Assembly: GCA_964528955.1 (NCBI GenBank)
Contig: CAZGVH010000001.1
Span: 3,606-40,341 of the forward strand
Length of the DNA: 36,736 bases
Direction: 5' to 3'
From: an uncultured Dehalococcoidales bacterium
Lineage (GTDB): Bacteria > Chloroflexota > Dehalococcoidia > Dehalococcoidales > UBA5627
In this document: piece by piece, positions 1 through 36,736 of the stretch
Numbering within the stretch: the first letter of the stretch is position 1
How the letters are laid out: every line of letters starts with the position of its first letter
The notes under the pieces: model-generated
The model's input: the letters and a program-made list of their open reading frames with translations, nothing else
Database searches by the model: none
Told to the model about the DNA's origin: nothing
Made by a program: the position numbers and the translations under genes

Positions 1-9
1 TTATATAAT

Positions 10-1398
10 CTAGAACTTGGGAACTTGCGGCAGATGAGCTAAGGCTTCCTTGACCATTTCAGCCGGGTAGTCGTAATCCTCCAGCTTATTGGCAAGGTAA
101 GCATCGTAGGCGGCAAGGTCGAAGTGCCCATGTCCGCTATGCGCCAGCAGGATGGTTTTGGCTTCGCCTGTCTCTTTGCACTTCAAGGCTTCGTCTATAG
201 TAACCCTGATGGCGTGGTTGGTTTCCGGCGCGCTGATAATACCCTCGGTGCGGGCGAACTGGACGCCGGCAGCAAAGGTTGCCAGCTGCGGAACCGCTTT
301 GGCTTCGACAAATCCCAGCTTGTGCAGATGACAGATAATCGGCGCCATGCCGTGATAGCGCAATCCGCCGGCATGAATCGATGAAGGAATAAAGGTATGC
401 CCCAGCGTGTACATCATCACGATGGGAGCCAGTCCCGCCACATCGCCGTAATCCCAGGCATAGACACCCTTGGTGATGGTAGGGCAGCTGGTCGGTTCGA
501 CATTGATGATGCGCAGGTCTTTTTTCTTGCCCTGAATCTTGTCTACCACGAATGGCAGGTACATTCCGGCAAAATTGGAGCCGCCGCCGACACAGCCGAC
601 AATGATGTCGGGATAGGCATCCGCCTGCTCCGTGATCACCTTCTTCGTCTCCAGTCCGATAACCGTCTGGTGCAGCAGCACGTGGTTGACGACGCTGCCG
701 ATGGAGTACTTGGTATCGTCATGGGCGAAGGCGTCTTCGCAGGCTTCGCTGATAGCGATACCGAGGCTGCCGGGGTGATCCGGCAATTCAGCCAGCAGCT
801 TTCTGCCGATTGCGGTATCGGGGCTGGGGCTGGGAACGCATTTGGCTCCCCAGGTCTCCATCAGGATGCGGCGGTAGGGTTTCTGGTTATAGCTGACGCG
901 CACCATATAGACCTTTACTTCGAGTCCGAACAAAGCCCCCGCCATCGACAGTGCGCTGCCCCATTGACCGGCGCCGGTTTCCGTTGCCAGCCGTTTGAAT
1001 CCCTCTTTTTTGGCATAATAGGCCTGTGCTACCGCGGTATTCGGTTTATGGCTGCCGGCAGGGCTGGTACCCTCGTATTTGAAGAATATTTTAGCCGGAG
1101 TGTCCAGCGCTTTCTCAAGTCTGCGCGCCCGGTGCAATTCCGTCGGTCTCCACATTTTGTAAATCGCCTGTACCTCATCGGGTATTTCTATCCAGCGTTC
1201 CTTGCTGAACTCCTGCTTGTTGATGGCATCGGGGAAGAGGGGAGGAGGCAGCGGCATATCCAGCGGGCAGGGCTGCTTGGTTACAGGATGCACCAGCGGC
1301 GGCAGCGGTTCCGGCAGGTCGGGTAGGATGTTATACCAGTGGGTCGGCATGTCCTTCTGGTCGAGTATGTACATGGATTTCTCTTCTGAAATCTTCAT
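10..1398 (-). CDS. trpB: TrpB2-type tryptophan synthase beta-like PLP enzyme
   Basis: 462-aa ORF. PLP-lysine motif [11 protein letters not shown] and phosphate loop [11 protein letters not shown]. Long N-terminal extension typical of TrpB2 rather than TrpB1. AAGGAG lies 8 nt upstream of the ATG. Preceded by a Trp-specifier T-box leader. Confidence 0.9.
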
Positions 1399-1509
1399 TA
1401 TTTTCTCCTTTATTTATTTTTGTAACTCTGATTTTTATTCATATTCTCGGCCCCGGCGGGGCCATGTGCCCGCTAACTTGTACATCTCCAATCCTCCTTT
1501 TTTGCCAAT

Positions 1510-1542
1510 AAAAAAACCTCCCGCCCTTAAAGGGGCAGGAGG
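1510..1542 (-). terminator. Intrinsic terminator of the T-box leader
   Basis: Minus strand reads CCTCCTGCCCC-TTTAA-GGGCGGGAGG followed by TTTTTTT (10-bp GC-rich stem with one G-U pair, then U7). The 5' arm overlaps the region that can pair with the T-box sequence as an antiterminator. Confidence 0.85.
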
Positions 1543-1812
1543 TTACTTCCGCGGTACCACCCTTCTTAACCGAACCGTTCGATTCGGTCATCTCTGCCAG
1601 GATACGGATTCACTTGTATAACCCGATATCCAAGGATATGCTAACACTTCCTGTGCGGCAAAACCTAGTCGGTTTTAGAGGGGAACCTTTCGGTTCGCAG
1701 CTCCCGGGTCCATTCAATCTGACCGCCGGTACCGGTTCACACCTTCCCCGGCTCTCTGAAACCTGCGTGTGGGATTTATTAGTCCCGTTCATAGCCTTTT
1801 TATATTCGATTG
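1510..1812 (-). promoter_or_regulatory. T-box leader RNA, tRNA-Trp specific (UGG specifier)
   Basis: Minus strand carries the canonical T-box sequence AGGGTGGTACCGCGG (1563..1549) directly 5' of the terminator. Stem-I elements are AGAGAG (1757..1752) and GGTGTGAA (1743..1736). A specifier-loop-like GAA-UGG-A has UGG at 1712..1710. The downstream gene is trpB-like, consistent with a Trp codon. Confidence 0.85.
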
Positions 1813-1819
1813 TAGTTGT

Positions 1820-1848
1820 ATTCTATGGCACGGTAATACGTATGTCAA
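1820..1848 (-). promoter_or_regulatory. Sigma-70-type promoter for the T-box/trpB2 transcript
   Basis: Minus strand reads TTGACA (1848..1843), a 17-nt spacer, then TAGAAT (1825..1820), just upstream of the T-box stem I. Confidence 0.6.
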
Positions 1849-1894
1849 TAGGTAAGGGGGGAAAATATCATATTAAGGGTTAAATTGTTGATGT

Positions 1895-2773
1895 TTATAG
1901 CAGATAGGCGCCATCGATACGCAGCGTCGCCCTGCCGCCGAAGAGTACGTCTTTTCCTCGGGTAGTTAATCTGACCGTATTAAATATGCGGTCATTGCCG
2001 CCCTGCTCGACAGCTACCGGAGAGCCATCCCACAGTCCGTTTTTCAACATGTAATTTCCGAAAGCGCTGTTCCCCGAGCCGGTTGCCGGATCTTCCAGGT
2101 ATCCGAATTTTGGGGCGAATACCCTTGTATGCGCCAGAAAACCGGCTTCCCCGGTCTCTCTTGTGAATATCAGGATGATATCGATACCTTTATCGAGGCA
2201 AAATTCTTTTAATTTCTTCTCATCCGGTAAGAGGGAAATTTCCAGTTTGTAATCATTCAACGGCACGATTAATGTCTTCAATCCGGCGTCTATGAAATCG
2301 ATTGGCAGGTTTTCATAGATAGCACCGGCAGGTATGTTTAAAGCTTTGGCGGTATCCACCAAAGTAACCGGAACATTTAAATATTGTGCCTGCGGCGCGG
2401 TAATATAGACGGCATCTTCATTGGAAATCCGGTTATATACGGTCAGCCGTCCTTTTTTGTTGGTATCGATGACAAGCTCTTTTTTCAAACGCAGTTTTTC
2501 ATCGCTTTTTATCAGTTCATACATAGCAGCGATTGTCCCGTGCCCGCAGAAATCGACTTCGCACTCGGATGAATAATAGGTAAGTTTGCAGTCGGCTGTT
2601 GCGGACTCGGAACAGAAAATCACCTCGGAGACGAATCCCTTATGCTGCTTAGCGATAGAGAGCATTTCGTCTTCTGATAATTTCTCTTTTCCGGTGAACA
2701 GACACGCTGCCGGATTCCCCAGGGACTCGCCGGAGGTAAAAGCGTCGATTTTCTTATATCTTAGTTGTTTCAT
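1895..2773 (-). CDS. PhzF-family isomerase/epimerase-like protein
   Basis: 292-aa ORF. N-terminal IDAFTSGESLGNPAAC and C-terminal EDPATGSGNSAFGNY motifs are typical of the PhzF/DAP-epimerase-fold family. Confidence 0.8.
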   Translation of the reverse strand: MKQLRYKKIDAFTSGESLGNPAACLFTGKEKLSEDEMLSIAKQHKGFVSEVIFCSESATADCKLTYYSSECEVDFCGHGTIAAMYELIKSDEKLRLKKELVIDTNKKGRLTVYNRISNEDAVYITAPQAQYLNVPVTLVDTAKALNIPAGAIYENLPIDFIDAGLKTLIVPLNDYKLEISLLPDEKKLKEFCLDKGIDIILIFTRETGEAGFLAHTRVFAPKFGYLEDPATGSGNSAFGNYMLKNGLWDGSPVAVEQGGNDRIFNTVRLTTRGKDVLFGGRATLRIDGAYLL

Positions 2774-2835
2774 GATGATTTTTTATATGGGCTTAATATA
2801 CCTGTTCGCTGTCTCCCAGGTATTATATTTTGCTC

Positions 2836-2864
2836 ATTTTATTGTCTTGAAGATGGGGTGTCAA
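2836..2864 (-). promoter_or_regulatory. Sigma-70-type promoter upstream of the PhzF-family gene
   Basis: Minus strand reads TTGACA (2864..2859), a 17-nt spacer, then TAAAAT (2841..2836), about 60 nt upstream of the ATG at 2773. Confidence 0.5.
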
Positions 2865-2908
2865 GGGAGGGAAGGAATTTATAGCCAAGAATAAAAAGCT
2901 GTTATTAT

Positions 2909-3109
2909 TTAGCTAGCATGACATTGCTCGCACTTGAGATTGCAGGCGTTGGTGGTTTTCCAAACAGGGTGAATAGGAAACCCGATACAACCCATGCCTA
3001 TTGCTCCCGATACTGTAGGCAGTGTTTTTTTGTATTTTAATAGCCAATGGAACAGTTGCTTCCATCCTATTAAATAAGCATAATAAAATGCTGATGTTGC
3101 TTGTCTCAT
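2909..3109 (-). pseudogene. Truncated N-terminal remnant of a radical SAM protein (possibly SPASM-type)
   Basis: 66-aa ORF ending ...IHPVWKTTNACNLKCEQCHAS-stop. It contains only the CxxxCxxC cluster loop (CNLKCEQC) that normally opens a 300-450-aa enzyme. No continuation exists in any frame downstream. It sits exactly at the GC-content break. Confidence 0.6.
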
Positions 3110-3218
3110 CGATAGAGATGGTGGATTATAAAAGGATTAAACTTTCTTTTATTTATAGTAGTATTAATAATCTTTTTCAGCATTTCTCATTTCTACGACT
3201 TGTAATCCATATTACTCT

Positions 3219-4670
3219 TTACCGACAAATTAGTTTTGATCTTAAAAAATAAAAAGCAATAACAAATGCAAGTAAGATGATAGAACCAGCAATAATTAAC
3301 AGCGTGGCATTTGATGACTTCTCAAAATTTGCAGTAACGGAATAATTTCCATTCATAGTTATTATTACAGATTTGTTAACGCTATTATCAATTATCTCGT
3401 TATTGCTGCTCCAACCTTTAAATTTAAAACCATCATCGGCTTGCGCTTCTAGTATAACAACTGCATCTTCATCATAGATAAATGTTCCTTCACCAGGTGA
3501 TGTTACACCCCCCCCTTTTTCACTTGATATCGTTAGTTCTTTTTGCGGGGTTATACTTGTCTCAGGCAAAGGTATTTCTTCATCAATTACCGTTATTTTC
3601 CAGTAATTTAGTGTACCTTCAAAAGAATAGGGCCCTGTAGAAGATATAATATACGGTTCAAAAGTAATACCAGGAGTTGAATATGTAGTTGTTTCCCCAT
3701 TTATTGTCAGTGTGATTCCATTTTCTCCGACAGTAAATTTATCCCAATCTATTTCATACTGGTGAATTATACCTGAATCCGTTTGAACCTTCTTCAGATT
3801 TAAAGTAAATAAGCCGAAAATATCGGAGGATAAAACTGTTAAACTGTACGCGGTCTCTTTATCGCTGAGTATTTCAATCCTATAGTTATCATAAGCTGGA
3901 GCAATTGTAACTTCTTTGCTATGTGAGTAATAGAATGATCCCGGTATTTCAGCTTGAATTTTACTATTAACAATTCCTGTTACTCTGCCAGCAGAGTCAT
4001 ACACCCGAAAAGAAATAGGCGAATCATCTAAAGCTCTCGAAAAGGTCGTTAAAATCTGGGGTATCGGATTTTCCGGCCTCCATTCAGGGTCAGGAGGATA
4101 AGTCCAACCGATATATTTTCCAATGATTAAATTATTATTACCAAAATTCAATTCATTTAAATTGCTTATGGTTACAATCCCATAGGAATGAATAATCTGG
4201 TTGTTACCCAAATAAATTGCGACGTGTCCATACGGATTATTGGTTGCTTTGTCAAAAAATATAAGCGCTCCTCTGGGTGCGTATGTCCAACCCTCCGGTT
4301 CCGTATCATGAAGGGTCAGGTTGAATTTATCTGGCAGGTCTATGGCATTAACTTCTACCAGTTTGGCATTAGCACCATTCCAACTTGTTGCTTCTGTGTT
4401 CATAAATGCATTGGCGACAAAACTGGCACACATTTCATACCATTCCATACTTCCAAGTCTGTATTCTGACCATGAAATAGCGATGTCGGCCCAGTTAGAG
4501 AAATCATTCGGTTGTTTACTATTATCAATCGTTATTAAGTGCTCTTCAGATATTGATACAGCCTGAATAGCTACGATAGGCAATGAAAATATGGATAATA
4601 ATAATGTTATCGGTATTACCATTCTTAACGGTTTTAGTTTAATTAAAAATTTTTTATTGTAAATCAACAT
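3219..4670 (-). CDS. Surface-anchored NlpC/P60-family hydrolase with a Listeria-Bacteroides-type repeat and a C-terminal TM helix
   Basis: 483 aa. N-terminal signal/TM (VIPITLLLSIFSLPIVAIQA). NlpC/P60 Cys (WYEMCASFVANAF) and His (GHVAIYLGNNQIIHS). C-terminal repeat ...DDGFKFKGWSS... followed by the hydrophobic helix LLIIAGSIILLAFVIAFYF. The start overlaps the upstream rSAM gene by 17 nt; an alternative start is possible at Met17. Confidence 0.7.
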   Translation of the reverse strand: MLIYNKKFLIKLKPLRMVIPITLLLSIFSLPIVAIQAVSISEEHLITIDNSKQPNDFSNWADIAISWSEYRLGSMEWYEMCASFVANAFMNTEATSWNGANAKLVEVNAIDLPDKFNLTLHDTEPEGWTYAPRGALIFFDKATNNPYGHVAIYLGNNQIIHSYGIVTISNLNELNFGNNNLIIGKYIGWTYPPDPEWRPENPIPQILTTFSRALDDSPISFRVYDSAGRVTGIVNSKIQAEIPGSFYYSHSKEVTIAPAYDNYRIEILSDKETAYSLTVLSSDIFGLFTLNLKKVQTDSGIIHQYEIDWDKFTVGENGITLTINGETTTYSTPGITFEPYIISSTGPYSFEGTLNYWKITVIDEEIPLPETSITPQKELTISSEKGGGVTSPGEGTFIYDEDAVVILEAQADDGFKFKGWSSNNEIIDNSVNKSVIITMNGNYSVTANFEKSSNATLLIIAGSIILLAFVIAFYFLRSKLICR

Positions 4671-6786
4671 AACCCTCTTTGAAAAGTGTATTTAAAAAAG
4701 AAATGCAATCTGATTCCACCTTCTGAAAAGAGGCCTGGTATTTTTGAGCCAGCGAATAAGATATTTGGTGAACACTTCTTTTCCCATCGCATAGAGATAA
4801 AATCTCATGAATCAGAGGATTGACACAGGAAGCCACTCCTGAAAAAGCATTATAAAGAATGGCAGTAGGATTGGGATAAATCGGGCTATCGTTAATTGAA
4901 ATTTTCGTATTCATATCAAGTATATTAAAGTTGATATAGTCAACTGCGATATGTCTTTTAATTCTGGGAACCGACCTGGAAGTTACTCTCTTATCGATTG
5001 TAAACATGTCTTCTTTTTTTGACGATAGCATTACCAGTAAAGGGTCGCTTTCCCGGTAATGGGATAAATATAGCAATATTTCCTCATAGTCCAGTTTGAA
5101 TACCTCTTTATTATCATATTCCTGAATTACTTTCTCACGGTAGATATCACTCATTTCGGTTGCCTCGGCACATGTCATGCCGGAAGAGACCGTATAGTCA
5201 TAGGCAAGCGTAAAATCGGGCAACAGCCCCGGATTGATACTGCTTATCCCGTATTTTTGCGGGCACCTCACTACTTGCGCCCCCTTATTCAAAAGAAAAC
5301 TGGCAATATTGAATGAATGGATTATACCTTTATGCCTGATCAGGAAATCGATAGTTTGCTGCGCTTCCTCCGCATTTTCGGTTGGGAAACCCAAAAAGGT
5401 GTAGAGATGATTCCAAATACCAGCATTATAAACATTTTTACAGACTTCAATGGCTGTTTCACGGTCGGTTCCTTTTTCCATCAAGTCAAGTACCCGGTTG
5501 CAAGCTGACTCCAGCCCCAGGTAAAGTAGTCTGAAACCCGCTTTGTACATTTTATGGCAGAGTTCAGAAGTGAACTGGCGTTCTAACCTGACATTGGTCG
5601 AGCACTTGAAATCAGTCCCCCTGTTTATCAATTCGTCGGTCAGTTTAATCATCAATGCCGGACTGATTGCTTCATCGGAAAAAGCAAAGTGTGATCCACC
5701 GTATTTTTGAGACAATTGCTGCATGTCATCAACAACTTTATCTGCAGTACGCGTTTTATAGCTCCACCTGTAGGATTCATTATGTGAACAAAAAGCGCAC
5801 TTGCCCCAGTAACAGCCGCGTGATGCCAGTATCGGAAGCACCGTTTCCGGGCTAAGATACAAATTAAGAGGCAAACCATCGAAATCCGGCGTGGGTAATG
5901 AATCGGCATCAGGAGAAGGAGTGACATCGTTGAATTTCACCTTATTTTTATCAGAGTAGATTAAATTAGGAACATCCTGCAGGTCCTTATCTCCGGAAAG
6001 ATGCTCGGCCAGTTTTAACAAAGGGAATTCCCCTTCATTTATGATGGCGCTGTCAAAGTAATCGGTAAATAACTCCGGATATTTTCCGAACACCTCCGAA
6101 AACAGGGTAATAATATAACCGCCAACTGTAACGTGTGCCTTTTTATATGATGACTTCAATAAACGTGAAAGGGTTAAGGCTGGAATAAACTGGCTGTCTC
6201 CGGCAATCGAAATACCGATTAAATCGGGGGATTGCTCTTCGATAAAAGGTAATAAATGTTTTTCGTATAATTTTAAAAATGGATTTATTTCACTATTTGT
6301 GGTTATCTTCTTTATATTTTCAAAAGAGCGCTGAATTCGAATATTAAGAGGCCAGACTAAATCTTCTCCTCCCGGGAAACAGGCTATAGATGTGATTTCC
6401 TGTGCTTGCTTTAATATGTTTCTGGCATCAGTAACTTTATCTATATCATAGAAATCCCTCTTATTTCTGAATGTTTTTTTTGCTTTATCAACATGTGCTG
6501 CAATATAGGGGACGCTGGATTTCGCCTTGAAGAGGTCGCAGTAACGCTGCTGTTCCATTCCTGGATTAAGCTCGTCTTTTGAATTCAGAATATCGAATTG
6601 TTTCTGTAATTTTAATGCCAACTCTGATAGATAAGTTTTCGACATAAGTAAATCATATGCTTCGATATTAAAGTCTTTTTGAATTACATCAATACCATTA
6701 CTTTTCAGATAAGCAGTCAATGAAGGCAAACTTAAATATGGTCGATAAGGAGTCCAAAATGGAGGGAATATGAGTAACACTTTCAT
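4654..6786 (-). CDS. B12-binding-domain radical SAM enzyme fused to a C-terminal PqqD-like (RRE) domain
   Basis: 710 aa. N-terminal class-B rSAM layout (KVLLIFPPFWTPYRPYLSLPSLTAYLKSNG). Cluster loop SRGCYWGKCAFCSH. The last ~70 aa (NPLIHEILSLCDGKRSVHQISYSLAQKYQASFQKVESDCISFLNTLFKEGYV) match the PqqD peptide-chaperone pattern. Confidence 0.75.
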   Translation of the reverse strand: MKVLLIFPPFWTPYRPYLSLPSLTAYLKSNGIDVIQKDFNIEAYDLLMSKTYLSELALKLQKQFDILNSKDELNPGMEQQRYCDLFKAKSSVPYIAAHVDKAKKTFRNKRDFYDIDKVTDARNILKQAQEITSIACFPGGEDLVWPLNIRIQRSFENIKKITTNSEINPFLKLYEKHLLPFIEEQSPDLIGISIAGDSQFIPALTLSRLLKSSYKKAHVTVGGYIITLFSEVFGKYPELFTDYFDSAIINEGEFPLLKLAEHLSGDKDLQDVPNLIYSDKNKVKFNDVTPSPDADSLPTPDFDGLPLNLYLSPETVLPILASRGCYWGKCAFCSHNESYRWSYKTRTADKVVDDMQQLSQKYGGSHFAFSDEAISPALMIKLTDELINRGTDFKCSTNVRLERQFTSELCHKMYKAGFRLLYLGLESACNRVLDLMEKGTDRETAIEVCKNVYNAGIWNHLYTFLGFPTENAEEAQQTIDFLIRHKGIIHSFNIASFLLNKGAQVVRCPQKYGISSINPGLLPDFTLAYDYTVSSGMTCAEATEMSDIYREKVIQEYDNKEVFKLDYEEILLYLSHYRESDPLLVMLSSKKEDMFTIDKRVTSRSVPRIKRHIAVDYINFNILDMNTKISINDSPIYPNPTAILYNAFSGVASCVNPLIHEILSLCDGKRSVHQISYSLAQKYQASFQKVESDCISFLNTLFKEGYVDLQ

Positions 6787-6836
6787 AGTAAAATAACCTT
6801 AAATATAATATCTAATATTAGCTAAATAAAAAATGT

Positions 6837-7217
6837 TCAAGTATTTTTCTTTATTGCAGAAATAATATACGAAATTCCAGCGGCGATAAGCGGTAAAGTG
6901 ACAAAAAACAGGGTGTAATAAAAGCTATGGAAAAAGCCTCTACCAGGTATATATCTGGTGGTGGTGATAACTATGTTGGATTCCATATAGATTGATATGA
7001 CTCCGACGATTATAAATAATATGCCTGTAATAACAGGTTTCTTAGTACCGAAAAATAGAAATATGAAGGGAAGAGGTATCAGAAGTAACAAGAGAGTGTA
7101 TCTGTGCAATTGGTCAAGTTGGTAATTAACTATAAACACCATGAAGGTAAATGACGCAATAAAACCAATGTAGAGGGCAATCCTGTGGAAAGTGTTTTTT
7201 TTATCTAACTCCGCCAT
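6837..7217 (-). CDS. Small integral membrane protein (about 4 TM), unknown function
   Basis: 126-aa hydrophobic ORF. AGGA lies 8 nt upstream of the ATG. It is tightly packed between the DUF4405 and rSAM genes. Confidence 0.55.
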   Translation of the reverse strand: MAELDKKNTFHRIALYIGFIASFTFMVFIVNYQLDQLHRYTLLLLLIPLPFIFLFFGTKKPVITGILFIIVGVISIYMESNIVITTTRYIPGRGFFHSFYYTLFFVTLPLIAAGISYIISAIKKNT

Positions 7218-7226
7218 TCTAATATC

Positions 7227-7892
7227 CTAATGATTAGTTCCTTCTTCAACCCGTTTTTCTCCTGCAGTCGTTCGAATCACCCAACGCCAGTGCATAGCTA
7301 TGTGAAGTATTACTATAGCTACAATAACAATAGCAACCCAGGCATGAAGATCAGACCACACATCTCTCTGTAATCCCCAAAAAGTACGCCCGATACCTTC
7401 TATCATTTCAAAATAGTTATCGCGACCTCGCGGCATTATAAGCCATATTACAAATCCGGAAAGGCATTCGAACAGGAAGAGAATAAATAATATCGATGCG
7501 GTTATATAACGCTCGGTTATACGTATCCTTTTTTGTTTAATATTATTAATAATACGTTTGGTTATATCGACAAACCAATCCCAGTGTATAAAAATATGTA
7601 TCAGGATGACAATAACCAGTATGATACTGATCCATGAATGATACTCTACCCATAAATATCTTGGCCAATCAAAAATGCTATCGACGTTACCATAAGGCCC
7701 TAGCCCCTGTTGATTACAATATTCTGTGCAATCCGGCTCATGGGGTCTCAACCTGCCCTCATTATTGTGTTGTCCTATACCTCTGGGAAGAATAAACCAT
7801 ATTATAATGCTGGAAACGATAACACCCAAAGACGAAGACAATGCTAAAAATGCCGTAAAATAATAGAAATATTTCTTTACCTTATTGTTCAT
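7227..7892 (-). CDS. DUF4405-like membrane protein (putative di-haem cytochrome-b-like), copy A
   Basis: 221 aa, 4 predicted TM helices. Two helix-embedded His pairs: LIHIFIHWDW and ILHIAMHWRW. Paralogue of 23046..23720. Confidence 0.65.
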   Translation of the reverse strand: MNNKVKKYFYYFTAFLALSSSLGVIVSSIIIWFILPRGIGQHNNEGRLRPHEPDCTEYCNQQGLGPYGNVDSIFDWPRYLWVEYHSWISIILVIVILIHIFIHWDWFVDITKRIINNIKQKRIRITERYITASILFILFLFECLSGFVIWLIMPRGRDNYFEMIEGIGRTFWGLQRDVWSDLHAWVAIVIVAIVILHIAMHWRWVIRTTAGEKRVEEGTNH

Positions 7893-7938
7893 GGTATTTT
7901 AACCTTTGAAATACCTTAAAGATTAATTGACCTAACTT

Positions 7939-8184
7939 CTATAATAATTTTATCAAACCGATAACTATAGATAAAATATTAAGCATTAATCCGCTAAGTG
8001 CAAAAATAAGCTGTTTGCGGCTGATTAAACCCAGAATACTCAGTGTTAATCCAAATAACGCAACAGGTAAATTGAACCAGTGGTACCAATCATATGGAAT
8101 AAATTGGCTGAGAAAAGGAAACAGGAATGAAGACAAAACACCAATACAAGCTACCAGTCCAATAACGAACCCTGAGATACTCAT
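7939..8184 (-). CDS. Small membrane protein (about 3 TM), unknown function
   Basis: 81-aa hydrophobic ORF on the operon strand. No recognisable motif. Confidence 0.45.
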   Translation of the reverse strand: MSISGFVIGLVACIGVLSSFLFPFLSQFIPYDWYHWFNLPVALFGLTLSILGLISRKQLIFALSGLMLNILSIVIGLIKLL

Positions 8185-8262
8185 ATAATTTATCCCGTAT
8201 TAATTACTACTGAAACGCTCTAAGTTCTTAGTTCTTATTATTCTAACTATAAGTGTCGGTTT

Positions 8263-8304
8263 AAAGACTACTTTGCCTGATAATTACCAGGCAAAGTAGT
8301 CTTT
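8263..8304 (-). terminator. Perfect 17-bp hairpin after the copy A anchor gene (terminator-like)
   Basis: AAAGACTACTTTGCCTG (8263..8279), an 8-nt loop, then CAGGCAAAGTAGTCTTT (8288..8304). Only a short T run follows on either strand, so it may attenuate or stabilise rather than terminate. Confidence 0.5.
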
Positions 8305-8323
8305 TACGCTGATTATTTATTTG

Positions 8324-8902
8324 TTATTTTTTGCCAACAATAAATCTGCGTAAAGCAGCTGTAATTATCAGTAATAATCCGCCTGCACAGCCAAGGTAAT
8401 AGCCAATAGTGAGCTTAGTTTCGACATTACTGATGTACGGGTCACCCATATCTAATCGGAATACACCATTCAAGGGAGCATTGTAAAATCCCTTAAGATT
8501 CATGCTAATAACTATAACGGCAGTTATAGCTACTATTATAAATGATATTCCGACACCGCCTACAAGTGCTGATGGTAGAGATACCCCTATCTTACCAATG
8601 CCGATTCTCTCTTTTTCATCGCTGCTGGCAAACATGCCGAAAAGAATAACTACCACACATACTGCCAAATATATCCACATGAAATTGTCAAACCAGCTCG
8701 GCATTATTTGATCGTAGCCAGCTATCCACGCAGAAAAATCAGACGGAACAAATGACTCAATGCCATAAGCATAGATATTGACAGCGGTAGTGCTCAATGC
8801 AACTATATAAGCTGTCCACCATGGTTGAAACCAGGCGTAAATAAATAACACAGCACCAATTAAAACCAATCCCCGGAATATCCAGGTCCTGATACCACCC
8901 AT
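8324..8902 (-). CDS. Putative membrane subunit of molybdoenzyme A (novel, His-free)
   Basis: 192 aa, about 5 TM helices. Conserved N-terminus RTWIFRGLVLIGAVLFIYAWFQPWW is shared with 27410..27973. Same position after the Fe-S subunit in both copies. No His residue in the sequence. Confidence 0.6.
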   Translation of the reverse strand: MGGIRTWIFRGLVLIGAVLFIYAWFQPWWTAYIVALSTTAVNIYAYGIESFVPSDFSAWIAGYDQIMPSWFDNFMWIYLAVCVVVILFGMFASSDEKERIGIGKIGVSLPSALVGGVGISFIIVAITAVIVISMNLKGFYNAPLNGVFRLDMGDPYISNVETKLTIGYYLGCAGGLLLIITAALRRFIVGKK

Positions 8903-8941
8903 ATCTAAATTATCTCCTTTCTCTAGAATTCTATCGGGTGT

Positions 8942-8984
8942 AGTGGGGGTGATGCTTCATTTTAAGCCTGTATTCACCCCCACT
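8942..8984 (-). other. Intra-operon hairpin between the Fe-S subunit and anchor genes (copy A)
   Basis: AGTGGGGGTGA (8942..8952) pairs with TCACCCCCACT (8974..8984), with a 21-nt loop. An analogous G-rich hairpin occurs at the same position in copy B. Confidence 0.5.
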
Positions 8985-9010
8985 GTCAAGATAACTGTTT
9001 GATTATATCA

Positions 9011-9820
9011 TCAGGATAATGCTATATCTTCTAAACTAACATCCTTCTCGGTGCTGATATCAGCTATAGTTTTTGATTTACCGCCGGCTTCTATTTTTAA
9101 CGAGAAAGTGCCCACAGCTAAACCCTCGAACCAGAAATCTCCGAAGTTATCAGTAGTGGCAGTAGCATTGCCGGCGCCAGAAAGAGTACAGGTTGCACCG
9201 ACGACAACTTCCTGTTTTGCCGGGTCGAATACTGTTCCCGCAATAAACCTCTTTGGGAGATTCAAATAATAAGTTCTCGGTTTGGTGCCAAATTCAGGAT
9301 TCATTACCTCAGCTTTAGCTATCTCGGCGCTAAATGCAGACTCGTCACCGAATCGCAAAGCTCCGTTATGGCAAGAATCGACGCATCTGGGTTCCGTAAT
9401 CGGCCATCCTCTGTCCCTGAGATGTGCGCAACTTGTGCATTTCTGTGCCAGTTTAAGGTTCTGATTCCAGTAAATAACATCATAAGGGCAGGCGTCTATA
9501 CATAACTGATGGCCGGCGCATTTCTGGGGGTCTATGATCACCATAGCGTCATCCCTCTTAGTAATAGCGCCCTCAGGGCAGGCTGTTATGCATGGAGCCT
9601 CGTCACAATGATGGCAGCGGCTCGGTACGTAGGCTACCTTGATATGAGGTATTTTCCCGCGTACGATTTCATTTTGCTTGTTCCAGAACTGCCCTGTTTC
9701 CGGTTGTGGTTTGGCGTAGGGCATCCAGTCATTACCGCAGTGTTCGTCCTTGCAAACAAGCTGGCAGGTATAGCATCCTATGCATTCTGCCGCATCATAA
9801 ACATAAACTTTCTTCGCCAT
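9011..9820 (-). CDS. Four-cluster Fe-S subunit of the DMSO-reductase-family enzyme (transhydroxylase BthL-like), copy A
   Basis: 269 aa. Cys groups are CIGCYTCQLVC, CHHCDEAPCITAC, CAGHQLCIDAC (His replaces the 2nd Cys) and CTSC...CVDSC. A C-terminal ~80-aa beta-sandwich-like domain (GTVFD...FGDFWFEGLAVGTFSLKIEAGG). The ATG overlaps the alpha stop (TAATG). Confidence 0.85.
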   Translation of the reverse strand: MAKKVYVYDAAECIGCYTCQLVCKDEHCGNDWMPYAKPQPETGQFWNKQNEIVRGKIPHIKVAYVPSRCHHCDEAPCITACPEGAITKRDDAMVIIDPQKCAGHQLCIDACPYDVIYWNQNLKLAQKCTSCAHLRDRGWPITEPRCVDSCHNGALRFGDESAFSAEIAKAEVMNPEFGTKPRTYYLNLPKRFIAGTVFDPAKQEVVVGATCTLSGAGNATATTDNFGDFWFEGLAVGTFSLKIEAGGKSKTIADISTEKDVSLEDIALS

Positions 9821-12663
9821 TATTTTCCTCCTTCTACCCAGCCCTTAAATAGCGGGCCATACTGAGGGTCGTAATCTCGTAAAAAGGCTTCTGGGAATTC
9901 ATTACGCCATTGATCCATCATTTCACCAGTTACTTTCTCGATCTCAGCCAGGTAATATTGACAAGCTAAACCGTAACCATGTTTGTGCATCGGCGGCATC
10001 ACATTGATACTGTTGGGGTTGCCGCCTCTGTTGATGTCCGGGCTAATCTGGTCGTCTCCTCCTGCTTTATCCATACGTACAGCTTGCTGCATTACTTTTT
10101 CAGTTACCATAGCACCGGCAAGAACGCTGCCTCTTTCGTTGTAGATTCTAACTATATCACCATTTTTTATCCCTCTGGCTGCAGCATCTACCGGATTAAT
10201 CCAGACCGGGGAATAGGCATACCCGTCAAAACCGATGATATATGGTCTGGCTTCCCTCGTCCAGGGGACATCAACGTACTGTGAGTGATGCAGCCAGTCG
10301 TTGGTCTGTGATACCACTCTGATAGGATAGGTCTTGGCTCTTTCTCCCCAGGGATCTTCATCATGAGTCCAACCTTCAGAAGCAGGGCCGCCGGGCACAT
10401 ACGTTGCAGTGGGTGCTCTTTCCTTATCGTCTGGGAACCAACCCATCAATGTCTGTGATTCGTATTCCATTTTACCGGATGGCGTGCTTAACGGATTTTT
10501 AGCTGGGTCTTCGTAGAATTTAAACGATGCGGGTGTACTTTCCACAGTCTTCGGGTCTCTGTCTACGGCATAATAGCCTTTTTCGTTTAAATCCTCCCAG
10601 CTGATTTTGTCTTTGATTGCCCCGCCATCATAAGCCGCCCTGGTTTGCGCCTCACTCCAATCTTTATAGTTGGTATAGCCGGGGATTATTTTATCGAGCA
10701 TTCCCAGCTTCTCGGCGACCAATAATGTCGCTTCCATGTCACTCTTGGCTTCTCCCTTCGGTAGAGATGCCACTTTGTTTATGTAAGTGATGCCGCATAC
10801 ATCGCCGCCGGTCTTCGGATCTAATAATTCATGCAGTGTAGCAATCGGCAATATTATATCCGAATATTTCATGCAGTCTTCCAACCACATGTTCATGGTT
10901 ATATGGCATTCCAGCTTCGGACTCTGGAAACCCTTACGCGTGTAGTTACCATAGGCGCGGCTACCTGTATAGCTTTGGCTGGTAGCCCAACACAAATGTA
11001 TTTCAGAAAATCCCGGTTCAGGATAGACACGTTTGGTGCCCTGGTCACTGGTAGGCCACCATTCGACAGGCGGGTTCAATAAGCAGTCAGCCCAGTCGTC
11101 TCTGGGCATAAACGGTTTGTCAAGGTCGGTAGCGCTGTACCTGACACCGGTTGCCGTTGAAAAGGCGGTTGTAATTACTGAATTACCTGCTACGCTGGCA
11201 AATCCTCCGGCGCTTCCTGAAGGCAAACTACCCGTTATTGAAGAAATCTGGTGAACGCCGGGTTTTCCGTATCCCTGCATTCCCAGCAGATAGAGCTGCA
11301 TTCTGTTTACGTTATCACCATAGATAGTTCTGCCGTTAGCACCGCCGCCTTTAACACCGAACAAAATCGATGTCGGTTTGGATGCCCATTCACGCGCCAG
11401 AGCTTTGATGGTATATTCAGGGATTAGGGTTATTTTTGAAGCCCAGGCAGGTGTCTTGGCAATCTTGTCCGAGGCAGTCCCTTTAACATATGCCTCCCAC
11501 TTATCAAAACCATAGGCATGGGTTGCTATATAGTCTTTATCATAGGTGTCTTCGTCGAACCAGACATAAGCGATAGCAGCCGCAAGAGCAGCATCCGTAT
11601 TAGGAACTATAGGTATGAATTTATTACAATGGATGCCTACCGTTTTATTTACTTCGGGACCGATGCTTACTACAGGTATCCCCACTTTTTTGTTCATCCA
11701 GTGTAAAGCTATAGGAGCAATCAATCCGCTATACCATGAGTGCGTTTCATTGCATGCCCAGCCGACCAGCATTTCGCAGTTGTTGGCATTGTCATGAAAC
11801 ACACCGCCGCTGGCTTCATAGTCATCTCCGATAACATATCTTCCGCCCAATTGTCCGCCTGAAGAGGTGGTAGCACGCCCGGAAGCGCTGGTAATATAGC
11901 CCTGATATTTGTCATAAGCATAATACTGCAACAAGCCTTCTTGACAACCGTGGCTACCGGGTAGACTGTGTCCTTCGGAATGGCCTCCGCTGTAGGTGGC
12001 GGTGAGAGCAGAGGGGCCATATTTGTCTCCTACTCTCTTAATTTCATTGGCTATTATAGTTGCAGCTTCGTCCCATGAAATTCTCTTGTATTTACTCTTA
12101 CCACGGTTCTGCGCATTGATTTTAGCCGGGTCGCCGCCGGGTTCCCAGTCAACTCTCTGTAAAGGATACAGAACTCTGTTGGGGGAATCGGTGCGTTTTC
12201 TACGGCATATGGTCTGAACACCGATCATGGATTTCAACATCGGGGTCCATGATTTACCGCGTGCCGTATATGTCCAGCCCTTGAGATCCGGATATTCTTT
12301 ATTGTAATGTATCGGCCTGATTCTTATTATTTTGCCATTCTTGACATCGGCATGTCCCGGGCAGTTGATAGCATTAAAAAATACTTCTTCCGGTTCAAGA
12401 GCTGGCGCAGTGGTTCCACCGCCGCCACCAGCTGTGATGGTCTTGGTAACTGTTTCACCGCCACCGCTAACTACAGTTTTTGTAACGACATTAGTTGTAG
12501 TTACAGTGGATGTTTTACCGCCACCGGTAGCCGAAAGTATTCCGGAACCGACAACACCGCCCACGATTACTGAACCGGTGCCAACCAGAAAATCTCTTCT
12601 GTTTATTACTACTTCTCCGGATTGGCTCTTGTCTTCTTTGTTAAGATCTTTTTCTTCTTTCAA
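9820..12663 (-). CDS. TAT-exported molybdopterin catalytic subunit, pyrogallol-phloroglucinol transhydroxylase (AthL)/resorcinol hydroxylase-like, copy A
   Basis: 947 aa. Twin-arginine motif NRRDFLVG. No N-terminal CxxCxxxC FS0 motif. Collinear blocks recalled from Pelobacter acidigallici AthL (YKRISWDEAATIIANEIKRVGDKYGPSA; IAYVWFDEDTYDKDYIATHAYGFDKWEAYV; GIKNGDIVRIYNERGSV). TTG start 7 nt after GGAG. Confidence 0.8.
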   Translation of the reverse strand: MKEEKDLNKEDKSQSGEVVINRRDFLVGTGSVIVGGVVGSGILSATGGGKTSTVTTTNVVTKTVVSGGGETVTKTITAGGGGGTTAPALEPEEVFFNAINCPGHADVKNGKIIRIRPIHYNKEYPDLKGWTYTARGKSWTPMLKSMIGVQTICRRKRTDSPNRVLYPLQRVDWEPGGDPAKINAQNRGKSKYKRISWDEAATIIANEIKRVGDKYGPSALTATYSGGHSEGHSLPGSHGCQEGLLQYYAYDKYQGYITSASGRATTSSGGQLGGRYVIGDDYEASGGVFHDNANNCEMLVGWACNETHSWYSGLIAPIALHWMNKKVGIPVVSIGPEVNKTVGIHCNKFIPIVPNTDAALAAAIAYVWFDEDTYDKDYIATHAYGFDKWEAYVKGTASDKIAKTPAWASKITLIPEYTIKALAREWASKPTSILFGVKGGGANGRTIYGDNVNRMQLYLLGMQGYGKPGVHQISSITGSLPSGSAGGFASVAGNSVITTAFSTATGVRYSATDLDKPFMPRDDWADCLLNPPVEWWPTSDQGTKRVYPEPGFSEIHLCWATSQSYTGSRAYGNYTRKGFQSPKLECHITMNMWLEDCMKYSDIILPIATLHELLDPKTGGDVCGITYINKVASLPKGEAKSDMEATLLVAEKLGMLDKIIPGYTNYKDWSEAQTRAAYDGGAIKDKISWEDLNEKGYYAVDRDPKTVESTPASFKFYEDPAKNPLSTPSGKMEYESQTLMGWFPDDKERAPTATYVPGGPASEGWTHDEDPWGERAKTYPIRVVSQTNDWLHHSQYVDVPWTREARPYIIGFDGYAYSPVWINPVDAAARGIKNGDIVRIYNERGSVLAGAMVTEKVMQQAVRMDKAGGDDQISPDINRGGNPNSINVMPPMHKHGYGLACQYYLAEIEKVTGEMMDQWRNEFPEAFLRDYDPQYGPLFKGWVEGGK

Positions 12664-12806
12664 TTTATTCTCCTTTCATTTAATTCCACCACAGGATATA
12701 AATAATCCGAATAGGCAATCACCTCCTTTTTTTAGTTGTACTTCAAACACCATTCACAAAACATCATTAACTGAAAAAAATCACTATTTAATTATGGTTT
12801 TATATA

Positions 12807-13595
12807 TTAATGTTCCACCGGATAATCTTTGAATGAAGCCTTTGTTGCCCCGCAAACAGGGCATCTCCAGTCGTCAGGGATATCTTCAAATGCAGTGCCG
12901 GCAGGTATACCTCCATCCGGGTCTCCTATTTTAGGGTCGTATACATAACCACAATCGGGGGTTTGGCAATAATATGCCGTCATACTGGATGATGAACCGG
13001 TAGTTGTTATGATGGTAGTAGTAAACGACAGTGCTTTGTTGTAATCCTGTTGAGAAAGGTATTGCGGCTGGTAACTTATTCCTTTATCACTTAACGCATT
13101 AACAAATATTCGCAGGTGATTATTGGAACCTTCTACCAGTTTATTAAAGGCTGTATCGATATTATCTTTATCGGTCTGTTCCAGGTATTTTTTAATATCG
13201 ACGATGTCGATTTCTTCCACCATGGCAGCTATTTCCAATGCCTTAGCCTCAGTTGAGGCGCTTTGTCCTTTAAGTTCGTTGTACAGCGCTTGCAGATCAC
13301 TATTATTGAATTTACCATAATCGTTATTTTCAGCTGGATTATCGATACCATAGGCATCAATGAGTTCTTTCACTATGTTCATATGAGCCTGTTCGCTGTT
13401 ACTGATAGTATCAAGGACATATGTGCCCCATTTATCAAACGAATATCTGTAAACATCCCGGGCTAATTTTTCCACTTCATAGATGTAGTTAAGTCCTTCC
13501 TTTTCTACATCCTTCAATTTTGACGAGCAGGCTGATATCGCGGCCGTTGAGAGTAAAGCAAGCGCCAAAGCTACATAATTTTTACCTTCAGCCAT
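12807..13595 (-). CDS. Lipoprotein fusion of a DUF2202 (ferritin-like) domain and a C-terminal rubredoxin
   Basis: The longest ORF runs to 13640, but GGGAGG lies 9 nt upstream of the ATG at 13595. Lipobox ...[12 protein letters not shown]2202-like [18 protein letters not shown]...SEQAHMNIV. Thr/Ser linker [13 protein letters not shown]. Rubredoxin knuckles [12 protein letters not shown] and [10 protein letters not shown]. Confidence 0.7.
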
Positions 13596-13651
13596 AGTTT
13601 GTATCCTCCCGTTAATAAATTTTTTAAAATAATACGGCACTTACCGATTCT

Positions 13652-14032
13652 TTAAGTTTTTATTAATTCATCTCTCAGTACGCATTTTAATTTAGCGATA
13701 AATAGCTGTTTATTAAACGGAGCTTTAATAAAATCATTGGCGCCAATGTCGAAAGCTTTTACCAATTTCCGGATATCGTTATCACTCGATATAAAAACTA
13801 TTGGTATATCATAATCATCACGTATATATCGTATCAGCTCGAATCCGGGCATATCAGTTAGTTGCTTGCCTGTTATGACAAGGCTAATATCCGGATTATT
13901 TTTTAAATTATCTAAACAGGCTTTACCCAAACAAGTAATAGACCTGTGCCACTCTGGTTGATATTTTGATAAAACATCACTTACTTCTTTTACAACTTCA
14001 TTATCAGCGTCGGCTATAATTATTTTTAACAA
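13652..14032 (-). CDS. Stand-alone receiver-fold protein lacking the phospho-acceptor Asp (pseudo-receiver), copy A
   Basis: 126 aa with CheY-like topology. The beta3 end reads SLVITG-KQLTDMPGFEL, so Gly55 (codon 13870..13868) occupies the Asp position. Lys is retained in DFIKAPF. Confidence 0.75.
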   Translation of the reverse strand: MLKIIIADADNEVVKEVSDVLSKYQPEWHRSITCLGKACLDNLKNNPDISLVITGKQLTDMPGFELIRYIRDDYDIPIVFISSDNDIRKLVKAFDIGANDFIKAPFNKQLFIAKLKCVLRDELIKT

Positions 14033-14194
14033 AGCATCCTCAATATAAATAAGGCTTTATTTAACTTTTTGCATTTAATTGTTGCCAATGCTTACGCTTG
14101 TTTTACCAGTGACAGTCTCAATTGTTAAGGATACTGCTTAATAAAAGACAGGAATTTTTGAGGGTGAGATTAATTCTTGTTACAATTACTAATT

Positions 14195-14226
14195 GTAGAA
14201 TATCGGAGTTAAATAGCGGTTAATAA
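14195..14226 (-). promoter_or_regulatory. Conserved intergenic element upstream of the receiver/molybdoenzyme operon (copy A)
   Basis: Plus strand GTAGAATATCGGAGTTAAATAGCGGTTAATAA closely matches GTAAAGTATCGGAATTAAAATAGACGTTAAAAAA at 32320..32353, in the equivalent intergenic region of copy B. Confidence 0.4.
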
Positions 14227-14239
14227 TCGATTTGATAAA

Positions 14240-14277
14240 GTAAATAAAAGTAAATATTCAGTAATAATTTGTTAAAT
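14240..14277 (-). promoter_or_regulatory. Four direct heptamer repeats at 10-11-bp spacing (candidate OmpR-family regulator site)
   Basis: Plus strand has GTAAATA (14240), GTAAATA (14250), GTAATAA (14261) and GTTAAAT (14271). The helical-turn phasing is typical of winged-helix response-regulator boxes. Confidence 0.35.
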
Positions 14278-14348
14278 TTATACAGCGCTAGGCTATAAAG
14301 ATACCTGGGTTTTTATTTTAAGCAATATAAGCATATGGGGGATAATTT

Positions 14349-15035
14349 CTAACTCAGCGGTTTGATAGCGTAGTATCCTAATCCTGATTTCGAAAAGATA
14401 ATTTGTGGATTTTCCGGATCGATTTCAATTTTTTTACGCAGGTGATTTATGTGCACTTTTAGGCTGTTGATAGCGCCTTCATAATAATCGCCCCAGACTA
14501 TTTCACTTAAAGTATTTAACGGTACTATATTTGGCGAGTTGTTAATCAGTGCGCGCAGAATTTCGTTTTCTGTTCCTGTTAAGTTAATTGTTACATTGTT
14601 TCTGTTAATCTCGCGGCGGTCATAATCATATATTAACGAACCCCAAAACAACTTGTCTTCTCCACTGGCACGCTTGTAAAACTTCAGTAAATTTTTTACT
14701 CTTGCTATGAGCTCCATTTGACGGAATGGTTTTGTAACATAGTCATTGGCACCGAGTTCCAGCGCCTGTACTACCATTGTCTCACTGACATCAGCTGTTA
14801 GTATTAATATAGGTATTTGTGAAAACAGGCGGATTTGCTTGACTACGTCGAGCCCATCTATATCCGGAAGACCTATATCGAGAATAACGATATCAGGGGC
14901 TTGAGTTTCCACCAATTCGACCCCTTCTTTACCCCACCCCGAAGATATTATTTCAATATCAGGCCATACCGTTATAAAAGTATAACCGACGGACTTGACG
15001 ATTTTGCTATCATCTTCAATAATCAGTATTTTCAT
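14349..15035 (-). CDS. OmpR/PhoB-family response regulator, copy A
   Basis: 228 aa. Canonical receiver (ILIIEDD, VILDIGLPDIDG, ILTA, TKPF) plus a winged-helix C-terminal domain. The start overlaps the HK stop by 4 nt. Confidence 0.9.
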   Translation of the reverse strand: MKILIIEDDSKIVKSVGYTFITVWPDIEIISSGWGKEGVELVETQAPDIVILDIGLPDIDGLDVVKQIRLFSQIPILILTADVSETMVVQALELGANDYVTKPFRQMELIARVKNLLKFYKRASGEDKLFWGSLIYDYDRREINRNNVTINLTGTENEILRALINNSPNIVPLNTLSEIVWGDYYEGAINSLKVHINHLRKKIEIDPENPQIIFSKSGLGYYAIKPLS

Positions 15036-18000
15036 TTATCTCCCGGTTTAAGTGGCAAAGAAAATCCAAAAAGACTACCCCTACCTTTATTGTTATTATG
15101 TCCCCATATTATACCGCCATGGAGTTCAACAATCATCTTGGATAGGTAAAGCCCGATTCCGAGTCCTCTATTTGAGTAAGAGGTCGTATTATAAAGTTGG
15201 AAGAGATTCTTTTCTATCTCCGGATTTATACCCAACCCGTTATCTTCTATCTCGATTGTAATATTATCTGTGTTATTAATTACCCGTAAAATTATCAGGC
15301 CGCCTTTTTGAGTAAATTTGGATGCGTTATTTAACAGGTTTAACAGAACTTCACTGATGCGTTGTTCATCAACAGGTATAAGAGGTAAAGTATCGGGAAT
15401 ATCAATAATAAATTTTTGTTGTTTTTCACTGAATATATATGTTGAATACTTGGTTATGTCTATAATTATCTGATGAATATCAGAAAATCTAAGGTCCAGC
15501 TTTAACATTCCAAGTTCTCCGCGTGCTATATCATGTAATTGGTCGATTCTATTATTCAACGCATGTGAACCGTCTAGTATCGTGTTTGCCATATCGATAA
15601 TCATTTTATCTTTTGTTTTTTCTTCCAATACATCTTTTAAGACTTCGCTGGTATTTATCATGGAAGTAAGAGGTGTTTTCAGTTCATGTATTAAAGCACG
15701 AGTATATCCAACGCGGCGGTTTAATTCATTTTTCAGTTCATCTGATTTATCAATTAATTCCTGCGTTCTCGCATTGACCTGAGACTCCAATTCGATGGAA
15801 TATTTTTCAACCTTATGGATTCTTTGGTAAATAGTTAATAAAATAATGGCTATCGCTACAGCAACACAGGATAAAGCGAACCACCACTCCTTCCAGAACG
15901 GAGGAGAGATGATTATTTTCAGTGAAGTCCATTCTTCGTTTAAAAAGTTATCAATGTTTCTGGCTCTAACCTTGAATTGATACTCTCCGCTATTTACATT
16001 TGTATACCTGGCAAAGCTCTCATTGGGGCCGCAGTATTGCCAATCGGTATCGAATCCCTCCAGAATATAAGCATATTTATTATCACGCTGTGAGGTATAG
16101 TCCAAAGCAACAAAATCGATTATAAAAGAGTTATTGCTGTAAGGTAGCTTGATCTCCTTTACTTCCTCAATGGGTTTATCGAATGATATCGATTCATTGT
16201 TAATTAAAGAAAAACCATTGATTAATACGGGAGGTTTAAATGTACTTACAGGTATGGTGTTTGAGTCGAATGAAAAAAGACCATTAGACGTGCCGATAAA
16301 TATCAAACCATCTTTGTCTGTAGAGATGGAGTTGGAATAAAAAGCGCTACTGCGCAAACCATGGTCGTTCCCATATACAATGACATCCTTCGATTCGACA
16401 GATAGTTTAACAATCGAGTAGTCTATCATCAACCAGATATTACCATAGTTATCTCCTAAAACACCTGTAATACGGTTGCCCGGCAATCCATCTTTTTCTG
16501 TGTATAAATAGAAATCACTATTTCTTGAATCATATTTTACCAGCCCTTCGTTTGTCCCTATCCAGAGTACCTTGTTCACGTCCTCATAGATGCAAATAAT
16601 TTCATAGTTTAAAAAATCTTTTTCTACTTGATCTTGAGTATAGTGAATAAATCCTCCGTTTTCTTTATCCAATCTGTCCAGACCTTTGTCAGTACCGAAT
16701 AACAAATCTCCGTCTTTTATTTTATATATTATATTTACAATGTTGCTGGCTATACTTGACTGATTGTTCAGGTCAAAGTAATATCGATTAAATTTATTTT
16801 CTTGATAATTAAAACTGCAAAGTCCGTTTACCGTACCAATCCATAATAAATCCTGTTCGGCATCATAACAGAGTGAGGAAATCCAGTTGTCTGGTAAACT
16901 ATTCGGATTATCTTCTTCATAGGAATAATTTTCATATTTACCCGTTTGCGCATCTATCCTGATTAATCCGAGGTATTTTGTTCCCACCCATATAGAACCG
17001 CTATCATCCACACAAATGCTGTTTGTAGCACCATTTACTATTCCTTTGTTCATCGAGCTGTAGCTGAAATTGCGTTGTATTAAGTCTTTTTCATAGTCGA
17101 ACCATATAATACTGGTAGGTGTTCCGAGCACCATCATATTAATATCACTATAGATGCACCTTACACCGATATTATTAACGGAATCATAATAGTTAAAGCA
17201 TTGTAGATCAGGGTTAATATAGTGAACGCCCATTCTTGTCCCAAACCATAAAATACCCTGCTCGTCTTCGTAGATTGTTCTGATTATATTATTTTTGATA
17301 CTCTCAGGATTATTAGGGTCATACATATATCTGGTAAAAATTCCAGTTTCTCTGTCCAGAGTGTTCAAGCCGTTGTTTGTGCCTATCCACAGCTTGCCAT
17401 TACTGTCTTCATAAACAGTCCATATCTGATTATCACTTAAACTGGCGGGATTATCGGGGTCGTGAACGTATCTGTTAATAATCCCAGTCTCTCTATCAAA
17501 GGTATTTAAACCGTCTTCGGTACAAATCCATAACACTCCATGGCTATCTTCGTAGATGTACCATATAACATTACTGCTTATACTACCCGGATTGTCGGGT
17601 TCATAAATATATTTGGTCAAAGTCGCGGTTTTTCTATCGAAGGCTTTTAAGCCGCAATTTGTTCCTATCCACAATATTTTGTCATTGTCTTCATAAATAG
17701 CCCTGACAATACAGCTACTGGAATTAGTATTATCATCGGTATATCTGGTAAAAATCCCAGTTTCTCTATCCAGGCTGTTTAAACCATTATCTGTACCTAT
17801 CCACAATATTCCAGATTCATCTTCGTAGATATCCCAGATAATATTACTGTTGATGCTCTCGGGATTATTAGGATTATAGGTATATCCTGTAAAATTACCC
17901 GTACTGCCATCAGATTTAAATAAACCTGCCTCGGTGCCTACCCATAATACTTGCCGGCTGTCTTCGTAAATGGACCATATTACTTCATTCTCAAAGCCTG

Positions 18001-18271
18001 CTATCGATTTGCATCCAATGCTATCGTATTTATATAGTCCGCCTCGTCCGCCAATCCACATATAACCATAGTGATCTTTAAATATTGAATACACCTGGTT
18101 ATTAGATACAAATTCGTTAACATCCAGTTTGCTAAATACTATGTCAACATCACTGGATGCTGATTGTGCTTTTAATCCCATATCAGGCATCATTATCAAA
18201 CAATAAGCTAAAATAAAGATAAAAAATATCAGTCTACCAATGTTCATAATGCCTCTGAAATTATTAGTCAT
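15032..18271 (-). CDS. Sensor histidine kinase with a large extracytoplasmic beta-propeller/Y_Y_Y domain, copy A
   Basis: 1079 aa. N-terminal TM, then about 750 aa of repeated blades (...IWxIYEDxxGxLWIGTxxGLN...), a Y_Y_Y-like region (YAYILEGFDTDWQY...YQFKVRA) and a second TM. H-box HELKTPL, N-box LLNNASKFT, G-boxes DNGLGI and GLGIGL. Confidence 0.9.
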   Translation of the reverse strand: MTNNFRGIMNIGRLIFFIFILAYCLIMMPDMGLKAQSASSDVDIVFSKLDVNEFVSNNQVYSIFKDHYGYMWIGGRGGLYKYDSIGCKSIAGFENEVIWSIYEDSRQVLWVGTEAGLFKSDGSTGNFTGYTYNPNNPESINSNIIWDIYEDESGILWIGTDNGLNSLDRETGIFTRYTDDNTNSSSCIVRAIYEDNDKILWIGTNCGLKAFDRKTATLTKYIYEPDNPGSISSNVIWYIYEDSHGVLWICTEDGLNTFDRETGIINRYVHDPDNPASLSDNQIWTVYEDSNGKLWIGTNNGLNTLDRETGIFTRYMYDPNNPESIKNNIIRTIYEDEQGILWFGTRMGVHYINPDLQCFNYYDSVNNIGVRCIYSDINMMVLGTPTSIIWFDYEKDLIQRNFSYSSMNKGIVNGATNSICVDDSGSIWVGTKYLGLIRIDAQTGKYENYSYEEDNPNSLPDNWISSLCYDAEQDLLWIGTVNGLCSFNYQENKFNRYYFDLNNQSSIASNIVNIIYKIKDGDLLFGTDKGLDRLDKENGGFIHYTQDQVEKDFLNYEIICIYEDVNKVLWIGTNEGLVKYDSRNSDFYLYTEKDGLPGNRITGVLGDNYGNIWLMIDYSIVKLSVESKDVIVYGNDHGLRSSAFYSNSISTDKDGLIFIGTSNGLFSFDSNTIPVSTFKPPVLINGFSLINNESISFDKPIEEVKEIKLPYSNNSFIIDFVALDYTSQRDNKYAYILEGFDTDWQYCGPNESFARYTNVNSGEYQFKVRARNIDNFLNEEWTSLKIIISPPFWKEWWFALSCVAVAIAIILLTIYQRIHKVEKYSIELESQVNARTQELIDKSDELKNELNRRVGYTRALIHELKTPLTSMINTSEVLKDVLEEKTKDKMIIDMANTILDGSHALNNRIDQLHDIARGELGMLKLDLRFSDIHQIIIDITKYSTYIFSEKQQKFIIDIPDTLPLIPVDEQRISEVLLNLLNNASKFTQKGGLIILRVINNTDNITIEIEDNGLGINPEIEKNLFQLYNTTSYSNRGLGIGLYLSKMIVELHGGIIWGHNNNKGRGSLFGFSLPLKPGDK

Positions 18272-18645
18272 TTGATTTTATCTTACATCAGTGGTTTACG
18301 ATGTACTTATAAATTAACACTGCCTTATAAAGTCTTAACAAAGAATTGGTTATATGTAATTATATTAGTATTAAGTTAATGGATTAAAAAATAAGTAACT
18401 ATTATGAATAATAAAATACCTTACTTGTAAAATCAATAGATTTTAGATATGCTTGGCTTTTTCTAATTTGTAAAAAGATTATCTGTGACGATAATTTATC
18501 ACCATATCAAATTCCATGGGCGAAATATTACTTTTCGGTAAACAGAGCTTGCGGCTATTTATAGGCAAGACCAAAGTCGAATTGGATGGTGAATATTTTA
18601 AATTTCAAGCTATTACCGAAATACTGATTGTGGTAACAATCATAT

Positions 18646-18663
18646 CCTTGTATTGATACAAGG
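18646..18663 (-). other. 18-bp palindrome 5 nt after the stop of the NuoG-N-terminal-like gene
   Basis: CCTTGTAT-TG-ATACAAGG. No U-tract follows, so it is either a weak terminator or an operator-like site ahead of the copy A kinase promoter region. Confidence 0.3.
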
Positions 18664-18667
18664 CAGG

Positions 18668-19297
18668 CTATACTTGTTTTGCTATTAAAGCACCAACCGG
18701 ACATTTTTTTACACATTCCATACAGAAATCGCAATGTGCTATAGTCTCGAAGCAAGCAATTTTCGTATCGTATCCCCTGTTAACAAAGTATATATGGCTT
18801 ACGCCGTATATTTTTTCACAGGTTTGAACGCAGATACCACAGCGGACACATTTATCGGGGTCATAGTAAAGAAAAGGTGTTAGTGTTTCAAGGGGCAGTT
18901 TTATATTAGGAAGTCGTAAATTATCTACCCTCCGCCTGTCGATATGGAGATGTGCCATGATTTTCTGTAGCATACATTTTCCATTTGCCGGACATTCACG
19001 ACAGGTAAAGTGGTGATCAGCTATTATAAGTTCAACAATGGGGCGAATCGTCGCATCGATTTTCGGAGTATTTGTTTTAACAATCATCCCATCTTCTGCC
19101 AGTGTGCGGCAAGCCAATACAAGTTTTTCGTCGTCAATTTCAACTATGCATAAACGGCAAACACCGCTGGGAACTAAATCGGCATTATAACAGAGGTGCG
19201 GAATATAAATATTGTTTTCCAGAGCTACCTCCATAATGGTTGCTCTTTTATCGATTTCAAACTGCTGCTCATTTATAGAAAAACGTATCTTACTCAT
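18668..19297 (-). CDS. NuoG/HydA N-terminal-like Fe-S protein ([2Fe-2S] plus His-ligated and two ferredoxin-type [4Fe-4S])
   Basis: 209 aa. CYNADLVPSGVCRLC...ACRT ([2Fe-2S]); HHFTCRECPANGKC; CVRCGICVQTC and CDFCMECVKKCP. No catalytic domain follows. It overlaps the upstream gene by 8 nt. Confidence 0.8.
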   Translation of the reverse strand: MSKIRFSINEQQFEIDKRATIMEVALENNIYIPHLCYNADLVPSGVCRLCIVEIDDEKLVLACRTLAEDGMIVKTNTPKIDATIRPIVELIIADHHFTCRECPANGKCMLQKIMAHLHIDRRRVDNLRLPNIKLPLETLTPFLYYDPDKCVRCGICVQTCEKIYGVSHIYFVNRGYDTKIACFETIAHCDFCMECVKKCPVGALIAKQV

Positions 19298-20987
19298 CGG
19301 ACTTTTCTCCGTTAGTGAGATATTGGCATACGTTTGCCGGGCATTTTTTTTGATTTATATGGGCTTCATATTCATCACGAAAATAACGCAGGGTTGTCAA
19401 AACCGGATTCGGTGCGGTTCGTCCCAGACCGCATAGCGAGGTATTAGCTATGGAGTTGCTTAGTTCGAGAAGCATATCGATATCCGTCTGCTTGCCATGT
19501 CCTTTTGTGATATCGTCCAGAATATTAAACATCTGTTTTGTTCCCAGCCGACAGGGAATGCATTGCCCGCAGGATTCTTGTTGAACAAAATTGAGGAAAA
19601 ACCTTGCCAAATCGACGATACATGTATATTCGTCTAAAACTATCATACCGCCGGAACCCATAATAGAACCTACGGTCGTTAAAGAATTGAAAGACATCGG
19701 CAAGTCTAATAGTTCGGCTGGTAAGCATCCCCCTGAAGGCCCTCCTGTTTGGACTGCTTTAAATCTATTACCATTTAGAACGCCACCGGCGATATCGTAG
19801 ATTATTTTTCGTAGAGTAATCCCCATCGGAACTTCTATCAGTCCTCGATTAGCAACCTTGCCTGTTAGTGCAAATATTGCTGTACCTTTACTACTCCCGG
19901 TTCCGCGGCTGGCAAACCAATGCGCTCCGTTTTTGATAATGGCTGGAATATTAGCCAATGTTTTGACATTATTGATAACGGTTGGTTTTCCCCATAAACC
20001 GCTTTGAGCCGGGTAAGGTGGACGGTGTTGTGGCATTCCTCTATTTCCTTCTATAGAAGCTATTAGCGCTGATTCTTCACCACAGACAAAGGCTCCGGCT
20101 CCTTCTCTTATCTCGATATCGAAACTAAAATCCGAATCAAGTATATTATCACCAAGTAGATGGTATTGGCGCATCTGTTCTATAGCGATTCTTACTCTTT
20201 TAATAGCCAGGGGATATTCATCCCTAATATAAATAAATCCCAGGCTGCATCCAATGGCATAGGCTGCAATGAGCATCCCTTCCAGCACGGAATACGGGTC
20301 GCTTTCCAGAAGCGACCTGTCCATATAGGCTCCGGGGTCCCCTTCATCTGCATTGCATATAATATATTTCGTGGAAGATTCCGACTTACGGCATTCTTTC
20401 CATTTAAAACCGGTGGGGAAACCGGCTCCACCCAACCCTCGTAGTCCAGCTTTTTCTACCTCATCGATAATATCTTCCTGTGAGGTTTGCAAAGCTTTTT
20501 CGAATGCCTTATAGCCCTCAAGCGCAATATAATGAGATATAATCTCAGGGTTAATCACGCCGATATTTTTTAGAACCGTACGTTCCTGATATTTCAAAAA
20601 ATCGATTTCAAAAAGGTTAGGTATGCAATTTATTTCTTGTCCCCATGCGCCGAGTGCGAGGTCGGGACGGCAGTTATCATTTAGCAGATAATCTTTAATA
20701 AGCTCTACAGCTATATCAGAATCAAGATTTTTATAGGTAATACGAGGTTGCCCCGGTTTGATGATATCAACCATCGGCTCGCAATAACACATACCCAGGC
20801 AGCCGGTCTTGTGAATACAGGCTTTAATACAGTTCCTTACCAGGGCGTTTTCTATAGACTGATATACGGATAAGGCGCCGGCAGCTTCACCACAGGTAGC
20901 CATCCCGATAAATATTTGTGGGATGGACGGATTAATAATCTGTTGCCATTCTTTTTCGGCTTTTGTCCTGAAATCTGACAATGTCAT
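19290..20987 (-). CDS. NuoF/HydB-like FMN- and NAD(P)H-binding flavoprotein with an N-terminal thioredoxin-like [2Fe-2S] domain
   Basis: 565 aa. GLRGLGGAGFPTGFKW, ICNADEGDPGAYMDR, ESCGQCIPCRLG, SLCGLGRTAPNPV. Confidence 0.9.
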   Translation of the reverse strand: MTLSDFRTKAEKEWQQIINPSIPQIFIGMATCGEAAGALSVYQSIENALVRNCIKACIHKTGCLGMCYCEPMVDIIKPGQPRITYKNLDSDIAVELIKDYLLNDNCRPDLALGAWGQEINCIPNLFEIDFLKYQERTVLKNIGVINPEIISHYIALEGYKAFEKALQTSQEDIIDEVEKAGLRGLGGAGFPTGFKWKECRKSESSTKYIICNADEGDPGAYMDRSLLESDPYSVLEGMLIAAYAIGCSLGFIYIRDEYPLAIKRVRIAIEQMRQYHLLGDNILDSDFSFDIEIREGAGAFVCGEESALIASIEGNRGMPQHRPPYPAQSGLWGKPTVINNVKTLANIPAIIKNGAHWFASRGTGSSKGTAIFALTGKVANRGLIEVPMGITLRKIIYDIAGGVLNGNRFKAVQTGGPSGGCLPAELLDLPMSFNSLTTVGSIMGSGGMIVLDEYTCIVDLARFFLNFVQQESCGQCIPCRLGTKQMFNILDDITKGHGKQTDIDMLLELSNSIANTSLCGLGRTAPNPVLTTLRYFRDEYEAHINQKKCPANVCQYLTNGEKSDE

Positions 20988-21014
20988 AGTTTACCCCCAG
21001 CAAGGAAACTAAAA

Positions 21015-21740
21015 TTATTCAGGAATTTCCTCTTTTAACCCCGAAATATTAAAAAGTTTTTTTATTTTGTCTGAATTCATTTTTCCGTAAGTTTCGCTAT
21101 TTACGGTCATAACAGGAGCCAGAGCACAACAGCCTACACAAGCAACGGTGTCAAGAGTGTATTCATTGTCTGCAGATGTCTCACTTTCTTTTATCCCCAG
21201 CAGACTTTCTACTTCTCTTGTCAAACCGGGCGCACCGCTTATATGACAGGCAGTTCCTCTGCAAATACAGACATGCTTTCTTCCCGGTGGTTTAAGACGC
21301 AAAGATTTGTAAAAAGAAGCTACCGAACGGATGTGGCCGACAGATAAATTAAGATATCGGGCAATATGGCTAATCATATCTTCCGGTAAGTAGCCAAAAT
21401 TGGATTGGAGTGAGAGCAAAATAGGGATTAAACCGCTTTTGTTACCTCTGTAAAAAGAAAGAACCTTGCCGAATCTGAGATATTTAAACAGAGGGATGCT
21501 CATCGGGCATTCTGCTGTACAGTCACCGCAATCGTTACATTTAGCGATACCGTGTTTTATGCAATCTTCAAAGCGCCCTAATTTAATATCTTCCAAGAGA
21601 ACAGATGGCCAAAGCCCCTTATCGCAAACTTCCATGCATATATTACATTCAATACAGGGATTCTCCCTTATCAATTTTTTATCGTCAGGTTTATCATGCC
21701 GCTTGTTGAAAAAAGAAAAAGCCGTTGCAATTTTGTTCAT
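21015..21740 (-). CDS. NuoE/HydC-like [2Fe-2S] protein with an N-terminal 2x[4Fe-4S] ferredoxin extension
   Basis: 241 aa. CIECNICMEVC and CNDCGDCTAECP, then the NuoE-like segment LLSLQSNFGYLP...VCICRGTACHISG...VACVGCCALAPV. Confidence 0.8.
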   Translation of the reverse strand: MNKIATAFSFFNKRHDKPDDKKLIRENPCIECNICMEVCDKGLWPSVLLEDIKLGRFEDCIKHGIAKCNDCGDCTAECPMSIPLFKYLRFGKVLSFYRGNKSGLIPILLSLQSNFGYLPEDMISHIARYLNLSVGHIRSVASFYKSLRLKPPGRKHVCICRGTACHISGAPGLTREVESLLGIKESETSADNEYTLDTVACVGCCALAPVMTVNSETYGKMNSDKIKKLFNISGLKEEIPE

Positions 21741-21911
21741 ATTATATTTACCTGATATTTAATTTTATGAATGTATAGGAATATACATGTGTATTATAGA
21801 ATATAGTCACTAAATATAATAGTTCTATTAGATTGTGGTGTCTGCAAAATTGAATTTTAAATGTAAGTAACAATTAATAGACACTATTACAGAATAATAA
21901 TATTTTTATAA

Positions 21912-22976
21912 TTACTCCTTTAAATTAGGAAACTTATCTTTTGCATCTATTTCTTTTTCTCCGGTATATAGACCATATTCAACCAACTCTGATGCCAGTG
22001 CATCACAATAATTGCATTTATTACAGTCTTTCCCACAAGATGTAACTTTTTCAAAAAATCCATATTGCTCTAATAACCTGTTATTCAGGCATATACCGTT
22101 CACCATAGAGTACTGTTCCAAACTTCCAGTTAAAATATCCAACAGGTCTCCATCCCATTTTTCATCCATATATGCCTTTACAGCCCGTATAATCTTACTC
22201 TCCGGGGAAGCTCTGCCAACGATCTTAATAGAACTGGTTATTTCTATATATTTATGCATATCCTCAGGTCTTATCCATCCCGATTTTAATATCTGTGACG
22301 GGTCTTGACGGAATACTTCATTACAATATTTAAAAAACACCGGCTTTTCAGAACCTGTATTTTTAGAAACGTGAGAAATATAATTAATATGGAATTTTCT
22401 GAATGGACAATTACTCAAACATCCTTCATTTACCATCAATTTCAATTTGACGCCGGTTACTTTCTTAATTTCCTTAAGAAGCTCAAGGTCATGATTTATA
22501 CATGGATCCGGTATAATAACGTCTGCTCCCAAATCAGTGAAAATCTCTGCCCGTTTGAGCGAATTGATGTCACATAGTACAGATGCATATATTTCTATAT
22601 CCGGGATGCGATTCTTGATCATGTTAATAAAAATAGGATTGGCGATCGTTACCGATTCCAAACCGTGTTCTTTATGTAACATTTCAATATATTCTACTGT
22701 TTTCTTCTGCATATCGCTGGTATACCAGTCTTCTCCCTCGCAGGTCGAATTCAATAACAGATTAACCTTAAATCCCAATACATGTATCCTCTTGACTATT
22801 AACAGGAAGCTATCCATATCCAGTTTCCCCATAGCTCTACCTGAGGCAAAATATTCCTGAGGACCAGAGAGATAGACCTCGGTTATTTTGTTGCCGCTGC
22901 ATTCATTCATGCTATAGTATTCTGATAAAGTTTTGGCATTCATATTGTAAGGTACTGAAAATTCCAGATTTGTCAT
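21912..22976 (-). CDS. Peptidase-U32-family protein (UbiU/UbiV/TrhP/RlhA-like) with a C-terminal CX3CX2CX2C motif, paralogue 1
   Basis: 354 aa. U32-like collinear blocks: EVYLSGPQEYFASGR, KVNLLLNSTCEG, GLESVTIANPIFINMIKNRIPDIEIYASV, GADVIIPD, LMVNEGCLSNCPFR, IKIVGRASP. C-terminal SCGKDCNKCNYC. AGAGGAG lies 8 nt upstream of the ATG. Confidence 0.65.
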   Translation of the reverse strand: MTNLEFSVPYNMNAKTLSEYYSMNECSGNKITEVYLSGPQEYFASGRAMGKLDMDSFLLIVKRIHVLGFKVNLLLNSTCEGEDWYTSDMQKKTVEYIEMLHKEHGLESVTIANPIFINMIKNRIPDIEIYASVLCDINSLKRAEIFTDLGADVIIPDPCINHDLELLKEIKKVTGVKLKLMVNEGCLSNCPFRKFHINYISHVSKNTGSEKPVFFKYCNEVFRQDPSQILKSGWIRPEDMHKYIEITSSIKIVGRASPESKIIRAVKAYMDEKWDGDLLDILTGSLEQYSMVNGICLNNRLLEQYGFFEKVTSCGKDCNKCNYCDALASELVEYGLYTGEKEIDAKDKFPNLKE

Positions 22977-23045
22977 TTATAATCTCCTCTATAAAAAGTC
23001 TGTCAATGTATGTTCTTTCTTTAATTTAGTATAAACTGCATTTAA

Positions 23046-23720
23046 TTATAGATTACGCGTATTTAATAAATGTTTTTTATGTATAGTCATATTCAGAACC
23101 CAACGCCAGTTCAATACTATATGTATAATTATTATTGAAATGATAGCTACCGCTAACCAGGCATGAATATCAACCCATATATTTCTCTGCAATCCCCAAA
23201 AAGTACGACCTAATCCAATCAGCATATTTTCATAATCAAGTGCACCGCGCGGTAATACTAACCAGATAATAAAACCGGAAAGACAATCCAGTATAAAAAG
23301 AATAAACAATAATAGTGCAGCAATATATTGTTCTATTGCTTTTACCTTTATTATCGGCCAATTAATATAATCCCTAAACTTTCTTGTTAAACTAATGATC
23401 CACTTCCAATGCAGAACAATATGCAGAATTATTATTCCCAAGAGAACTATCGATGCCCAGTTGTGTACGTCTATCCACGTATATCTTGGCCAATTCATTA
23501 TAGTAATGTAGTTTCCGGTAATGCCGTAACCTTCGGCATTGCACCACATATATCCAGAAGCGCTCCCCAGTTCTCCGTGTGCTCCCTGTCCCATGGGAAG
23601 AATAAACCATAATATATAACTGGATACCAAGGTAACCAGGATAGACAACAGTGCTATTACATCCAGCAAGAAGTTAACATATCTTTTAATAATCTTTGCC
23701 ATGTCAATTCCAAAATTCAA
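23046..23720 (-). CDS. DUF4405-like membrane protein (putative cytochrome-b-like), copy B
   Basis: 224 aa, 4 TM. The first motif ILHIVLHWKW is intact; the second reads IIHIVLNWRW (His to Asn). Paralogue of 7227..7892. Confidence 0.65.
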   Translation of the reverse strand: MNFGIDMAKIIKRYVNFLLDVIALLSILVTLVSSYILWFILPMGQGAHGELGSASGYMWCNAEGYGITGNYITIMNWPRYTWIDVHNWASIVLLGIIILHIVLHWKWIISLTRKFRDYINWPIIKVKAIEQYIAALLLFILFILDCLSGFIIWLVLPRGALDYENMLIGLGRTFWGLQRNIWVDIHAWLAVAIISIIIIHIVLNWRWVLNMTIHKKHLLNTRNL

Positions 23721-23764
23721 TAAAGCTAGGACATTATATTTAATGATTCATATCCAAATTAACC

Positions 23765-24583
23765 TTATACCAGCGGGACCCTTAAATTTTCGTGAAATGA
23801 ATCCAGAAAGCTTATATCCTTCTCTGATATAGCGAAGTCAAATATGTCTATATTTTCCCTGATCCTGTCTTCATTCGATGATTTGGGAATTGTTACCAAT
23901 CCTTTTTGAAGCGCCCAACGGATTAGTACCTGAGCAGCAGTTTTATGATACTTCAGTGACAGCAAGACTAATTTTGAATCTGTTAATTTTACTTTTCTTG
24001 TAAGCGGGCAATATGATTCAACTTGTATTTTATGAATTTGGCAGAACTCGAGAAGTTCCTTTTGATAAAAGTAAGGATTAAATTCGACTTGATTAACAGA
24101 AGGAATAACTGAAGAGTTGTCTATCAGATATTCGAGTTGTGGAATGGTATAATTGCTGACACCTATAGCCCTGCATTTACCTTGTTTTAGCAATGTTTCC
24201 ATTGCATTCCAGGTTTCATCAAGCAATTCTTGAGCAGGCCAGTGTATCAAGTAAAGATCGATATAGGAAAGCTTTAATAATTTAAGGCTTCTTTCACAGG
24301 CATTAAGTGTAGATTTGTATCCCTGTTCTGCCGGCCACAATTTGGTAGTGATAAAAATATCTTCTCTCGGTATACAGCTTTTATTGACAGCTGTTCCAAT
24401 ATCCTTTTCATTCTGATATATCATGGCGGTATCGATAAGCCTGTATCCGTTTCTTAGGGAACATAATACTGACTTCTCTGCTACCTCGCCATAGAGTTGC
24501 CAGCTACCGAATCCTATAATAGGCATTTCTACTCCGTTATTAAGTCTTACTCTTGTTTCCGAATTGATTTTATTATTTGACAT
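23765..24583 (-). CDS. Aldo/keto reductase (NAD(P)H-dependent)
   Basis: 272 aa. Catalytic tetrad context LIDTAMIYQNE, ITTKLW, LYLIHWP. Typical AKR length and N-terminal MPIIGFGSWQL. Confidence 0.9.
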   Translation of the reverse strand: MSNNKINSETRVRLNNGVEMPIIGFGSWQLYGEVAEKSVLCSLRNGYRLIDTAMIYQNEKDIGTAVNKSCIPREDIFITTKLWPAEQGYKSTLNACERSLKLLKLSYIDLYLIHWPAQELLDETWNAMETLLKQGKCRAIGVSNYTIPQLEYLIDNSSVIPSVNQVEFNPYFYQKELLEFCQIHKIQVESYCPLTRKVKLTDSKLVLLSLKYHKTAAQVLIRWALQKGLVTIPKSSNEDRIRENIDIFDFAISEKDISFLDSFHENLRVPLV

Positions 24584-24638
24584 TGCATTTTAAAAAAGAA
24601 AGCGTTTTAATAAATTAGTCGTGTATTTATATTTACGG

Positions 24639-25679
24639 TTAATAAACCTCTTCTTTTAATTCTTTTGTATAATGCCTGAATTCAAATAACTTTCTGGATA
24701 ACTCATCGCAATAGTTACATTTATGACATTCTTTATTACAAGAAGTGACTTTTTCGAAAAAACCATACTTATCGAGGCTTTTATTATCCAGATAGACTCC
24801 GTATTGCGAATTGAATACGGCGAAGCTATCACACATTATATCCAGCAGACCGCCTTCCCAACTTTCCTGCATATATGCTTTTATACATCTCATAACCTTG
24901 TTCATCGGAGTGCTTCTTCCAACGATTTTGAAATAGCTAGTTATTTCTCCATATTTTTGGAGATCCTCCGGCCTGATCCAGCAAGACTTTAAAACCTGAG
25001 AAGGATCATGTGCACTTACAGCAACACAATTGTCAAAAAAGATACTCGGCTCATCTTTTACCTCTTTTGAGGCATGTGAAACATAATTAAAATGGAATCT
25101 TCTGAAAGGACACTTGTAGAGGCATCCCTCATTTACCATAGGTTTGATCTTCAGTCCGGTAATATCCTTTATTTCCTTAAGCAGCTTTAAATTCCTGTTA
25201 ATATTCATATCAGGAGTCACAACATCAGCTCCTGCTTTTTTAAAGAGGATAGCTCTCTGAACGCAATCTATCTCAGATAAAACAGAAGCGCAAATTTCCA
25301 GATCGGGAAAATTTTTCCTTATCAATTTCATTAATATGGGATTAACTAAAGTTACTGTTTCTACACCGTAGTCCCCATGCGCTTTTGCCAGGTATTCCAT
25401 GATTTTTTTTACAGTCTTCATGGAATACCAGTCGCTGCCTTCGCAGGTAGTATTCATTACCAGGTTTACGCGTAATCCATTGTGATGAATCTTTTTTACG
25501 GTCTCTATGAATCTATCCATTCCCTGCATAGCGGTAATTCTCCCCGATCCGGAATATTCCTGCGGGCCTGAAAGATATACCTCTCTGATTCTATTGTTAT
25601 TCAGGTTTTTGGATTTAAATATTTCATTCAATGTTGCGGGGTCATCATTATAAGGAATAGAAAATTCCAAATTGGCCAT
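24639..25679 (-). CDS. Peptidase-U32-family protein with a C-terminal CX3CX2CX2C motif, paralogue 2
   Basis: The track ORF starts at a TTG (25694). The ATG at 25679 follows GGGGGGAA and aligns with the paralogue start (MANLEFSIPYN vs MTNLEFSVPYN). Same U32 blocks, and C-terminal SCNKECHKCNYC. Confidence 0.65.
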   Translation of the reverse strand: MANLEFSIPYNDDPATLNEIFKSKNLNNNRIREVYLSGPQEYSGSGRITAMQGMDRFIETVKKIHHNGLRVNLVMNTTCEGSDWYSMKTVKKIMEYLAKAHGDYGVETVTLVNPILMKLIRKNFPDLEICASVLSEIDCVQRAILFKKAGADVVTPDMNINRNLKLLKEIKDITGLKIKPMVNEGCLYKCPFRRFHFNYVSHASKEVKDEPSIFFDNCVAVSAHDPSQVLKSCWIRPEDLQKYGEITSYFKIVGRSTPMNKVMRCIKAYMQESWEGGLLDIMCDSFAVFNSQYGVYLDNKSLDKYGFFEKVTSCNKECHKCNYCDELSRKLFEFRHYTKELKEEVY

Positions 25680-25758
25680 TTTATTTCCCCCCAATTTTTA
25701 TTTTAAACAAAGCCTTAGGGCTCAGTTGAACAAGCAATTTAATTTATGACTATTAACT

Positions 25759-27297
25759 CTATTTAGTATTCAAAGTATCCGGGTTGATTCGATAATTCAT
25801 CTCATCCTTTTGCAGATGATAGCGCATATTTTCCGATTCGGATTTACTACAAATTCCATATTTTTCCATAAGATCAATCGAATTTCCTATTGAATTGTTA
25901 ATCGACTTTATAATCATGTTCCTGTTAAGACAGGCTGTTTCATAGGATATCCATTGGTACCATGAGTTAAAAGACATACCACTGACATAATCTTCCAGAT
26001 TCTTGAATCTTAATCGATAGCCGTACTTGTCCGGATAGTCGAAGGCCTGAGAGCCGGGGTCGAGCAGAATCATAGGCCCGAACGAATACATTGCCGGCGC
26101 TCTCCCCGGAGTTTTACTGTTTAATTTACAGATTTCCTCCCATACCTCCCAGTTCTTTTTTATAGTATCAGGTGTATCTTTTGCCAGAGCTATCATCGAG
26201 AAAACAGCGATGGCAATATTGTATTTCTTGCAGAGCCTGATCGTATCAAAAAGCTCCACGTTTGAATACTTCCTGCCGTGTGCCCCTCTTACGCTTTCCA
26301 CACAAGACTCCGGAGAAATAGTCAGCACCAAAGGCACTCGAATTTTTGACAATTCCCTTATATATTCCTCATCTGCCGGTCCCCATATTTCCATAGTCAG
26401 TTGGGTTAAATTTATCCTGGTATTCTGAAGAGTCTGCATAAGTTTAATCCAGTATTCCCTGCCACCCATGCGCGGATCCTGGAAAAGAAAAATCTGCTTA
26501 ATTCCCTGGTCACTGAGTTTTTTTATGTCCTGAGCTATCTTATCGGGACTTCTGAAAGCCGGACAGATTCTTCCAAAGTACCTCTTATAGCTATATCTGG
26601 AACCACCGCAGGTAACACAGTTGTGAGTACAACCGCGGCAAACCGGTATTGACCAGTGGGAGGGCGAATTTTTCGGAAATAATGCATGTTTGGGCTCTAT
26701 AAGGTCAAGCCGGGTAAATTCGTATTCATCGATACTGGTATTGGGAAGCAATAAGTCATTTATTATTATCTCTCCATTGCTGTCCCTGAAGGTAAGGCTG
26801 GGAACATTTTCGAGTCCGTCATTCTTTTCTAAGGCTTTCATCAGTTCCAGAAACGGTTTCTCTGCTTCTCCACGTATAACTGCATCTATAAAATCATATT
26901 TCCGAATAATCTCTTCAGCGAAAATACTGGAGGTTAGCCCTCCGAGAATAACCATGGAATGCGGATGCAGTTTTTTTAGCAGCTTTGCAACCTCTATGGC
27001 TCCCTGGGAATGTACACACCAGTGCAGTTCAACAGCAAATACCCGCGATTCAAGTGCTCTTAGATAACTCTCAACGTCAAATCCGTTATCTGCCATCATC
27101 CTGTCCCCAAGATTATCGACAATTACTTTATAGCCGTTTCGGTCAAGGTAATCTGCAATACTGAGCATACCGATTGATGGGATAATAAACTGGCGTGTAC
27201 TCTCCTGCACAGTTAAAGCTATTGGCCCTTCATTTATGACTTTTTTACGGAAGTCATAGATTGACGGCGGATGTATTAAAACGGCGTCATAATTCAC
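25759..27297 (-). CDS. B12-binding-domain-type radical SAM protein, subfamily unknown
   Basis: 512 aa. GTG start 8 nt after AAGGA. N-terminal AVLIHPPSIYDFRKKV...IIPSIGMLSIADYLDRNGYKVIVDNL. Cluster loop CRGCTHNCVTCGGS. Confidence 0.75.
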   Translation of the reverse strand: MNYDAVLIHPPSIYDFRKKVINEGPIALTVQESTRQFIIPSIGMLSIADYLDRNGYKVIVDNLGDRMMADNGFDVESYLRALESRVFAVELHWCVHSQGAIEVAKLLKKLHPHSMVILGGLTSSIFAEEIIRKYDFIDAVIRGEAEKPFLELMKALEKNDGLENVPSLTFRDSNGEIIINDLLLPNTSIDEYEFTRLDLIEPKHALFPKNSPSHWSIPVCRGCTHNCVTCGGSRYSYKRYFGRICPAFRSPDKIAQDIKKLSDQGIKQIFLFQDPRMGGREYWIKLMQTLQNTRINLTQLTMEIWGPADEEYIRELSKIRVPLVLTISPESCVESVRGAHGRKYSNVELFDTIRLCKKYNIAIAVFSMIALAKDTPDTIKKNWEVWEEICKLNSKTPGRAPAMYSFGPMILLDPGSQAFDYPDKYGYRLRFKNLEDYVSGMSFNSWYQWISYETACLNRNMIIKSINNSIGNSIDLMEKYGICSKSESENMRYHLQKDEMNYRINPDTLNTK

Positions 27298-27332
27298 ATC
27301 GATTATCCTTTTGATATGACCTTAAACACGAA

Positions 27333-27372
27333 TAGTAAAGTGGATTAATGAAACATAAAACCCACTTTACTA
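27333..27372 (-). terminator. Hairpin after the copy B anchor gene (terminator-like)
   Basis: TAGTAAAGTGG (27333..27343) pairs with CCACTTTACTA (27362..27372), with an 18-nt loop. Same position as the 8263..8304 hairpin in copy A. No strong U-tract. Confidence 0.4.
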
Positions 27373-27409
27373 AAACATGTTCTTGTCCACAATTAACAAA
27401 AATCGTTTA

Positions 27410-27973
27410 TTAATTTTTACCGATGATTCTGTTGCGGAATATACCCAGTAAAAATACTATTGCACCTGAAGCAACAGCAAGCCAGTAACCTATAAGCAAA
27501 TACCCATAGGCATTAGCTACCATTTCTCCACCCAGGTCAATAAGTGTAGTACCTAACAGTTTCATATAGTAAAAGTCTCCGGTCCTTATGGCCGCAACAA
27601 TTACTGCCAACGCAGCAACAACTAAATATGAAAATCCGACAAATGTTATAAGAAAACTGGGCAAGGTTGTTTTTATCTTCCAAAGCTTTATTTCTTTATT
27701 TTTAAGGAATAAGCTGATGACTAATGCGGCGACCGCTAATATCAGATATGTCCACATTAACGGTGCAAAAAAAGCAGGCATATCAGCATTTTTTACAAAT
27801 GCTAGTACTTCCTCTGGCATGTTTAATTCAAGAGTCCAGGGACGTATAACAGCTGCGTTCTCGCCGATAGTCTCAATAGTCGCACTCCACCATGGTTGGA
27901 ACCATGAAAATAAAAGTAAACCAACACCGGCTGATAAAAGAAGCCTGAATATCCAAATCCTTGCATTTCCCAT
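27410..27973 (-). CDS. Putative membrane subunit of molybdoenzyme B (novel, His-free)
   Basis: 187 aa, about 5 TM. N-terminus ARIWIFRLLLSAGVGLLLFSWFQPWW is homologous to 8324..8902. No His residue. Confidence 0.6.
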   Translation of the reverse strand: MGNARIWIFRLLLSAGVGLLLFSWFQPWWSATIETIGENAAVIRPWTLELNMPEEVLAFVKNADMPAFFAPLMWTYLILAVAALVISLFLKNKEIKLWKIKTTLPSFLITFVGFSYLVVAALAVIVAAIRTGDFYYMKLLGTTLIDLGGEMVANAYGYLLIGYWLAVASGAIVFLLGIFRNRIIGKN

Positions 27974-28004
27974 AATTAAATACCTCTTTAATTTAATTTG
28001 TATC

Positions 28005-28040
28005 GGGGTGAGGGTGGATAACCAGTTTAACCCTCACCCC
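28005..28040 (-). other. Intra-operon hairpin between the Fe-S subunit and anchor genes (copy B)
   Basis: GGGGTGAGGGT (28005..28015) pairs with ACCCTCACCCC (28030..28040), with a 14-nt loop. Confidence 0.5.
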
Positions 28041-28073
28041 ATACCATATTGCTCTCTTATTTAATTAAGATAG

Positions 28074-28886
28074 CTAAGCCAGTGCGATATCTCCCAGATT
28101 GACGTCTTTTTCAGTATTGATATCGCTGATTGTTTTACTCTTGCCGGCAGCATCAATCTTTACACTGTAGCTGCCTACTGCTATGCCTTCGAACCAGAAA
28201 TCACCGAAGTCGTCGGTTGTGGCTGTCGCAGACCCGTCTCCTGAAAGGGTAACGGTACCACCGATAATAACTTCCTTCGTAGCCGGGTCGTATACTGTAC
28301 CGGCAATAAATCTCTTGGGCATATTCAGATAATACATCCTCGGTTTAGTATTGTATTCAGGATGCAAAACCTCTCCGGCAGCAATCTTGCTGCTGAAATC
28401 TGCCTCTTCGCCAAATTGGAGGGCATAATGATAACATGCATCAACACATCTGGGCTCTTTAATAGGCCAGCCTCTATCCAGAAGATGAGCACAGCCGGTA
28501 CATTTTTGAGCAATGTTCAAGTTATCATTAAAGTAGATATTGCTATAGGGGCAGTTATCTATACATAACTTACAACCCGTGCACAGTTTGGGATCTATCC
28601 ATACTATTCCGTCATTACGACGAACTATTGCATCTACCGGGCAATTCTCCAAACAGGGTGCATCTTCACAGTTATTACACTTAACAGGATAGCAATATAC
28701 TTTTACCTTGGGTGAGTTACCGACAGTACCGCGAACATTTTCATTCACCTTGATCCAGAACTGCCCTATCTCAGGCTGTGGCTTGGCATATGGCGTCCAG
28801 TCATTTCCGCAATGCTCATCCTTGCAGGCAATCTGGCACATACGGCATCCAATACATAATCCAACATCATGAACAAAAACTTTCAC
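28074..28886 (-). CDS. Four-cluster Fe-S subunit (BthL-like), copy B
   Basis: 270 aa. All four Cys groups are intact (CIGCRMCQIAC, CNNCEDAPCLENC, CTGCKLCIDNC, CTGC...CVDAC). Same C-terminal beta-sandwich-like domain. The GTG start overlaps the alpha stop (TAGTG). Confidence 0.85.
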   Translation of the reverse strand: MKVFVHDVGLCIGCRMCQIACKDEHCGNDWTPYAKPQPEIGQFWIKVNENVRGTVGNSPKVKVYCYPVKCNNCEDAPCLENCPVDAIVRRNDGIVWIDPKLCTGCKLCIDNCPYSNIYFNDNLNIAQKCTGCAHLLDRGWPIKEPRCVDACYHYALQFGEEADFSSKIAAGEVLHPEYNTKPRMYYLNMPKRFIAGTVYDPATKEVIIGGTVTLSGDGSATATTDDFGDFWFEGIAVGSYSVKIDAAGKSKTISDINTEKDVNLGDIALA

Positions 28887-31813
28887 TATTCTCCTCCTTC
28901 CTCTAACCAGGCTTCGAGTCTTCTACCTGCAGCCGGGTCGTATGCCCTCTTAAAGGCATCAGGGTAATCTCTCCTCCACTCGTCCATCATCTCGCCAGTG
29001 ACTTTTTCAATCTCTACAAGGTAACCGGTAACATATAATCCCATAGCGTTAGGAGAAATGCCGTTGGGACAGATAGTGTTGTTCTCACCGCCCCTGTCAA
29101 GTACACCTGGAATGATGTAATCTGTCTGGGCGCCGTGTTCCATTGCAACTACACCTTGCATAGTTCTCTCCCAGACTTTAGCCGCACCGAGTATAGCACC
29201 ACGGTCATTGAATATCTTAATAATGTCGCCGTCCTTGATACCTCTTGCCTCGGCATCAGCCGGGTTCATCTGTACTGGCTCATACCAGTATCCATCCCAG
29301 CCTTCTATCTTGGACAATTCTCTGAGCCAGGGGATATCGTCATGCTGAGAGTGATAGCGCCATTTCGGAGTGTTGGAAATCATCTGCAGAGGATAAGTCT
29401 GAGCTTTCTTGCCGGTACGGTATTCATCATAGAAATACCCTTCACCACCGGGAATCCAATGTGCCAGCGGAGGCCTGTCTTTATCATCGGGGAAGTTTTC
29501 AGCTAATCCGGTACTCCAGAACTCAAGAAGACCGGTTGGCGTTGCCAGAGGATTCTTTACCGGGTCATCATAGAATTTCTGGGAAGCCGGTGTCCTCTTA
29601 GCTGCATCTGGATGTAATCCTATTATATAATAGCCCCTTTCGTTCAATTCTTCCCAGGTTACTACATCGGTCATACCGCTTGTATCGTAAGCTTCTTTAA
29701 CCCACTCGTCAATAGTTTTTCCGCCGGTCCATTTATCGTAAAAGTCCAGTTTTTTAGCCAGTTCACCGACTATTTCATAATCGGACATGGATTCTCCGAT
29801 ACTCTTAATAGCCGGCTTTTCCAGACACCATACACCGTAATCCTCACTTGAAGTATTCATGTCGTATTCTTCAAGTTTAGTATTAACCGGCAAGACGATG
29901 TCGGAATAAAAGCAGGTGTCCTGCCACCACTGGTGTTGAGTTACCACGCATTCTAGAATATCCTCTTGATGAGCCCTGAATCTGTTGTTGCCATCATCAG
30001 TACTCTCAGTGTTGCTGGCGCCTTCCCACCACATGAATCTCACAGGAGACTTGTCCTGCCATGGGTATTCGAACTGCTGGAACTGGCGAGTCCTGTTGCC
30101 ACGGGTACCGCCGCCATACCAGGTTACCTTGGGATCACCCTCTCTCCAGGCAAAGCACCTTGAGATATCGGGGGAATGCATTAACGGTCTTTCTTCCACC
30201 TTAGGTATTGATAATCCTTCGGCCTTCATCAGCTCCGGGAAACGTCCTGACATGACTCCTTCTTTAGCCATCGGGCTTACCTTGTCATAAGAAGGGGACT
30301 TGGCAAAACTAGGTGTTCTAAGCGGGTTGGTGCACTGGTGTACACCAGGTTTACCCCATCCCTGCATACCCAGCAGATACCATTCCATTCTCATGGCTTC
30401 AGTTGAATATCCGCCGCGGCAGAGGCCGCCGCCGTGAGTCTGGGCAAATGATGCTCTACTATGTTTACCCCAGTATCTTGCCAGGGCTTTAATGGTCCAC
30501 TCAGGGGTTCCGCAAATTGAGGCAGCCCATGCGGGGGTTTTAGGAATACCATCCTCATCACCCATAACATAAGCCTGCCATTTATCAAAACCATGTACAT
30601 GTGTGGCTACATACTCTTTATCATAGGTATCTTCGGTAATCCAGATATAAGCTATTGCCAGCATCATACATGGATCGGAGTTCGGATAAATAGTTATCCA
30701 TTTATCTGCCCAGTAACCGGTGCCTGTATTACAATCAGGGCTGATAAATATACATGGAATACCAAGCTTTTTAACCCAGTAAGTACTGTAACCTCTTCTC
30801 ATTCCATCATTTTTACACCAGGCTTTGGTTACATTATCGCATCCCCAGTAAAGCATAAGCTCGCAGTTGGCAGAGATGTCTCCCCAAAAATTAGCATCCG
30901 ACTCTTCACCGAACATTTCAATTGCATTAACATGCTTGGCACCCCAGGCTGTTCCTTCCCAGCTATATGGGCTACGCATGGCTTCTGTATAATGTTGGCC
31001 GTATGTAGCTTGTGACCAGTAATGCAGGAATGCGCTGGTAGTATAATGATAGCCATGAATAGTCTTCAATTCACCATGAGCCGGGCAGAATGTACAAAGA
31101 GCTGCCGGACCGTATTTATCAGCAATTCTCTTCATTTCACCGGATACTATTGTTGTAGCTTCCTCCCATGAAATCCTCTTATACTTGCTGATACCGCGAT
31201 TTTGGGCATTTCTTTTTGCCGGATCACCACCGGGTTCCCAGTCAACTCTCTTTAACGGATATAATATCCTGCGGGGTGAGTAGGTACGTCTCTTATATCC
31301 GGCACCCAGCGGCGCCAAACATGATTTTTTGTGTGAGGTCCATGTCTGTCCGCGGGCTTCCCATGTCCATGGCTGGAAATTGGGGTCCTCATCAAAATGA
31401 ATTGGCCTGACTCTGACTATTTTGCCGTTTTTAACATCTACACATGCAGGCGACTCTAGGGCTTTAATAACTGTCTCTTCCGGCTCTAATGCCGGTTCGA
31501 TTGAACCACCGCCGCCACCTGTCGTTACTGTTTTGGTCTCGGTAACTGTAACCGCACCAGTTCCACCTACTGTTTTAGTCTCGGTTACCGTAGCACCTGA
31601 ACCGCCAACAGTTGTTGTAACTGTTTTTTCAACTGTTTTTGTAGTTTCAACGGTTTTAGTGGTTTCTCCTCCGCCGCAACCGGATAATAGTCCAGCCCCA
31701 ATAGCACCACCGACAACTACCGTTCCGGCACCTACAAGAAAATCTCTTCTTGAGACTTCACCGGATTGTTTCTTTTCTTCTCTCACTGATGTTTTTTCTT
31801 CTTCGTTTTTCAA
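28886..31813 (-). CDS. TAT-exported lipoprotein molybdopterin catalytic subunit, transhydroxylase (AthL)-like, copy B
   Basis: 975 aa. SRRDFLVG twin-arginine motif. Lipobox LLSGC (Cys46, codon 31678..31676). About 65-aa T/V/G/E/K linker. No FS0 Cys motif. YSWEGTAWG matches the segment I recall as carrying the Mo-ligand Ser175 in P. acidigallici AthL (DSWEGWHWG). TTG start after GGAG. Confidence 0.8.
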   Translation of the reverse strand: MKNEEEKTSVREEKKQSGEVSRRDFLVGAGTVVVGGAIGAGLLSGCGGGETTKTVETTKTVEKTVTTTVGGSGATVTETKTVGGTGAVTVTETKTVTTGGGGGSIEPALEPEETVIKALESPACVDVKNGKIVRVRPIHFDEDPNFQPWTWEARGQTWTSHKKSCLAPLGAGYKRRTYSPRRILYPLKRVDWEPGGDPAKRNAQNRGISKYKRISWEEATTIVSGEMKRIADKYGPAALCTFCPAHGELKTIHGYHYTTSAFLHYWSQATYGQHYTEAMRSPYSWEGTAWGAKHVNAIEMFGEESDANFWGDISANCELMLYWGCDNVTKAWCKNDGMRRGYSTYWVKKLGIPCIFISPDCNTGTGYWADKWITIYPNSDPCMMLAIAYIWITEDTYDKEYVATHVHGFDKWQAYVMGDEDGIPKTPAWAASICGTPEWTIKALARYWGKHSRASFAQTHGGGLCRGGYSTEAMRMEWYLLGMQGWGKPGVHQCTNPLRTPSFAKSPSYDKVSPMAKEGVMSGRFPELMKAEGLSIPKVEERPLMHSPDISRCFAWREGDPKVTWYGGGTRGNRTRQFQQFEYPWQDKSPVRFMWWEGASNTESTDDGNNRFRAHQEDILECVVTQHQWWQDTCFYSDIVLPVNTKLEEYDMNTSSEDYGVWCLEKPAIKSIGESMSDYEIVGELAKKLDFYDKWTGGKTIDEWVKEAYDTSGMTDVVTWEELNERGYYIIGLHPDAAKRTPASQKFYDDPVKNPLATPTGLLEFWSTGLAENFPDDKDRPPLAHWIPGGEGYFYDEYRTGKKAQTYPLQMISNTPKWRYHSQHDDIPWLRELSKIEGWDGYWYEPVQMNPADAEARGIKDGDIIKIFNDRGAILGAAKVWERTMQGVVAMEHGAQTDYIIPGVLDRGGENNTICPNGISPNAMGLYVTGYLVEIEKVTGEMMDEWRRDYPDAFKRAYDPAAGRRLEAWLEEGGE

Positions 31814-31890
31814 TTATTTCTCCTTTCATAGATTCTCGTTAAGATGCAATAAAATTCTGTATAGACATCACCCCCTTTTTAAATAAACTA

Positions 31891-32277
31891 TTAATTAGCT
31901 TTTGAATCCCAGGTTCTTCTTCTTACTATCGCATTCAATTTGGCTGCAAATATATTTGCATTGAATGGAACAGTGAAATAATCGTTAGCTCCATTGTCGA
32001 AGGCTTTAATCAACATGTTTATATCTTCATCTTCTGAAACGAGGATAATTGGCAAATCGGAATCGTCTCGTATATTCATAAGCAAGTCCAATCCACACAT
32101 ATCTGACAGATTAAATCCTAATATTAATGCGTCCGGACAATTACCGTTTTTTAATACTTTCAGGCACTGCTTTCCGGAGCCGATTACAGATAACTGACAG
32201 TCAGGGAGATATTGATTTATAGCTATTCGTATATTATCCGCAACTTCTATGTTTTTCTCTGCAATAACAATATTCAT
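31891..32277 (-). CDS. Stand-alone receiver-fold protein lacking the phospho-acceptor Asp (pseudo-receiver), copy B
   Basis: 128 aa. The beta3 end reads ALILG-FNLSDMCGLDLL, so Gly54 (codon 32118..32116) occupies the Asp position. The acidic pocket is degenerate (IAEKN). The conserved Lys is replaced (DYFTVPF). Confidence 0.75.
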   Translation of the reverse strand: MNIVIAEKNIEVADNIRIAINQYLPDCQLSVIGSGKQCLKVLKNGNCPDALILGFNLSDMCGLDLLMNIRDDSDLPIILVSEDEDINMLIKAFDNGANDYFTVPFNANIFAAKLNAIVRRRTWDSKAN

Positions 32278-32319
32278 TTACTTATTAAATTAAAATCAGT
32301 GATTTCCTTATATAGTATG

Positions 32320-32353
32320 GTAAAGTATCGGAATTAAAATAGACGTTAAAAAA
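32320..32353 (-). promoter_or_regulatory. Conserved intergenic element upstream of the receiver/molybdoenzyme operon (copy B)
   Basis: Counterpart of 14195..14226 (see that feature). It lies 43-76 nt upstream of the receiver ATG. Confidence 0.4.
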
Positions 32354-32519
32354 AAAGTGGATTGTTAAAATTTATTAATAAATGAATGAAAAATTAGAAA
32401 TGCGTTAATAAATACGTAAATATGATAGCGAATATCAATAATTCTCTAAAGAGGTAGTAATTTTTCTGGTTAAAATGGCTAAAATATGTAATTACAAAAA
32501 CATTATAAGACGGGGCCAA

Positions 32520-33200
32520 TTAATCGGATTTTAATATGTATCCGACACCTGCCTTTGTGTGAATAAAAACAGGGTTCCGCGGATCCTTTTCAATTTTATT
32601 GCGTAAGCGGTGAATATATACCCTAATCGATTCGCAGGTACTGGGATCGTTATAATCCCAAACTGCTTCAGCCAGGTTGGAGATTGGAATTACCTTCTCT
32701 ACATTTCTTAAGAGCTGGTACATTATAATACCTTCAGTTTGTGTAAGGTTAATTTTCTTTTTATCCACGAAAAGTACTTTTAAATCAGGTTTTAGCATTA
32801 GAGATTTATATTGGATCGCATTTCCACCACCGGGAATGTGTTGCCTTCTTAATATAGCATTCATTCTCGATATAAGCTCAAGTTGTCTGAAAGGTTTGAT
32901 GATATAATCATCCGCACCGGATTCTAATCCCATGATAATGTCACTTTCTTTGTCACGGGCAGTTAAAATTATTACCGATACCATAGAGAACAGTCTGATT
33001 TTTTTAAGTACGTCAAAGCCATCCATATCAGGCAATCCAATATCCAGTATGACAATATCCGGATTTTCATCAGCTATGATTGACAAGCCTTTTTCACCTT
33101 TATCGGTAGATAAAATAACAGCATCAGGCCAACGTATCCGGAGAGCAAGCGAAACAATGGATACGATATCAGCATTATCTTCAATAACAACTATTTTCAT
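32520..33200 (-). CDS. OmpR/PhoB-family response regulator, copy B
   Basis: 226 aa. IVVIEDN, VILDIGLPDMDG, ILTA, IKPF. Winged-helix C-terminus (VYIHRLRNKIE...GVGYIL). Confidence 0.9.
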   Translation of the reverse strand: MKIVVIEDNADIVSIVSLALRIRWPDAVILSTDKGEKGLSIIADENPDIVILDIGLPDMDGFDVLKKIRLFSMVSVIILTARDKESDIIMGLESGADDYIIKPFRQLELISRMNAILRRQHIPGGGNAIQYKSLMLKPDLKVLFVDKKKINLTQTEGIIMYQLLRNVEKVIPISNLAEAVWDYNDPSTCESIRVYIHRLRNKIEKDPRNPVFIHTKAGVGYILKSD

Positions 33201-33228
33201 ATGATTATTTTGATTTATTATAAATATT

Positions 33229-36200
33229 TTATATGGGTATAGAAAAACTAACAGTCGTTCCTTTTCCTAATGTACTTTTTACCCATATATCGCCGCCATG
33301 TAGATTAACATATGTTTTACATATAGCCAAACCCAATCCGATACTTTCATAGCGTTCATTAGTACTTGCATAAGGACGATACGGTTCAAAAAGACTACGT
33401 AAAGTATCATCTGACATACCACAACCATTGTCTTGAATTTCAACTATAATAAAATTATCATGCCTGTGTACTTTAATTATAATAGATTGACTATATGAAG
33501 TATATTTATACGCGTTATCCAATAAATTACACATTACTCTGATAATTTTTTGTTCATCAACGAAAACGAGTGGTAAATCTGATTCGGCAATAAGTTCTAC
33601 CTTAATATTTTTTGAACTTGCAGTCGGTTTAGTTGACTCTACTACACTTTGAATAAGGTCGTAAATCGATATTATCTCTTTCTTAATATCCAGCATATTC
33701 AGCTTTCCTTTATAAATATCAAAATGTTCACTGATTCGCTGTTTTAATAATAGAGCATTATTTTGAATTTGAGTCTGTAAATCTTTTCCTGTTTTATCTT
33801 CTTGAATTTGAGATAATATATCACTGGCGGCAACTATAGAAGTCAATGGAGTTTTAAAATCATGCATCAAGGCATTTAAATAATCTGTTTGTTGTTTTAA
33901 CTGCTTCTCTAACTCAAGATTGGATTTTTCAAGTTGCTTGCTGGCATCTTCCAGTTGATTGGATTTATTAACCAACTGCCCGGTTCTTTCTACAATTTGC
34001 ATTTCAAGCTCTTGAGCCTGCAATTGTAAACTGCGTGTCCTAAGCACTATTACTGCAATCACCGCTATTATTGCTAATAATGTTGAAATTAGTATAAACC
34101 ACCATTCCTGCCAAAAGGGAGGGGAAATAGTTATTTGAAGAGAAGCCCCTTCTTCATTCCAAATATTATCTTTATTACTTGCTATTACTTTAAAAATATA
34201 TTTTCCGCTTTCTATGTTGGTATACTTTGCAAAATTATCGCTGGGTCCGCAAAACTGCCAGTTGTTATCGAATCCTTCCAGCATATAAGCATATTTATCT
34301 TCACGTTGGGTGGTATAGTCAAGTGCGACAAAATTGATTAAAAATGAGTTATCGGAATGTTTAAGATTAACTTCCTTTATTTCTTCAAGTGGTTTTTCAA
34401 ATGATATCTGGTTTCCGTTAATCAGTGAAAATCCATTTATTACTACTGGCGGAATGATATTACTGGCTATTATTTGTTTAGGATCAAATGAAATAAGCCC
34501 ATTAGTAGTACCAATGAATATAAGACCTTCTTCATTCTTGCTTATTGATTTACTGTAATAAATGTTACTTCTTAACCCATGATCAATTCCGTAAGAAATA
34601 ACATGTTTCGATTCCGGTAATAATTTACACAGTGCATATTCGGTAAAAAACCAGATATCCCCTTCACTATCACCAGTGATGCCGATTATATTATCGTCTG
34701 GCAGGCCATTCTCTTTGGTATACAATTCGTGGCTGCCAATCTCAGGCACAAAAGCAATTAACCCGTTGTTTGTGCCAAACCACAACGTTTTACTATCATC
34801 TTCATAAATACTTTCGACCTGGAGGTTTAAAAAGGCGTCCTGTTTGGAATCTTGAAAATAATGGATGAATTCACCTGTGTTCTCATCATACCTATCAAGT
34901 CCTTTATCTGTGCCTATCCAAAGGCTACCATCTTCTGATATGAAAACTACATTGATATTGTCGCTGTTGATACTGGTTAAATCCTCAGGATCATTATGAT
35001 ACTGTATAAATTTATTTTCATTATAATTAAAACTACAAAGGCCTTTATCAGTACCAATCCATAATAAATCCTCTTCTATACTATTGACAATAGAAAATAT
35101 CCAGCCATCGGTAATGCTATTTGGATTTCCTTCTTCATAAGTATAATTCATATATTCACCGGTCTCTAAGTCTATTCTCACCAGTCCAATATAATCGGTA
35201 CCCACCCATAAGGTACCAGTTTGATCGATATAAACAGCGTCGGTGATTGCATTTCTTATACTGCTGATTGAATCGTAACTCAGATAGCGTTCCACTACGT
35301 TATCCTTGTAATTGAACCAGATAATGTTTGTACTCGTTCCAAGTATGCTAATATTACCCAAGATATCGATAGCCCTGATACCAACATCCTTAATTAAATT
35401 ATTGTCATAGTACTTAAAGTATTGCTTGTCCGGATCGATATAGTATATACCTGACATTGTTCCAAACCAGAGAATTCCCCATTCATCTTCATAGATCGAC
35501 CTGGTAACGTTACTCCCGATACTGGTAGAGTCGGTTGGATTATGTGTGAAAGTGGTGAAACCCCCGATTTCTTTATTAAATACATTTAAACCATCATCTG
35601 TTCCTATCCATATCGTATTTTTACTATCTACATAGACCACTCTTATTATATCGTTGCTAATACTATTGAGATCATCTGGATCATGAATGTAGCTGTTAAA
35701 ATTTTCCGTTTCTTTATCAAAGGAGTTTAATCCATACTCGGTTCCTACCCACAATAATCCATCGTTATCCCCATATATTGACCATACAACGTTATTACTG
35801 ATACTGGCAGGATCGTTTTGATTATGAGTATAAGCCGTAAAAACTCCCGTTTCTCTGTCCAGTTTATTAAGTCCTTCATTTGTTCCGATCCAGAGTGTCC
35901 CCTGTTTATCTTCATATATAGACCTGACTATATCATTACTGATACTGGCAGGATCGTTTTGATTATGAGTATAAGCTGTAAAAACTCCTGTTTCTCTATC
36001 CAGAGTGTTCAAACCCTGCGTTGTTCCAAACCATAAAGTATTCTGGCTATCTTCAAATACCGACCAGATAATATTACTGCTTATGCTGGATGGATTTTCA
36101 GCGTCGTTGGTATAGGTAGTGACATTACCCGTCTTAATATCCACAGAATTCAGACCGTATTTTGTGCCTATCCATAATATGCCCTGGCTGTCTTTATAAA

Positions 36201-36504
36201 TTGATCTTATAGTATCATCACTAAGGCCTTCTAATTCAATTGATTCAAGTCCGCTGCTTTTATATAACCCGCCTCTAGTTCCAAACCACATATACCCATA
36301 GTCATCTTTTGATATTGAAAATACAGCATTGTCAGAAATCAATGCGCTTGAACTCAATTTACTGAAAACTATTTTTTGTTCGGATGAATCCGTACTTGCC
36401 TTGATAATGTTAATGGGTGATTGAAATATACAGCAGAATATAATTAATACACATAATATTAATCCGCATAGTCTACATGTCATCGTTTGAAATATATTAT
36501 TCAT
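33229..36504 (-). CDS. Sensor histidine kinase with a large extracytoplasmic beta-propeller/Y_Y_Y domain, copy B
   Basis: 1091 aa. Same architecture as 15032..18271. H-box HDFKTPL, N-box LLDNAYKYT, G-boxes DNGCGM and GLGLAI. Confidence 0.9.
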   Translation of the reverse strand: MNNIFQTMTCRLCGLILCVLIIFCCIFQSPINIIKASTDSSEQKIVFSKLSSSALISDNAVFSISKDDYGYMWFGTRGGLYKSSGLESIELEGLSDDTIRSIYKDSQGILWIGTKYGLNSVDIKTGNVTTYTNDAENPSSISSNIIWSVFEDSQNTLWFGTTQGLNTLDRETGVFTAYTHNQNDPASISNDIVRSIYEDKQGTLWIGTNEGLNKLDRETGVFTAYTHNQNDPASISNNVVWSIYGDNDGLLWVGTEYGLNSFDKETENFNSYIHDPDDLNSISNDIIRVVYVDSKNTIWIGTDDGLNVFNKEIGGFTTFTHNPTDSTSIGSNVTRSIYEDEWGILWFGTMSGIYYIDPDKQYFKYYDNNLIKDVGIRAIDILGNISILGTSTNIIWFNYKDNVVERYLSYDSISSIRNAITDAVYIDQTGTLWVGTDYIGLVRIDLETGEYMNYTYEEGNPNSITDGWIFSIVNSIEEDLLWIGTDKGLCSFNYNENKFIQYHNDPEDLTSINSDNINVVFISEDGSLWIGTDKGLDRYDENTGEFIHYFQDSKQDAFLNLQVESIYEDDSKTLWFGTNNGLIAFVPEIGSHELYTKENGLPDDNIIGITGDSEGDIWFFTEYALCKLLPESKHVISYGIDHGLRSNIYYSKSISKNEEGLIFIGTTNGLISFDPKQIIASNIIPPVVINGFSLINGNQISFEKPLEEIKEVNLKHSDNSFLINFVALDYTTQREDKYAYMLEGFDNNWQFCGPSDNFAKYTNIESGKYIFKVIASNKDNIWNEEGASLQITISPPFWQEWWFILISTLLAIIAVIAVIVLRTRSLQLQAQELEMQIVERTGQLVNKSNQLEDASKQLEKSNLELEKQLKQQTDYLNALMHDFKTPLTSIVAASDILSQIQEDKTGKDLQTQIQNNALLLKQRISEHFDIYKGKLNMLDIKKEIISIYDLIQSVVESTKPTASSKNIKVELIAESDLPLVFVDEQKIIRVMCNLLDNAYKYTSYSQSIIIKVHRHDNFIIVEIQDNGCGMSDDTLRSLFEPYRPYASTNERYESIGLGLAICKTYVNLHGGDIWVKSTLGKGTTVSFSIPI
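35794..36003 (-). repeat. Near-identical 69-bp intragenic repeat pair inside HK copy B
   Basis: 35794..35862 and 35935..36003 differ at 3 of 69 positions and are offset by 141 nt (47 codons, one propeller blade). Both encode ETGVFTAYTHNQNDPASISN. Confidence 0.85.
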
Positions 36505-36736
36505 TATTTTTTTATTGTATTATAAAAGCAAGGAATTTAAAAATTTGGACTATATGACTCTTCTGGAAAAATAGAACCTCTCATTATAAGTAAAAAACAA
36601 ATAGATACGTTAAAATTTGCTGGTTATATCTAATTATGTAAGAAGAAATATCATTTTTTATCGTTGAACATTTGCTTGGAATAGTATATGGAATAAGAAT
36701 GATGGCTCCGGCTACAATAGTAAAGTCTCATCGAAA

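Follow-up and report, generated by a model that had tools for sequence, protein, structure and literature searches.

The three minus-strand genes at positions 2909 to 6786 of the window (i.e., the whole stretch of 36,736 nucleotides that was analysed) are best explained as unrelated to one another, standing where an exported molybdoenzyme operon ends, and not as a decayed RiPP cluster; we give this reading, together with the role proposed below for the first gene, a probability of about 55%. The preliminary description had joined them into one RiPP-like cluster, a view contradicted by synteny and by the separate origins of the NlpC/P60 gene and of the truncated radical SAM (rSAM) gene. From the sequence comparisons there is little doubt that they are not one RiPP unit, present or past. 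The open reading frames themselves (4654..6786, 3219..4670 and 2909..3109) are as first described. By its sequence, the first product (710 aa) is an intact, widely conserved cobalamin (B12)-type rSAM and no remnant. The balance tilts slightly towards an uncharacterised accessory enzyme of anaerobic redox-enzyme operons, guided by a RiPP recognition element (RRE). It is repeatedly met within or next to the operons for each lineage's main anaerobic redox enzymes.

The enzyme gene (4654..6786, minus strand), delimited by ORF and domain searches, is preceded by an intergenic region (6787..6836) in which its RBS (AAGG) is read. Three domains are distinguished, all on the minus strand: a cobalamin-binding Rossmann-type domain (about residues 171-300, 5887..6276; profiles and fold match), a radical SAM core (about residues 301-520, 5227..5886; Pfam PF04055) and a fused C-terminal PqqD-like RRE (residues 641-710, 4657..4866; Pfam PqqD, profile search and Foldseek). 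Radical_SAM (PF04055) matches residues 322-482 with 75.9 bits (cut-off 29.5; E 5e-21), Pfam B12-binding gives 25.0 bits, i.e., below its cut-off of 32.1, and the alignment of the NCBIfam class-B models begins at about residue 173. The full-length AF2 model (pLDDT 90.6) is matched by Foldseek to the cobalamin-dependent rSAMs OxsB, TsrM, MgmA, CysS and TokK; AprD4 and OxsB are both among the top structural matches, and Mmp10 (PDB 7QBU) and MgmA (PDB 9CCB) are also found. The assignment to the B12-rSAMs is thus upheld by the Radical_SAM score and by the fold. The protein is alignable end to end with 30 homologues (38-78% identity), and it is very likely functional.

OxsB, the cobalamin-dependent rSAM of oxetanocin A biosynthesis (PDB 5UL2-5UL4), is the best match of the B12 and rSAM domains in both sequence and fold (profile E 2.8e-19, Foldseek E 2e-19), the A1 profile of the enzyme being aligned to it across positions 176-494. 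However, the identity is only about 15% and the genomic context is unrelated; OxsB also lacks an RRE, and its substrate is a nucleotide (ring contraction) instead of a peptide. The cluster loop C325-Y-W-G-K-C330-A-F-C333 (5788..5814, minus strand; alignment) does have four residues between its first two Cys, as had been remarked. This loop is invariant (30/30 family members) and its Cx4Cx2C spacing is shared by solved OxsB at the aligned position (GC-DYSR-C-TF-C); on the alignment, the spacing is therefore a trait of the family and no defect. The invariant GCYWxKCAFC loop and, in the present clade, the fused C-terminal RRE define the family at the sequence level.

The C-terminal segment had been proposed to be a PqqD/RRE domain, and this is borne out: (i) Pfam PqqD matches residues 655-707 with 33.2 bits (cut-off 23.4); (ii) a profile search matches the PqqD chains 5SXY and 3G2B in the PDB; (iii) the domain model (pLDDT 89.9) has PqqD, TbiB1 with leader, FusB1, TruD, LynD, TglI and CteB as top Foldseek matches, and superposes on PqqD and leader-bound TbiB1 with TM 0.77-0.81. 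PqqD and the lasso-peptide B1 proteins (TbiB1, FusB1) are stand-alone RREs; here, in contrast, the RRE forms the C-terminal part of a class-B rSAM, and neither a PqqA-like nor a lasso precursor is present. Mean pairwise identity across the family is 32% for the RRE vs. 54% for the radical SAM core, as is expected of a partner-specific docking domain. Both bacterial and archaeal members keep the RRE, including its fold and a conserved LCDG motif.

Homologues of the enzyme number in the thousands. Dehalococcoidales are the only order of the class in which the family turned up (10 of the 401 sampled genomes, the window's own included), and its presence is patchy inside genera. In the window, the neighbouring operon encodes an exported pyrogallol-hydroxytransferase-like molybdoenzyme (8324..12663, minus strand), made of a membrane subunit (8324..8902), an Fe-S subunit with a CarboxypepD_reg domain (9011..9820) and a catalytic subunit with an RRDFL Tat motif (9820..12663), and syntenic with loci L003, L009, L013, L018, L131 and L133. 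A membrane module lies upstream of the enzyme (6837..8184, minus strand; also in L003, L005, L131 and L133), i.e., a DUF7670-like protein (126 aa, 6837..7217), a DUF4405 cytochrome-b-like protein (221 aa, 7227..7892) and the small 3-TM protein c14 (81 aa, 7939..8184). The enzyme neighbours the molybdoenzyme operon likewise at L003, L009, L013, L018 and L133, and at the last three it is interposed among the operon genes, any gap or overlap being short. Tat-exported Mo-bisPGD enzyme operons are the company of the enzyme in the window's lineage and in sister genera.

Other lineages present other redox enzymes. The context is that of W-AFOR at L104/L010 and of reductive dehalogenases (rdhA) in Dehalococcoides and Dehalogenimonas (L006, L008, L016, L105-L113, L134, L135). 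In five complete genomes, 7/7 enzyme copies are at most 1.4 kb from an rdhA vs. 5-7% of random windows. In part, this adjacency may stem from both genes lying in the high-plasticity regions of Dehalococcoidaceae genomes; nor are kin loci independent. In an archaeal locus of Methanoperedens type (L021), mcrBDGA is upstream of the enzyme. A redox enzyme is absent next to the gene at L012, L014, L025 and most Methanoperedens loci. Frequent companions are U32-like Fe-S enzymes (with a match to the same Pfam family, Peptidase_U32, at L008, L016, L018 and L104), other rSAMs, and NapG/NapH-like or DUF4405 electron modules.

The substrate is somewhat more likely than not to be a peptide or protein, and the chemistry, by analogy, is probably a methylation. 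It must be noticed that methylation is read from family resemblance only, and that OxsB and AprD4 are not methylases. The RRE would dock a peptide segment as a β-strand, the [4Fe-4S]/SAM site would yield a 5'-deoxyadenosyl radical abstracting a hydrogen atom, and methylcobalamin would deliver the methyl group. Since no precursor gene is linked, a protein segment of the neighbouring redox system would be the likeliest substrate, in parallel with Mmp10 and MgmA (TIGR04014). Both are cobalamin-dependent rSAMs, encoded close to MCR, a large catabolic enzyme of which they methylate a residue. The present enzyme matches the two in structure, and its archaeal orthologues adjoin mcrBDGA. However, TIGR04014 gives only 51.6 bits (cut-off 360), so the enzyme is not a member, the model covers the catalytic core (residues 232-482) and not the RRE, and the enzyme family has an additional N-terminal helical insert besides the C-terminal RRE. 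That the target is part of the adjacent redox enzyme itself is a tentative proposal, drawn by analogy and less likely than not.

It is unlikely that the enzyme is a true RiPP maturase, whose precursor would be encoded elsewhere or be too short or divergent to recognise, the RRE binding a free leader peptide and the product being a C-methylated peptide. The RRE fold and PqqD membership agree with such a role, as do the best NCBIfam scores over the B12 and rSAM core, obtained with the TIGR03975 «rSAM_ocin_1» RiPP maturation C-methyltransferases and ApyD (NF050148), whose substrates are peptides; these scores are nevertheless far under the cut-offs (123.8 vs. 281.85 and 80.9 vs. 750, respectively). 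MFS and MarR genes flank the enzyme gene in D. mccartyi, and export of the product by MFS or RND transporters near the gene in Dehalococcoides can be imagined. On the other hand, the neighbours are respiratory-operon genes, without proteases, cyclases or other tailoring genes. The absence of a nearby precursor, already reported, is confirmed: no plausible ORF was found in the intergenic segments 3110..3218, 6787..6836, 7893..7938 and 8185..8323, and the single 25-aa ORF (3106..3183) runs into the decayed 5' end of the rSAM stub. At the Dehalococcoidales loci examined, no conserved ORF of 15-90 aa was found within 1.5 kb of the enzyme, except between near-identical strains. No linked precursor was seen even where two enzyme paralogues stand in tandem, and the genomes of the hosts are very small and streamlined. 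The window's own genome contains no NHLP or Nif11 leader; being just 73.5% complete, it leaves room for a distant precursor.

An equally improbable alternative is that the enzyme modifies a small molecule or cofactor (a quinone-like carrier, a corrinoid or a metal cofactor of the neighbouring oxidoreductases), jointly with the U32-like Fe-S enzymes and other rSAMs, the PqqD-like domain being repurposed for protein-protein contact or carrier binding. The recurrence of the U32-like neighbours, the other B12-rSAM and rSAM genes and the DUF4405 proteins nearby would fit, and so would the substrates of OxsB (nucleotide) and AprD4 (aminoglycoside) and the non-peptide contexts of PqqD-less relatives (cupin, TPR and SPASM genes). 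However, the conservation of the RRE fold and LCDG motif in both bacteria and archaea argues for a maintained docking function, every solved RRE matched here binds peptides, and no conserved biosynthetic neighbours (e.g., prenyltransferase or polyketide genes) accompany the enzyme.

With the preferred reading, i.e., three unrelated genes, the two genes following the enzyme have histories of their own. The second (3219..4670, minus strand) encodes, as had been stated, an exported NlpC/P60 surface protein with a C-terminal TM anchor (483 aa): NLPC_P60 scores 30.4 bits (cut-off 23), the InlB B-repeat family (Flg_new_2) 48.5 bits, and an N-terminal signal or anchor and the C-terminal TM segment are read from the sequence. 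A search of 5.8 billion proteins yielded a single full-length relative besides the protein itself; in all, its full-length relatives are P0121 (99%) and P0122 (68%) only. The sole orthologue from another lineage aligns from Met17, and the orthologous start is thus probably the ATG at about 4622. The 17-nt overlap with the enzyme gene holds with the ATG at 4670; with the ATG at about 4622 it is replaced by a 31-nt gap after the enzyme stop.

DNA homology to the enzyme-bearing relatives (L003, L103) ends at 4669, one base from the NlpC/P60 ATG, and homology to L131 has its end-point at 4626 (blastn). Neither type of relative has homology to the segment between (4627..4669, minus strand), in which the enzyme gene ends (final 4-5 codons plus stop) and the long NlpC/P60 ORF begins (about 15 codons). 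L131, the closer operon relative, has the order MoA-MoB-MoC-82aa-DUF4405-126aa-NlpC/P60 without the enzyme: its alignment runs 9996->6781, then 4626->3305, and the sequence of 6787..6836 plus ATG-AAA drives NlpC/P60 instead of the enzyme. L131 thus shows that the molybdoenzyme operon can do without the enzyme, provided that no copy of the enzyme gene lies at another place in that genome. After the enzyme, HAD hydrolase and FAD oxidase genes are found in the 74-78% identical relatives, never an NlpC/P60 or stub-type rSAM gene. The enzyme and NlpC/P60 genes stand together again on L132 alone, a contig which is 99.6% identical and belongs to the window's own lineage. The NlpC/P60 and B-repeat protein would thus be a lineage-specific surface protein, placed downstream of the enzyme by a rearrangement with its breakpoint within the last codons of the enzyme gene.

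The third ORF (2909..3109, minus strand) had been recognised as the N-terminus of another rSAM, and it does align along its whole length (66 residues, 56% identity) with an intact protein of 411 aa in genome G409; that protein is itself below the cut-offs of TIGR04545 (284 bits) and TIGR04055 (262 bits). It stops just past CNLKCEQC, decayed similarity reaches about 3148, and only ~135 bp separate it from a PhzF gene. It is a pseudogene stub: of an AhbD/NirJ-type rSAM/SPASM gene only the dead 5' part is left, severed beside the PhzF promoter. That all three genes are the remnant of one cluster (maturase, peptidase and second rSAM, the precursor being lost with the truncated part) would suit their co-directional tight packing, a Cys-peptidase fold able in principle to cleave a leader, and the second rSAM after the enzyme at Dehalogenimonas loci L008, L111 and L134, but is very improbable, since this partner rSAM (c31, 404-441 aa) is of another family than the stub, the enzyme gene is flanked exactly by homology breakpoints, NlpC/P60 stands without the enzyme at L131 and the enzyme without NlpC/P60 in all other lineages examined except the window's own, NlpC/P60, being exported and membrane-anchored, is not on the side of the membrane where the partner of a cytoplasmic maturase would be needed, and the one intact relative of the stub adjoins a MenA-like prenyltransferase and is no partner of a RiPP maturase. 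The window's own genome holds the stub alone, with stops within the match. L132, from another run, shows the same arrangement, stub included; the truncation is thus no assembly artefact of this MAG.

Three consecutive ORFs are found on the minus strand, where the preliminary description had placed them: a 710-aa B12-type radical SAM (rSAM) enzyme (4654..6786) comes first, a 483-aa NlpC/P60 protein (3219..4670) second and a 66-aa rSAM fragment, the stub (2909..3109), third. The source MAG (Dehalococcoidales), in which the window spans 3606-40341 of contig C1, has a size of 1.32 Mb and is 73.5% complete. The arrangement, with the stub, is repeated on L132, a contig obtained independently in a different run that shows 99.6% identity along window 8197->2817.

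The enzyme scores 75.9 bits against Pfam Radical_SAM (PF04055; cut-off 29.5, E 5e-21) and 25.0 bits, i.e., a sub-threshold value, against Pfam B12-binding (cut-off 32.1). An alignment of 30 family members (38-78% identity) is collinear across all 710 residues. The AlphaFold model derived from this alignment (pLDDT 90.6, pTM 0.89) has cobalamin-dependent rSAMs as best PDB matches, i.e., OxsB, TsrM, MgmA, CysS, AprD4 and TokK. The cobalamin-binding Rossmann domain is N-terminal: the model spans both domains of OxsB, TsrM, CysS and TokK, and the family profile matches OxsB starting at position 176. The cluster loop, C325-Y-W-x-x-C330-A-F-C333, does not vary in the 30 sequences. Its four-residue spacing between the first two Cys, presented earlier as an oddity, is real but is a trait of the whole family (Cx4Cx2C), and solved OxsB has the same spacing at the aligned position (GC-DYSR-C-TF-C). 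Being invariant in the family and having this structural precedent, the loop is not a lesion. The 710-aa enzyme is thus intact, and its odd features belong to its family.

The top NCBIfam match of the enzyme is TIGR03975, a RiPP C-methyltransferase subfamily, with 123.8 bits for a cut-off of 281.85; the enzyme is therefore not a member. Further class-B families follow, each far under its own cut-off, and the curated cut-offs missed include those of TIGR03975, ApyD, MgmA, PhpK and BchE, among others. The archaeal relatives and the relatives without a PqqD domain (Nitrospinota and other phyla) reach merely 97-126 bits with TIGR03975, and the latter are not members either. No paper on this enzyme family in Dehalococcoidia was found in the literature.

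The C-terminal segment, which had been read as a PqqD/RRE domain from its sequence pattern, is indeed one. PqqD (PF05402) is matched at residues 655-707 with 33.2 bits (cut-off 23.4), and the family profile matches the PqqD chains 5SXY and 3G2B of the PDB at positions 652-709. A separate model of the domain (pLDDT 89.9) is a winged helix with the order strand-strand-helix-(strand)-helix-helix. It superposes on PqqD (TM 0.77) and on the leader-bound lasso RREs TbiB1 and FusB1 (TM about 0.8); TruD, LynD, TglI and CteB follow among the Foldseek matches. The enzyme thus belongs to the class-B rSAM superfamily and carries a bona fide PqqD/RRE domain, and its family is uncharacterised. Profiles and models together show that an rSAM core of the cobalamin type, its cluster loop intact, is joined to an RRE that is predicted to dock a peptide. 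Mean identity across the family is 32% for the RRE vs. 54% for the catalytic core, i.e., the RRE evolves faster. Two Cys of the domain (window 4657-4866, minus strand) are conserved, C666 in LCDG (28 of the 30 sequences) and C694 in DC-x-x-F (26 of 30). Such a conserved pair is unusual among PqqD-like domains; the two residues may pair in a disulfide or bind a metal.

The third ORF had been described as a truncated second rSAM with the motif CNLKCEQC (Cx3Cx2C), and this holds. It stops after residue 66, right behind that motif, and along its whole 66-residue length it shows 56% identity to an intact 411-aa rSAM/SPASM protein from another genome of the order. No continuation into a TIM-barrel core and SPASM domain was found in any frame or elsewhere in its own genome, where the stub stands alone, with stop codons within the match to the intact relative. 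Only ~135 bp, with a near-consensus promoter, separate it from the PhzF gene. The intact relative is AhbD/NirJ-like (284 bits for TIGR04545 and 262 bits for TIGR04055, both under cut-off). As judged from these matches, the stub comes from an rSAM family unrelated to that of the enzyme. The second rSAM of Dehalogenimonas loci, considered as a possible intact counterpart of the stub, belongs to a different family and was discarded. On its own contig (L129:949-3107), the AhbD/NirJ-like relative has an N-terminal extension and adjoins a MenA-like UbiA prenyltransferase, a pairing suggestive of a role connected with quinones or tetrapyrroles.

The 483-aa protein matches NLPC_P60 (PF00877; 30.4 bits, cut-off 23) and contains an InlB B-repeat, with a signal or anchor at its N-terminus and a TM segment at its C-terminus. 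Its His motif, GHVAIYLGN..IIHS, is aligned to HVGIYLGN..IHA of solved NlpC/P60 proteins (3NPF, 7CFL). The candidate catalytic Cys is that of EMC-ASF; the PDB alignments span just the His region. No full-length orthologue was found in 61 genomes of the order, the matches being confined to the B-repeat, and among 5.8 billion proteins there is only one other full-length relative (P0122, 68% identity). A tie of the NlpC/P60 protein to Dehalogenimonas loci, suggested by one BLAST cluster, was rejected: the cluster consists of just the InlB B-repeat common to small lipoproteins. In two of these loci (L109:7561-7953 and L110:7536-7952), small lipoproteins with a single B-repeat lie directly upstream of the enzyme gene and have only this repeat in common with the NlpC/P60 protein. 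This is probably a coincidence, since the order abounds in surface proteins with B-repeats.

The locus of P0122 (L131) has the order MoA-MoB-MoC-82aa-DUF4405-126aa-NlpC/P60, i.e., the genes of an exported molybdoenzyme (Mo) operon followed by the NlpC/P60 gene, and the enzyme is absent. It aligns to window 9996->6781 with 80.5% identity, then skips to 4626->3305. The start of its NlpC/P60 gene (RBS and ATG-AAA) corresponds to the start region of the enzyme gene itself, and its MKRLV... aligns to R16-M17-V18 of the NlpC/P60 ORF studied here. When L131:4380-4450 is set against window 6781-6836 and 4600-4670, the RBS/ATG-AAA of the enzyme is seen fused in frame to codon 16 of NlpC/P60. The L131 arrangement would thus have arisen by one ~2155-bp deletion in a window-like ancestor. 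This direction is suggested by the shared RBS region, which is homologous to the upstream region of the enzyme in two relatives (L003, L103). Such a deletion implies that, in the L131 lineage, the enzyme would be dispensable or duplicated. The 17-nt overlap reported between the first two ORFs holds with the upstream ATG; with the start to which that of L131 aligns (~4622), the genes are instead separated by a 31-nt gap. The DNA homology to the closest relatives extends from 6793/6810 down to 4669 only, i.e., to one base off the NlpC/P60 ATG, so that the enzyme gene ends in 4-5 codons unlike those of the relatives.

In order to survey the neighbours of the enzyme, 30+ full-length loci were taken and their ORFs grouped by all-vs-all BLASTP, with additional look-ups of single loci. 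In the closest relatives, L003 (78%) and L005 (same genus, 74%), synteny covers the Mo-operon and DUF4405 genes on the upstream side, and a HAD hydrolase then a FAD oxidase follow downstream of the enzyme. A pyrogallol-hydroxytransferase-like Mo enzyme (A/B/C, exported) adjoins the enzyme here as well as in five other loci (L003, L009, L013, L018, L133), and in the last three the enzyme sits between the Mo-operon genes. It is followed in these operons either by U32-like and NapG/NapH-like Fe-S genes or by a small membrane protein (c14) and DUF4405. In a W-AFOR context (L010/L104), it is flanked by AFOR, ferredoxin and U32-like genes. Dehalococcoides and Dehalogenimonas have two or more enzyme paralogues, some in tandem, flanked by rdhA. 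Seven of seven copies in five complete genomes have an rdhA domain at a distance of 0.5-1.4 kb, vs. 5-7% for random 2.1-kb windows; this proximity is non-random, and it should be read knowing that rdhA clusters in plasticity regions and that the loci share ancestry. Archaeal orthologues (34-36% identity) retain the RRE. One of them lies downstream of mcrB-mcrD-mcrG-mcrA (L021); the flanking genes of a second (L022) match those of the first, and the remaining Methanoperedens loci have unrelated neighbours. The survey shows that the enzyme belongs to operons with anaerobic redox enzymes.

Within the class Dehalococcoidia, the family is present in 10 of 401 sampled genomes (including the present one), all Dehalococcoidales, and it is patchy inside genera; among Dehalococcoides and Dehalogenimonas strains, some carry the gene and others lack it. 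At the tail of the operon, the gene forms a cassette that can be present or absent. The enzyme, the NlpC/P60 protein and the second rSAM co-occur only in the lineage of the window: relatives have the enzyme without the other two, L131 has NlpC/P60 without the enzyme, and the stub is of unrelated origin. The three genes do not form one RiPP cluster, contrary to what had been proposed, and the apparent cluster is a rearrangement artefact.

The absence of a nearby precursor, also part of the preliminary description, was borne out. No plausible precursor ORF exists in the intergenic segments already scanned there, and a systematic search of 30+ full-length loci for ORFs of 15-90 aa up to 1.5 kb away from the enzyme gave no conserved one in Dehalococcoidales. 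NHLP and Nif11 leaders (TIGR03793, TIGR03798) have no match in the present genome (73.5% complete). Two other candidates were rejected: (i) the small ORFs of Methanoperedens loci lie on the opposite strand and encode a Zn-ribbon protein and proteins resembling desulforedoxin; (ii) the PqqD-less Nitrospinota relatives were searched for a separate PqqD or precursor, and their conserved upstream gene codes for a 105-aa cupin, the other neighbours being TPR, methyltransferase-like and SPASM proteins.

Since no precursor gene is linked, a protein from the adjacent redox system is favoured as substrate, with a probability of roughly one in four. The argument is one of analogy: Mmp10 and MgmA methylate MCR and give a precedent for a protein substrate, and both are structural matches of the enzyme. 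The RRE would take up a peptide segment of the target, SAM cleavage would yield a 5'-deoxyadenosyl radical abstracting a hydrogen atom, and methylcobalamin would donate the methyl group. More specifically, and with a rather low probability, the enzyme may install an unseen post-translational modification, probably a C-methylation, on the catalytic subunit of the main anaerobic redox enzyme of each lineage or on a partner of it. In the genome studied here the target would be the exported pyrogallol-hydroxytransferase-like Mo enzymes; Dehalococcoides and Dehalogenimonas would have the modification on their reductive dehalogenases, and Methanoperedens on MCR. Recognition of Tat leaders by the RRE is ruled out as a general rule, MCR, the archaeal neighbour, being cytoplasmic.

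A RiPP precursor encoded in trans would suit the RRE; it is a rather unlikely substrate, and the leader searches in the present genome gave no match. It is likewise doubtful that the enzyme acts on a small molecule or cofactor, handled jointly with the U32-like and rSAM neighbours; the RRE, predicted to dock a peptide, speaks for another kind of substrate. The remnant of a RiPP-like cluster, as first proposed, is right as to the RRE domain and the B12-type rSAM and is very improbable as a whole, since synteny of the relatives indicates that the three genes do not belong together.

If a neighbouring redox protein is modified, then Dehalococcoidia, including organohalide respirers, would bear an unknown radical-installed modification on enzymes such as RdhA and Mo enzymes, which are of bioremediation interest. 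RRE domains would then be usable outside classical RiPP pathways, and the principle of a methylated active-site residue, known from MCR, would reach bacterial respiratory enzymes. For genome mining, the lesson is one of caution: an RRE-rSAM fusion may have come by chance to lie beside a "peptidase" and a second rSAM, and RiPP cluster calls need synteny across relatives first. The formulation as a RiPP remnant is ordinary; the worth of the finding lies in the uncharacterised enzyme family.

A second Mo cassette of the window ends (21912-27297, minus strand) with a TIGR04190-like B12-rSAM (512 aa, 397 bits for a cut-off of 500), two U32-like proteins, an aldo/keto reductase and DUF4405. It carries no rSAM-PqqD gene and has these other genes instead, thus the two cassettes use alternative accessory sets. 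Window 7939-8184 (minus strand), L133:9133-9387 and L003:3877-4215 and 6429-6773 encode small 3-TM proteins of one family (81-114 aa), which have the conserved N-terminus MSISGF(I/V)IG and no Pfam match. The family invariably stands ahead of the DUF4405(/DUF7670) gene in these Mo cassettes, and in L133 its gene (c14) overlaps the enzyme stop codon by 4 nt. An internally duplicated 244-348-aa protein (c16) without Pfam match is encoded a short way upstream of the enzyme in Mo cassettes (L003:5334-6344, L013:5246-5980, L133:5920-6933). At least 5 copies of c16 are found in the genome studied here, on contigs C2, C45, C141 and C201. In the Methanoperedens loci L020 (8197-9107, minus strand) and L052 (8196-9109, minus strand), the archaeal orthologue has three small genes running towards it. 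One encodes the Zn-ribbon protein (55-62 aa) and the two others are paralogues with an MVGLESSM... N-terminus, one of which has a C-terminal desulforedoxin-like C-x2-C...CC motif.

Follow-up and report, generated by a model that had tools for sequence, protein, structure and literature searches.

What does a molybdenum-enzyme gene set that occurs twice on a single Dehalococcoidales fragment do, and on which side of the membrane does it act? The window, meaning the whole 36,736-nucleotide stretch that was analysed, carries two copies of this set, with six gene families in identical order on the minus strand. An ORF check found all open reading frames of the first-pass annotation at their coordinates and on that strand, and the twice-repeated order described there was borne out, with protein identities of 35-65%. 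Each copy probably encodes an uncharacterised outward-facing redox enzyme. The core features are the following.

33229..36504, minus strand: sensor histidine kinase of copy B (HK_B; Pfam, TM scan, H-box, PDB match)
32520..33200, minus strand: OmpR-family response regulator, phospho-acceptor Asp intact (RR_B; Pfam)
32278..32519, minus strand: AT-rich intergenic region (23% GC) separating the TCS genes from the enzyme operon
31891..32277, minus strand: stand-alone pseudo-receiver, Asp57 to Gly and Lys109 to Val (pREC_B; Pfam, alignment with CheY and orthologues)
28886..31813, minus strand: Tat-exported bis-MGD large subunit (Mo_B)
28074..28886, minus strand: beta subunit, start overlapping the alpha stop by 1 nt (FeS_B)
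27410..27973, minus strand: orphan 187-aa four-TM protein (mem_B)
15032..18271, minus strand: propeller/Y_Y_Y sensor kinase of copy A, TM helices 8-26 and 796-814 (HK_A)
14349..15035, minus strand: OmpR-family response regulator, 4-nt overlap with HK_A (RR_A)
13652..14032, minus strand: pseudo-receiver, Asp57 to Gly and Lys109 to Ala (pREC_A)
12807..13640, minus strand: DUF2202 (ferritin-like)-rubredoxin fusion, lipoprotein-type signal
9820..12663, minus strand: Tat-exported large subunit without a lipobox Cys (Mo_A)
9011..9820, minus strand: beta subunit, start overlapping the alpha stop by 1 nt (FeS_A)
8324..8902, minus strand: 192-aa four-TM orphan, a mem_B paralogue (35% identical; mem_A)

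BLASTP between the copies gave 47% identity for the kinases, 43% for the regulators, 42% for the receivers, 65% for the Fe-S subunits, 35% for the membrane proteins and 43% for the DUF4405 proteins described below, all pairs with E-values of 2e-32 or lower, far past chance. The large subunits are about 42-45% identical (42% by BLASTP, 45% in the homologue comparison). The homology first judged by eye stands, with a measured range (35-65%) wider than the estimate of about 45-65%. As also proposed, the DNA aligns only in patches, which are 64-71% identical. An old duplication is supported by the alphas, which fall into separate orthologous groups: Mo_A is 82% identical to P0103, from another metagenome, and 45% to Mo_B. 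Since the groups differ, copies A and B presumably act on different substrates. In two independent sister assemblies, L090 (JGI) and L091 (GCA_030153525.1), the genes between cassette B and HK_A inclusive are ordered identically, so the layout is not an assembly artefact. The two copies are old and presumably separately regulated. The DUF2202-rubredoxin gene is an insertion specific to copy A, absent from the orthologous cassette in locus L086; its longest ORF begins at 13640, compared with the 12807..13595 given earlier.

Within the DMSO-reductase family, the two large subunits fall into the pyrogallol transhydroxylase / resorcinol hydroxylase (PgtL/RhL) branch. They carry the Pfam domains AhtL-like_1st (above gathering threshold), Molybdopterin and Molydop_binding, and no NCBIfam model matched them at cut-off. 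The best solved relative by sequence, for alpha and for beta, is 4V4C, and chain 4V4C_A is also the top Foldseek match of the AF2 model of Mo_B (E 2.6e-67). This supports the initial placement near transhydroxylase (TH) and resorcinol hydroxylase by sequence, and for the copy B alpha by fold as well. "Pyrogallol hydroxytransferase" genes have been reported before in Dehalococcoidia and read as encoding aromatic-catabolism enzymes, with no mention of a Tat signal (PMC3971608, PMC4959651).

Could these be bona fide pyrogallol-phloroglucinol transhydroxylases of fermentative aromatic catabolism, as annotated in Chloroflexi genome papers? The 4V4C match of both subunits and the earlier assignment of Dehalococcoidia homologues agree with this, but we consider it very improbable. 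Both window alphas lack TH Asp174, Arg153, Tyr404 and the Tyr560 loop, a loop that occurs in only 14 of 231 family members, and they are 31-35% identical to TH, against 48-59% for true TH-clade members. The Tat signal on both enzymes, the lipobox on copy B, a beta cluster site that TH lacks and the conserved membrane partners, all described below, also argue against it. At the positions of TH 172-178, Mo_B reads S-P-Y-S-W-E-G, with Asp174 replaced by Tyr, and Mo_A reads R-A-T-T-S-S-G, with Asp174 and Ser175 replaced by Thr and Trp176 by Ser. The D-S-W-E motif is 96-100% conserved among 157 Tat-less homologues; the 71 Tat-positive homologues retain Asp174 in 46% and Trp176 in 56%. Judged from these features, the window enzymes are not transhydroxylase orthologues and their active site has been rebuilt. 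In Mo_A, Thr takes the place of the expected molybdenum-ligand Ser (Ser175), which leaves the chemistry, and even the activity, of copy A uncertain.

After TH, the families nearest in sequence and in fold all abstract O atoms: they are the reductases of DMSO, TMAO and methionine sulfoxide, in line with the reductase reading favoured below. The TH likeness might reflect ancestry only, and the window enzymes might be exported reductases of S-oxides, N-oxides or inorganic oxyanions (DMSO, TMAO, methionine sulfoxide, selenate etc.), a reading that we regard as decidedly unlikely. It would fit the Ser-type Mo ligand, the best partial NCBIfam matches (bisC/DmsA/TorA families), TM-scores in Foldseek that are as high for MtsZ, DMSO reductase and TorA (0.84-0.88) as for TH, and the DMSO/TMAO respiration proposed for marine Dehalococcoidia (PMC4959651). 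However, the NCBIfam S-/N-oxide reductase models all score far below cut-off, the sequences are nearer TH (375 vs 235 bits for B, 265 vs 188 bits for A), and the beta with its C-terminal barrel is TH-specific, DorA/TorA-type enzymes having no such beta. In addition, the pocket motif has diversified among exported paralogues and TH-like genes are strongly expanded per genome (the sampled arrays being mostly Tat-less), which would point to many organic substrates rather than few oxides.

Export, also claimed initially, is supported, and the route is Tat, with motifs in both large subunits (SRRDFLVGAG and NRRDFLVGTG). A Thr-rich tether lies ahead of the catalytic domain in both. Mo_B combines its SRRDFL motif with an LSGC lipobox and a Thr-rich linker of ~70 aa, and residues 1-107 of its AF2 model are disordered. 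Among the 71 Tat-positive homologues, the linker has a median length of ~69 aa and 29% Thr, and 49 have the lipobox Cys. Beta lacks a signal peptide, so FeS_B export would go by Tat hitch-hiking.

The candidate components of the electron path beyond the alphas and betas are encoded nearby, as are two small membrane proteins.

23046..23720, minus strand: four-TM protein with paired H-x13-H motifs (DUF4405_B; Pfam and sequence)
21015..21740, minus strand: NuoE/HoxE-like [2Fe-2S] subunit with an additional Fer4 N-terminal region
19290..20987, minus strand: NuoF/HoxF-like subunit, NADH- and FMN-binding
18668..19297, minus strand: HoxU / NuoG-N-terminal-like Fe-S subunit
7939..8184, minus strand: small membrane ORF (81 aa), position conserved in L086
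7227..7892, minus strand: predicted dihaem cytochrome b (DUF4405_A)
6837..7217, minus strand: DUF7670-like small membrane protein, beside DUF4405 in L086 too

The small subunits consist of Fer4_11 and a C-terminal CarboxypepD_reg domain (Pfam). FeS_B has 16 of the 16 Cys of four [4Fe-4S] groups and the TH-type C-terminal barrel; FeS_A has His in place of the second group III Cys (CAGHQLC). The window betas keep the fourth Fe-S cluster site, whereas one Cys group is absent in TH and its 13 closest relatives. Of the chemistries suggested at first (hydroxyl transfer, dehydroxylation, respiration), hydroxyl transfer is disfavoured, because the beta has this full electron wire and the TH-specific residues and loop are missing. 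The 187- and 192-aa membrane proteins have four predicted TM helices and no Pfam match; mem_B, which has a beta-sheet on the extracytoplasmic side and whose conserved residues include neither His nor Cys, is a probable docking or anchor subunit. The 81-aa ORF at 7939-8184 had been overlooked. DUF4405_B is predicted to be a dihaem cytochrome b, and experiments have shown the DUF4405 family to be MsrQ/PepSY-type transmembrane cytochromes that bind haem b (PMC11334425). The HoxEFU-like genes (18668-21740) form a diaphorase module with no catalytic partner within the window, and similar modules adjoin TH-like genes in L015 and L048. They may be unrelated neighbours of the cassettes.

Further genes flank or separate these units.

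25759..27297, minus strand: B12-binding radical-SAM protein, TIGR04190-like (below cut-off), 512 aa (rSAM_B)
24639..25694, minus strand: U32-like protein 2, 53% identical to its paralogue at 21912-22976
23765..24583, minus strand: aldo/keto reductase
21912..22976, minus strand: U32-like protein 1
4654..6786, minus strand: B12-binding radical-SAM protein ending in a PqqD (peptide-binding) domain, 710 aa (rSAM_A)
3219..4670, minus strand: surface protein with NlpC/P60 and InlB B-repeats, in synteny in L086 as well, uncertain as a cassette member

The conserved core in relatives comprises the Asp-less receiver, alpha, beta, the orphan ~190-aa four-helix membrane protein and the DUF4405 haem-b cytochrome. 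The order pREC-alpha-beta-mem recurs in L005, L017, L086 and L087 while the sensors change, and DUF4405 is adjacent to or near the enzyme genes in the window, L001, L086 and L087, in the last beside an FMN_bind gene. B12 radical-SAM and U32-like genes are often near the relatives' cassettes (several loci). Both gene types said to follow each copy, DUF4405 and B12-type radical SAM, are present; the two radical-SAM proteins, 28% identical over 200 aa, are not orthologous.

That non-orthology would fit a unit limited to HK-RR-pREC-alpha-beta-mem, with DUF4405, rSAM, U32 and HoxEFU drawn from other pathways (e.g. modifying cofactors or quinones or, for the PqqD-fused rSAM, maturing RiPPs) and electrons coming from another partner. 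So would the RiPP-type PqqD domain of rSAM_A and, in copy B, the ~3.7 kb with three genes (rSAM, U32, AKR) that separate the membrane-protein gene from the DUF4405 gene downstream. With an alpha 82% identical, L086 is closely related, and its synteny may come from relatedness, not function. We nevertheless consider such coincidence unlikely. DUF4405 lies directly beside alpha-beta in the more distant L001/L002 and L087 (50% to MoB); the L001/L002 alpha should be ~50% or less identical to MoA, because P0027 is not among the best matches of MoA. Homologues of rSAM_B adjoin MoB-clade alpha-beta genes in L003, L004 and L085, flanking them in other Chloroflexota orders even when Tat-less (L003, L004), and in L027 another is close to an alpha-beta pair with the canonical motif. 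L005, L017 and L085 each have adjacent U32-like genes, homologues of U32-like protein 2. As for rSAM_A, its homologues stand beside related cassettes in L005, L048 and L086.

Just two members of the family have been characterised, and neither is a reductase: one is a non-redox transferase, the other an oxidative hydroxylase. The latter, RhL, performs redox-coupled hydroxylation (PMC10100899). By analogy, the exported enzymes might oxidise and hydroxylate an aromatic or other organic compound with water at the outer face, with beta and DUF4405 carrying the electrons inward to an acceptor in the cytoplasm or membrane and the product being imported and degraded. We find this rather unlikely, while giving it serious weight. 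A four-cluster beta and a cytochrome b are compatible with both flow directions, the cytoplasmic U32-like (putative hydroxylase), B12-rSAM and aldo/keto-reductase proteins could process an imported product, and an MFS transporter adjoins the orthologous L086 cassette. Yet RhL is reported to be cytoplasmic, the window shows no acceptor system of high potential, and Asp174-Ser-Trp-Glu, near-universal in Tat-less members, is lost from both window enzymes, RhL being compared by description. NAD+ reduction driven by phenol hydroxylation is thermodynamically unfavourable, which would weigh further against it.

On the sensory side, TM helices 9-27 and 803-821 of HK_B enclose a ~770-aa extracytoplasmic double beta-propeller and Y_Y_Y sensor, and the H-box and HATPase follow the second helix. 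Both kinases contain 6-7 Reg_prop repeats, Y_Y_Y, HisKA and HATPase_c (Pfam); their sensors are 49-56% identical, their kinase cores just 34%. Homology to the BT4663 periplasmic domain (PDB 4A2L/4A2M, E 4.5e-99) and the position between two TM helices support the proposed extracytoplasmic sensor at this locus. As a cassette component, however, the propeller kinase is not conserved: sensor type differs from cassette to cassette, and related cassettes have cytoplasmic PAS/GAF kinases, sometimes GerE-type regulators. The closest solved relatives of the sensor domain bind glycans, not phenols, which counts against a phenolic reading.

Both response regulators contain Response_reg and Trans_reg_C (Pfam), and RR_B shows E-D-D-T-K at the CheY positions. 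The region 32278..32519 is presumably the regulated promoter region of the enzyme operon; a search of it for repeats and promoter signals gave nothing convincing over background. Response_reg is the sole Pfam domain of the small receivers. Their description as "Asp-less" holds: the CheY Asp57 position is Gly in both and Lys109 is lost, as in five receiver orthologues from other loci (CheY alignment).

The reading that we favour, tentatively, is that the cassettes encode separately inducible, outward-facing, electron-transfer-coupled molybdoenzymes, from the PgtL/RhL branch of DMSO-type reductases, that reduce a hydroxylated or oxo-organic substrate. The enzymes are most likely reductases of hydroxylated organic compounds, a substrate class and reaction direction that we infer. 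The propeller kinase would detect an extracellular ligand and its OmpR partner would turn on the pREC-alpha-beta-mem operon, with the Asp-less receiver modulating induction or helping maturation. Alpha-beta would be exported folded via Tat and kept at the membrane's outer face, docked onto the four-TM protein. Electrons would cross the membrane via the DUF4405 cytochrome b, possibly supplied by the HoxEFU-like NADH module, and then reach Mo through the beta clusters. The compound reduced at Mo would be hydroxylated or oxo-organic, most plausibly a (poly)phenol or a plant/humic compound akin to it, with dehydroxylation as one example of the reaction. Against this favoured reading, the direction of electron flow is itself one that we infer, the enzyme genes of copy B are ~3.7 kb away from its DUF4405 gene, and electrons moving outward from NADH in the cytoplasm would not, by that step alone, conserve energy. 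The alpha tree, moreover, is neighbour-joining only, with sampling biased to the nearest matches of Mo_B.

A literature search found no characterised system with the composition of these cassettes, in agreement with the first-pass annotation. In architecture, they are a molybdenum analogue of the rdhAB-plus-regulator loci of organohalide-respiring Dehalococcoidia.

The open reading frames that the first-pass annotation had assigned to two tandem cassettes, copies A and B, are all present at the positions it gave, within a continuous minus-strand run from 36504 down to 10; the window holds 41 ORFs of at least 100 aa. Each of its domain calls was borne out by Pfam. Both sensor kinases (HK, ~1,080 aa) combine six or seven Reg_prop repeats with Y_Y_Y, HisKA and HATPase_c domains, the proteins of 226 and 228 aa are OmpR-type regulators (RR), and those of 126 and 128 aa are a receiver domain alone (pREC). 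The large subunits (alpha; MoA and MoB, 947 and 975 aa) contain AhtL-like_1st, Molybdopterin and Molydop_binding domains, and the Fe-S subunits (beta; FeS_A and FeS_B, 269 and 270 aa) a Fer4_11 dicluster region and a C-terminal CarboxypepD_reg domain. The four-TM membrane proteins (mem, 187 and 192 aa) matched neither Pfam nor NCBIfam, and no NCBIfam model reached its cut-off for the alpha, beta, DUF4405 or U32-like proteins either. In both copies the alpha stop and beta start overlap by 1 base, and an AT-rich gap of 242 or 316 bp separates the HK and RR genes from the pREC-alpha-beta-mem genes.

Pairwise BLASTP identities between the copies are 47% for HK, 43% for RR, 42% for the receiver, 42% for alpha, 65% for beta, 35% for mem and 43% for DUF4405, and DNA similarity is confined to patches of 64-71%. 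Two assemblies made independently from close relatives (JGI 3300045917 and GCA_030153525.1) have an identical gene order from cassette B to the start of HK_A, and the arrangement is therefore real. An Fe-S subunit with 96-99% identity was also found, annotated to a Dehalococcoidales MAG. The observation of two cassettes is thus confirmed by ORFs, domains and sister assemblies. The Mo_A orthologue on a 33,441-bp contig of a sister assembly is split into two gene calls, for proteins of 658 aa (P0002) and 293 aa (P0004); in that strain, a frameshift, gap or pseudogene could account for this.

The copies differ in their surroundings. The radical-SAM gene thought to be common to both belongs to two different subfamilies (28% identity over 200 aa): rSAM_A has 710 aa with a C-terminal PqqD domain, and rSAM_B has 512 aa and is TIGR04190-like. 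DUF4405_B comes only after rSAM, a U32-like gene and an aldo/keto reductase, and between DUF4405_B and HK_A lie another U32-like gene, 53% identical to the one before it, and an NADH diaphorase module resembling HoxE/F/U. Copy A also encodes a DUF7670-like membrane protein. Three further features were located:

7939-8184, minus strand: an 81-aa membrane ORF, extra in copy A and absent from the first-pass list, between the four-TM protein and DUF4405; kept at the same position (14506-14751) in L086, the locus of a MoA orthologue.
12807-13640, minus strand: a DUF2202 (ferritin-like)-rubredoxin fusion between pREC_A and Mo_A, with a lipoprotein-type signal (..AISAC..) and a Thr-rich linker.
1528-1801, minus strand: a T-box leader (Rfam RF00230, 99.6 bits), upstream of a TrpB-like PLP enzyme outside the cassettes.

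The DUF2202-rubredoxin fusion, apparently an exported rubredoxin, is missing from the orthologous cassette in L086. Base composition also varies along the window. The alpha and beta genes stand at a GC of 0.45-0.48 and a GC3 of 0.43-0.47 in both copies, against 0.32-0.39 and 0.26-0.38 in the regulator genes, an excess that could stem from the codon bias of highly expressed genes or from a separate origin of the enzyme module. The TrpB-like gene (10-1398, minus strand) has a GC3 of 0.69, against 0.26-0.47 in every cassette gene, and may be of foreign origin or of a different expression class. Repeat and consensus scans of the AT-rich RR-pREC gaps for regulator sites gave just short AT-rich matches, and promoter-like sites were no commoner than in shuffled sequence (75 versus 68 +/- 8). 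The Rfam scan of the window found no Moco or cobalamin riboswitch, and the window contains no tRNAs.

The placement of the enzymes in the transhydroxylase/resorcinol hydroxylase branch holds for both alphas by sequence and for MoB by fold. The closest solved relative of both is the alpha chain of pyrogallol-phloroglucinol transhydroxylase PgtL (TH; 4V4C_A), at E 6e-111 for MoB and 1e-77 for MoA; DMSO and TMAO reductases rank after it for both, at E 1e-68 or weaker. The AhtL-like N-terminal domain (PF21423) reaches 45.5 and 36.0 bits, above its cut-off of 27, and Molybdopterin and Molydop_binding lie above the Pfam gathering threshold in both alphas, as expected of the DMSO-reductase (MopB, bis-MGD) superfamily. 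An AlphaFold (AF2) model of MoB (pLDDT 79, residues 1-107 disordered) matched 176 PDB chains at E<=1e-3, and the best 50 of these 176 are all DMSO-reductase-family enzymes; in Foldseek, 4V4C_A came first (E 2.6e-67, TM 0.83), followed by MtsZ, DMSO reductase and TorA at similar TM. The closest solved relative of FeS_B is the TH beta chain (4V4C_B, E 4.5e-48), aligned over residues 4-268 of 270, C-terminal barrel included, and the CarboxypepD_reg domain in both betas marks the TH type, in which ferredoxin clusters are joined to a C-terminal seven-stranded barrel. The catechol-dehydroxylase clade was considered and rejected, with acetylene hydratase (2E7Z) matching at only E 9e-7 and 1.3e-8 versus the 6e-111 and 1e-77 of TH.

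Within this branch, the active sites depart from TH. We aligned TH, its residues 14-871 rebuilt from the 4V4C alignment, with 120 homologues, the nearest in the database, with 106 from genome loci and with DmsA and TorA of E. coli; the identities of His144, Arg153, Asp174, Ser175, Tyr404 and Tyr560 agree with the TH numbering. We take His144, Asp174, Ser175 and Tyr404, together with Arg153 and Tyr560, to be the catalytic and substrate-binding residues, in the roles reportedly described by Messerschmidt et al. in 2004. At the TH motif N-P-D174-S175-W176-E-G, MoB reads S-P-Y-S-W-E-G, with Asp174 replaced by Tyr and Ser175 kept, and MoA reads R-A-T-T-S-S-G, with Asp174 replaced by Thr and the Mo-ligand Ser175 also by Thr, followed by Ser-Ser. 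His144 alone of the catalytic set is kept in both copies, Ser175 is kept only in copy B, and the Tyr404 motif, Arg153 and the Tyr560 loop are absent from both alphas in the alignment with TH. The Tyr560 loop occurs in 14 of 231 sequences, TH itself and 13 homologues from genomes, which share 48-59% identity with it; MoB and MoA are 35% and 31% identical to TH.

The clusters and the export signals tell the same two enzymes apart from TH. The TH beta subunit lacks the four Cys ligands of one [4Fe-4S] site (FS3), as do its 13 closest relatives. FeS_B has all 16 ligand Cys, and FeS_A has 15 Cys and one His. That His replaces the second Cys of cluster group III in FeS_A (9011-9820, minus strand; CAGHQLC), and several homologues carry His, Gln, Ser, Ala, Arg or Met at the same position, so that one cluster site is variable across the family. 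A four-cluster beta is not specific to exported enzymes: four sites are retained in most TH-like enzymes that have no Tat signal, and the loss of one is confined to the narrow clade of true TH. Both alphas begin with a twin-arginine motif followed by a Thr/Val/Gly-rich tether, and in copy B the motif is followed by an LSGC lipobox; TH-clade homologues are Tat-less and ~840-875 aa long. The lipobox Cys kept by P0103, the 82%-identical orthologue of MoA, is lost from MoA (9820-12663, minus strand). Neither copy, then, shows the catalytic residue set, the cytoplasmic location or the three-cluster beta of a transhydroxylase, and on this sequence evidence a bona fide transhydroxylase seems highly improbable for either. 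The first-pass interpretation is supported in part: its family branch stands, and of the chemistries that it offered, hydroxyl transfer is disfavoured.

The branch proved very large and varied, with 2,617 of the 8,000 candidates scored matching at E<=1e-20 and the best of them only 49% identical to MoB. Family members come from Dehalococcoidia, Anaerolineales, Actinomycetota, Desulfobacterota, Sporomusa and others; genomes often hold several paralogues, and tandem arrays of up to five are likewise common. In the sampled Tat-less homologues (n=157, ~870 aa) the motif is nearly invariant, with His144 in 100%, Asp174 in 96%, Ser175 in 100%, Trp176 in 99% and Glu177 in 100%. In Tat+ homologues (n=71, ~960 aa), Asp174 falls to 46% and Trp176 to 56%, and position 175 is Ser in 85% and Thr in 15% (11/71). 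The exported proteins thus stand out as a subset in which the pocket motif has diversified. A lipobox Cys is present in 49 of the 71, with a median tether of ~69 aa that is 29% Thr. Tat-less alpha-beta arrays with the canonical motif, up to five copies per ~20 kb, were seen in Dehalococcoidales and Actinomycetota MAGs (L058, L038, L074, L078 and L053); their products, most of which retain four Fe-S cluster sites, are therefore probably redox enzymes rather than transhydroxylases.

MoA shares 82% identity with P0103 and 71-72% with three others, and no relative of MoB exceeds ~50%. In a neighbour-joining tree, with sampling biased toward the nearest matches of MoB, the two fall in different groups; this sequence-based grouping therefore points either to an ancient duplication or to the assembly of two cassettes from different family members.

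Neighbourhoods were compared by phmmer searches of the window proteins against the ORFs of fetched homologous loci and Pfam-annotated contigs. The gene orders are as follows:

L005 (a Dehalococcoidales MAG): PAS-HK, OmpR RR, two pREC, alpha, beta, mem, then rSAM_A and one U32.
L017 (same MAG as L005): PAS-HK, OmpR RR, pREC, alpha, beta, mem, two U32.
L086 (MoA orthologue): MFS, PAS/GAF-HK, OmpR RR, pREC, alpha, beta, mem, 81-aa ORF, DUF4405, DUF7670, NlpC/P60, 710-aa rSAM-PqqD.
L087: divergent PAS-HK and GerE RR; pREC, alpha, beta, mem, FMN_bind (14581-15123), DUF4405.
L085 (MoB clade): GAF-HK, GerE RR, alpha, beta, mem, U32, B12-rSAM.
L001/L002: DUF4405, alpha, beta.
L003/L004 (Tat-less MoB-clade proteins, other Chloroflexota orders): alpha, beta, rSAM_B.

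L086 is colinear with copy A down to 3219. This comparison leaves (pREC)-alpha-beta-mem as the conserved core, with a DUF4405 gene in the vicinity, and U32-like and B12-rSAM genes are frequent companions; the type of sensor kinase is interchangeable between cassettes. That the neighbours of the enzyme genes are partly coincidental is a rather unlikely explanation. Two loci carry additional elements. Upstream of a 72%-identical MoA orthologue, L048 has IS3-type transposase remnants and a GNAT gene (7891-9134) where the two-component system (TCS) and pREC would be, and L085 carries two further DMSO-reductase-family clusters beside its TH-like cassette (1-2859 and 19647-22862), one of them DmsABC-like with a NarJ-type chaperone.

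The catalytic pair shares with the respiratory complexes of the complex iron-sulfur molybdoenzyme (CISM) type a catalytic subunit of the Tat-exported type and a four-cluster beta. Searches of the window with Pfam and NCBIfam found no NrfD/PsrC-, DmsC- or NarI-type quinol-oxidising subunit, and in its place stand the four-TM protein, which lacks cofactor ligands, and the DUF4405 protein. The mem proteins form a small orphan family, with 223 members at E<=1e-3 among 1.84 billion representatives in a profile search and no conserved His or Cys. Its AlphaFold model (pLDDT 87.7) is a four-helix bundle bearing an extracytoplasmic beta-sheet. Foldseek relates it to TARP/claudin at the level of topology only (TM 0.45-0.5, E ~1e-3), and we do not claim homology. 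By analogy, we read mem as a putative docking or anchor subunit, comparable in role to RdhB. The DUF4405 proteins (PF14358, E 2.8e-20 and 5.9e-19) carry H-x13-H in two TM helices in both copies, haem binding being known from a homologue: a purified member of the family binds haem b, and the family has been proposed to act as a transmembrane electron carrier like MsrQ/PepSY (PMC11334425). The U32-like proteins match PF01136, a family of proposed O2-independent hydroxylases, weakly but above gathering (32.5 and 27.9 bits versus 22.4).

Each cassette encodes one TCS and one pseudo-receiver. The kinases have an H-box His and an ATPase domain, and the regulators a phospho-acceptor Asp and a DNA-binding domain, as in classical systems. 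Two TM helices in each kinase flank a ~770-aa outside domain. In the hybrid two-component systems of Bacteroides the periplasmic sensor is its clear homologue (4A2L/4A2M, E 4.5e-99; 3V9F, E 7e-89), and the known ligands there are glycan fragments. The sensor halves of HK_A (15032-18271) and HK_B (33229-36504) are 49-56% identical and the kinase cores only 34%. This pattern fits the insulation of two parallel phosphotransfer pathways after duplication, and it suggests that the two sensors may bind related ligands. In the pREC family, the Asp57 position is Gly or Ser in 7/7 members examined and Lys109 is lost in 6/7; they are not of the CheY-like phosphorylatable type.

Taken together, the Tat signals and tethers, the copy B lipobox, the signal-less beta with its complete cluster chain, the conserved membrane partners (one of a haem-b family) and the loss of the transhydroxylase catalytic set suggest a working mechanism. 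The alpha-beta pair would be exported folded and kept at the outer face of the membrane, would exchange electrons with the cell via DUF4405, possibly fed by the HoxEFU-like NADH module, and would carry out a redox reaction on an external organic substrate. We tentatively lean towards reduction as the direction, for four reasons: the enzymes next in closeness are without exception reductases that abstract an O atom; cytochromes of the DUF4405/MsrQ type are associated with delivering electrons outwards; this strictly anaerobic lineage has as its hallmark exported reductases that come with their cognate regulators; and no high-potential acceptor is evident. A more specific and less probable reading is that these are quinone-independent, outward-facing respiratory reductases of a previously unrecognised class in non-dehalogenating Dehalococcoidales and relatives of anoxic soils, peat and sediments, respiring (poly)phenolic, tannin or humic constituents by reductive dehydroxylation. 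They would then be Tat-exported, usually lipid-tethered TH-like molybdoenzymes with a diversified pocket motif, each with its own sensor and regulator, pseudo-receiver, claudin-like docking protein and DUF4405 cytochrome b, and the set would be a molybdenum-based equivalent of the rdhA arsenal.

Anoxic sediments, aquifers and peat count Dehalococcoidia and related Chloroflexota among their most abundant bacteria, and, organohalide respiration aside, little is known, to our knowledge, of how these groups conserve energy. Our analysis reframes a widely repeated annotation: a sizeable subset of "pyrogallol hydroxytransferase" genes, filed under aromatic (pyrogallol) catabolism, instead appears to encode exported, membrane-tethered proteins with a rebuilt catalytic motif, an adjoining transmembrane cytochrome and, in most cassettes examined, regulators encoded alongside. 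For a group that is abundant yet little understood, it offers a concrete candidate system for non-halide respiration or for catabolism at the cell surface. Should the enzymes prove to be terminal reductases, or hydroxylases at the surface, that act on hydroxylated compounds of plant or humic origin, they would open a new anaerobic route for the turnover of phenolic carbon, with a bearing on the "enzyme latch" explanation of carbon storage in peat, and would widen the chemistry of the PgtL/RhL branch, which has two characterised members today. The defined gene set (alpha, beta, four-TM protein, DUF4405, pseudo-receiver) would make the question testable.

Among known systems, PgtL (AthL-BthL) of Pelobacter acidigallici shares the AhtL-like N-terminal domain, the lack of an FS0 cluster, His144, a Ser-type Mo ligand and the barrel beta. 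TH is cytoplasmic and catalyses a net non-redox reaction, whereas the window enzymes have a Tat signal and a Thr-rich tether (B also a lipobox), keep the Fe-S site lost in TH, and have dedicated membrane partners and regulators. Resorcinol hydroxylase RhLS of Azoarcus anaerobius and the related 3,5-dihydroxybenzoate hydroxylase belong to the same RhL/PgtL family according to a review (PMC10100899). We know of no TCS, pREC or DUF4405 context for RhLS. RhLS is a redox-coupled alpha-beta enzyme acting on a phenol, and the large subunits PgtL and RhL are both listed as cytoplasmic (PMC10100899). The main rival to a surface reductase, an RhL-like hydroxylase at the cell surface, draws on that redox chemistry; set beside the cytoplasmic listing and the points that favour reduction, it seems the less likely of the two.

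The type III DMSO-reductase-family enzymes DorA, TorA, BisC and MtsZ share the Ser-ligated bis-MGD fold (TM 0.84-0.88), and their periplasmic members are Tat-exported reductases. Such enzymes are monomeric, lack a four-cluster beta and receive electrons from c-type cytochromes. A reductase for S- or N-oxides or oxyanions would agree with this shared fold; the sequence similarity is lower than to TH, none of the corresponding NCBIfam models reached its cut-off, and we consider this alternative improbable. The Eggerthella/Gordonibacter catechol dehydroxylases Dadh, Hcdh and Cadh are Tat-exported bis-MGD enzymes with an Fe-S partner and a membrane anchor, each induced by its own substrate and acting on phenolic hydroxyl groups, in a clade near acetylene hydratase and explicitly apart from the transhydroxylase branch (PMC7028382). 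Their working logic is shared with the window enzymes; the clade is different.

For the accessory genes, MsrPQ and the flavinylation-associated DUF4405/PepSY cytochromes offer a DUF4405-type dihaem-b protein proposed to deliver electrons to an extracytosolic enzyme, and the FMN_bind gene beside DUF4405 in L087 adds to the likeness. Their known partners, however, are the sulfite-oxidase-family MsrP or flavinylated proteins and not a DMSO-reductase-family alpha-beta pair, and the window has no apbE gene. The sensors are homologous to the periplasmic double propeller and Y_Y_Y of BT4663 (4A2L/4A2M, 3V9F), which in Bacteroides is an AraC-fused hybrid; here, in Chloroflexota, a classical kinase is paired with a separate OmpR regulator. 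BT4663-type sensors control a polysaccharide utilisation locus, and the locus of the window kinases encodes a molybdoenzyme. The rdhAB loci of Dehalococcoidia have in common with the cassettes the lineage and an architecture of an exported Tat enzyme, a small cofactor-less membrane protein and diversified paralogues. They carry adjacent two-component or MarR regulators, one pair per paralogue as here, and cassettes related to those of the window use cytoplasmic PAS/GAF kinases. The catalytic proteins are unrelated (corrinoid versus molybdopterin), and in topology the four-TM partner here resembles claudin/TARP and not RdhB.

"Pyrogallol hydroxytransferase" genes have been noted in Chloroflexi and Dehalococcoidia by Hug et al. 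2013 (PMC3971608) and Wasmund et al. 2016 (PMC4959651). In the relevant passages the former reads them as pyrogallol fermentation and the latter as hydroxylation or transhydroxylation of aromatic electron donors, and those passages do not mention a Tat signal. The full-text literature yielded no description or experimental assignment of the cassette, a search in which subscription journals are thinly covered and absence is no proof. Because each component type is known and homologous genes had already been noticed in the lineage, this is not a categorically new system; what is new is an uncharacterised, exported form of the PgtL/RhL branch, accompanied by a defined set of accessory genes.

Follow-up and report, generated by a model that had tools for sequence, protein, structure and literature searches.

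Pseudo-receivers make up several percent of receiver domains, and the mechanisms by which they act are largely unknown (2025 review, PMC12632262). The examples that have been studied are almost all orphans with DNA-binding domains, and only CmrT and FrzS are non-orphans among the 20 atypical regulators discussed in that review (PMC12632262). Among the substitutions of the acceptor aspartate, glycine accounts for 11%; of the common types, it alone had neither a characterised member nor a solved structure in the 2015 survey by Maule et al. (PMC4395418). One of the closest described systems is CmrRST of Clostridioides difficile, in which CmrT, a pseudo-receiver of the OmpR lineage, shares its locus with a kinase and a canonical regulator of the OmpR type, and in which heterodimers of CmrT with the canonical regulator (CmrR-CmrT) have been seen in pull-downs (PMC12548384). 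A second precedent comes from Streptomyces, where, according to PMC12632262 and PMC12548384, an atypical receiver acts solely via a heterodimer with another response regulator (BldM-WhiI), both partners having DNA-binding domains and being encoded apart.

The family described here, to which we give the name sRec and which contains the two copies, A and B, examined below, is new within the known class of aspartate-less pseudo-receivers. Like other members of this class, the sRec proteins are recognised by Pfam as receivers although the acceptor Asp and further residues of the active site are missing (Maule et al. 2015, PMC4395418; PMC12632262), that is, they fall within the definitions of aspartate-less receivers and pseudo-receivers in both publications, and they follow the trends reported for pseudo-receivers as well (no Pro at D+4, no Ala/Gly at T+1). 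They are set apart within the class by being of the Gly type, without an output domain and non-orphan. CmrT differs from sRec in having a Glu acceptor, keeping its DNA-binding domain and being a transcription factor in its own right; sRec carries Gly, lacks a DNA-binding domain, and its gene goes with the target operon, not with those for the regulator and kinase. In comparison with BldM-WhiI, sRec would add no DNA contact to a heterodimer.

The window (i.e., the whole stretch of DNA that was analysed, 36,736 nucleotides of contig CAZGVH010000001.1 of the metagenome-assembled genome [MAG] GCA_964528955.1, from an uncultured Dehalococcoidales bacterium) carries sRec copy A at 13652..14032 (126 aa) and copy B at 31891..32277 (128 aa), both on the minus strand; the coordinates in a first-pass annotation of this DNA are correct. 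Copy A starts with TTG, with GAGGA 5-6 nt upstream. The sole match of either protein in a Pfam scan was Response_reg (PF00072), at 51.5 bits for copy A and 55.4 bits for copy B (cut-off 30.2), covering positions 1-110 and 1-106, respectively, of the 111 positions of the profile. The same scan did not find the Trans_reg_C winged-helix domain in copy A or B and gave no match to PF02613 (TorD/DmsD/NarJ) or PF03927 (NapD) in either protein; the sRec proteins stop 5-40 residues past alpha5. The AlphaFold model of copy B (pLDDT 91.9) has the five strands and five helices of the (beta/alpha)5 receiver fold, and its best Foldseek matches are the OmpR/PhoB-type receivers VicR, MicA, KdpE, MtrA and PmrA, with TM scores (query-normalised) of 0.79-0.87 and rmsd of 1.4-2.2 vs. 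the solved receivers.

The central claim of the first-pass annotation, that the phospho-acceptor is Gly in both copies (Gly55 in A and Gly54 in B), was confirmed by five independent lines. Specifically, VITG/LILG of sRec lies opposite VILD of the two neighbouring OmpR-type regulators (MAFFT); 'vitgkqltdmpg' lies opposite 'vildlglpdqdg' of solved receivers (phmmer); Gly is again at the acceptor column in a MAFFT alignment with CheY and PhoB; KdpE D52 is opposite G54 of copy B in a gapless BLASTP alignment; and G54 is the final residue of strand beta3 in the AlphaFold model. Asp60 of copy A, which had been named as the residue that might turn out to be the acceptor, falls at D+5; it corresponds to the Asp that is conserved in the LPD(M/I)DG motif and is not the acceptor. 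Other active-site residues have degenerated too. Copy B has, as annotated, lost the acidic pocket (replaced by E7-K8-N9) and the conserved Lys (Val103), but the implication that copy A retains both does not hold: its Mg2+-pocket residues are D8-A9, with Ala9 in place of the second acid, and Ala104 occupies the Lys column, the Lys being displaced one position back (FIKAPF vs. YVTKPF); one MAFFT run placed the post-beta1 acidic loop differently, and this assignment rests on the other alignments.

The glycine is not a chance event, being present in 29 of 34 family members and encoded by all four codons (GGA, GGC, GGG and GGT). Across 15 non-orthologous cassettes, the Lys column, ahead of the cis-Pro in the beta5-alpha5 loop, shows the highest entropy of the whole sRec protein (3.19), and the values are 2.52 at the second acid and 2.20 at D+4, whereas the same three columns are invariant in the cognate regulators. 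Phosphorylation chemistry has thus been abandoned in sRec, where the acceptor is mostly Gly and no column varies more than that of the Lys. The switch residues, in contrast, are kept: all members have Ser81 at the end of beta4, and an aromatic residue, Tyr or Phe, fills position 100 (K-3; Ser81 and Tyr100 in copy B). The regulators next door, A at 14349..15035 and B at 32520..33200 (both on the minus strand), are fully canonical as had been noted, with E/D-D, D, T and K present and with both Response_reg and Trans_reg_C. sRec A and B, therefore, belong to the OmpR/PhoB lineage, have the receiver fold, stand alone and are incapable of phosphotransfer, and that they are non-phosphorylatable pseudo-receivers is close to certain.

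In a word-based homologue search sRec had only four proteins to show; an exhaustive profile search and genome scans revealed the family, with seven copies in this 1.3-Mb MAG, up to 17 in a relative with a 1.9-Mb genome, and at least 34 intact copies overall. The family is nearly restricted to one uncultured Dehalococcoidales GTDB genus; outside the genus, the searches detected it in one other genome of the order and in none of 300 further genomes of the class. Within the genus, it is absent from five of the 11 other members searched. Nearly all reading frames among the 40-odd copies are intact (one match, in G327, contains a TGA), and dN/dS is 0.11-0.33, well below 1 in every pair, i.e., the gene is under purifying selection. 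sRec also forms a single clade apart from the regulators and is, therefore, old and not repeatedly re-created. It had been argued earlier that retention through an old duplication speaks for function; selection has indeed kept the gene, but the duplications were many, not one. Asp-less receivers have been kept by selection throughout these many duplications, as the number of intact copies and the synonymous turnover of the Gly codons attest. We also considered the few Asp-bearing members as ancestral forms and rejected this possibility: the clade linked to polA, to which two of the three Asp copies belong, branches from among Gly-bearing members (SH-aLRT 95), and since a single step separates the Asp codons from GGY, they look like secondary changes.

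Alternatively, sRec might be a nearly neutral passenger, that is, a shortened duplicate of a regulator that is carried along when cassettes duplicate and does little itself. No gene of the cassette evolves faster; the rate is 5-15 times that of the regulator (57-62% vs. 88-89% identity between orthologues), the sRec dN/dS reaches 0.33, its catalytic columns are random, copy B has a weak ribosome-binding site, and several congeners do without the family. However, the intact frames, the dN/dS values, the Gly kept through all four codons and the age of the separate clade all speak against such a passenger, as do the retained invariant Cys38, the IRDDSDxP and RRRxWD motifs and a coherent conserved surface (below), and we consider this possibility very unlikely.

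The lowest-entropy columns of sRec (V90, F93, D99, A112, A116, R119 and R120, all <=0.35) gather on one face, where column 113, mostly K or R, is the exception with an entropy of 1.53. Without gaps, V90, F93, D99, A112, K/R113, A116, R119 and R120 correspond to KdpE I88, L91, D97, A110, R111, V114, R117 and R118, i.e., to the hydrophobic patch and salt bridges of the OmpR/PhoB receiver dimer (PMC4773095). Judging from this alignment, the top-conserved residues of sRec are the counterparts of the alpha4-beta5-alpha5 dimer interface, and the face is identical among all sRec paralogues, the polA-linked clade included. sRec thus has the same fold, alpha4-beta5-alpha5 residues and Ser/Thr and Tyr switch residues as the receivers of KdpE, PhoB, VicR and MtrA; unlike them, it has no Asp, Lys, second acid or winged-helix domain, and the positions of E86 and E109, invariant acids of the neighbouring regulators, are hydrophobic. 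A hydrophobic residue in place of Glu also occurs in some family members at KdpE E107, as at sRec position 109 (PMC4773095). With the catalytic columns unconstrained and this face the most conserved, the phosphorylation-independent protein-binding role raised in the first-pass annotation fits well, and sRec most likely works by binding partner proteins and not by phosphorylation.

The surface by which receivers dock on kinases shows a different picture. In the anti-kinase option of the first-pass annotation, sRec would be a decoy that docks on the DHp helices of the propeller kinase and accepts no phosphate, thereby blocking or slowing either transfer to the regulator or the phosphatase reaction. 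sRec does have the receiver fold and is encoded beside the kinase, and binding competitors are a hypothesis put forward for pseudo-receivers integrated in two-component systems (PMC12632262). Moreover, the kinase-docking helix alpha1 varies among paralogues as specificity residues do (entropy 2.31 vs. 2.02 in the regulators). Nevertheless, alpha1 is the most variable helix of sRec and is no closer to the alpha1 of the cognate regulator than to that of non-cognate ones (identity 0.195 vs. 0.175; permutation p = 0.24, 15 independent cassettes). Pairwise similarity in the kinase DHp is followed by that in the regulator alpha1 (r = 0.56) but not by that in the sRec alpha1 (r = 0.17, partial r = -0.13). 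The most variable column, that of the beta5-alpha5 loop Lys, is itself part of the kinase contact region, and sRec is kept in kinase-less cassettes and beside polA. These comparisons lend the anti-kinase option no support, and we regard it as unlikely.

The arrangement of the cassettes is highly recurrent. Upstream of sRec and on the same (minus) strand lie sensor kinase A (15032..18271), with Reg_prop propeller repeats, Y_Y_Y, HisKA and HATPase_c and without a receiver domain, and, for the second cassette, sensor kinase B (33229..36504), of the same architecture, each followed by its regulator. Downstream lie the genes for the Mo subunits, A at 9820..12663 (minus strand), an AthL-like molybdopterin oxidoreductase with a twin-arginine signal, and B at 28886..31813 (minus strand), which starts 77 nt past sRec B. 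In copy A only, a gene for a DUF2202-rubredoxin fusion (12807..13640, minus strand) is inserted between sRec and the Mo subunit. sRec is the first ORF after the intergenic region with the OmpR-type direct repeats (below) and shares its strand with the enzyme genes, and neither terminators nor consistent hairpins were found in the variable spacer between sRec and the enzyme gene, which supports the description of sRec as the first gene of a putative operon. The order kinase, regulator, sRec, alpha, beta and membrane subunit, or its divergent form, recurs in all six non-orphan copies of the MAG (a count that includes two contig-cut copies) and in most of 25 loci from relatives. That is, sRec is nearly always directly upstream of a Tat-exported AthL-like molybdoenzyme and usually beside a propeller kinase and an OmpR regulator, and where the kinase-regulator pair is divergent (C2 and L016), sRec remains on the enzyme strand. 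All assessable cassettes with a kinase-regulator pair carry sRec, including G309, where it is a divergent, Ser-type form. Departures from this layout are few: two sRec cassettes have no kinase-regulator pair within 8 kb (L006, with a Crp/Fnr-type gene instead, and L015, with no visible regulator); one nested clade adjoins polA, with no kinase, regulator or enzyme nearby; and one genome (G313) has two enzyme operons without a two-component system and without sRec.

NapD and TorD/DmsD/NarJ are redox-enzyme maturation proteins, small, cytoplasmic and provided one per adjoining Tat-exported molybdoenzyme, and napD precedes napA, which is a positional precedent for an enzyme-side sRec. On such an account, sRec would be a cassette-specific cytoplasmic partner of the molybdoenzyme precursor that holds the twin-arginine signal or the apo-enzyme until cofactor insertion. 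The position of sRec agrees with this, as each enzyme has one sRec, always directly 5' of its Mo-subunit gene and in the same orientation, which stays with the enzyme where the two-component system is divergent or missing, and so does the copy number of sRec, which tracks that of the Mo subunit across the genus (7/~6, 17/~18, 5/4, 5/4 and 1/1, with three genomes having neither). Further, a TorD/NarJ-family gene (PF02613) was not found in this MAG or in four of five relatives, nor was a NapD gene (PF03927) above cut-off found in this MAG or in the four relatives searched, although these missing genes are weak evidence because this MAG is only 73.5% complete. On the other hand, sRec differs from these proteins in fold and family, and we know of no receiver-fold Tat chaperone. 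G313, which is 98% complete, has no sRec genome-wide while its two operons carry the same N-terminal signal region, the polA-adjacent clade has no enzyme, the conserved surface of sRec is the classical receiver dimer face, and the enzyme N-terminus is 86% identical between orthologues vs. only 57-62% for sRec. Hence, the data disfavour the view that the enzyme cannot mature without sRec and weaken the suggestion of an assembly or targeting factor in the first-pass annotation, and we judge the enzyme-side account quite unlikely.

Co-variation within the cassettes did not single out a partner either. In a mirror-tree/Mantel set comparing sRec with the DHp and CA regions of the kinase, the regulator, and the alpha and beta subunits, the kinase, regulator and enzyme co-vary strongly (r = 0.7-0.9), whereas the correlations of sRec are weak and differ little from one partner to the next (0.49-0.62 with orthologous pairs included, ~0-0.3 without); the regulator is not singled out as the sRec partner by these distance-matrix comparisons. 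In per-element comparisons of sRec and regulator, the similarity of beta1 and beta5-alpha5 reached p ~0.02, a signal that was lost after 14 tests, and beta5-alpha5 was not clearly more alike between cognate than non-cognate pairs (BLOSUM p = 0.016 before correction for 14 tests). Congruence with no single cassette partner, together with a conserved face that is identical across paralogues (the polA-linked clade included) and the presence of sRec without a two-component system in L006 and L015, is what would be expected of an adaptor to a partner outside the cassette (e.g., RNA polymerase, a protease, as for the receiver-type adaptors CpdR and RssB, or another shared cellular component), which the conserved face would contact while the variable surfaces would be unimportant. 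However, no particular partner is indicated, such an adaptor would not account for the tight linkage of sRec to the two-component system and the enzyme operon, and five of the 11 other genus members searched have no sRec at all; such an outside adaptor therefore seems to us an unlikely solution.

The region upstream of sRec provides a possible point of contact with the regulator. The regulator A-sRec A intergenic region (14033..14348, minus strand) contains a perfect tandem direct repeat (TATTTACTTT x2, period 10, 10/10 matches, at 14237..14256; p = 0.01 vs. shuffles) and is a putative site for the OmpR-type regulator with a promoter. The corresponding region of copy B (32278..32519, minus strand) is AT-rich and has no direct repeat above chance; the two regions have the block ATTT(A/T)A(C/T)TCCGATA(T/C)T(C/T)TAC in common. 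Cassette-specific direct repeats with a period of 10-12 nt were found upstream of sRec among the cassettes (combined p 0.0017), for instance TTTTCACA-N3-TTTTCACA in the C111 group.

Taken together, the alternative functions offered by the first-pass annotation are narrowed, not settled, by the sequence data, which support them in part. We tentatively favor the hypothesis that sRec is a phosphorylation-independent, dimerisation-based modulator of two-component output, a reading that we hold to be plausible but somewhat short of probable. Under this hypothesis, sRec would be co-produced with the enzyme from a promoter activated by the phosphorylated regulator and would dimerise constitutively via alpha4-beta5-alpha5, its partner being either a second sRec or the OmpR-type regulator, through the receiver domain of the latter. 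Because sRec has no DNA-binding domain, a regulator-sRec heterodimer on the tandem-repeat site would present only one such domain, and sRec would thereby tune or limit the output, negative feedback being the likeliest form; it is also possible that sRec acts positively by stabilising the active conformation of the regulator. The fold, the dead site, the dimer face, the placement, the upstream repeats, the selection and the precedent of CmrR-CmrT and BldM-WhiI are points for the modulator. Points against it are that sRec evolves much faster than its proposed regulator partner, that the two cassettes without a nearby kinase-regulator pair and the isolated polA-adjacent clade keep sRec, that the tests of cognate similarity and the distance matrices do not favour the regulator, and that copy B has no significant upstream direct repeat.

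Since the conserved face is common to all paralogues, cross-talk between cassettes is conceivable. A further reading, which we consider rather improbable, is that sRec links signalling to the condition of the enzyme, or links one cassette to another. In its enzyme-side version, each sRec would serve, as a receiver-fold protein, the Tat-exported molybdoenzyme precursor of its own cassette, replacing the missing TorD/NapD-type chaperones and reporting maturation back to the two-component system. In its cross-cassette version, which follows from the dimer face shared by all sRec paralogues, induction of one cassette would yield an sRec that forms heterodimers with the OmpR-type regulators of the others (up to 17); if true, respiratory or catabolic operons of one family would, by such lateral inhibition, be ranked in a substrate hierarchy.

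sRec offers a clean natural case for studying what a dead receiver does in a live two-component system: an output domain is lacking, the gene is flanked by a complete kinase-regulator pair and by the presumed target operon, it is repeated up to 17 times, and the single conserved surface is the known regulator dimer face. This matter is directly testable because the parts are small soluble proteins or, for the kinase, its soluble portion, all of which E. coli can produce. The family also bears on how a large paralogous set of surface-exposed molybdoenzymes is controlled in uncultured, non-dehalogenating Dehalococcoidales.

Two minor features of the cassettes deserve mention. Cys38, in the first turn of alpha2, aligns with the buried Ala42 of CheY and with Gly of the regulators; the second cysteine, Cys47, is not conserved, which does not favour the idea that Cys38 is a redox sensor. 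As for the DNA between sRec and the enzyme gene, a riboswitch or attenuator was considered and rejected, as no Rfam family reached threshold, and so was an RNA structure in the leader that precedes the Mo subunits (-2.2 kcal/mol, no covariation, no conserved structure). The leader is nonetheless conserved as sequence: it reads GGGGGTGATGTCTAT ... AATCTATGAAAGGAGAAATAA before Mo subunit B (31814..31875, minus strand) and recurs with a 1-nt insertion (GGAGGTGATTGCCTAT...) before Mo subunit A (12664..12726, minus strand).

Both small stand-alone receivers of the window, copy A (13652..14032, minus strand; 126 aa, TTG start) and copy B (31891..32277, minus strand; 128 aa), lie in frames open on the minus strand only, share 42% identity, and match Pfam Response_reg end to end with 51.5 and 55.4 bits, respectively (cut-off 30.2); the Pfam scan revealed no other domain in either. 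The first-pass annotation had placed a Gly at the phosphorylation site of both, and five lines of evidence bear this out by assigning Gly55 (A) and Gly54 (B) to the acceptor position: separate alignments with both adjoining OmpR-type regulators and with CheY and PhoB, phmmer alignments to receivers of solved structure, a BLASTP alignment to KdpE that needs no gaps, and an AlphaFold model (pLDDT 91.9). Asp60 of copy A, the candidate named there as a possible true acceptor, was rejected; that residue corresponds to the conserved Asp at D+5 in the LPDxDG motif. The description of copy B as degenerate is likewise correct (acidic pocket E-K-N, Val in the Lys column), as is that of the adjoining regulators as canonical, with all five active-site residues and Trans_reg_C present. 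However, degeneration is not confined to copy B: copy A has Ala9 at the second acidic position and Ala104 in the Lys column, its Lys being displaced by one residue. As far as can be judged from sequence, phosphorylation of these proteins, the sRec family, is excluded.

Of 34 copies, 29 have Gly at the acceptor position (three have Asp and two Ser), and this Gly is encoded by all four codons (GGA 9, GGC 8, GGG 6, GGT 6), which indicates that Gly itself is selected. Column entropies, computed across 15 non-orthologous cassettes (the kinase, regulator, sRec and molybdoenzyme gene sets), are highest in the whole protein at the Lys column (3.19), and reach 2.52 at the second acidic position, 2.42 at D+2 and 2.20 at D+4; none of these four columns varies in the cognate regulators. 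sRec retains Ser at the Thr position and Tyr at K-3. The lowest-entropy columns (V90, F93, D99, A112, A116, R119 and R120), together with column 113 (mostly K or R, entropy 1.53), map gaplessly to KdpE I88, L91, D97, A110, R111, V114, R117 and R118, that is, to the hydrophobic patch and salt bridges of the OmpR/PhoB alpha4-beta5-alpha5 dimer (PMC4773095). E86 and E109, invariantly acidic in cassette regulators, are hydrophobic in sRec. It is the receiver dimer face that selection maintains in sRec, in a more hydrophobic form. The best fold matches are OmpR/PhoB-type receivers (VicR, MicA, KdpE, MtrA and PmrA; query-normalised TM 0.79-0.87). Family-specific invariants, namely Cys38 in alpha2, an IRDDSDxP loop between alpha3 and beta4, and RRRxWD after alpha5 (followed by a Lys-rich variable tail of 5-40 residues), have no obvious meaning.

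We tentatively favor the hypothesis that sRec is a constitutive alpha4-beta5-alpha5 dimeriser that tunes two-component output. The activated regulator would cause sRec to be made together with the enzyme; sRec would then dimerise constitutively through this face, forming either homodimers or heterodimers with the receiver of the regulator, and, because it is without a DNA-binding domain, would tune the regulator's output, in the simplest form as negative feedback. Receiver/pseudo-receiver heterodimers have precedents in CmrR-CmrT and BldM-WhiI (PMC12548384, PMC12632262). Alternatively, sRec might act as a kinase decoy, but its docking helix alpha1 neither resembles that of the cognate regulator nor tracks the kinase DHp, making this unlikely.

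sRec is a real gene and the fastest-evolving one of the cassette, with 57-62% identity between orthologous cassettes, compared to 78-79% for the kinase, 88-89% for the regulator, 92% for the Mo subunit and 94-96% for the Fe-S subunit. In every close pair, its dN/dS is 0.11-0.33 vs. 0.01-0.08 for the adjoining regulator. That sRec is a near-neutral passenger we consider very improbable.

sRec fits published definitions of aspartate-less receiver and pseudo-receiver (PMC4395418, PMC12632262), and is a new family within this known class. It is a Gly-type receiver without output domain; Gly represents 11% of substitutions according to Maule et al., who list it as the sole common type without a characterised or solved example (PMC4395418). 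Further, sRec is not an orphan, unlike most of the 20 atypical regulators covered by a 2025 review, of which only CmrT and FrzS are non-orphans (PMC12632262). Literature searches turned up no publication dealing with these Dehalococcoidales cassettes. The window's MAG (1.32 Mb, 73.5% complete) encodes seven copies. Scanning species-representative genomes returned 25 loci, 24 in six Dehalococcoidales MAGs and one on a short contig labelled Sedimentisphaerales, below which scores fall to ordinary regulators, and an exhaustive profile search gave ~40 clusters of small proteins (50% identity). Of the 12 genomes in the GTDB genus to which the window belongs, whole-genome searches found sRec in seven (1-17 copies each); outside the genus, one genome from a different family of the order has it. 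The five remaining genus members gave no match at the threshold used, yet one of them (G309) has a divergent Ser-type copy in the same cassette slot. sRec was not found in 29 other sampled families of the order, nor in a further 300 genomes from the class, whose best matches were full-length regulators of at most 102 bits (171-215 bits for family members). A single branch of the tree splits 35 sRec rows from 23 cassette regulators (SH-aLRT 91 and 89); the family is thus old rather than re-created from each adjoining regulator.

The cassette order is kinase (Reg_prop/Y_Y_Y, HisKA and HATPase_c; no receiver), OmpR regulator, sRec, Mo subunit, Fe-S subunit and small membrane protein, as seen in both window copies, on contig C143 of the same MAG and in most loci of relatives. 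Contig C2 carries a divergent form. On C31 and C111 the cassette is truncated where the contig ends, but a conserved leader and the first Mo-subunit codons are still present. Where the kinase-regulator pair is divergent, sRec remains on the enzyme strand. Three relatives' loci have a second, more divergent stand-alone pseudo-receiver in tandem, between regulator and sRec (L003:7559-7927, acceptor Ser; L017:7547-7900, Gly; L023:6788-7171, Gly), and these branch at the base of the sRec family. Across the genus, sRec copy number tracks Mo-subunit copy number, with 17 and about 18, respectively, in G308 (1.9 Mb; the MAG of locus L008). Cassettes per genome range from 0 to about 18 within this one GTDB genus (G308, G313 and G316 being noted), an expansion that recalls the reductive-dehalogenase gene families of Dehalococcoides. 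In 2-kb bins, window G+C is 43-48% over Mo/Fe-S genes and 33-37% over kinase, regulator and sRec genes.

A few loci depart from this arrangement. L006 and L015 have sRec and the enzyme without the kinase-regulator pair, which in L006 is replaced by a Crp/Fnr-family regulator (5870-6559; cNMP_binding and HTH_Crp_2), sRec being kept. G313, a 98%-complete genome, carries two enzyme operons that lack a two-component system, and no sRec anywhere. One nested sRec clade (SH-aLRT 95) adjoins polA amid housekeeping genes (argF-like, der, plsY), with one copy per genome in five genomes (C105:1227-1640, minus strand, in the window's MAG; around 8001 in L008, L010, L022 and L025) and no kinase, regulator or molybdoenzyme alongside; in two of these five, the acceptor column holds Asp, the acidic pair still being absent. 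Acting as an adaptor to a shared cellular partner would be another, unlikely, role for sRec. A maturation or targeting factor for the enzyme would be consistent with the placement of one sRec per enzyme, with the failure to find TorD/DmsD/NarJ (PF02613) genes in the window's MAG and four of five relatives (G001-G005), and with no NapD gene scoring above cut-off in that MAG and the four relatives searched. However, the G313 operons, the clade next to polA and the kind of surface that is conserved all argue against an obligatory role of this kind, and we regard a maturation or targeting function as quite unlikely. As a separate observation, these genomes encode many Tat-signal molybdoenzymes although these searches mostly found no TorD- or NapD-family genes in them.

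Turning to expression, which the favored tuning model would place under the regulator, the intergenic regions upstream of sRec carry cassette-specific direct repeats with a period of 10-12 nt, a spacing used by OmpR-type regulators: a perfect TATTTACTTT x2 for copy A (14237..14256; p = 0.01 vs. shuffles), TTTTCACA-N3-TTTTCACA conserved in six orthologous loci, and others in further cassettes. Over the 12 cassettes that have a linked two-component system, Fisher's combined p is 0.0017, and repeat scores are lowest in the two cassettes lacking such a system; upstream of copy B, no direct repeat exceeded chance. The two upstream regions of the window (14033..14348 and 32278..32519, minus strand) share the block ATTT(A/T)A(C/T)TCCGATA(T/C)T(C/T)TAC, about 150 nt (copy A) and about 35-60 nt (copy B) before the start codon; this block is a candidate core promoter. 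The spacer that separates sRec from the Mo subunit measures 77-217 nt and consists of a weakly conserved part and, after it, the highly conserved leader. It contains no consistent terminators or hairpins, which makes co-transcription of sRec with the enzyme genes likely.

The leader (about 62-70 nt; 31814..31875 and 12664..12726, minus strand) directly precedes every Mo-subunit start codon in the window, in L001-L024 and on C2, C31, C111 and C143. In consensus it reads GGAGGTGATGCCTATWCARCA, an AT-rich stretch, AATCTATGAAAGGAGAA and then the start codon. Its first block is nearly perfectly complementary to the 3' tail of 16S rRNA and is followed at most loci by a tiny frame, MPIQ(H/Q)F(I/V)I(T/A) and stop, which shows synonymous changes; elsewhere the frame is truncated (MPI or MSI, then stop) or broken (copy A). 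No conserved secondary structure or Rfam match was found for the leader. In L003 it occurs twice, ahead of an inserted lipoprotein gene and ahead of the Mo subunit. The pattern is specific, with five of its seven matches in the window's own genome at these genes, copy A falling outside it through an insertion. Finally, the window also contains a T-box leader (Rfam RF00230, 99.6 bits; 1528..1801, minus strand) upstream of a 462-aa ORF (10..1398, minus strand).

Follow-up and report, generated by a model that had tools for sequence, protein, structure and literature searches.

Gene content of the locus

The 36,736-nucleotide stretch of Dehalococcoidales DNA analysed here (the window) carries two genes of the peptidase U32 type, U32-A and U32-B, in the company of redox enzymes, and raises the question of what such proteins do in an oxidoreductase cassette. 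A sequence-only reading had described the two as paralogues interleaved with an aldo-keto reductase and a DUF4405 gene and flanked by a B12-type radical SAM enzyme, and all of these genes were recovered, with the open-reading-frame list placing both U32 frames on the minus strand at the coordinates proposed there. They lie in a same-strand run of ~13 kb coding for an alpha/beta molybdoenzyme, the membrane protein TM187, the B12 radical SAM enzyme, the aldo-keto reductase, the DUF4405 protein, and a NuoEFG-like module, with two-component sensor genes upstream. The gene order is identical in three independent public assemblies, which excludes an assembly artefact.

18668..21740, minus strand: NAD(H)-linked flavin/Fe-S module of three proteins, NuoEFG-like
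18668-19297, minus strand: NuoG-like protein, with similarity confined to the N-terminal Fe-S part of NuoG
19290-20987, minus strand: NuoF-like protein
21015-21740, minus strand: NuoE-like protein with an N-terminal ferredoxin domain
21912..22976, minus strand: U32-A, U32-like (U32L) protein, 354 aa, ATG start, no signal peptide (ORF; PF01136, 32.5 bits)
23046..23720, minus strand: DUF4405 membrane protein (PF14358, 68.8 bits; cytochrome b561 match, 22.4 bits, sub-threshold)
23765..24583, minus strand: aldo-keto reductase, DkgA-like (PF00248, 165 bits; DkgA model, 248 bits, below cut-off)
24639..25679, minus strand: U32-B, U32L protein, 346 aa, ATG start (ORF; PF01136, 28.0 bits)
25759..27297, minus strand: B12-binding radical SAM enzyme, 512 aa (PF02310 and PF04055)
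27410..27973, minus strand: TM187, multi-pass membrane protein, 187 aa, without a Pfam family
28074..28886, minus strand: molybdoenzyme beta subunit, Fe-S, with a C-terminal CarboxypepD_reg-like domain (4V4C_B, E = 4.5e-48)
28886..31813, minus strand: molybdoenzyme alpha subunit, pyrogallol-transhydroxylase-type (Pfam AhtL-like_1st, Molybdopterin, Molydop_binding)
31891..36504, minus strand: upstream regulatory genes
31891-32277, minus strand: receiver-only protein
32520-33200, minus strand: OmpR-type response regulator
33229-36504, minus strand: Reg_prop/Y_Y_Y sensor histidine kinase

The best solved relative of the alpha subunit is the pyrogallol hydroxytransferase large subunit (4V4C_A, E = 6e-111), and the match of the beta subunit to the transhydroxylase small subunit spans its full length, bearing out the earlier assignment of this enzyme to a hydroxyl-transferring type. 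In the N-terminal sequence of the alpha subunit, SRRDFLVGAG is a Tat signal and LSGC a lipobox, and there is also a Thr-rich linker; the molybdoenzyme is accordingly predicted to be Tat-exported and lipid-anchored. The cluster may hydroxylate an aromatic or quinone-like molecule, as the sequence-only reading held, but a simple cytoplasmic pathway joining all of its enzymes is weakened by the export of the molybdoenzyme. The radical SAM enzyme is TIGR04190-like, at 396.8 bits against a model cut-off of 500 and so below it. The DUF4405 protein, for which the ATG at 23702 is a likelier start than position 23720, contains two repeats with paired His residues in each and is likely a di-haem cytochrome b-type subunit. 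For U32-B, a TTG five codons upstream would give an alternative frame of 24639..25694; public gene calls use the 346-aa form.

Family, fold, and cysteine motifs

U32-A and U32-B are 53% identical over their full lengths (E = 7e-139), and both exceed the PF01136 Peptidase_U32 gathering score of 22.4 bits. The AlphaFold model of U32-A (pLDDT 85.7, pTM 0.88) is a TIM barrel whose top Foldseek match is the U32 protein MK0906 (PDB 5D88, E = 2.4e-11, TM-score 0.71), also the best PDB match by sequence. U32 membership, left to an HMM search by the sequence-only reading, is thus given by both profile score and fold, and the two are signal-less (beta-alpha)8 barrel proteins. They form part of a separate clade of the U32 superfamily that has not been characterised, here named U32L; it comprises at least 1,145 clusters at 50% identity, and no description of it was found in the literature searched. 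The RPED and K-I-V-G-R residues of U32L align with UbiU and UbiV. The motif strings quoted earlier were verified by translation:

22212-22232, minus strand: SIKIVGR of U32-A
24915-24935, minus strand: YFKIVGR of U32-B
22407..22421, minus strand: CLSNC (C186, C190) of U32-A, within NEGCLSNCPFR
25110..25124, minus strand: CLYKC (C186, C190) of U32-B, within NEGCLYKCPFR
22005..22037, minus strand: CGKDCNKCNYC, tail of U32-A (C314, C318, C321, C324)
24708..24740, minus strand: CNKECHKCNYC, tail of U32-B

Eight cysteines are common to both paralogues, the four of the tail plus C79, C186, C190, and C218, and in a set of 82 sequences spanning Chloroflexota, Acidobacteriota, Desulfobacterota, Coriobacteriia, and archaea each is 96-100% conserved (C79, C186, and C190 100%; C218 and each tail Cys 96%). 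In the AlphaFold model, barrel strand beta-7 is followed directly by C186 and C190, and beta-3, a few residues on, by C79; C79, C186, C190, and C218 are proposed to form a cluster site on or near the C-terminal face of the barrel. The tail, with the consensus C-x3/4-C-x2-C-x-Y-C in a helical C-terminal domain, is proposed to be a second, electron-relay [4Fe-4S] site. Of the close homologues 118/120 keep it, as do 127/150 distant cluster representatives, and no Pfam model spans it. In agreement with the earlier claim that such a tail is undescribed for studied members, it was not found in E. coli UbiU, UbiV, TrhP, or RlhA, nor is it described in published surveys of U32 motifs (PMC6747719, PMC11574389). 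The same reading had placed it at the very end of the proteins, which is not the case, as 30 (U32-A) and 22 (U32-B) residues follow.

The tail opens C-x3-C-x2-C, the spacing of radical SAM enzymes, in a TIM-barrel protein of a family associated with radical SAM enzymes and with a weak NCBIfam match to the CofH family (E = 0.0085). U32L could on these grounds be a non-canonical radical-SAM-like enzyme whose tail binds SAM and makes a radical, as happens in ThiC with a C-terminal cluster. We consider this very unlikely, given that neither U32-A nor U32-B has a PF04055 match, that the spacing before the second Cys varies between x3 and x4, that the motif sits in a separate domain off the barrel, and that the fourth conserved Cys would take the Fe that SAM needs free.

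Genomic context of U32L genes

A Mo/W-pterin or flavoprotein oxidoreductase was encoded within five ORFs of U32L in 48 of the 61 informative loci (loci of 8 or more ORFs), mostly in the same orientation as U32L and directly adjoining it. The partners fall into four unrelated classes (DMSO-reductase-, xanthine-dehydrogenase-, and aldehyde-oxidoreductase-family enzymes and a fumarate-reductase-like flavoprotein), most with Tat signals, and this context, conserved over at least five phyla, points to oxygen-free oxidation chemistry. Radical SAM genes often adjoin U32L and are sometimes fused to it, one fusion type being with a B12 radical SAM enzyme and another with a plain one; the B12 type of the window adjoins U32L in 8 related loci. 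TM187 was found in 13 related loci, following alpha/beta or xanthine-dehydrogenase-type genes in related cassettes, and 10 Acidobacteriota U32L loci likewise have NuoE/F-like genes. Most cassettes are minimal: beside the oxidoreductase and U32L they encode membrane or electron-conduit proteins and, in some cases, a radical SAM enzyme; further catabolic enzymes were not found in most of them.

The sequence-only reading had drawn its function from a five-part combination, which does not hold as a conserved unit: the aldo-keto reductase recurs in 0/79 related loci, DUF4405 in 2/79, and two U32 copies in only 8/74. The gene pair, the aldo-keto reductase, and DUF4405 are locus-specific, and the part that stands is U32L beside an oxidoreductase of any of the four classes, often with radical SAM. 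In the tree, U32L clades track partner type across phyla, with the aldehyde-oxidoreductase-linked proteins of Methanohalarchaeum and Dehalococcoidales grouping together, as do the DMSO-reductase-family-linked proteins of Bathyarchaeota and Dehalococcoidales. U32-B falls in a clade with loci L009 and L018 (Bathyarchaeota) that is linked to DMSO-reductase-family and B12 radical SAM enzymes, while U32-A is on a divergent branch shared only with an 83%-identical orthologue in locus L005.

The neighbours of U32L are Fe-S, flavin, or haem electron-transfer proteins, several Acidobacteriota loci have a Tat-signal 2Fe-2S subunit and an FAD subunit before U32L and no adjacent Mo large subunit, and two sets of four Cys could leave both clusters fully ligated. 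These features would suit a non-catalytic subunit of the oxidoreductase complex that acts as a two-cluster wire or in docking, either on the cytoplasmic face of a membrane conduit or co-exported by hitch-hiking on a Tat-signal subunit. We regard this as unlikely, however, since ~36 residues are at least 98% conserved among the 82 sequences, across paralogues with very different partners, and many are polar (including the U32-wide RPED and KxxGR and several Asn, Arg, and His), which argues for a preserved ligand pocket that a wire would not need. A 350-residue TIM barrel is also an unusual scaffold for pure electron transfer, and distant U32L relatives are fused to cytoplasmic enzymes (radical SAM, chorismate-utilising).

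A role in maturation is possible, if doubtful. While still in the cytoplasm and not yet exported by Tat, the oxidoreductase encoded beside U32L, or else a peptide or cofactor that it is to receive, would be modified by U32L, together with the radical SAM enzyme where present. The change could be an O2-independent hydroxylation or methylation of an aromatic residue, by analogy with anaerobic sulfatase-maturating enzymes or the modifying enzymes of methyl-coenzyme M reductase. This is consistent with signal-less U32L lying directly after the structural genes of Tat-signal enzymes of four unrelated cofactor classes, with one U32L per cassette in many-cassette genomes (at least 6 loci in MAG R103_7, at least 5 in CAXXST), with the tracking of partner type, the minimal cassettes, and the invariant active-site residues, and also with SPASM-type partners in archaeal loci and the RiPP-type B12 C-methyltransferase beside U32L in L009, an equal-length paralogue of which, with a PqqD/RRE domain, is encoded in the second cassette of the window. 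Yet we know of no U32 protein that acts on a protein, and the partner enzymes, Tat signals aside, offer no common fold or sequence for a conserved pocket to recognise. The second cassette, itself of the transhydroxylase type, has no U32L, so this enzyme type is not strictly dependent on it; some loci (L031) have non-exported partners and a transporter gene; the window yielded no candidate precursor peptide; and the chorismate-enzyme fusion and prenyltransferase neighbour described below point to small-molecule chemistry.

Proposed function

Characterised U32 proteins are O2-independent hydroxylases with [4Fe-4S] clusters and prephenate as the oxygen donor, and their electron acceptor is still unidentified (PMC6747719, PMC10990095, PMC11574389). 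We tentatively favour a reading in which U32L is an O2-independent two-cluster oxidase or hydroxylase of the U32 type. Each protein would hold two [4Fe-4S] clusters. That of the barrel, a positional homologue of the cluster in the U32 oxidases UbiU, TrhP, and RlhA, would be catalytic. Independently of O2, it would oxidise an aromatic ring by two electrons or hydroxylate it, or work in reverse as a reductive dehydroxylase, probably with a prephenate-type cyclohexadiene as oxygen donor, as proposed for the characterised enzymes. The tail cluster would relay electrons between the active site and redox proteins encoded in the same cassette; in this locus these would be the NuoEFG-like module, with NAD(H), and perhaps also the chain of cytochrome b and beta subunit. 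Such a relay would explain why U32L genes travel with oxidoreductase cassettes rich in electron-transfer proteins.

The target, on this tentative reading, would be either a small aromatic molecule or the exported enzyme. The likeliest candidate, though with similar caution, is a phenolic or quinone-like small molecule of low flux that has a part in the chemistry of the transhydroxylase-type enzyme, for instance as a polyhydroxybenzene co-substrate, mediator, or product; the B12 radical SAM enzyme would be a tailoring enzyme for that molecule too. In one U32L member, Anth_synt_I_N, Chorismate_bind, and chorismate-mutase domains are part of the same polypeptide, and a gene for a glutamine amidotransferase lies immediately upstream; DAHP synthase adjoins U32L in L003 and L005 and is nearby in L022 and L081; and in L086 a prenyltransferase-radical-SAM fusion and a HemN-like radical SAM enzyme precede three tandem U32L genes. 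These genes suggest a link to aromatic or cyclohexadiene chemistry and to tailoring enzymes, the possible link to prephenate drawing on the single chorismate-enzyme fusion and on DAHP synthase in two to four neighbourhoods. In Acidobacteriota, an FkbM-type methyltransferase follows U32L. As the molybdoenzyme has a Tat signal and lipobox and U32L no signal peptide, the two may never meet the same small molecule, and the ~36 conserved residues disfavour cassette-specific substrates unless they bind a common co-substrate. Several partner radical SAM enzymes are of peptide-modifying types (SPASM, or RiPP-type with PqqD), which fits a maturation role at least as well.

Comparison with characterised U32 enzymes

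Databases label proteins of this type 'U32 family peptidase' or 'collagenase-like PrtC', and one distant U32L-TPR fusion adjoins mnmE, as might be expected if U32-A and U32-B were ordinary housekeeping U32 proteins (RNA or ubiquinone hydroxylases or collagenase-type peptidases) in the operon by chance. This we find the least credible of the readings. To our knowledge, no protease catalytic motif is known for the U32 family; no UbiT, SCP2-type, or other ubiquinone-pathway gene was found among annotated neighbours; and neither the breadth of the conserved context nor the several U32L copies per genome fits a chance placement. Orthology to UbiU, UbiV, TrhP, or RlhA was rejected on marginal similarity (2% probability in hhalign) and on the missing canonical CX6CX15CX3/4C motif of the characterised hydroxylases, which also makes any transfer of their chemistry to U32L an extrapolation. 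Comparison with the four E. coli proteins placed U32-A and U32-B outside the RNA-hydroxylase and ubiquinone clades: UbiU, TrhP, and RlhA match one another at E = 1e-32 to 1e-43, whereas the best BLASTP match of U32L to the characterised hydroxylases reaches 4e-6 over 60 residues.

A U32 gene pair in a molybdoenzyme operon

Every gene of the region is carried on the minus strand, and eleven ORFs run from 31813 down to 18668; at the ten junctions between them, neighbors overlap by up to 8 nt or stand up to 171 nt apart. The gene order is identical in three independent public assemblies and, among the matches listed, the closest named relative (83% identity) is from a Dehalococcoidales MAG.

Genes of the operon, with the basis of assignment in parentheses
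upstream of the alpha gene, Reg_prop/Y_Y_Y sensor kinase, OmpR-type regulator and receiver-only protein
28886-31813, minus, molybdoenzyme alpha subunit (homology)
28074-28886, minus, Fe-S beta subunit (homology)
27410-27973, minus, TM187, a family-less membrane protein of 187 aa
25759-27297, minus, B12-binding radical SAM enzyme (homology)
24639-25679, minus, U32-B (Pfam)
23765-24583, minus, aldo-keto reductase (homology)
23046-23702, minus, DUF4405 protein (homology)
21912-22976, minus, U32-A (Pfam)
21015-21740, minus, NuoE-like protein (homology)
19290-20987, minus, NuoF-like protein (homology)
18668-19297, minus, NuoG-N-terminal-like protein (homology)

A sequence-only reading had described U32-A and U32-B as collinear paralogues of the peptidase U32 family. 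They share 53% identity along their entire length (E = 7e-139), the motif strings quoted in that reading were all re-derived by translation, and the Pfam Peptidase_U32 HMM (PF01136, gathering cut-off 22.4) matched U32-A at 32.5 bits and U32-B at 28.0 bits, the latter match spanning the N-terminal third of the profile only. The ORFs, the HMM matches, the translated motifs and the gene order in three assemblies therefore confirm the observation. Directly downstream of U32-A lies the NuoEFG-like NAD(H) module, and the DUF4405 protein contains two repeats with paired histidines and a cytochrome b561 match below threshold, features consistent with a putative di-haem membrane subunit.

Riboswitches that might point to a function (Moco, B12, SAM) were sought with Rfam across the whole window, and a T-box alone was returned, far from the cluster. 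This leader (RF00230, 99.6 bits; 1528-1801, minus strand) precedes the gene at 10-1398 for a PLP-dependent (PALP) enzyme of 462 aa, and a PhzF-family protein is encoded at 1895-2773. Promoter and terminator counts equaled those of shuffled sequence, so that scan was uninformative, and a search of the intergenic gaps for precursor-peptide ORFs gave nothing convincing, the single 81-aa ORF resembling a membrane protein. The G+C content is 0.46-0.53 in both molybdoenzyme alpha genes of the window and in its first 2 kb (1-2000, 9000-12000, 28000-31500) against ~0.35 elsewhere, a difference that may stem from a compositional bias of these genes or from different origins.

A distinct U32 clade with two cysteine quartets

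An AlphaFold model built from 43 homologues (pLDDT 85.7, pTM 0.88) showed a (beta-alpha)8 barrel and, C-terminal to it, a helical domain, and the top Foldseek match in the PDB was 5D88 (E = 2.4e-11, target-normalised TM-score 0.71), the other matches being generic TIM barrels. An NCBIfam scan contained no model for these proteins and gave a CofH match at chance level. A word-indexed search returned 664 proteins, the best 120 of which were all at least 50% identical to U32-A, while an exhaustive search of 50%-identity representatives returned 1,710 clusters at E <= 1e-3, 1,145 at 1e-10 and 196 at 1e-30. The clade, termed U32L here, occurs widely among anaerobes of sediment, soil and gut.

Conservation was assessed in an alignment of 82 full-length members from Chloroflexota, Acidobacteriota, Desulfobacterota, Coriobacteriia and several archaeal lineages, with a median pairwise identity of 51%. 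C79, C186 and C190 are invariant in this alignment, C218 and the tail cysteines C314, C318, C321 and C324 are each 96% conserved, and about 36 positions, many of them polar, are at least 98% conserved. The C-terminal four-cysteine tail noticed in the two window proteins proved to be a property of the clade, as C-x3/4-C-x2-C-x-[YFH]-C was found in 118 of 120 close homologues (among the matches listed) and in 127 of 150 distant representatives, many of the exceptions being short, apparently fragmentary sequences. The tail is absent from all four E. coli U32 proteins, and in a Pfam scan of isolated tails at E = 10 no family covered it. Membership of the radical SAM superfamily, considered for the CX3CX2C spacing of the tail, was rejected, as neither whole proteins nor isolated tails matched PF04055 even at E = 10. 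The fourth conserved cysteine after CX3CX2C also counts against a radical SAM motif, which leaves one iron free for SAM, and we regard a radical-SAM-like role for the tail as far-fetched.

The model places C186 and C190 immediately after strand beta-7 and C79 a few residues beyond beta-3. The segment 184-230 is of low confidence, and we interpret it as a probable cofactor-binding loop modelled without its cofactor. Judged from the two quartets, each U32L protein would hold two [4Fe-4S] clusters.

Placement outside the characterised U32 clades, a point on which the sequence-only reading depended, was borne out with E. coli UbiU, UbiV, TrhP and RlhA from the K-12 record as references. The best BLASTP match of U32-A or U32-B was E = 4e-6 over 60 residues (RlhA), UbiU, TrhP and RlhA matched one another at E = 1e-32 to 1e-43, the U32L HMM scored at most 17 bits against these three, and the hhalign probability for U32L and UbiU was 2%. 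Twelve U32 groups were defined by Kimura et al. 2017 (U32#1-#6 and others; reference entries include H1YXA1 and D5MIQ1) (PMC6747719). No published Kimura group is described with eight conserved cysteines. U32L is a distinct clade of the U32 superfamily with two conserved cysteine quartets.

Partner molybdoenzyme and radical SAM enzymes

The alpha subunit matched 4V4C_A (pyrogallol-phloroglucinol transhydroxylase) at E = 6e-111 over residues 121-942 and the beta subunit matched 4V4C_B at E = 4.5e-48 over residues 4-268, with further matches to PF21423 and PF13620 (AhtL N-terminal domain, beta subunit C-terminal beta-barrel domain). With both subunits similar over their full length to AthL and BthL, the pair belongs to the pyrogallol transhydroxylase-type molybdoenzymes. 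The N-terminus of alpha (...GEVSRRDFLVGAG...LLSGCGGG) contains a Tat motif (SRRDFLVGAG) and a lipobox (LLSGC) followed by a Thr-rich linker, and the subunit is therefore predicted to be an exported, membrane-tethered lipoprotein. The linker is a Thr/Val/Gly-rich low-complexity stretch (window ~31480-31680, residues ~45-110) that gives rise to a long spurious ORF on the opposite strand (31422-31886, plus), and xanthine-dehydrogenase-type small subunits at Dehalococcoidales loci have a similar linker after their Tat signals.

The B12 radical SAM enzyme of the operon scored 396.8 bits against TIGR04190 (Ta0216-type), below the equivalog cut-off of 500, and its orthologues beside U32L at other loci scored 272-391 bits; by these scores it is a sister group of TIGR04190 and not a member. 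A PDB sequence search with this enzyme returned no match. TIGR04190 may correspond to the archaeal GDGT ring synthases; GrsA and GrsB are B12 radical SAM enzymes according to a review in which the TIGR04190 link is not confirmed.

A second, paralogous cassette of the window spans 3219-18271 on the minus strand and lacks any U32L gene.

Genes of the second cassette
15032-18271, minus, Y_Y_Y kinase
14349-15035 and 13652-14032, minus, two regulators
12807-13640, minus, DUF2202-rubredoxin fusion
9820-12663, minus, transhydroxylase-type alpha subunit
9011-9820, minus, beta subunit
8324-8902, minus, TM187 paralogue
7227-7892, minus, DUF4405 paralogue
6837-7217, minus, DUF7670 protein
4654-6786, minus, B12 radical SAM enzyme, 710 aa (TIGR03975, 124 bits; C-terminal PqqD)
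3219-4670, minus, NlpC/P60 protein with InlB B-repeat

The 710-aa enzyme resembles RiPP B12 C-methyltransferases, the TIGR03975 type, and its PqqD domain is a peptide-recognition domain; a relative of the same length adjoins U32L at one other locus (L009). The presence of a PqqD-bearing enzyme within a molybdoenzyme cassette suggests a peptide or protein as its likely substrate.

U32L is genetically linked to oxidoreductases, mostly with Tat signals, across phyla

A scan of one genome per species gave 196 relatives, of which 79 distinct loci were examined using our own ORF calls, BLAST clustering, and Pfam and PDB annotation of recurrent clusters. ORF clusters c29, c25, c14, c39, c40 and c55 from high-GC Coriobacteriia and Acidobacteriota were mostly spurious antisense ORFs produced by the simple caller and were ignored. 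Four types of context were found.

Context types of U32L
Type 1, Dehalococcoidales, Anaerolineae and a Bathyarchaeota MAG: sensor kinase and regulators, transhydroxylase-type alpha, beta, TM187, U32L; often also a TIGR04190-like B12 radical SAM enzyme, an FMN_bind lipoprotein and NapH-like polyferredoxins
Type 2, Dehalococcoidales, Acidobacteriota and Desulfatiglandales: xanthine-dehydrogenase family (2Fe-2S, Mo and FAD subunits), then U32L, sometimes preceded by TM187 and an uncharacterised 370-aa protein (c9)
Type 3, Methanohalarchaeum and some Dehalococcoidales: aldehyde:ferredoxin oxidoreductase-type enzyme, in some loci an Fe-S protein, U32L
Type 4, Coriobacteriia (Adlercreutzia, Raoultibacter, Enterorhabdus, gut MAGs): LuxR-type membrane regulator, fumarate-reductase-like flavoprotein, U32L; a multihaem cytochrome c is often present ahead of the flavoprotein

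An oxidoreductase of these types lies within five ORFs of U32L in 48 of the 61 loci with at least eight ORFs. Twin-arginine motifs are present in most of the xanthine-dehydrogenase-type 2Fe-2S subunits examined, in most flavoproteins, in the window alpha subunit and in the Fe-S protein beside the aldehyde oxidoreductase of one type 3 locus (L067), and in Dehalococcoidales and Coriobacteriia a lipobox usually follows the Tat motif of the partner. In a neighbor-joining tree, U32L proteins grouped by partner type across phyla, with U32-B among the DMSO-reductase-family and B12-radical-SAM-linked copies of L009 and the Bathyarchaeota locus, and U32-A and its orthologue at a further locus (L005) on a separate long branch. 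At archaeal loci, U32L is paired with radical SAM enzymes of the SPASM type. Tight and phylogenetically coherent genetic linkage thus ties U32L to radical SAM enzymes and to electron-transfer-rich oxidoreductase cassettes, most of which have Tat signals. A housekeeping or peptidase role, with the adjacency a matter of chance, would fit the U32 family name and is set against this linkage; we consider it scarcely credible.

The particular gene combination of the window, which had been read as a functional unit, did not recur, the aldo-keto reductase being found in none of the 79 related loci and DUF4405 in 2; nor are two U32 copies a general feature, a second U32L copy occurring in 8 of 74 loci. 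The TIGR04190-like radical SAM enzyme is present in 8 related loci and NuoE/F-like genes in 10, all of them Acidobacteriota. Chorismate-mutase, chorismate-binding and DAHP-synthase genes were searched across all loci, and DAHP synthase, the first shikimate-pathway enzyme, alone recurs, adjoining U32L in L003 and L005 and lying nearby in L022 and L081. With this sole recurrence in 4 loci, the link to prephenate stays weak.

At three Acidobacteriota loci (L028, L032, L038), Tat-signal 2Fe-2S and CoxM-like FAD subunits directly precede U32L and an FkbM-type methyltransferase follows, and at three others (L024, L039, L051) the FAD subunit alone was recovered near U32L by the ORF calls. None of the six has an adjacent Mo large subunit; a NuoEF-like module and another 2Fe-2S/FAD pair are on the opposite strand, accompanied in L028 and L038 by a MoaD-like protein with a GG tail. 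Proteins of 70-79 aa (cluster c30) are encoded between the regulators and xanthine-dehydrogenase-type genes of three loci (L055 2676-3474, three in tandem; L001 5380-5598; L067 4364-4597); they were rejected as RiPP precursors because their conserved motif, RTTIGLK..TK..LD..RAPGQCYDGF, judged by eye, resembles ribbon-helix-helix regulators.

Fusions were sought among the 50%-cluster representatives. One is a 924-aa protein in which Anth_synt_I_N, Chorismate_bind and chorismate mutase (CM_2) domains are fused to U32L; the gene upstream, for a glutamine amidotransferase, overlaps its start (both in L084 2586-5953). This layout resembles the PabA/PabB/PapB route to 4-amino-4-deoxyprephenate and hints at a possible use of an amino analogue of prephenate by some U32-like domains. 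In one representative U32L is fused to a B12-binding radical SAM enzyme, in another to a plain radical SAM domain with a double radical SAM protein preceding, and others have TPR or DUF2621 extensions. The locus L086 (1-9449) has three tandem U32L-DUF2621 genes after a radical SAM-SPASM enzyme, a fusion of an aromatic prenyltransferase (PTase_Orf2) to radical SAM-SPASM, and a HemN-like radical SAM enzyme, an arrangement suggestive of the biosynthesis of an aromatic compound or peptide that is prenylated, hydroxylated and methylated.

Proposed function of U32L

U32 proteins have been proposed to act as O2-independent hydroxylases, in which two-electron oxidation of an aromatic ring is quenched by hydroxide from prephenate (PMC10990095). 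In the U32 literature of 2019-2024 the electron acceptor of this chemistry is unidentified and direct hydroxylase activity had not yet been demonstrated in vitro (PMC10990095, PMC11574389). The reading that we prefer, though we hold it a little short of even, is that the barrel cluster of U32L would keep U32-type chemistry, the tail cluster would be an acquired relay, and the protein would be encoded with its own redox partners, in the window the NuoEFG-like NAD(H) module and possibly a chain of cytochrome b and the beta subunit. A role as a pure electron wire would draw on the same clusters and partners and leave the barrel chemistry aside, and its chances are slim at best. The favored target is a low-flux phenolic or quinone-like small molecule because of the chorismate-enzyme fusion, the prenyltransferase and methyltransferase neighbors, the aldo-keto reductase in the window, and the polyphenol chemistry of transhydroxylase-type enzymes. 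Bulk catabolic hydroxylation is unlikely if prephenate is used stoichiometrically.

A role in maturation of the partner enzymes is less probable, perhaps somewhat more than half as credible as retained hydroxylation with a relay. It would agree with partners that are exported, with cassettes that are mostly minimal in gene content, with one U32L copy in each, with radical SAM partners of peptide type, and with pocket residues that are near-invariant across very different partners. As with cassette-encoded cytoplasmic maturases of exported enzymes, a signal-less, predicted Fe-S protein is encoded beside each copy of the exported enzyme, several per genome; we know of no modification of the U32L partner enzymes. 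In a more specific and clearly improbable form, an aromatic residue, belonging either to the exported oxidoreductase or to a small peptide, would be hydroxylated by U32L independently of O2 and methylated or cross-linked by the radical SAM partner, giving a quinone-type protein- or peptide-derived cofactor or modification before Tat export. The O2-dependent biogenesis of PQQ, CTQ and TPQ is the aerobic counterpart of such a process, while the anaerobic sulfatase-maturating radical SAM enzyme, of unrelated fold and family, offers an analogy only and not homology.

The literature searched describes no U32 protein that has a second Cys4 motif or that is associated with Mo/W enzymes, with Tat substrates or with B12 radical SAM enzymes. 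In fold and probable chemistry U32L is of the known U32 type; what is new is the predicted two-cluster architecture together with the association with cassettes, and the function is one that we infer. To our knowledge, U32 proteins are the sole enzymes proposed for O2-free aromatic hydroxylation with an organic oxygen donor, prephenate, and U32L combines a predicted built-in second cluster with adjacent redox partners (NuoEF-like modules, 2Fe-2S/FAD subunits, Fe-S beta subunits, cytochromes). If the preferred model of retained chemistry with a relay is true, candidate electron acceptors can be named for U32 chemistry, this chemistry reaches beyond RNA and ubiquinone, and U32L is an unrecognised accessory of uncharacterised exported Mo, W and flavin reductases and hydroxylases in Dehalococcoidia, Acidobacteriota, Desulfobacterota and gut Coriobacteriia, enzymes that are implicated in polyphenol and xenobiotic transformation. 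If U32L is instead a maturase, this would be a new kind of anaerobic protein modification; with a residue or peptide as its target, it would be the first U32 enzyme shown to act on protein and an anaerobic counterpart of PQQ, CTQ and TPQ biogenesis.

Comparison with known systems

Pelobacter acidigallici AthL/BthL (PDB 4V4C) is a relative of the window alpha and beta subunits and not of U32L. The Pelobacter transhydroxylase is a cytoplasmic, soluble heterodimer, whereas the window alpha, with its Tat signal, lipobox and Thr-rich linker, is predicted to be exported, and two membrane proteins, TM187 and the cytochrome b-like DUF4405 protein, are co-encoded. We know of no U32 or radical SAM partner of the Pelobacter enzyme.

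MK0906 of Methanopyrus kandleri (5D88), the sole solved U32 structure, is also the closest solved structure by sequence (E = 4e-7, 17% identity). The cysteine equivalent to U32L C79 aligns with a cysteine of its TCAGC segment, while in the aligned region, which stops before the tail, MK0906 has no counterpart of the NEGC-x3-C cysteines.

UbiU-UbiV and U32L share a Pfam family, a TIM-barrel superfamily, and E-D and K..GR motifs, and UbiU-UbiV are Fe-S proteins with cysteine ligands at the barrel, as predicted for U32L. P9, Y35, L230, E238, D239 and K251 are the sole columns common to U32L, UbiU and UbiV in a joint alignment, with E238, D239 and K251 in the RPED and KIVGR motifs, and UbiU C169, the first signature cysteine, aligns beside U32L C186. 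A family-alignment profile matched UbiU and UbiV weakly, in the N-terminal barrel half only, and was unusable for mapping cluster ligands. Like ubiU and ubiV, U32-A and U32-B are two paralogues within one operon; U32L is normally single-copy (66 of 74 loci), unlike the ubiU-ubiV pair. Sequence similarity between U32L and UbiU or UbiV is insignificant (E = 0.7 or worse), and the cysteines are spaced C-x106-C-x3-C-x27-C (C79...C186-x3-C190-x27-C218) in U32L as against CX6CX16CX38C in UbiU and CXnCX12CX3C in UbiV (PMC6747719). U32L has the additional C-terminal four-cysteine motif and no UbiT/SCP2 partner, no SCP2 domain being present among the window proteins scanned, and its context is of oxidoreductases, mostly with Tat signals, and radical SAM enzymes rather than ubi genes.

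TrhP (tRNA ho5U) and RlhA (23S rRNA ho5C2501), presumed prephenate-dependent, O2-independent hydroxylases, have a U32 domain and give the best, though still marginal, pairwise matches of U32L. The U32 oxidase cluster motif is CX6CX15CX3/4C (PMC6747719, PMC11574389), and in a pattern search the E. coli proteins TrhP and RlhA matched CX6CX15CX3C, whereas neither U32-A nor U32-B did. Neither enzyme has a U32L-type tail; E. coli RlhA (L090 11782-13743) has its own C-terminal cysteine quartet (C572, C580, C611, C614) with a spacing unlike that of the U32L tail. TrhP and RlhA are encoded by single housekeeping genes, whereas U32L is linked to cassettes.

Follow-up and report, generated by a model that had tools for sequence, protein, structure and literature searches.

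A putative export-and-tether cassette precedes two AthL-like molybdenum enzymes in a Dehalococcoidales genome

The window, the whole 36,736 nt stretch of DNA analysed here, derives from an uncultured Dehalococcoidales bacterium and contains two operons encoding molybdenum enzymes, designated copy A and copy B. The genome closest to the source is a Dehalococcoidales MAG. The catalytic alpha subunit of copy B is a 975 aa ORF (28886..31813, minus strand), with residues 1–112 encoded by 31478..31813, and re-reading confirmed the coordinates and reading frame given for this region in a first-pass annotation. The features of the two loci are as follows.

31820..31826, minus strand: Shine-Dalgarno sequence AAAGGAG of copy B, strong, read from the sequence
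31757..31813, minus strand: n-region of copy B, residues 1–19, long and Lys/Glu-rich, read from the sequence
31733..31753, minus strand: twin-arginine motif S21-R22-R23-D24-F25-L26-V27 of copy B, from the sequence and TIGR01409, identical in orthologue L001
31676..31732, minus strand: Gly-rich h-region (residues 28–42) and lipobox of copy B, read from the sequence
31676..31687, minus strand: lipobox L43-S44-G45-C46 of copy B, canonical LSGC, with the Cys46 codon TGC at 31678..31676
31505..31675, minus strand: predicted tether of copy B, residues 47–103, three Thr/Val-rich segments with the Gly hinges GGSG, GGTG and GGGGG between them
31448..31504, minus strand: junction S-IEPALEPEE (from residue 104) and predicted docking beta-strand TVIKAL of copy B, residues 104–122 (AlphaFold2)
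28886..31447, minus strand: catalytic Mo-bisPGD domains of copy B (AthL-like_1st, Molybdopterin, Molydop_binding; Pfam)
28074..28886, minus strand: beta subunit of copy B, Pfam Fer4_11 and C-terminal PF13620 (CarboxypepD_reg-like), without signal peptide
27410..27973, minus strand: 187 aa integral membrane protein after the copy B beta subunit, about four hydrophobic stretches by eye, no Pfam match
9820..12663, minus strand: alpha ORF of copy A, TTG start at 12663..12661 after an AAAGGAG like that of copy B
12583..12603, minus strand: twin-arginine motif N21-R22-R23-D24-F25-L26-V27 of copy A, TIGR01409 18.5 bits against a cut-off of 16.7
12526..12582, minus strand: h-region of copy A, residues 28–45, ending I-L-S-A-T46, without lipobox Cys
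12406..12525, minus strand: predicted tether of copy A, residues 47–86, 40 residues, GGGKTSTVTTTNVVTKTVVSGGGETVTKTITAGGGGGTTA, recognised by composition
12349..12405, minus strand: junction PALEPEE and first strand of copy A, residues 87–105, aligned with copy B and the split loci
9820..12348, minus strand: catalytic domains of copy A (Pfam PF21423, PF00384, PF01568)
9011..9820, minus strand: beta subunit of copy A (Pfam and DmsB-type profile)
8324..8902, minus strand: 192 aa membrane protein in the copy A operon, paralogue of the 27410..27973 product

Copy B starts at a TTG codon (31813..31811) with the AAAGGAG element six bases upstream (31826..31820), and both element and spacing recur in copy A and in L001, a 92% identical orthologue of copy B from a Dehalococcoidales MAG, which served as reference for the omega estimates. 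Every part of the N-terminal plan of copy B is kept in L001, including Cys46, which is there found as ILSSC. Both copies match the Tat consensus (S/T)-R-R-x-F-L-K, with SRRDFLV in copy B and NRRDFLV in copy A, and both scored above the cut-off of the curated twin-arginine model TIGR01409 (22.7 and 18.5 bits, respectively, versus 16.7); scores with Pfam TAT_signal (PF10518) were under its gathering score of 22.7 (18.5 for copy B, 17.5 for copy A). A lipobox of the form [LVI][ASTVI][GAS]-C was found at the end of the h-region of copy B but not of copy A, where Thr46 is present. Thus the Tat signal previously assigned to both copies and the lipobox Cys46 following it in copy B were both borne out. 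A Sec-type lipobox protein with the motif ...AISAC is encoded elsewhere in the window (12807..13640), and the lipobox motif is therefore used in this genome.

The earlier description of copy A as having the same plan without the lipobox Cys was likewise correct, as NRRDFLV, h-region, linker and PALEPEE follow each other in the same order. Thr46 (ACC, 12528..12526) occupies the exact place of Cys46 in copy B, and as the change from TGC to ACC involves two nucleotides, it is not explained by one base-call error. The Cys is retained, as LLSGC, ILSGC or LLSSC, in all three of the closest relatives of copy A (85%, 73% and 73% identity over the catalytic part), and the loss in copy A is therefore recent.

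The catalytic subunits are related to the pyrogallol-phloroglucinol transhydroxylase of Pelobacter, a cytoplasmic enzyme with redox-neutral chemistry on pyrogallol. Copy B matched the Pelobacter acidigallici AthL/BthL structure (PDB 4V4C, chain 4v4c_A) with E = 6e-111, 31% identity and a Foldseek TM of 0.87 (normalised to 4v4c_A), and we use the name AthL-like rather than pyrogallol transhydroxylase because the identity is only 31%. The family architecture is shared in both subunits, with AthL-like_1st, Molybdopterin and Molydop_binding domains in alpha, and Fe-S clusters plus a C-terminal CarboxypepD_reg-like domain in beta, encoded by adjacent genes with a one-base overlap between the beta start and the alpha stop of copy B. 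In contrast, Pelobacter AthL has no signal, lipobox or linker, and its residue 14 aligns to residue 121 of copy B; the cytoplasmic location of the family is contradicted here by the Tat signal. The window operons further differ in their additional membrane protein and in adjoining DUF4405/cytochrome-b561-like genes. The membrane protein encoded at 27410..27973 is homologous to the product of the third or fourth gene of the split loci L002 and L003 (alignment A2), and its gene is missing in two signal-less loci and in the Tat-bearing locus L007. The alpha subunits have the properties of Tat passengers, which fold or bind cofactor before export, as they contain Mo-bisPGD domains and are paired with a beta subunit devoid of an export signal. 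The beta subunit of copy B lacks an N-terminal extension, with the DmsB-type profile aligning from residue 4, and it would be exported as a Tat hitchhiker.

The linker of copy B (residues 47–103, 57 residues, GGGETTKTVETTKTVEKTVTTTVGGSGATVTETKTVGGTGAVTVTETKTVTTGGGGG) is composed of T, V, G, K, E, A and S only, with 37% T, 25% G and 16% V, and the Thr content contrasts with 6.3% elsewhere in the subunit (binomial p = 1.5e-11). In copy A, Thr makes up 32% of residues 45–88 versus 6.2% of the remaining sequence (p = 2e-7). Neither linker contains C, D, F, H, L, M, Q, R, W or Y, and that of copy B is also free of I, N and P. The low-complexity stretch had been noted before as preceding the EPALEPEE junction, which is correct, although its length is 57 and not about 65 residues; the junction shared by the two copies ahead of the catalytic fold was also found as described, from residue 104 in copy B and as PALEPEE in copy A. 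The T-x-T alternation in copy B showed a modest excess over composition-matched shuffles (11 observed versus 7.1 expected, p ~0.03), with p ~0.06 for copy A, and an 18 nt tandem duplication is located inside the copy B tether (31627..31666). AlphaFold2 gave a pLDDT of 30–53 for residues 1–102 of copy B, with strands drawn at 63–66, 75–82 and 88–95 and a weak hairpin formed by the latter two, followed by a strand at 113–118 within a block (111–120) of mean pLDDT 93, and further strands at 122–128 and 131–137. The combination of clustered Thr (32–37%) with an unstructured segment (pLDDT ≤ about 53) is that of a Thr-rich stalk, and the segment may be exposed outside the cytoplasm and O-glycosylated in both copies.

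We surveyed the 120 nearest homologues of the alpha subunit, of which 64 have a Tat signal and 56 do not. The 64 signals have a median n-region length of 21 residues, and 43 contain the lipobox Cys (21 lack it), at 24 residues from the first Arg in 40/43. A comparison of linkers between homologues had been proposed in the first-pass annotation, and a linker was present in every Tat-bearing homologue where it could be delimited (58/64 by motif anchor, 65/65 in alignment A1), and in none of the 56 signal-less homologues. A linker of this type was earlier called unusual for the enzyme family, which holds in comparison with the characterised Pelobacter transhydroxylase, but in the Dehalococcoidia branch such linkers are standard. 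Across the family, linker length has a median of 53 residues (range about 32–65), with 36% T, 17% V and 16% G, and the linker is replaced by Ala/Pro/Lys/Glu-rich ones in the related proteins P0002, P0003, P0035 and P0049. Identity to copy B over signal, h-region and lipobox was 85–100% in most homologues (65–100% overall), and for the 40 best-matching homologues was 58–82% in the linker versus 43–48% in the catalytic part, with the linker figure inflated by low complexity. Judged on these alignments, the linker does not drift freely as a low-complexity spacer might, as homologues keep its sequence better than that of the catalytic domain.

The same cassette is found on at least seven other exported families (FAD_binding_2, Peripla_BP_2, 4Fe-4S, 2Fe-2S, Molybdop_Fe4S4, Gly_reductase/GRDB and UGSC), with carriers including FAD flavoproteins, solute-binding proteins, Fe-S subunits, another Mo enzyme, GrdB-like and UGSC proteins. 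One of the flavoprotein loci also encodes ApbE, a flavin transferase serving extracytoplasmic flavoproteins. Canonical lipoboxes are kept across the lineage on many families, an indirect hint that lgt and lspA are present in the source genome. In about 20 sequence clusters the cassette is a separate gene of ~120 aa upstream of a signal-less catalytic subunit, and 21 distinct small ORFs are made up of signal, anchor and linker plus the tail EPWQEPE(E/V)THYxQLxFH. In the split loci L002, L003 and L004 the small ORF ends with TAG, followed by AGGAG and an ATG in another frame, and the signal-less alpha subunit begins exactly at the position of copy B residue ~120, with the junction and strand segment of copy B (residues 104–122) corresponding to the C-terminus of the separate small protein. 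The module is a cassette found throughout Dehalococcoidia and related Chloroflexota, which has been combined with different enzyme families and can exist as a separate small subunit. We rate the feature as a lineage-wide export cassette of a known kind, that of Tat lipoproteins with Thr-rich tethers, rather than as a peculiarity of this enzyme. Tat hitchhiker export is known from DmsAB, the small and large subunits of [NiFe]-hydrogenase, and AioAB, and as in those systems a single signal on one polypeptide has to serve the beta subunit, and in the split loci also alpha; the signal carrier of L002–L004 differs in being a ~120 aa non-cofactor protein made of signal, anchor and stalk plus a docking tail of 17 residues, and of nothing else.

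We consider it probable that residues ~1–122 constitute a self-contained export-and-tether module in front of the AthL-like Mo enzyme, and the tether idea of the first-pass annotation is supported. The alpha subunit would receive Mo-bisPGD in the cytoplasm and pair with the signal-less Fe-S beta subunit, with the folded complex then crossing the membrane via the Tat pathway, led by the SRRDFLV signal. Cys46 of copy B would be diacylglycerylated and the signal cut by signal peptidase II, so that the mature enzyme would hang by its lipid from the outside of the cytoplasmic membrane. In copy A the Gly-rich h-region most likely remains as an uncleaved signal anchor or, less likely, signal peptidase I cuts at ILSA/T and the enzyme is released. 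Between anchor and enzyme lies a predicted hydrophilic stalk of 40–57 residues, built of beta-branched Thr/Val with Gly hinges and without confident fold, which may be O-glycosylated and ends in the acidic EPALEPEE and a confidently predicted beta-strand, the first of three in succession at the catalytic N-terminus. Such a stalk could span up to ~20 nm, assuming ~3.4 Å per residue, and would hold the enzyme off the membrane. The Dehalococcoidales lineage is monoderm and lacks peptidoglycan, and the stalk may lend the ~130 kDa alpha-beta complex reach and mobility beneath an S-layer. The monoderm or S-layer-bearing envelope guessed in the first-pass annotation agrees with the Dehalococcoidales source, as marine Dehalococcoidia have been drawn with an S-layer coat (PMC4959651). 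Several points count against the model: the Pfam TAT_signal scores are under the gathering score, docking to the predicted membrane partners (the membrane protein or the DUF4405/cytochrome-b561-like products) would need no such long stalk, and linker conservation exceeds that expected for a passive spacer (58–82% identity, omega 0.06), which hints at a sequence-specific role outside the model.

In the comparison of copy B with L001, omega rose from 0.052 in the catalytic part to 0.063 in the linker, 0.077 in the junction and 0.108 in the signal, and the n-region was least constrained (0.52). The linker has 23.5 synonymous against 5.5 non-synonymous changes, and purifying selection acts just as strongly on it as on the catalytic domain (omega 0.06 versus 0.05). 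Over the N-terminal 122 codons there are 45 synonymous and 22 non-synonymous differences, which together with the linker omega rules out a true start downstream of the linker, the finding that would have undone the earlier interpretation. An annotation artefact with an untranslated or junk Thr-rich stretch, for which the non-canonical TTG start and the low complexity might be cited, is thus refuted for practical purposes, since the strong Shine-Dalgarno sequence at optimal distance is kept in copies A and B and L001, synonymous changes far outnumber non-synonymous ones in signal, linker and junction, the plan is kept in 64 homologues, and both copies exceed the cut-off of the Tat profile. The linker has the low complexity, variable length and low pLDDT of a disordered tether, but its identity above that of the catalytic part and its omega of 0.063 depart from this. 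It could instead be a sequence-specific beta-hairpin or ribbon stalk, serving in oligomerisation, in S-layer binding or as the recognition site of a dedicated partner, for example a glycosyltransferase, a chaperone or the conserved membrane protein. The gradient of identity from signal (85–100% in most) over linker (58–82%) to catalytic part (only 43–48%), the low omega, the T-x-T excess, the three AlphaFold2 strands and the recurrence of the unit GGxGA-VTVTETKTV in copy B and in homologues including P0025, P0043, P0057 and P0062 would fit such a stalk. We regard it as unlikely, as the linker pLDDT is ≤ about 53 throughout, its length ranges between about 32 and 65 residues with Ala/Pro/Lys/Glu-rich substitutes in some related proteins, low complexity inflates the linker identities, and the membrane protein is absent from the Tat-bearing L007.

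A role mainly in biogenesis, with the linker as an unfolded, uncharged and hydrophilic spacer which lets the large pre-folded alpha-beta complex clear the Tat translocon while keeping the signal open to Lgt/LspA, and with membrane spacing of the mature enzyme being incidental, is in our opinion improbable. Its strict co-occurrence with the Tat signal for any anchor type, its presence on many unrelated Tat passengers and the fixed RR-to-Cys distance are consistent with this role, but TorA and DmsA, which are Tat substrates of diderms and belong to the same superfamily, are exported without such a linker, and Cys-less 'GITYPLVAGK' forms keep their linkers while no Lsp processing is expected; a biogenesis role is also compatible with the tether reading. 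For copy A only, cleavage by signal peptidase I after I-L-S-A45 would yield a soluble exoenzyme, with the paralogues differing as tethered and free forms. Ala at -1 and Leu at -3 fit the relaxed -3/-1 rule for signal peptidase I sites, the signal and the shorter linker (40 residues) have diverged farther from the consensus than in the Cys-bearing relatives, and some haloarchaeal Cys-replacement mutants are released (PMC6098224). This release is a tentative possibility, since copy A retains a tether without obvious use on a freed enzyme as well as the downstream membrane protein in its operon, and many of the 21/64 Cys-less homologues have 'GITYPLVAGK' without plausible cleavage site and full-length linkers, which suggests that these are signal anchors.

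The proposed export-and-tether module has partial parallels elsewhere. Haloarchaeal Tat lipoproteins (NirK, NosZ and solute-binding proteins; Gimenez 2007 and Storf 2010, as cited in PMC6098224 and PMC8301774) are cofactor enzymes or binding proteins displayed outside a single membrane, beneath an S-layer, and some of their Cys mutants stay cell-bound, as Cys-less variants can be anchored by the unprocessed signal (PMC6098224). They belong to another domain of life with other lipidation machinery, and the excerpts of PMC6098224 and PMC8301774 describe neither a Gly-hinged T/V/G stalk of ~55 residues nor a stand-alone tether subunit. The actinobacterial LpqH, SodC and LppX have a Thr-rich segment straight after the lipidated Cys, with O-mannosylated Thr/Ser clusters proposed to guard against proteolysis or affect localisation (PMC3460810); these clusters are short (~10–25 residues) and Pro/Ser/Thr-rich, occur in another phylum and envelope, and their O-mannosylation is demonstrated, whereas the stalk described here may be glycosylated. 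Within the Chloroflexota, auracyanin and cytochrome c551 of Roseiflexus are held by a lipoprotein signal or an N-terminal anchor, and a Gly-rich linker behind it allows the soluble redox domain to swing at the surface of the membrane (PMC10873879), but these linkers are 6–12 residues long and not Thr-rich, a twin-arginine motif is not mentioned in PMC10873879, and the proteins, unlike the ~130 kDa Mo/Fe-S complex, are small electron carriers.

A more far-reaching and rather doubtful reading is that of a dedicated, sequence-constrained system of Dehalococcoidia and related Chloroflexota for the surface display of pre-folded cofactor enzymes, built of a nearly invariant Tat signal and anchor and a Thr-rich stalk, with a chaperone, glycosyltransferase or S-layer as specific partners, in which the free ~120 aa protein is an escort that donates the first beta-strand, takes the signal-less Mo enzyme through the Tat pathway and then holds it on the cell surface. 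If the export-and-tether model is correct, both Mo enzymes should be surface-displayed, even though their sole characterised relative works intracellularly. On the more far-reaching reading, the many 'pyrogallol transhydroxylases' of subsurface Chloroflexi, from which cytoplasmic fermentation of phenolics has been deduced, would be extracytoplasmic and possibly respiratory.

The catalytic (α) subunit of copy B is encoded by 975 codons (28886..31813, minus strand), starting at a TTG codon (31813..31811) with an AAAGGAG sequence six bases ahead, and the feature described here lies at the 5′ end of this gene. We re-read the ORF, its start, its motifs and its composition in the sequence, and found the coordinates and description in the first-pass annotation to be correct; the linker it had put at about 65 residues is present, with a measured length of 57.

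Layout of the copy B α subunit, from the N-terminus
Residues 1-19: n-region, rich in Lys and Glu
S21-R-R-D-F-L-V27: twin-arginine motif
Between the twin-arginine motif and the lipobox: Gly-rich h-region
L43-S44-G45-C46: lipobox
Residues 47-103 (57 residues): linker consisting solely of T, V, G, K, E, A and S
S-IEPALEPEE: junction, followed by the catalytic domains

Copy A, a 947-codon paralogue (9820..12663, minus strand) with a ribosome binding site and TTG start as in copy B, is collinear with it, having a linker of 40 residues and Thr46 (ACC) at the site of Cys46 (TGC). Threonine makes up 37% of the linker in copy B and 32% in copy A, compared to ~6% in the remainder of each protein (p = 1.5e-11 and p = 2e-7, respectively), and the T-x-T alternation is modestly above that in composition-matched shuffles (p ~0.03 for copy B and ~0.06 for copy A). 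The curated twin-arginine model TIGR01409 gave 22.7 bits for copy B and 18.5 bits for copy A (cut-off 16.7), while both copies score under the gathering score of the Pfam TAT_signal model. At the DNA level the copy B linker has a single short 18-nt duplication (2.2 copies), and no tandem duplication was found in that of copy A; the linker is thus not a young tandem array, and a recent DNA-level repeat expansion was rejected as its origin.

The sole close genomic relative found was a Dehalococcoidales MAG (L001), with an orthologue of copy B that is 92% identical in amino-acid sequence along its full length and retains the Shine-Dalgarno sequence, the TTG start, the twin-arginine motif, the lipobox (ILSSC) and a linker of the same length. 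Nei-Gojobori estimates of ω for copy B against this orthologue were calculated by region.

ω by region, copy B against the L001 orthologue
n-region: 0.52
Tat motif, h-region and lipobox: 0.108
Linker: 0.063 (23.5 synonymous versus 5.5 non-synonymous differences)
Junction: 0.077
Catalytic part: 0.052

Judged from these region-wise values, the linker is translated and is constrained as much as the enzyme. A start codon 3′ of the linker, which would have removed the linker from the protein, was rejected given the conserved Shine-Dalgarno sequence and TTG and the mostly synonymous divergence, so that the assignment of the linker to the protein in the first-pass annotation holds.

A database search returned 2617 relatives. 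Among the best 120 of these 2617, the twin-arginine motif was present in 64 and the signal absent in 56. The linker was found in every Tat-bearing homologue where it could be delimited using the motif anchor (58/64), and in all Tat-bearing rows of an alignment of these homologues (A1), whereas none of the 56 signal-less homologues has a Thr-rich stretch, their catalytic fold starting after 27–66 residues. Across the family the linker has a median length of 53 residues and contains 36% T, 17% V and 16% G, with aromatics, Leu, Met, Cys, His and Arg essentially missing, and a few relatives have Ala/Pro/Lys/Glu-rich linkers in place of Thr-rich ones. The lipobox Cys is present in 43/64 Tat-bearing homologues, 40 of which have it 24 residues past the first Arg; it is absent in 21/64, and in many of these the h-region ends in GITYPLV(A/S)GK. 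By this comparison the Cys loss in copy A is a recent one, since the Cys is retained in each of its three nearest relatives (identities of 85%, 73% and 73%). Non-ATG starts were strongly favoured in the exported forms, the first residue being of the TTG/CTG or GTG type in 32/64 Tat-bearing versus 6/56 signal-less homologues, and TTG is used by both window copies (31811..31813 and 12661..12663) and the L001 orthologue.

Identity of the linker to copy B is 58–82% in the 40 best-matching homologues, a figure inflated by low complexity, and that of the catalytic domains in the same proteins is just 43–48%. Free of such inflation, the signal segment is 85–100% identical to that of copy B in most Tat-bearing homologues (65–100% overall). 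This degree of conservation of the signal peptide VSRRDFLVGAGTVVVGGAIGAGLLSGC (31676..31753), alongside catalytic domains at ~45%, is unusual for signal peptides, and one might speculate that its spaced Gly residues serve helix packing or a dedicated recognition partner.

Both α subunits match the Pfam families AthL-like_1st, Molybdopterin and Molydop_binding, and the closest solved structure is the α subunit of the Pelobacter acidigallici pyrogallol-phloroglucinol transhydroxylase (4v4c_A, E = 6e-111), on which the AlphaFold2 model of copy B (mean pLDDT 87) superposes with a TM of 0.87. The Pelobacter enzyme differs in having nothing equivalent to the signal or the linker, with its residue 14 aligning with residue 121 of copy B. 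Each α gene is followed by an Fe-S β subunit gene, the β start and α stop sharing one base, and the β subunits have a CarboxypepD_reg-like domain at the C-terminus and no N-terminal extension. Downstream of β is a conserved membrane protein of 187 aa (27410..27973, minus strand) or 192 aa (8324..8902, minus strand) without a Pfam match, belonging to a family of 187–198 aa (homologues at L002:4995-5588 and L003:8972-9568) whose W..PWW and MP.F...MW.Y motifs are invariant and in which no His or Cys is conserved. The idea that the module depends on this protein as a partner is weakened by its absence from a Tat-bearing locus (L007) and a flavoprotein locus (L009); two signal-less loci lack it too.

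The surroundings of the two operons have several further features. DUF4405/cytochrome-b561-like membrane proteins are encoded near exported AthL-like operons (7227..7892 and 23046..23720, minus strand; L007:8768-9826), which hints that these AthL-like enzymes exchange electrons with the membrane and are not redox-neutral transhydroxylases. The α genes (9820..12663 and 28886..31813) have 46–48% G+C, and the adjoining regulatory and accessory genes 33–37% (2-kb windows). Ahead of each AthL-like operon lies a regulatory set, the two sets being paralogous (13652..18271 and 31891..36504, minus strand). A set consists of an ORF of ~1080 aa that has numerous WIGT..GL repeats and resembles a histidine kinase in its C-terminal region, together with two ORFs of 226–228 and 126–128 aa resembling response regulators, and the entire sensing-plus-enzyme unit appears to be duplicated in the window. 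A Pfam Response_reg gene is likewise located immediately upstream in L002. Between and beside the operons (18668..27297 and 4654..6786, minus strand) are two peptidase-U32-like genes, two B12-binding radical-SAM genes, one with a PqqD-like C-terminus, an ORF resembling an aldo-keto reductase, and a NuoE/NuoF/NuoG-N-terminal-like set. Finally, 12807..13640 (minus strand) encodes a 277-aa protein with a Sec-type lipoprotein signal (...AISAC), DUF2202, a linker and a C-terminal rubredoxin domain; an extracytoplasmic rubredoxin would be odd.

The N-terminal module was also found as a separate gene. The databases contain 21 distinct ORFs of ~100–134 aa comprising the signal, the anchor (with a lipobox in 8 and none in 13), the Thr-rich linker and a conserved 17-residue tail, EPWQEPE(E/V)THYxQLxFH. 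Three loci carry such an ORF ahead of a separate α gene.

Split loci
L002: small ORF 963-1367, α 1394-4072
L003: small ORF 5001-5363, α 5393-8032
L004: small ORF 2733-3095, α 3125-5764

In all three the small ORF stops at a TAG, with an AGGAG and an ATG in another frame within 26–29 bases, and read-through of the TAG (Sec/Pyl) in these ~120-aa ORFs ending in ...FH was rejected for this reason. The α subunits of the split loci are signal-less (892 or 879 aa), start with MGHPVIADSKNGKIIRIRP, which matches copy B at residue ~120, and are followed by β and the same membrane protein family as in the window. AlphaFold2 models residues 1-102 of copy B with a pLDDT of 30–53, and the block 111-120, which includes TVIKAL (113-118), with a mean of 93. 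Judging by the pLDDT and the DSSP string, three strands follow one another here (113-118, 122-128 and 131-137), TVIKAL forming the first, and the natural fission point is the loop following TVIKAL, hence the small protein's tail is best read, on this model, as a strand donated in trans. Taken with this reading of the tail, the split genes show signal, anchor, stalk and predicted docking strand to be an autonomous unit for targeting and tethering, not catalysis, and the separate small protein may be a stand-alone Tat escort/anchor subunit.

Searches with residues 1-113 and 1-122 alone as queries recovered proteins with a matching n-region, twin-arginine motif, lipobox and Thr-rich linker ahead of other domains.

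Proteins carrying the cassette ahead of other domains
FAD_binding_2 flavoproteins: P0181, P0214
Peripla_BP_2 solute-binding proteins: P0192, P0194
4Fe-4S subunit: P0196
Molybdop_Fe4S4-type Mo enzyme: P0197
2Fe-2S Fer2_2 subunit: P0211
Gly_reductase/GRDB proteins: P0209, P0245
UGSC-family protein: P0172

The cassette is not specific to the AthL-like enzyme. The flavoprotein locus L009 also encodes ApbE, which attaches flavin to extracytoplasmic flavoproteins, and this fits an external location of the cassette-bearing flavoprotein. GrdB-like and solute-binding proteins are in themselves unexpected as Tat cargo.

The mechanism we propose starts from the motifs established at the sequence level, their conservation and selection, co-occurrence and portability, and from a model in which the docking strand is confidently predicted and the stalk has no confident predicted fold. 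The αβ complex would be assembled in the cytoplasm and exported via Tat, with β as hitchhiker, and Cys46 would be processed by Lgt and LspA to give a lipid-anchored copy B. Copy A would be held by its uncleaved h-region, with some haloarchaeal Cys mutants as precedent for retention by an unprocessed signal (passages of PMC6098224); alternatively, it may be cleaved at ILSA|T and then released. Dehalococcoidia are monoderm and without peptidoglycan. The stalk would be a hydrophilic, protease-poor leash, possibly O-glycosylated, working beneath the S-layer, with an estimated maximal span of ~20 nm when fully extended (~3.4 Å per residue). An S-layer coat is depicted for marine Dehalococcoidia (passages of PMC4959651), Thr clusters by the lipid anchor are O-mannosylation sites in actinobacterial lipoproteins (PMC3460810), and auracyanin and cytochrome c551 of Chloroflexota have Gly-rich tethers (PMC10873879). 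A linker sequence so well conserved and a near-invariant signal do not fit well with a purely passive spacer, and the recurrent linker unit GGxGA-VTVTETKTV and a weakly predicted hairpin (75-82/88-95) leave room for a stalk that is structured or specifically recognised. We consider it less likely than not that the whole constitutes a system dedicated to display, with a Tat escort/anchor subunit that can be detached.

Tat lipoproteins, well described in haloarchaea and also occurring in actinobacteria, Thr-rich and Gly-rich tethers, and Tat hitchhiking are already known. Bacterial prolipoproteins cross the membrane via Sec or Tat (PMC3460810). Our literature search found no paper connecting threonine-rich linkers or Tat lipoproteins with Dehalococcoidia. 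AthL-like genes, among the most multiplied in subsurface Dehalococcoidia, are read by analogy with the Pelobacter enzyme in passages of two genomic papers as part of aromatic catabolism, one of them taking the enzymes to ferment pyrogallol and the other to oxidise aromatic electron donors (PMC3971608, PMC4959651), and the passages of these papers matching our terms contain no discussion of export. As far as the literature searched goes, the arrangement on Dehalococcoidia AthL-like enzymes, its lineage-wide use and the stand-alone escort form are undescribed.

The natural split module would offer a clean test of how much of a Tat passenger needs a covalent link to its signal. A wall-less, S-layer-bearing bacterial lineage appears to make wide use of Tat lipoproteins whose stalks are long and Thr-rich; haloarchaea are the best-known users of this strategy. 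These results indicate that a large branch of the AthL-like enzymes is probably Tat-exported and tethered outside the membrane. The exported enzymes often adjoin cytochrome-b-like membrane proteins, and together with their predicted export this suggests that they would transform external phenolic substrates, perhaps polymeric or humic, possibly coupled to membrane electron transfer.
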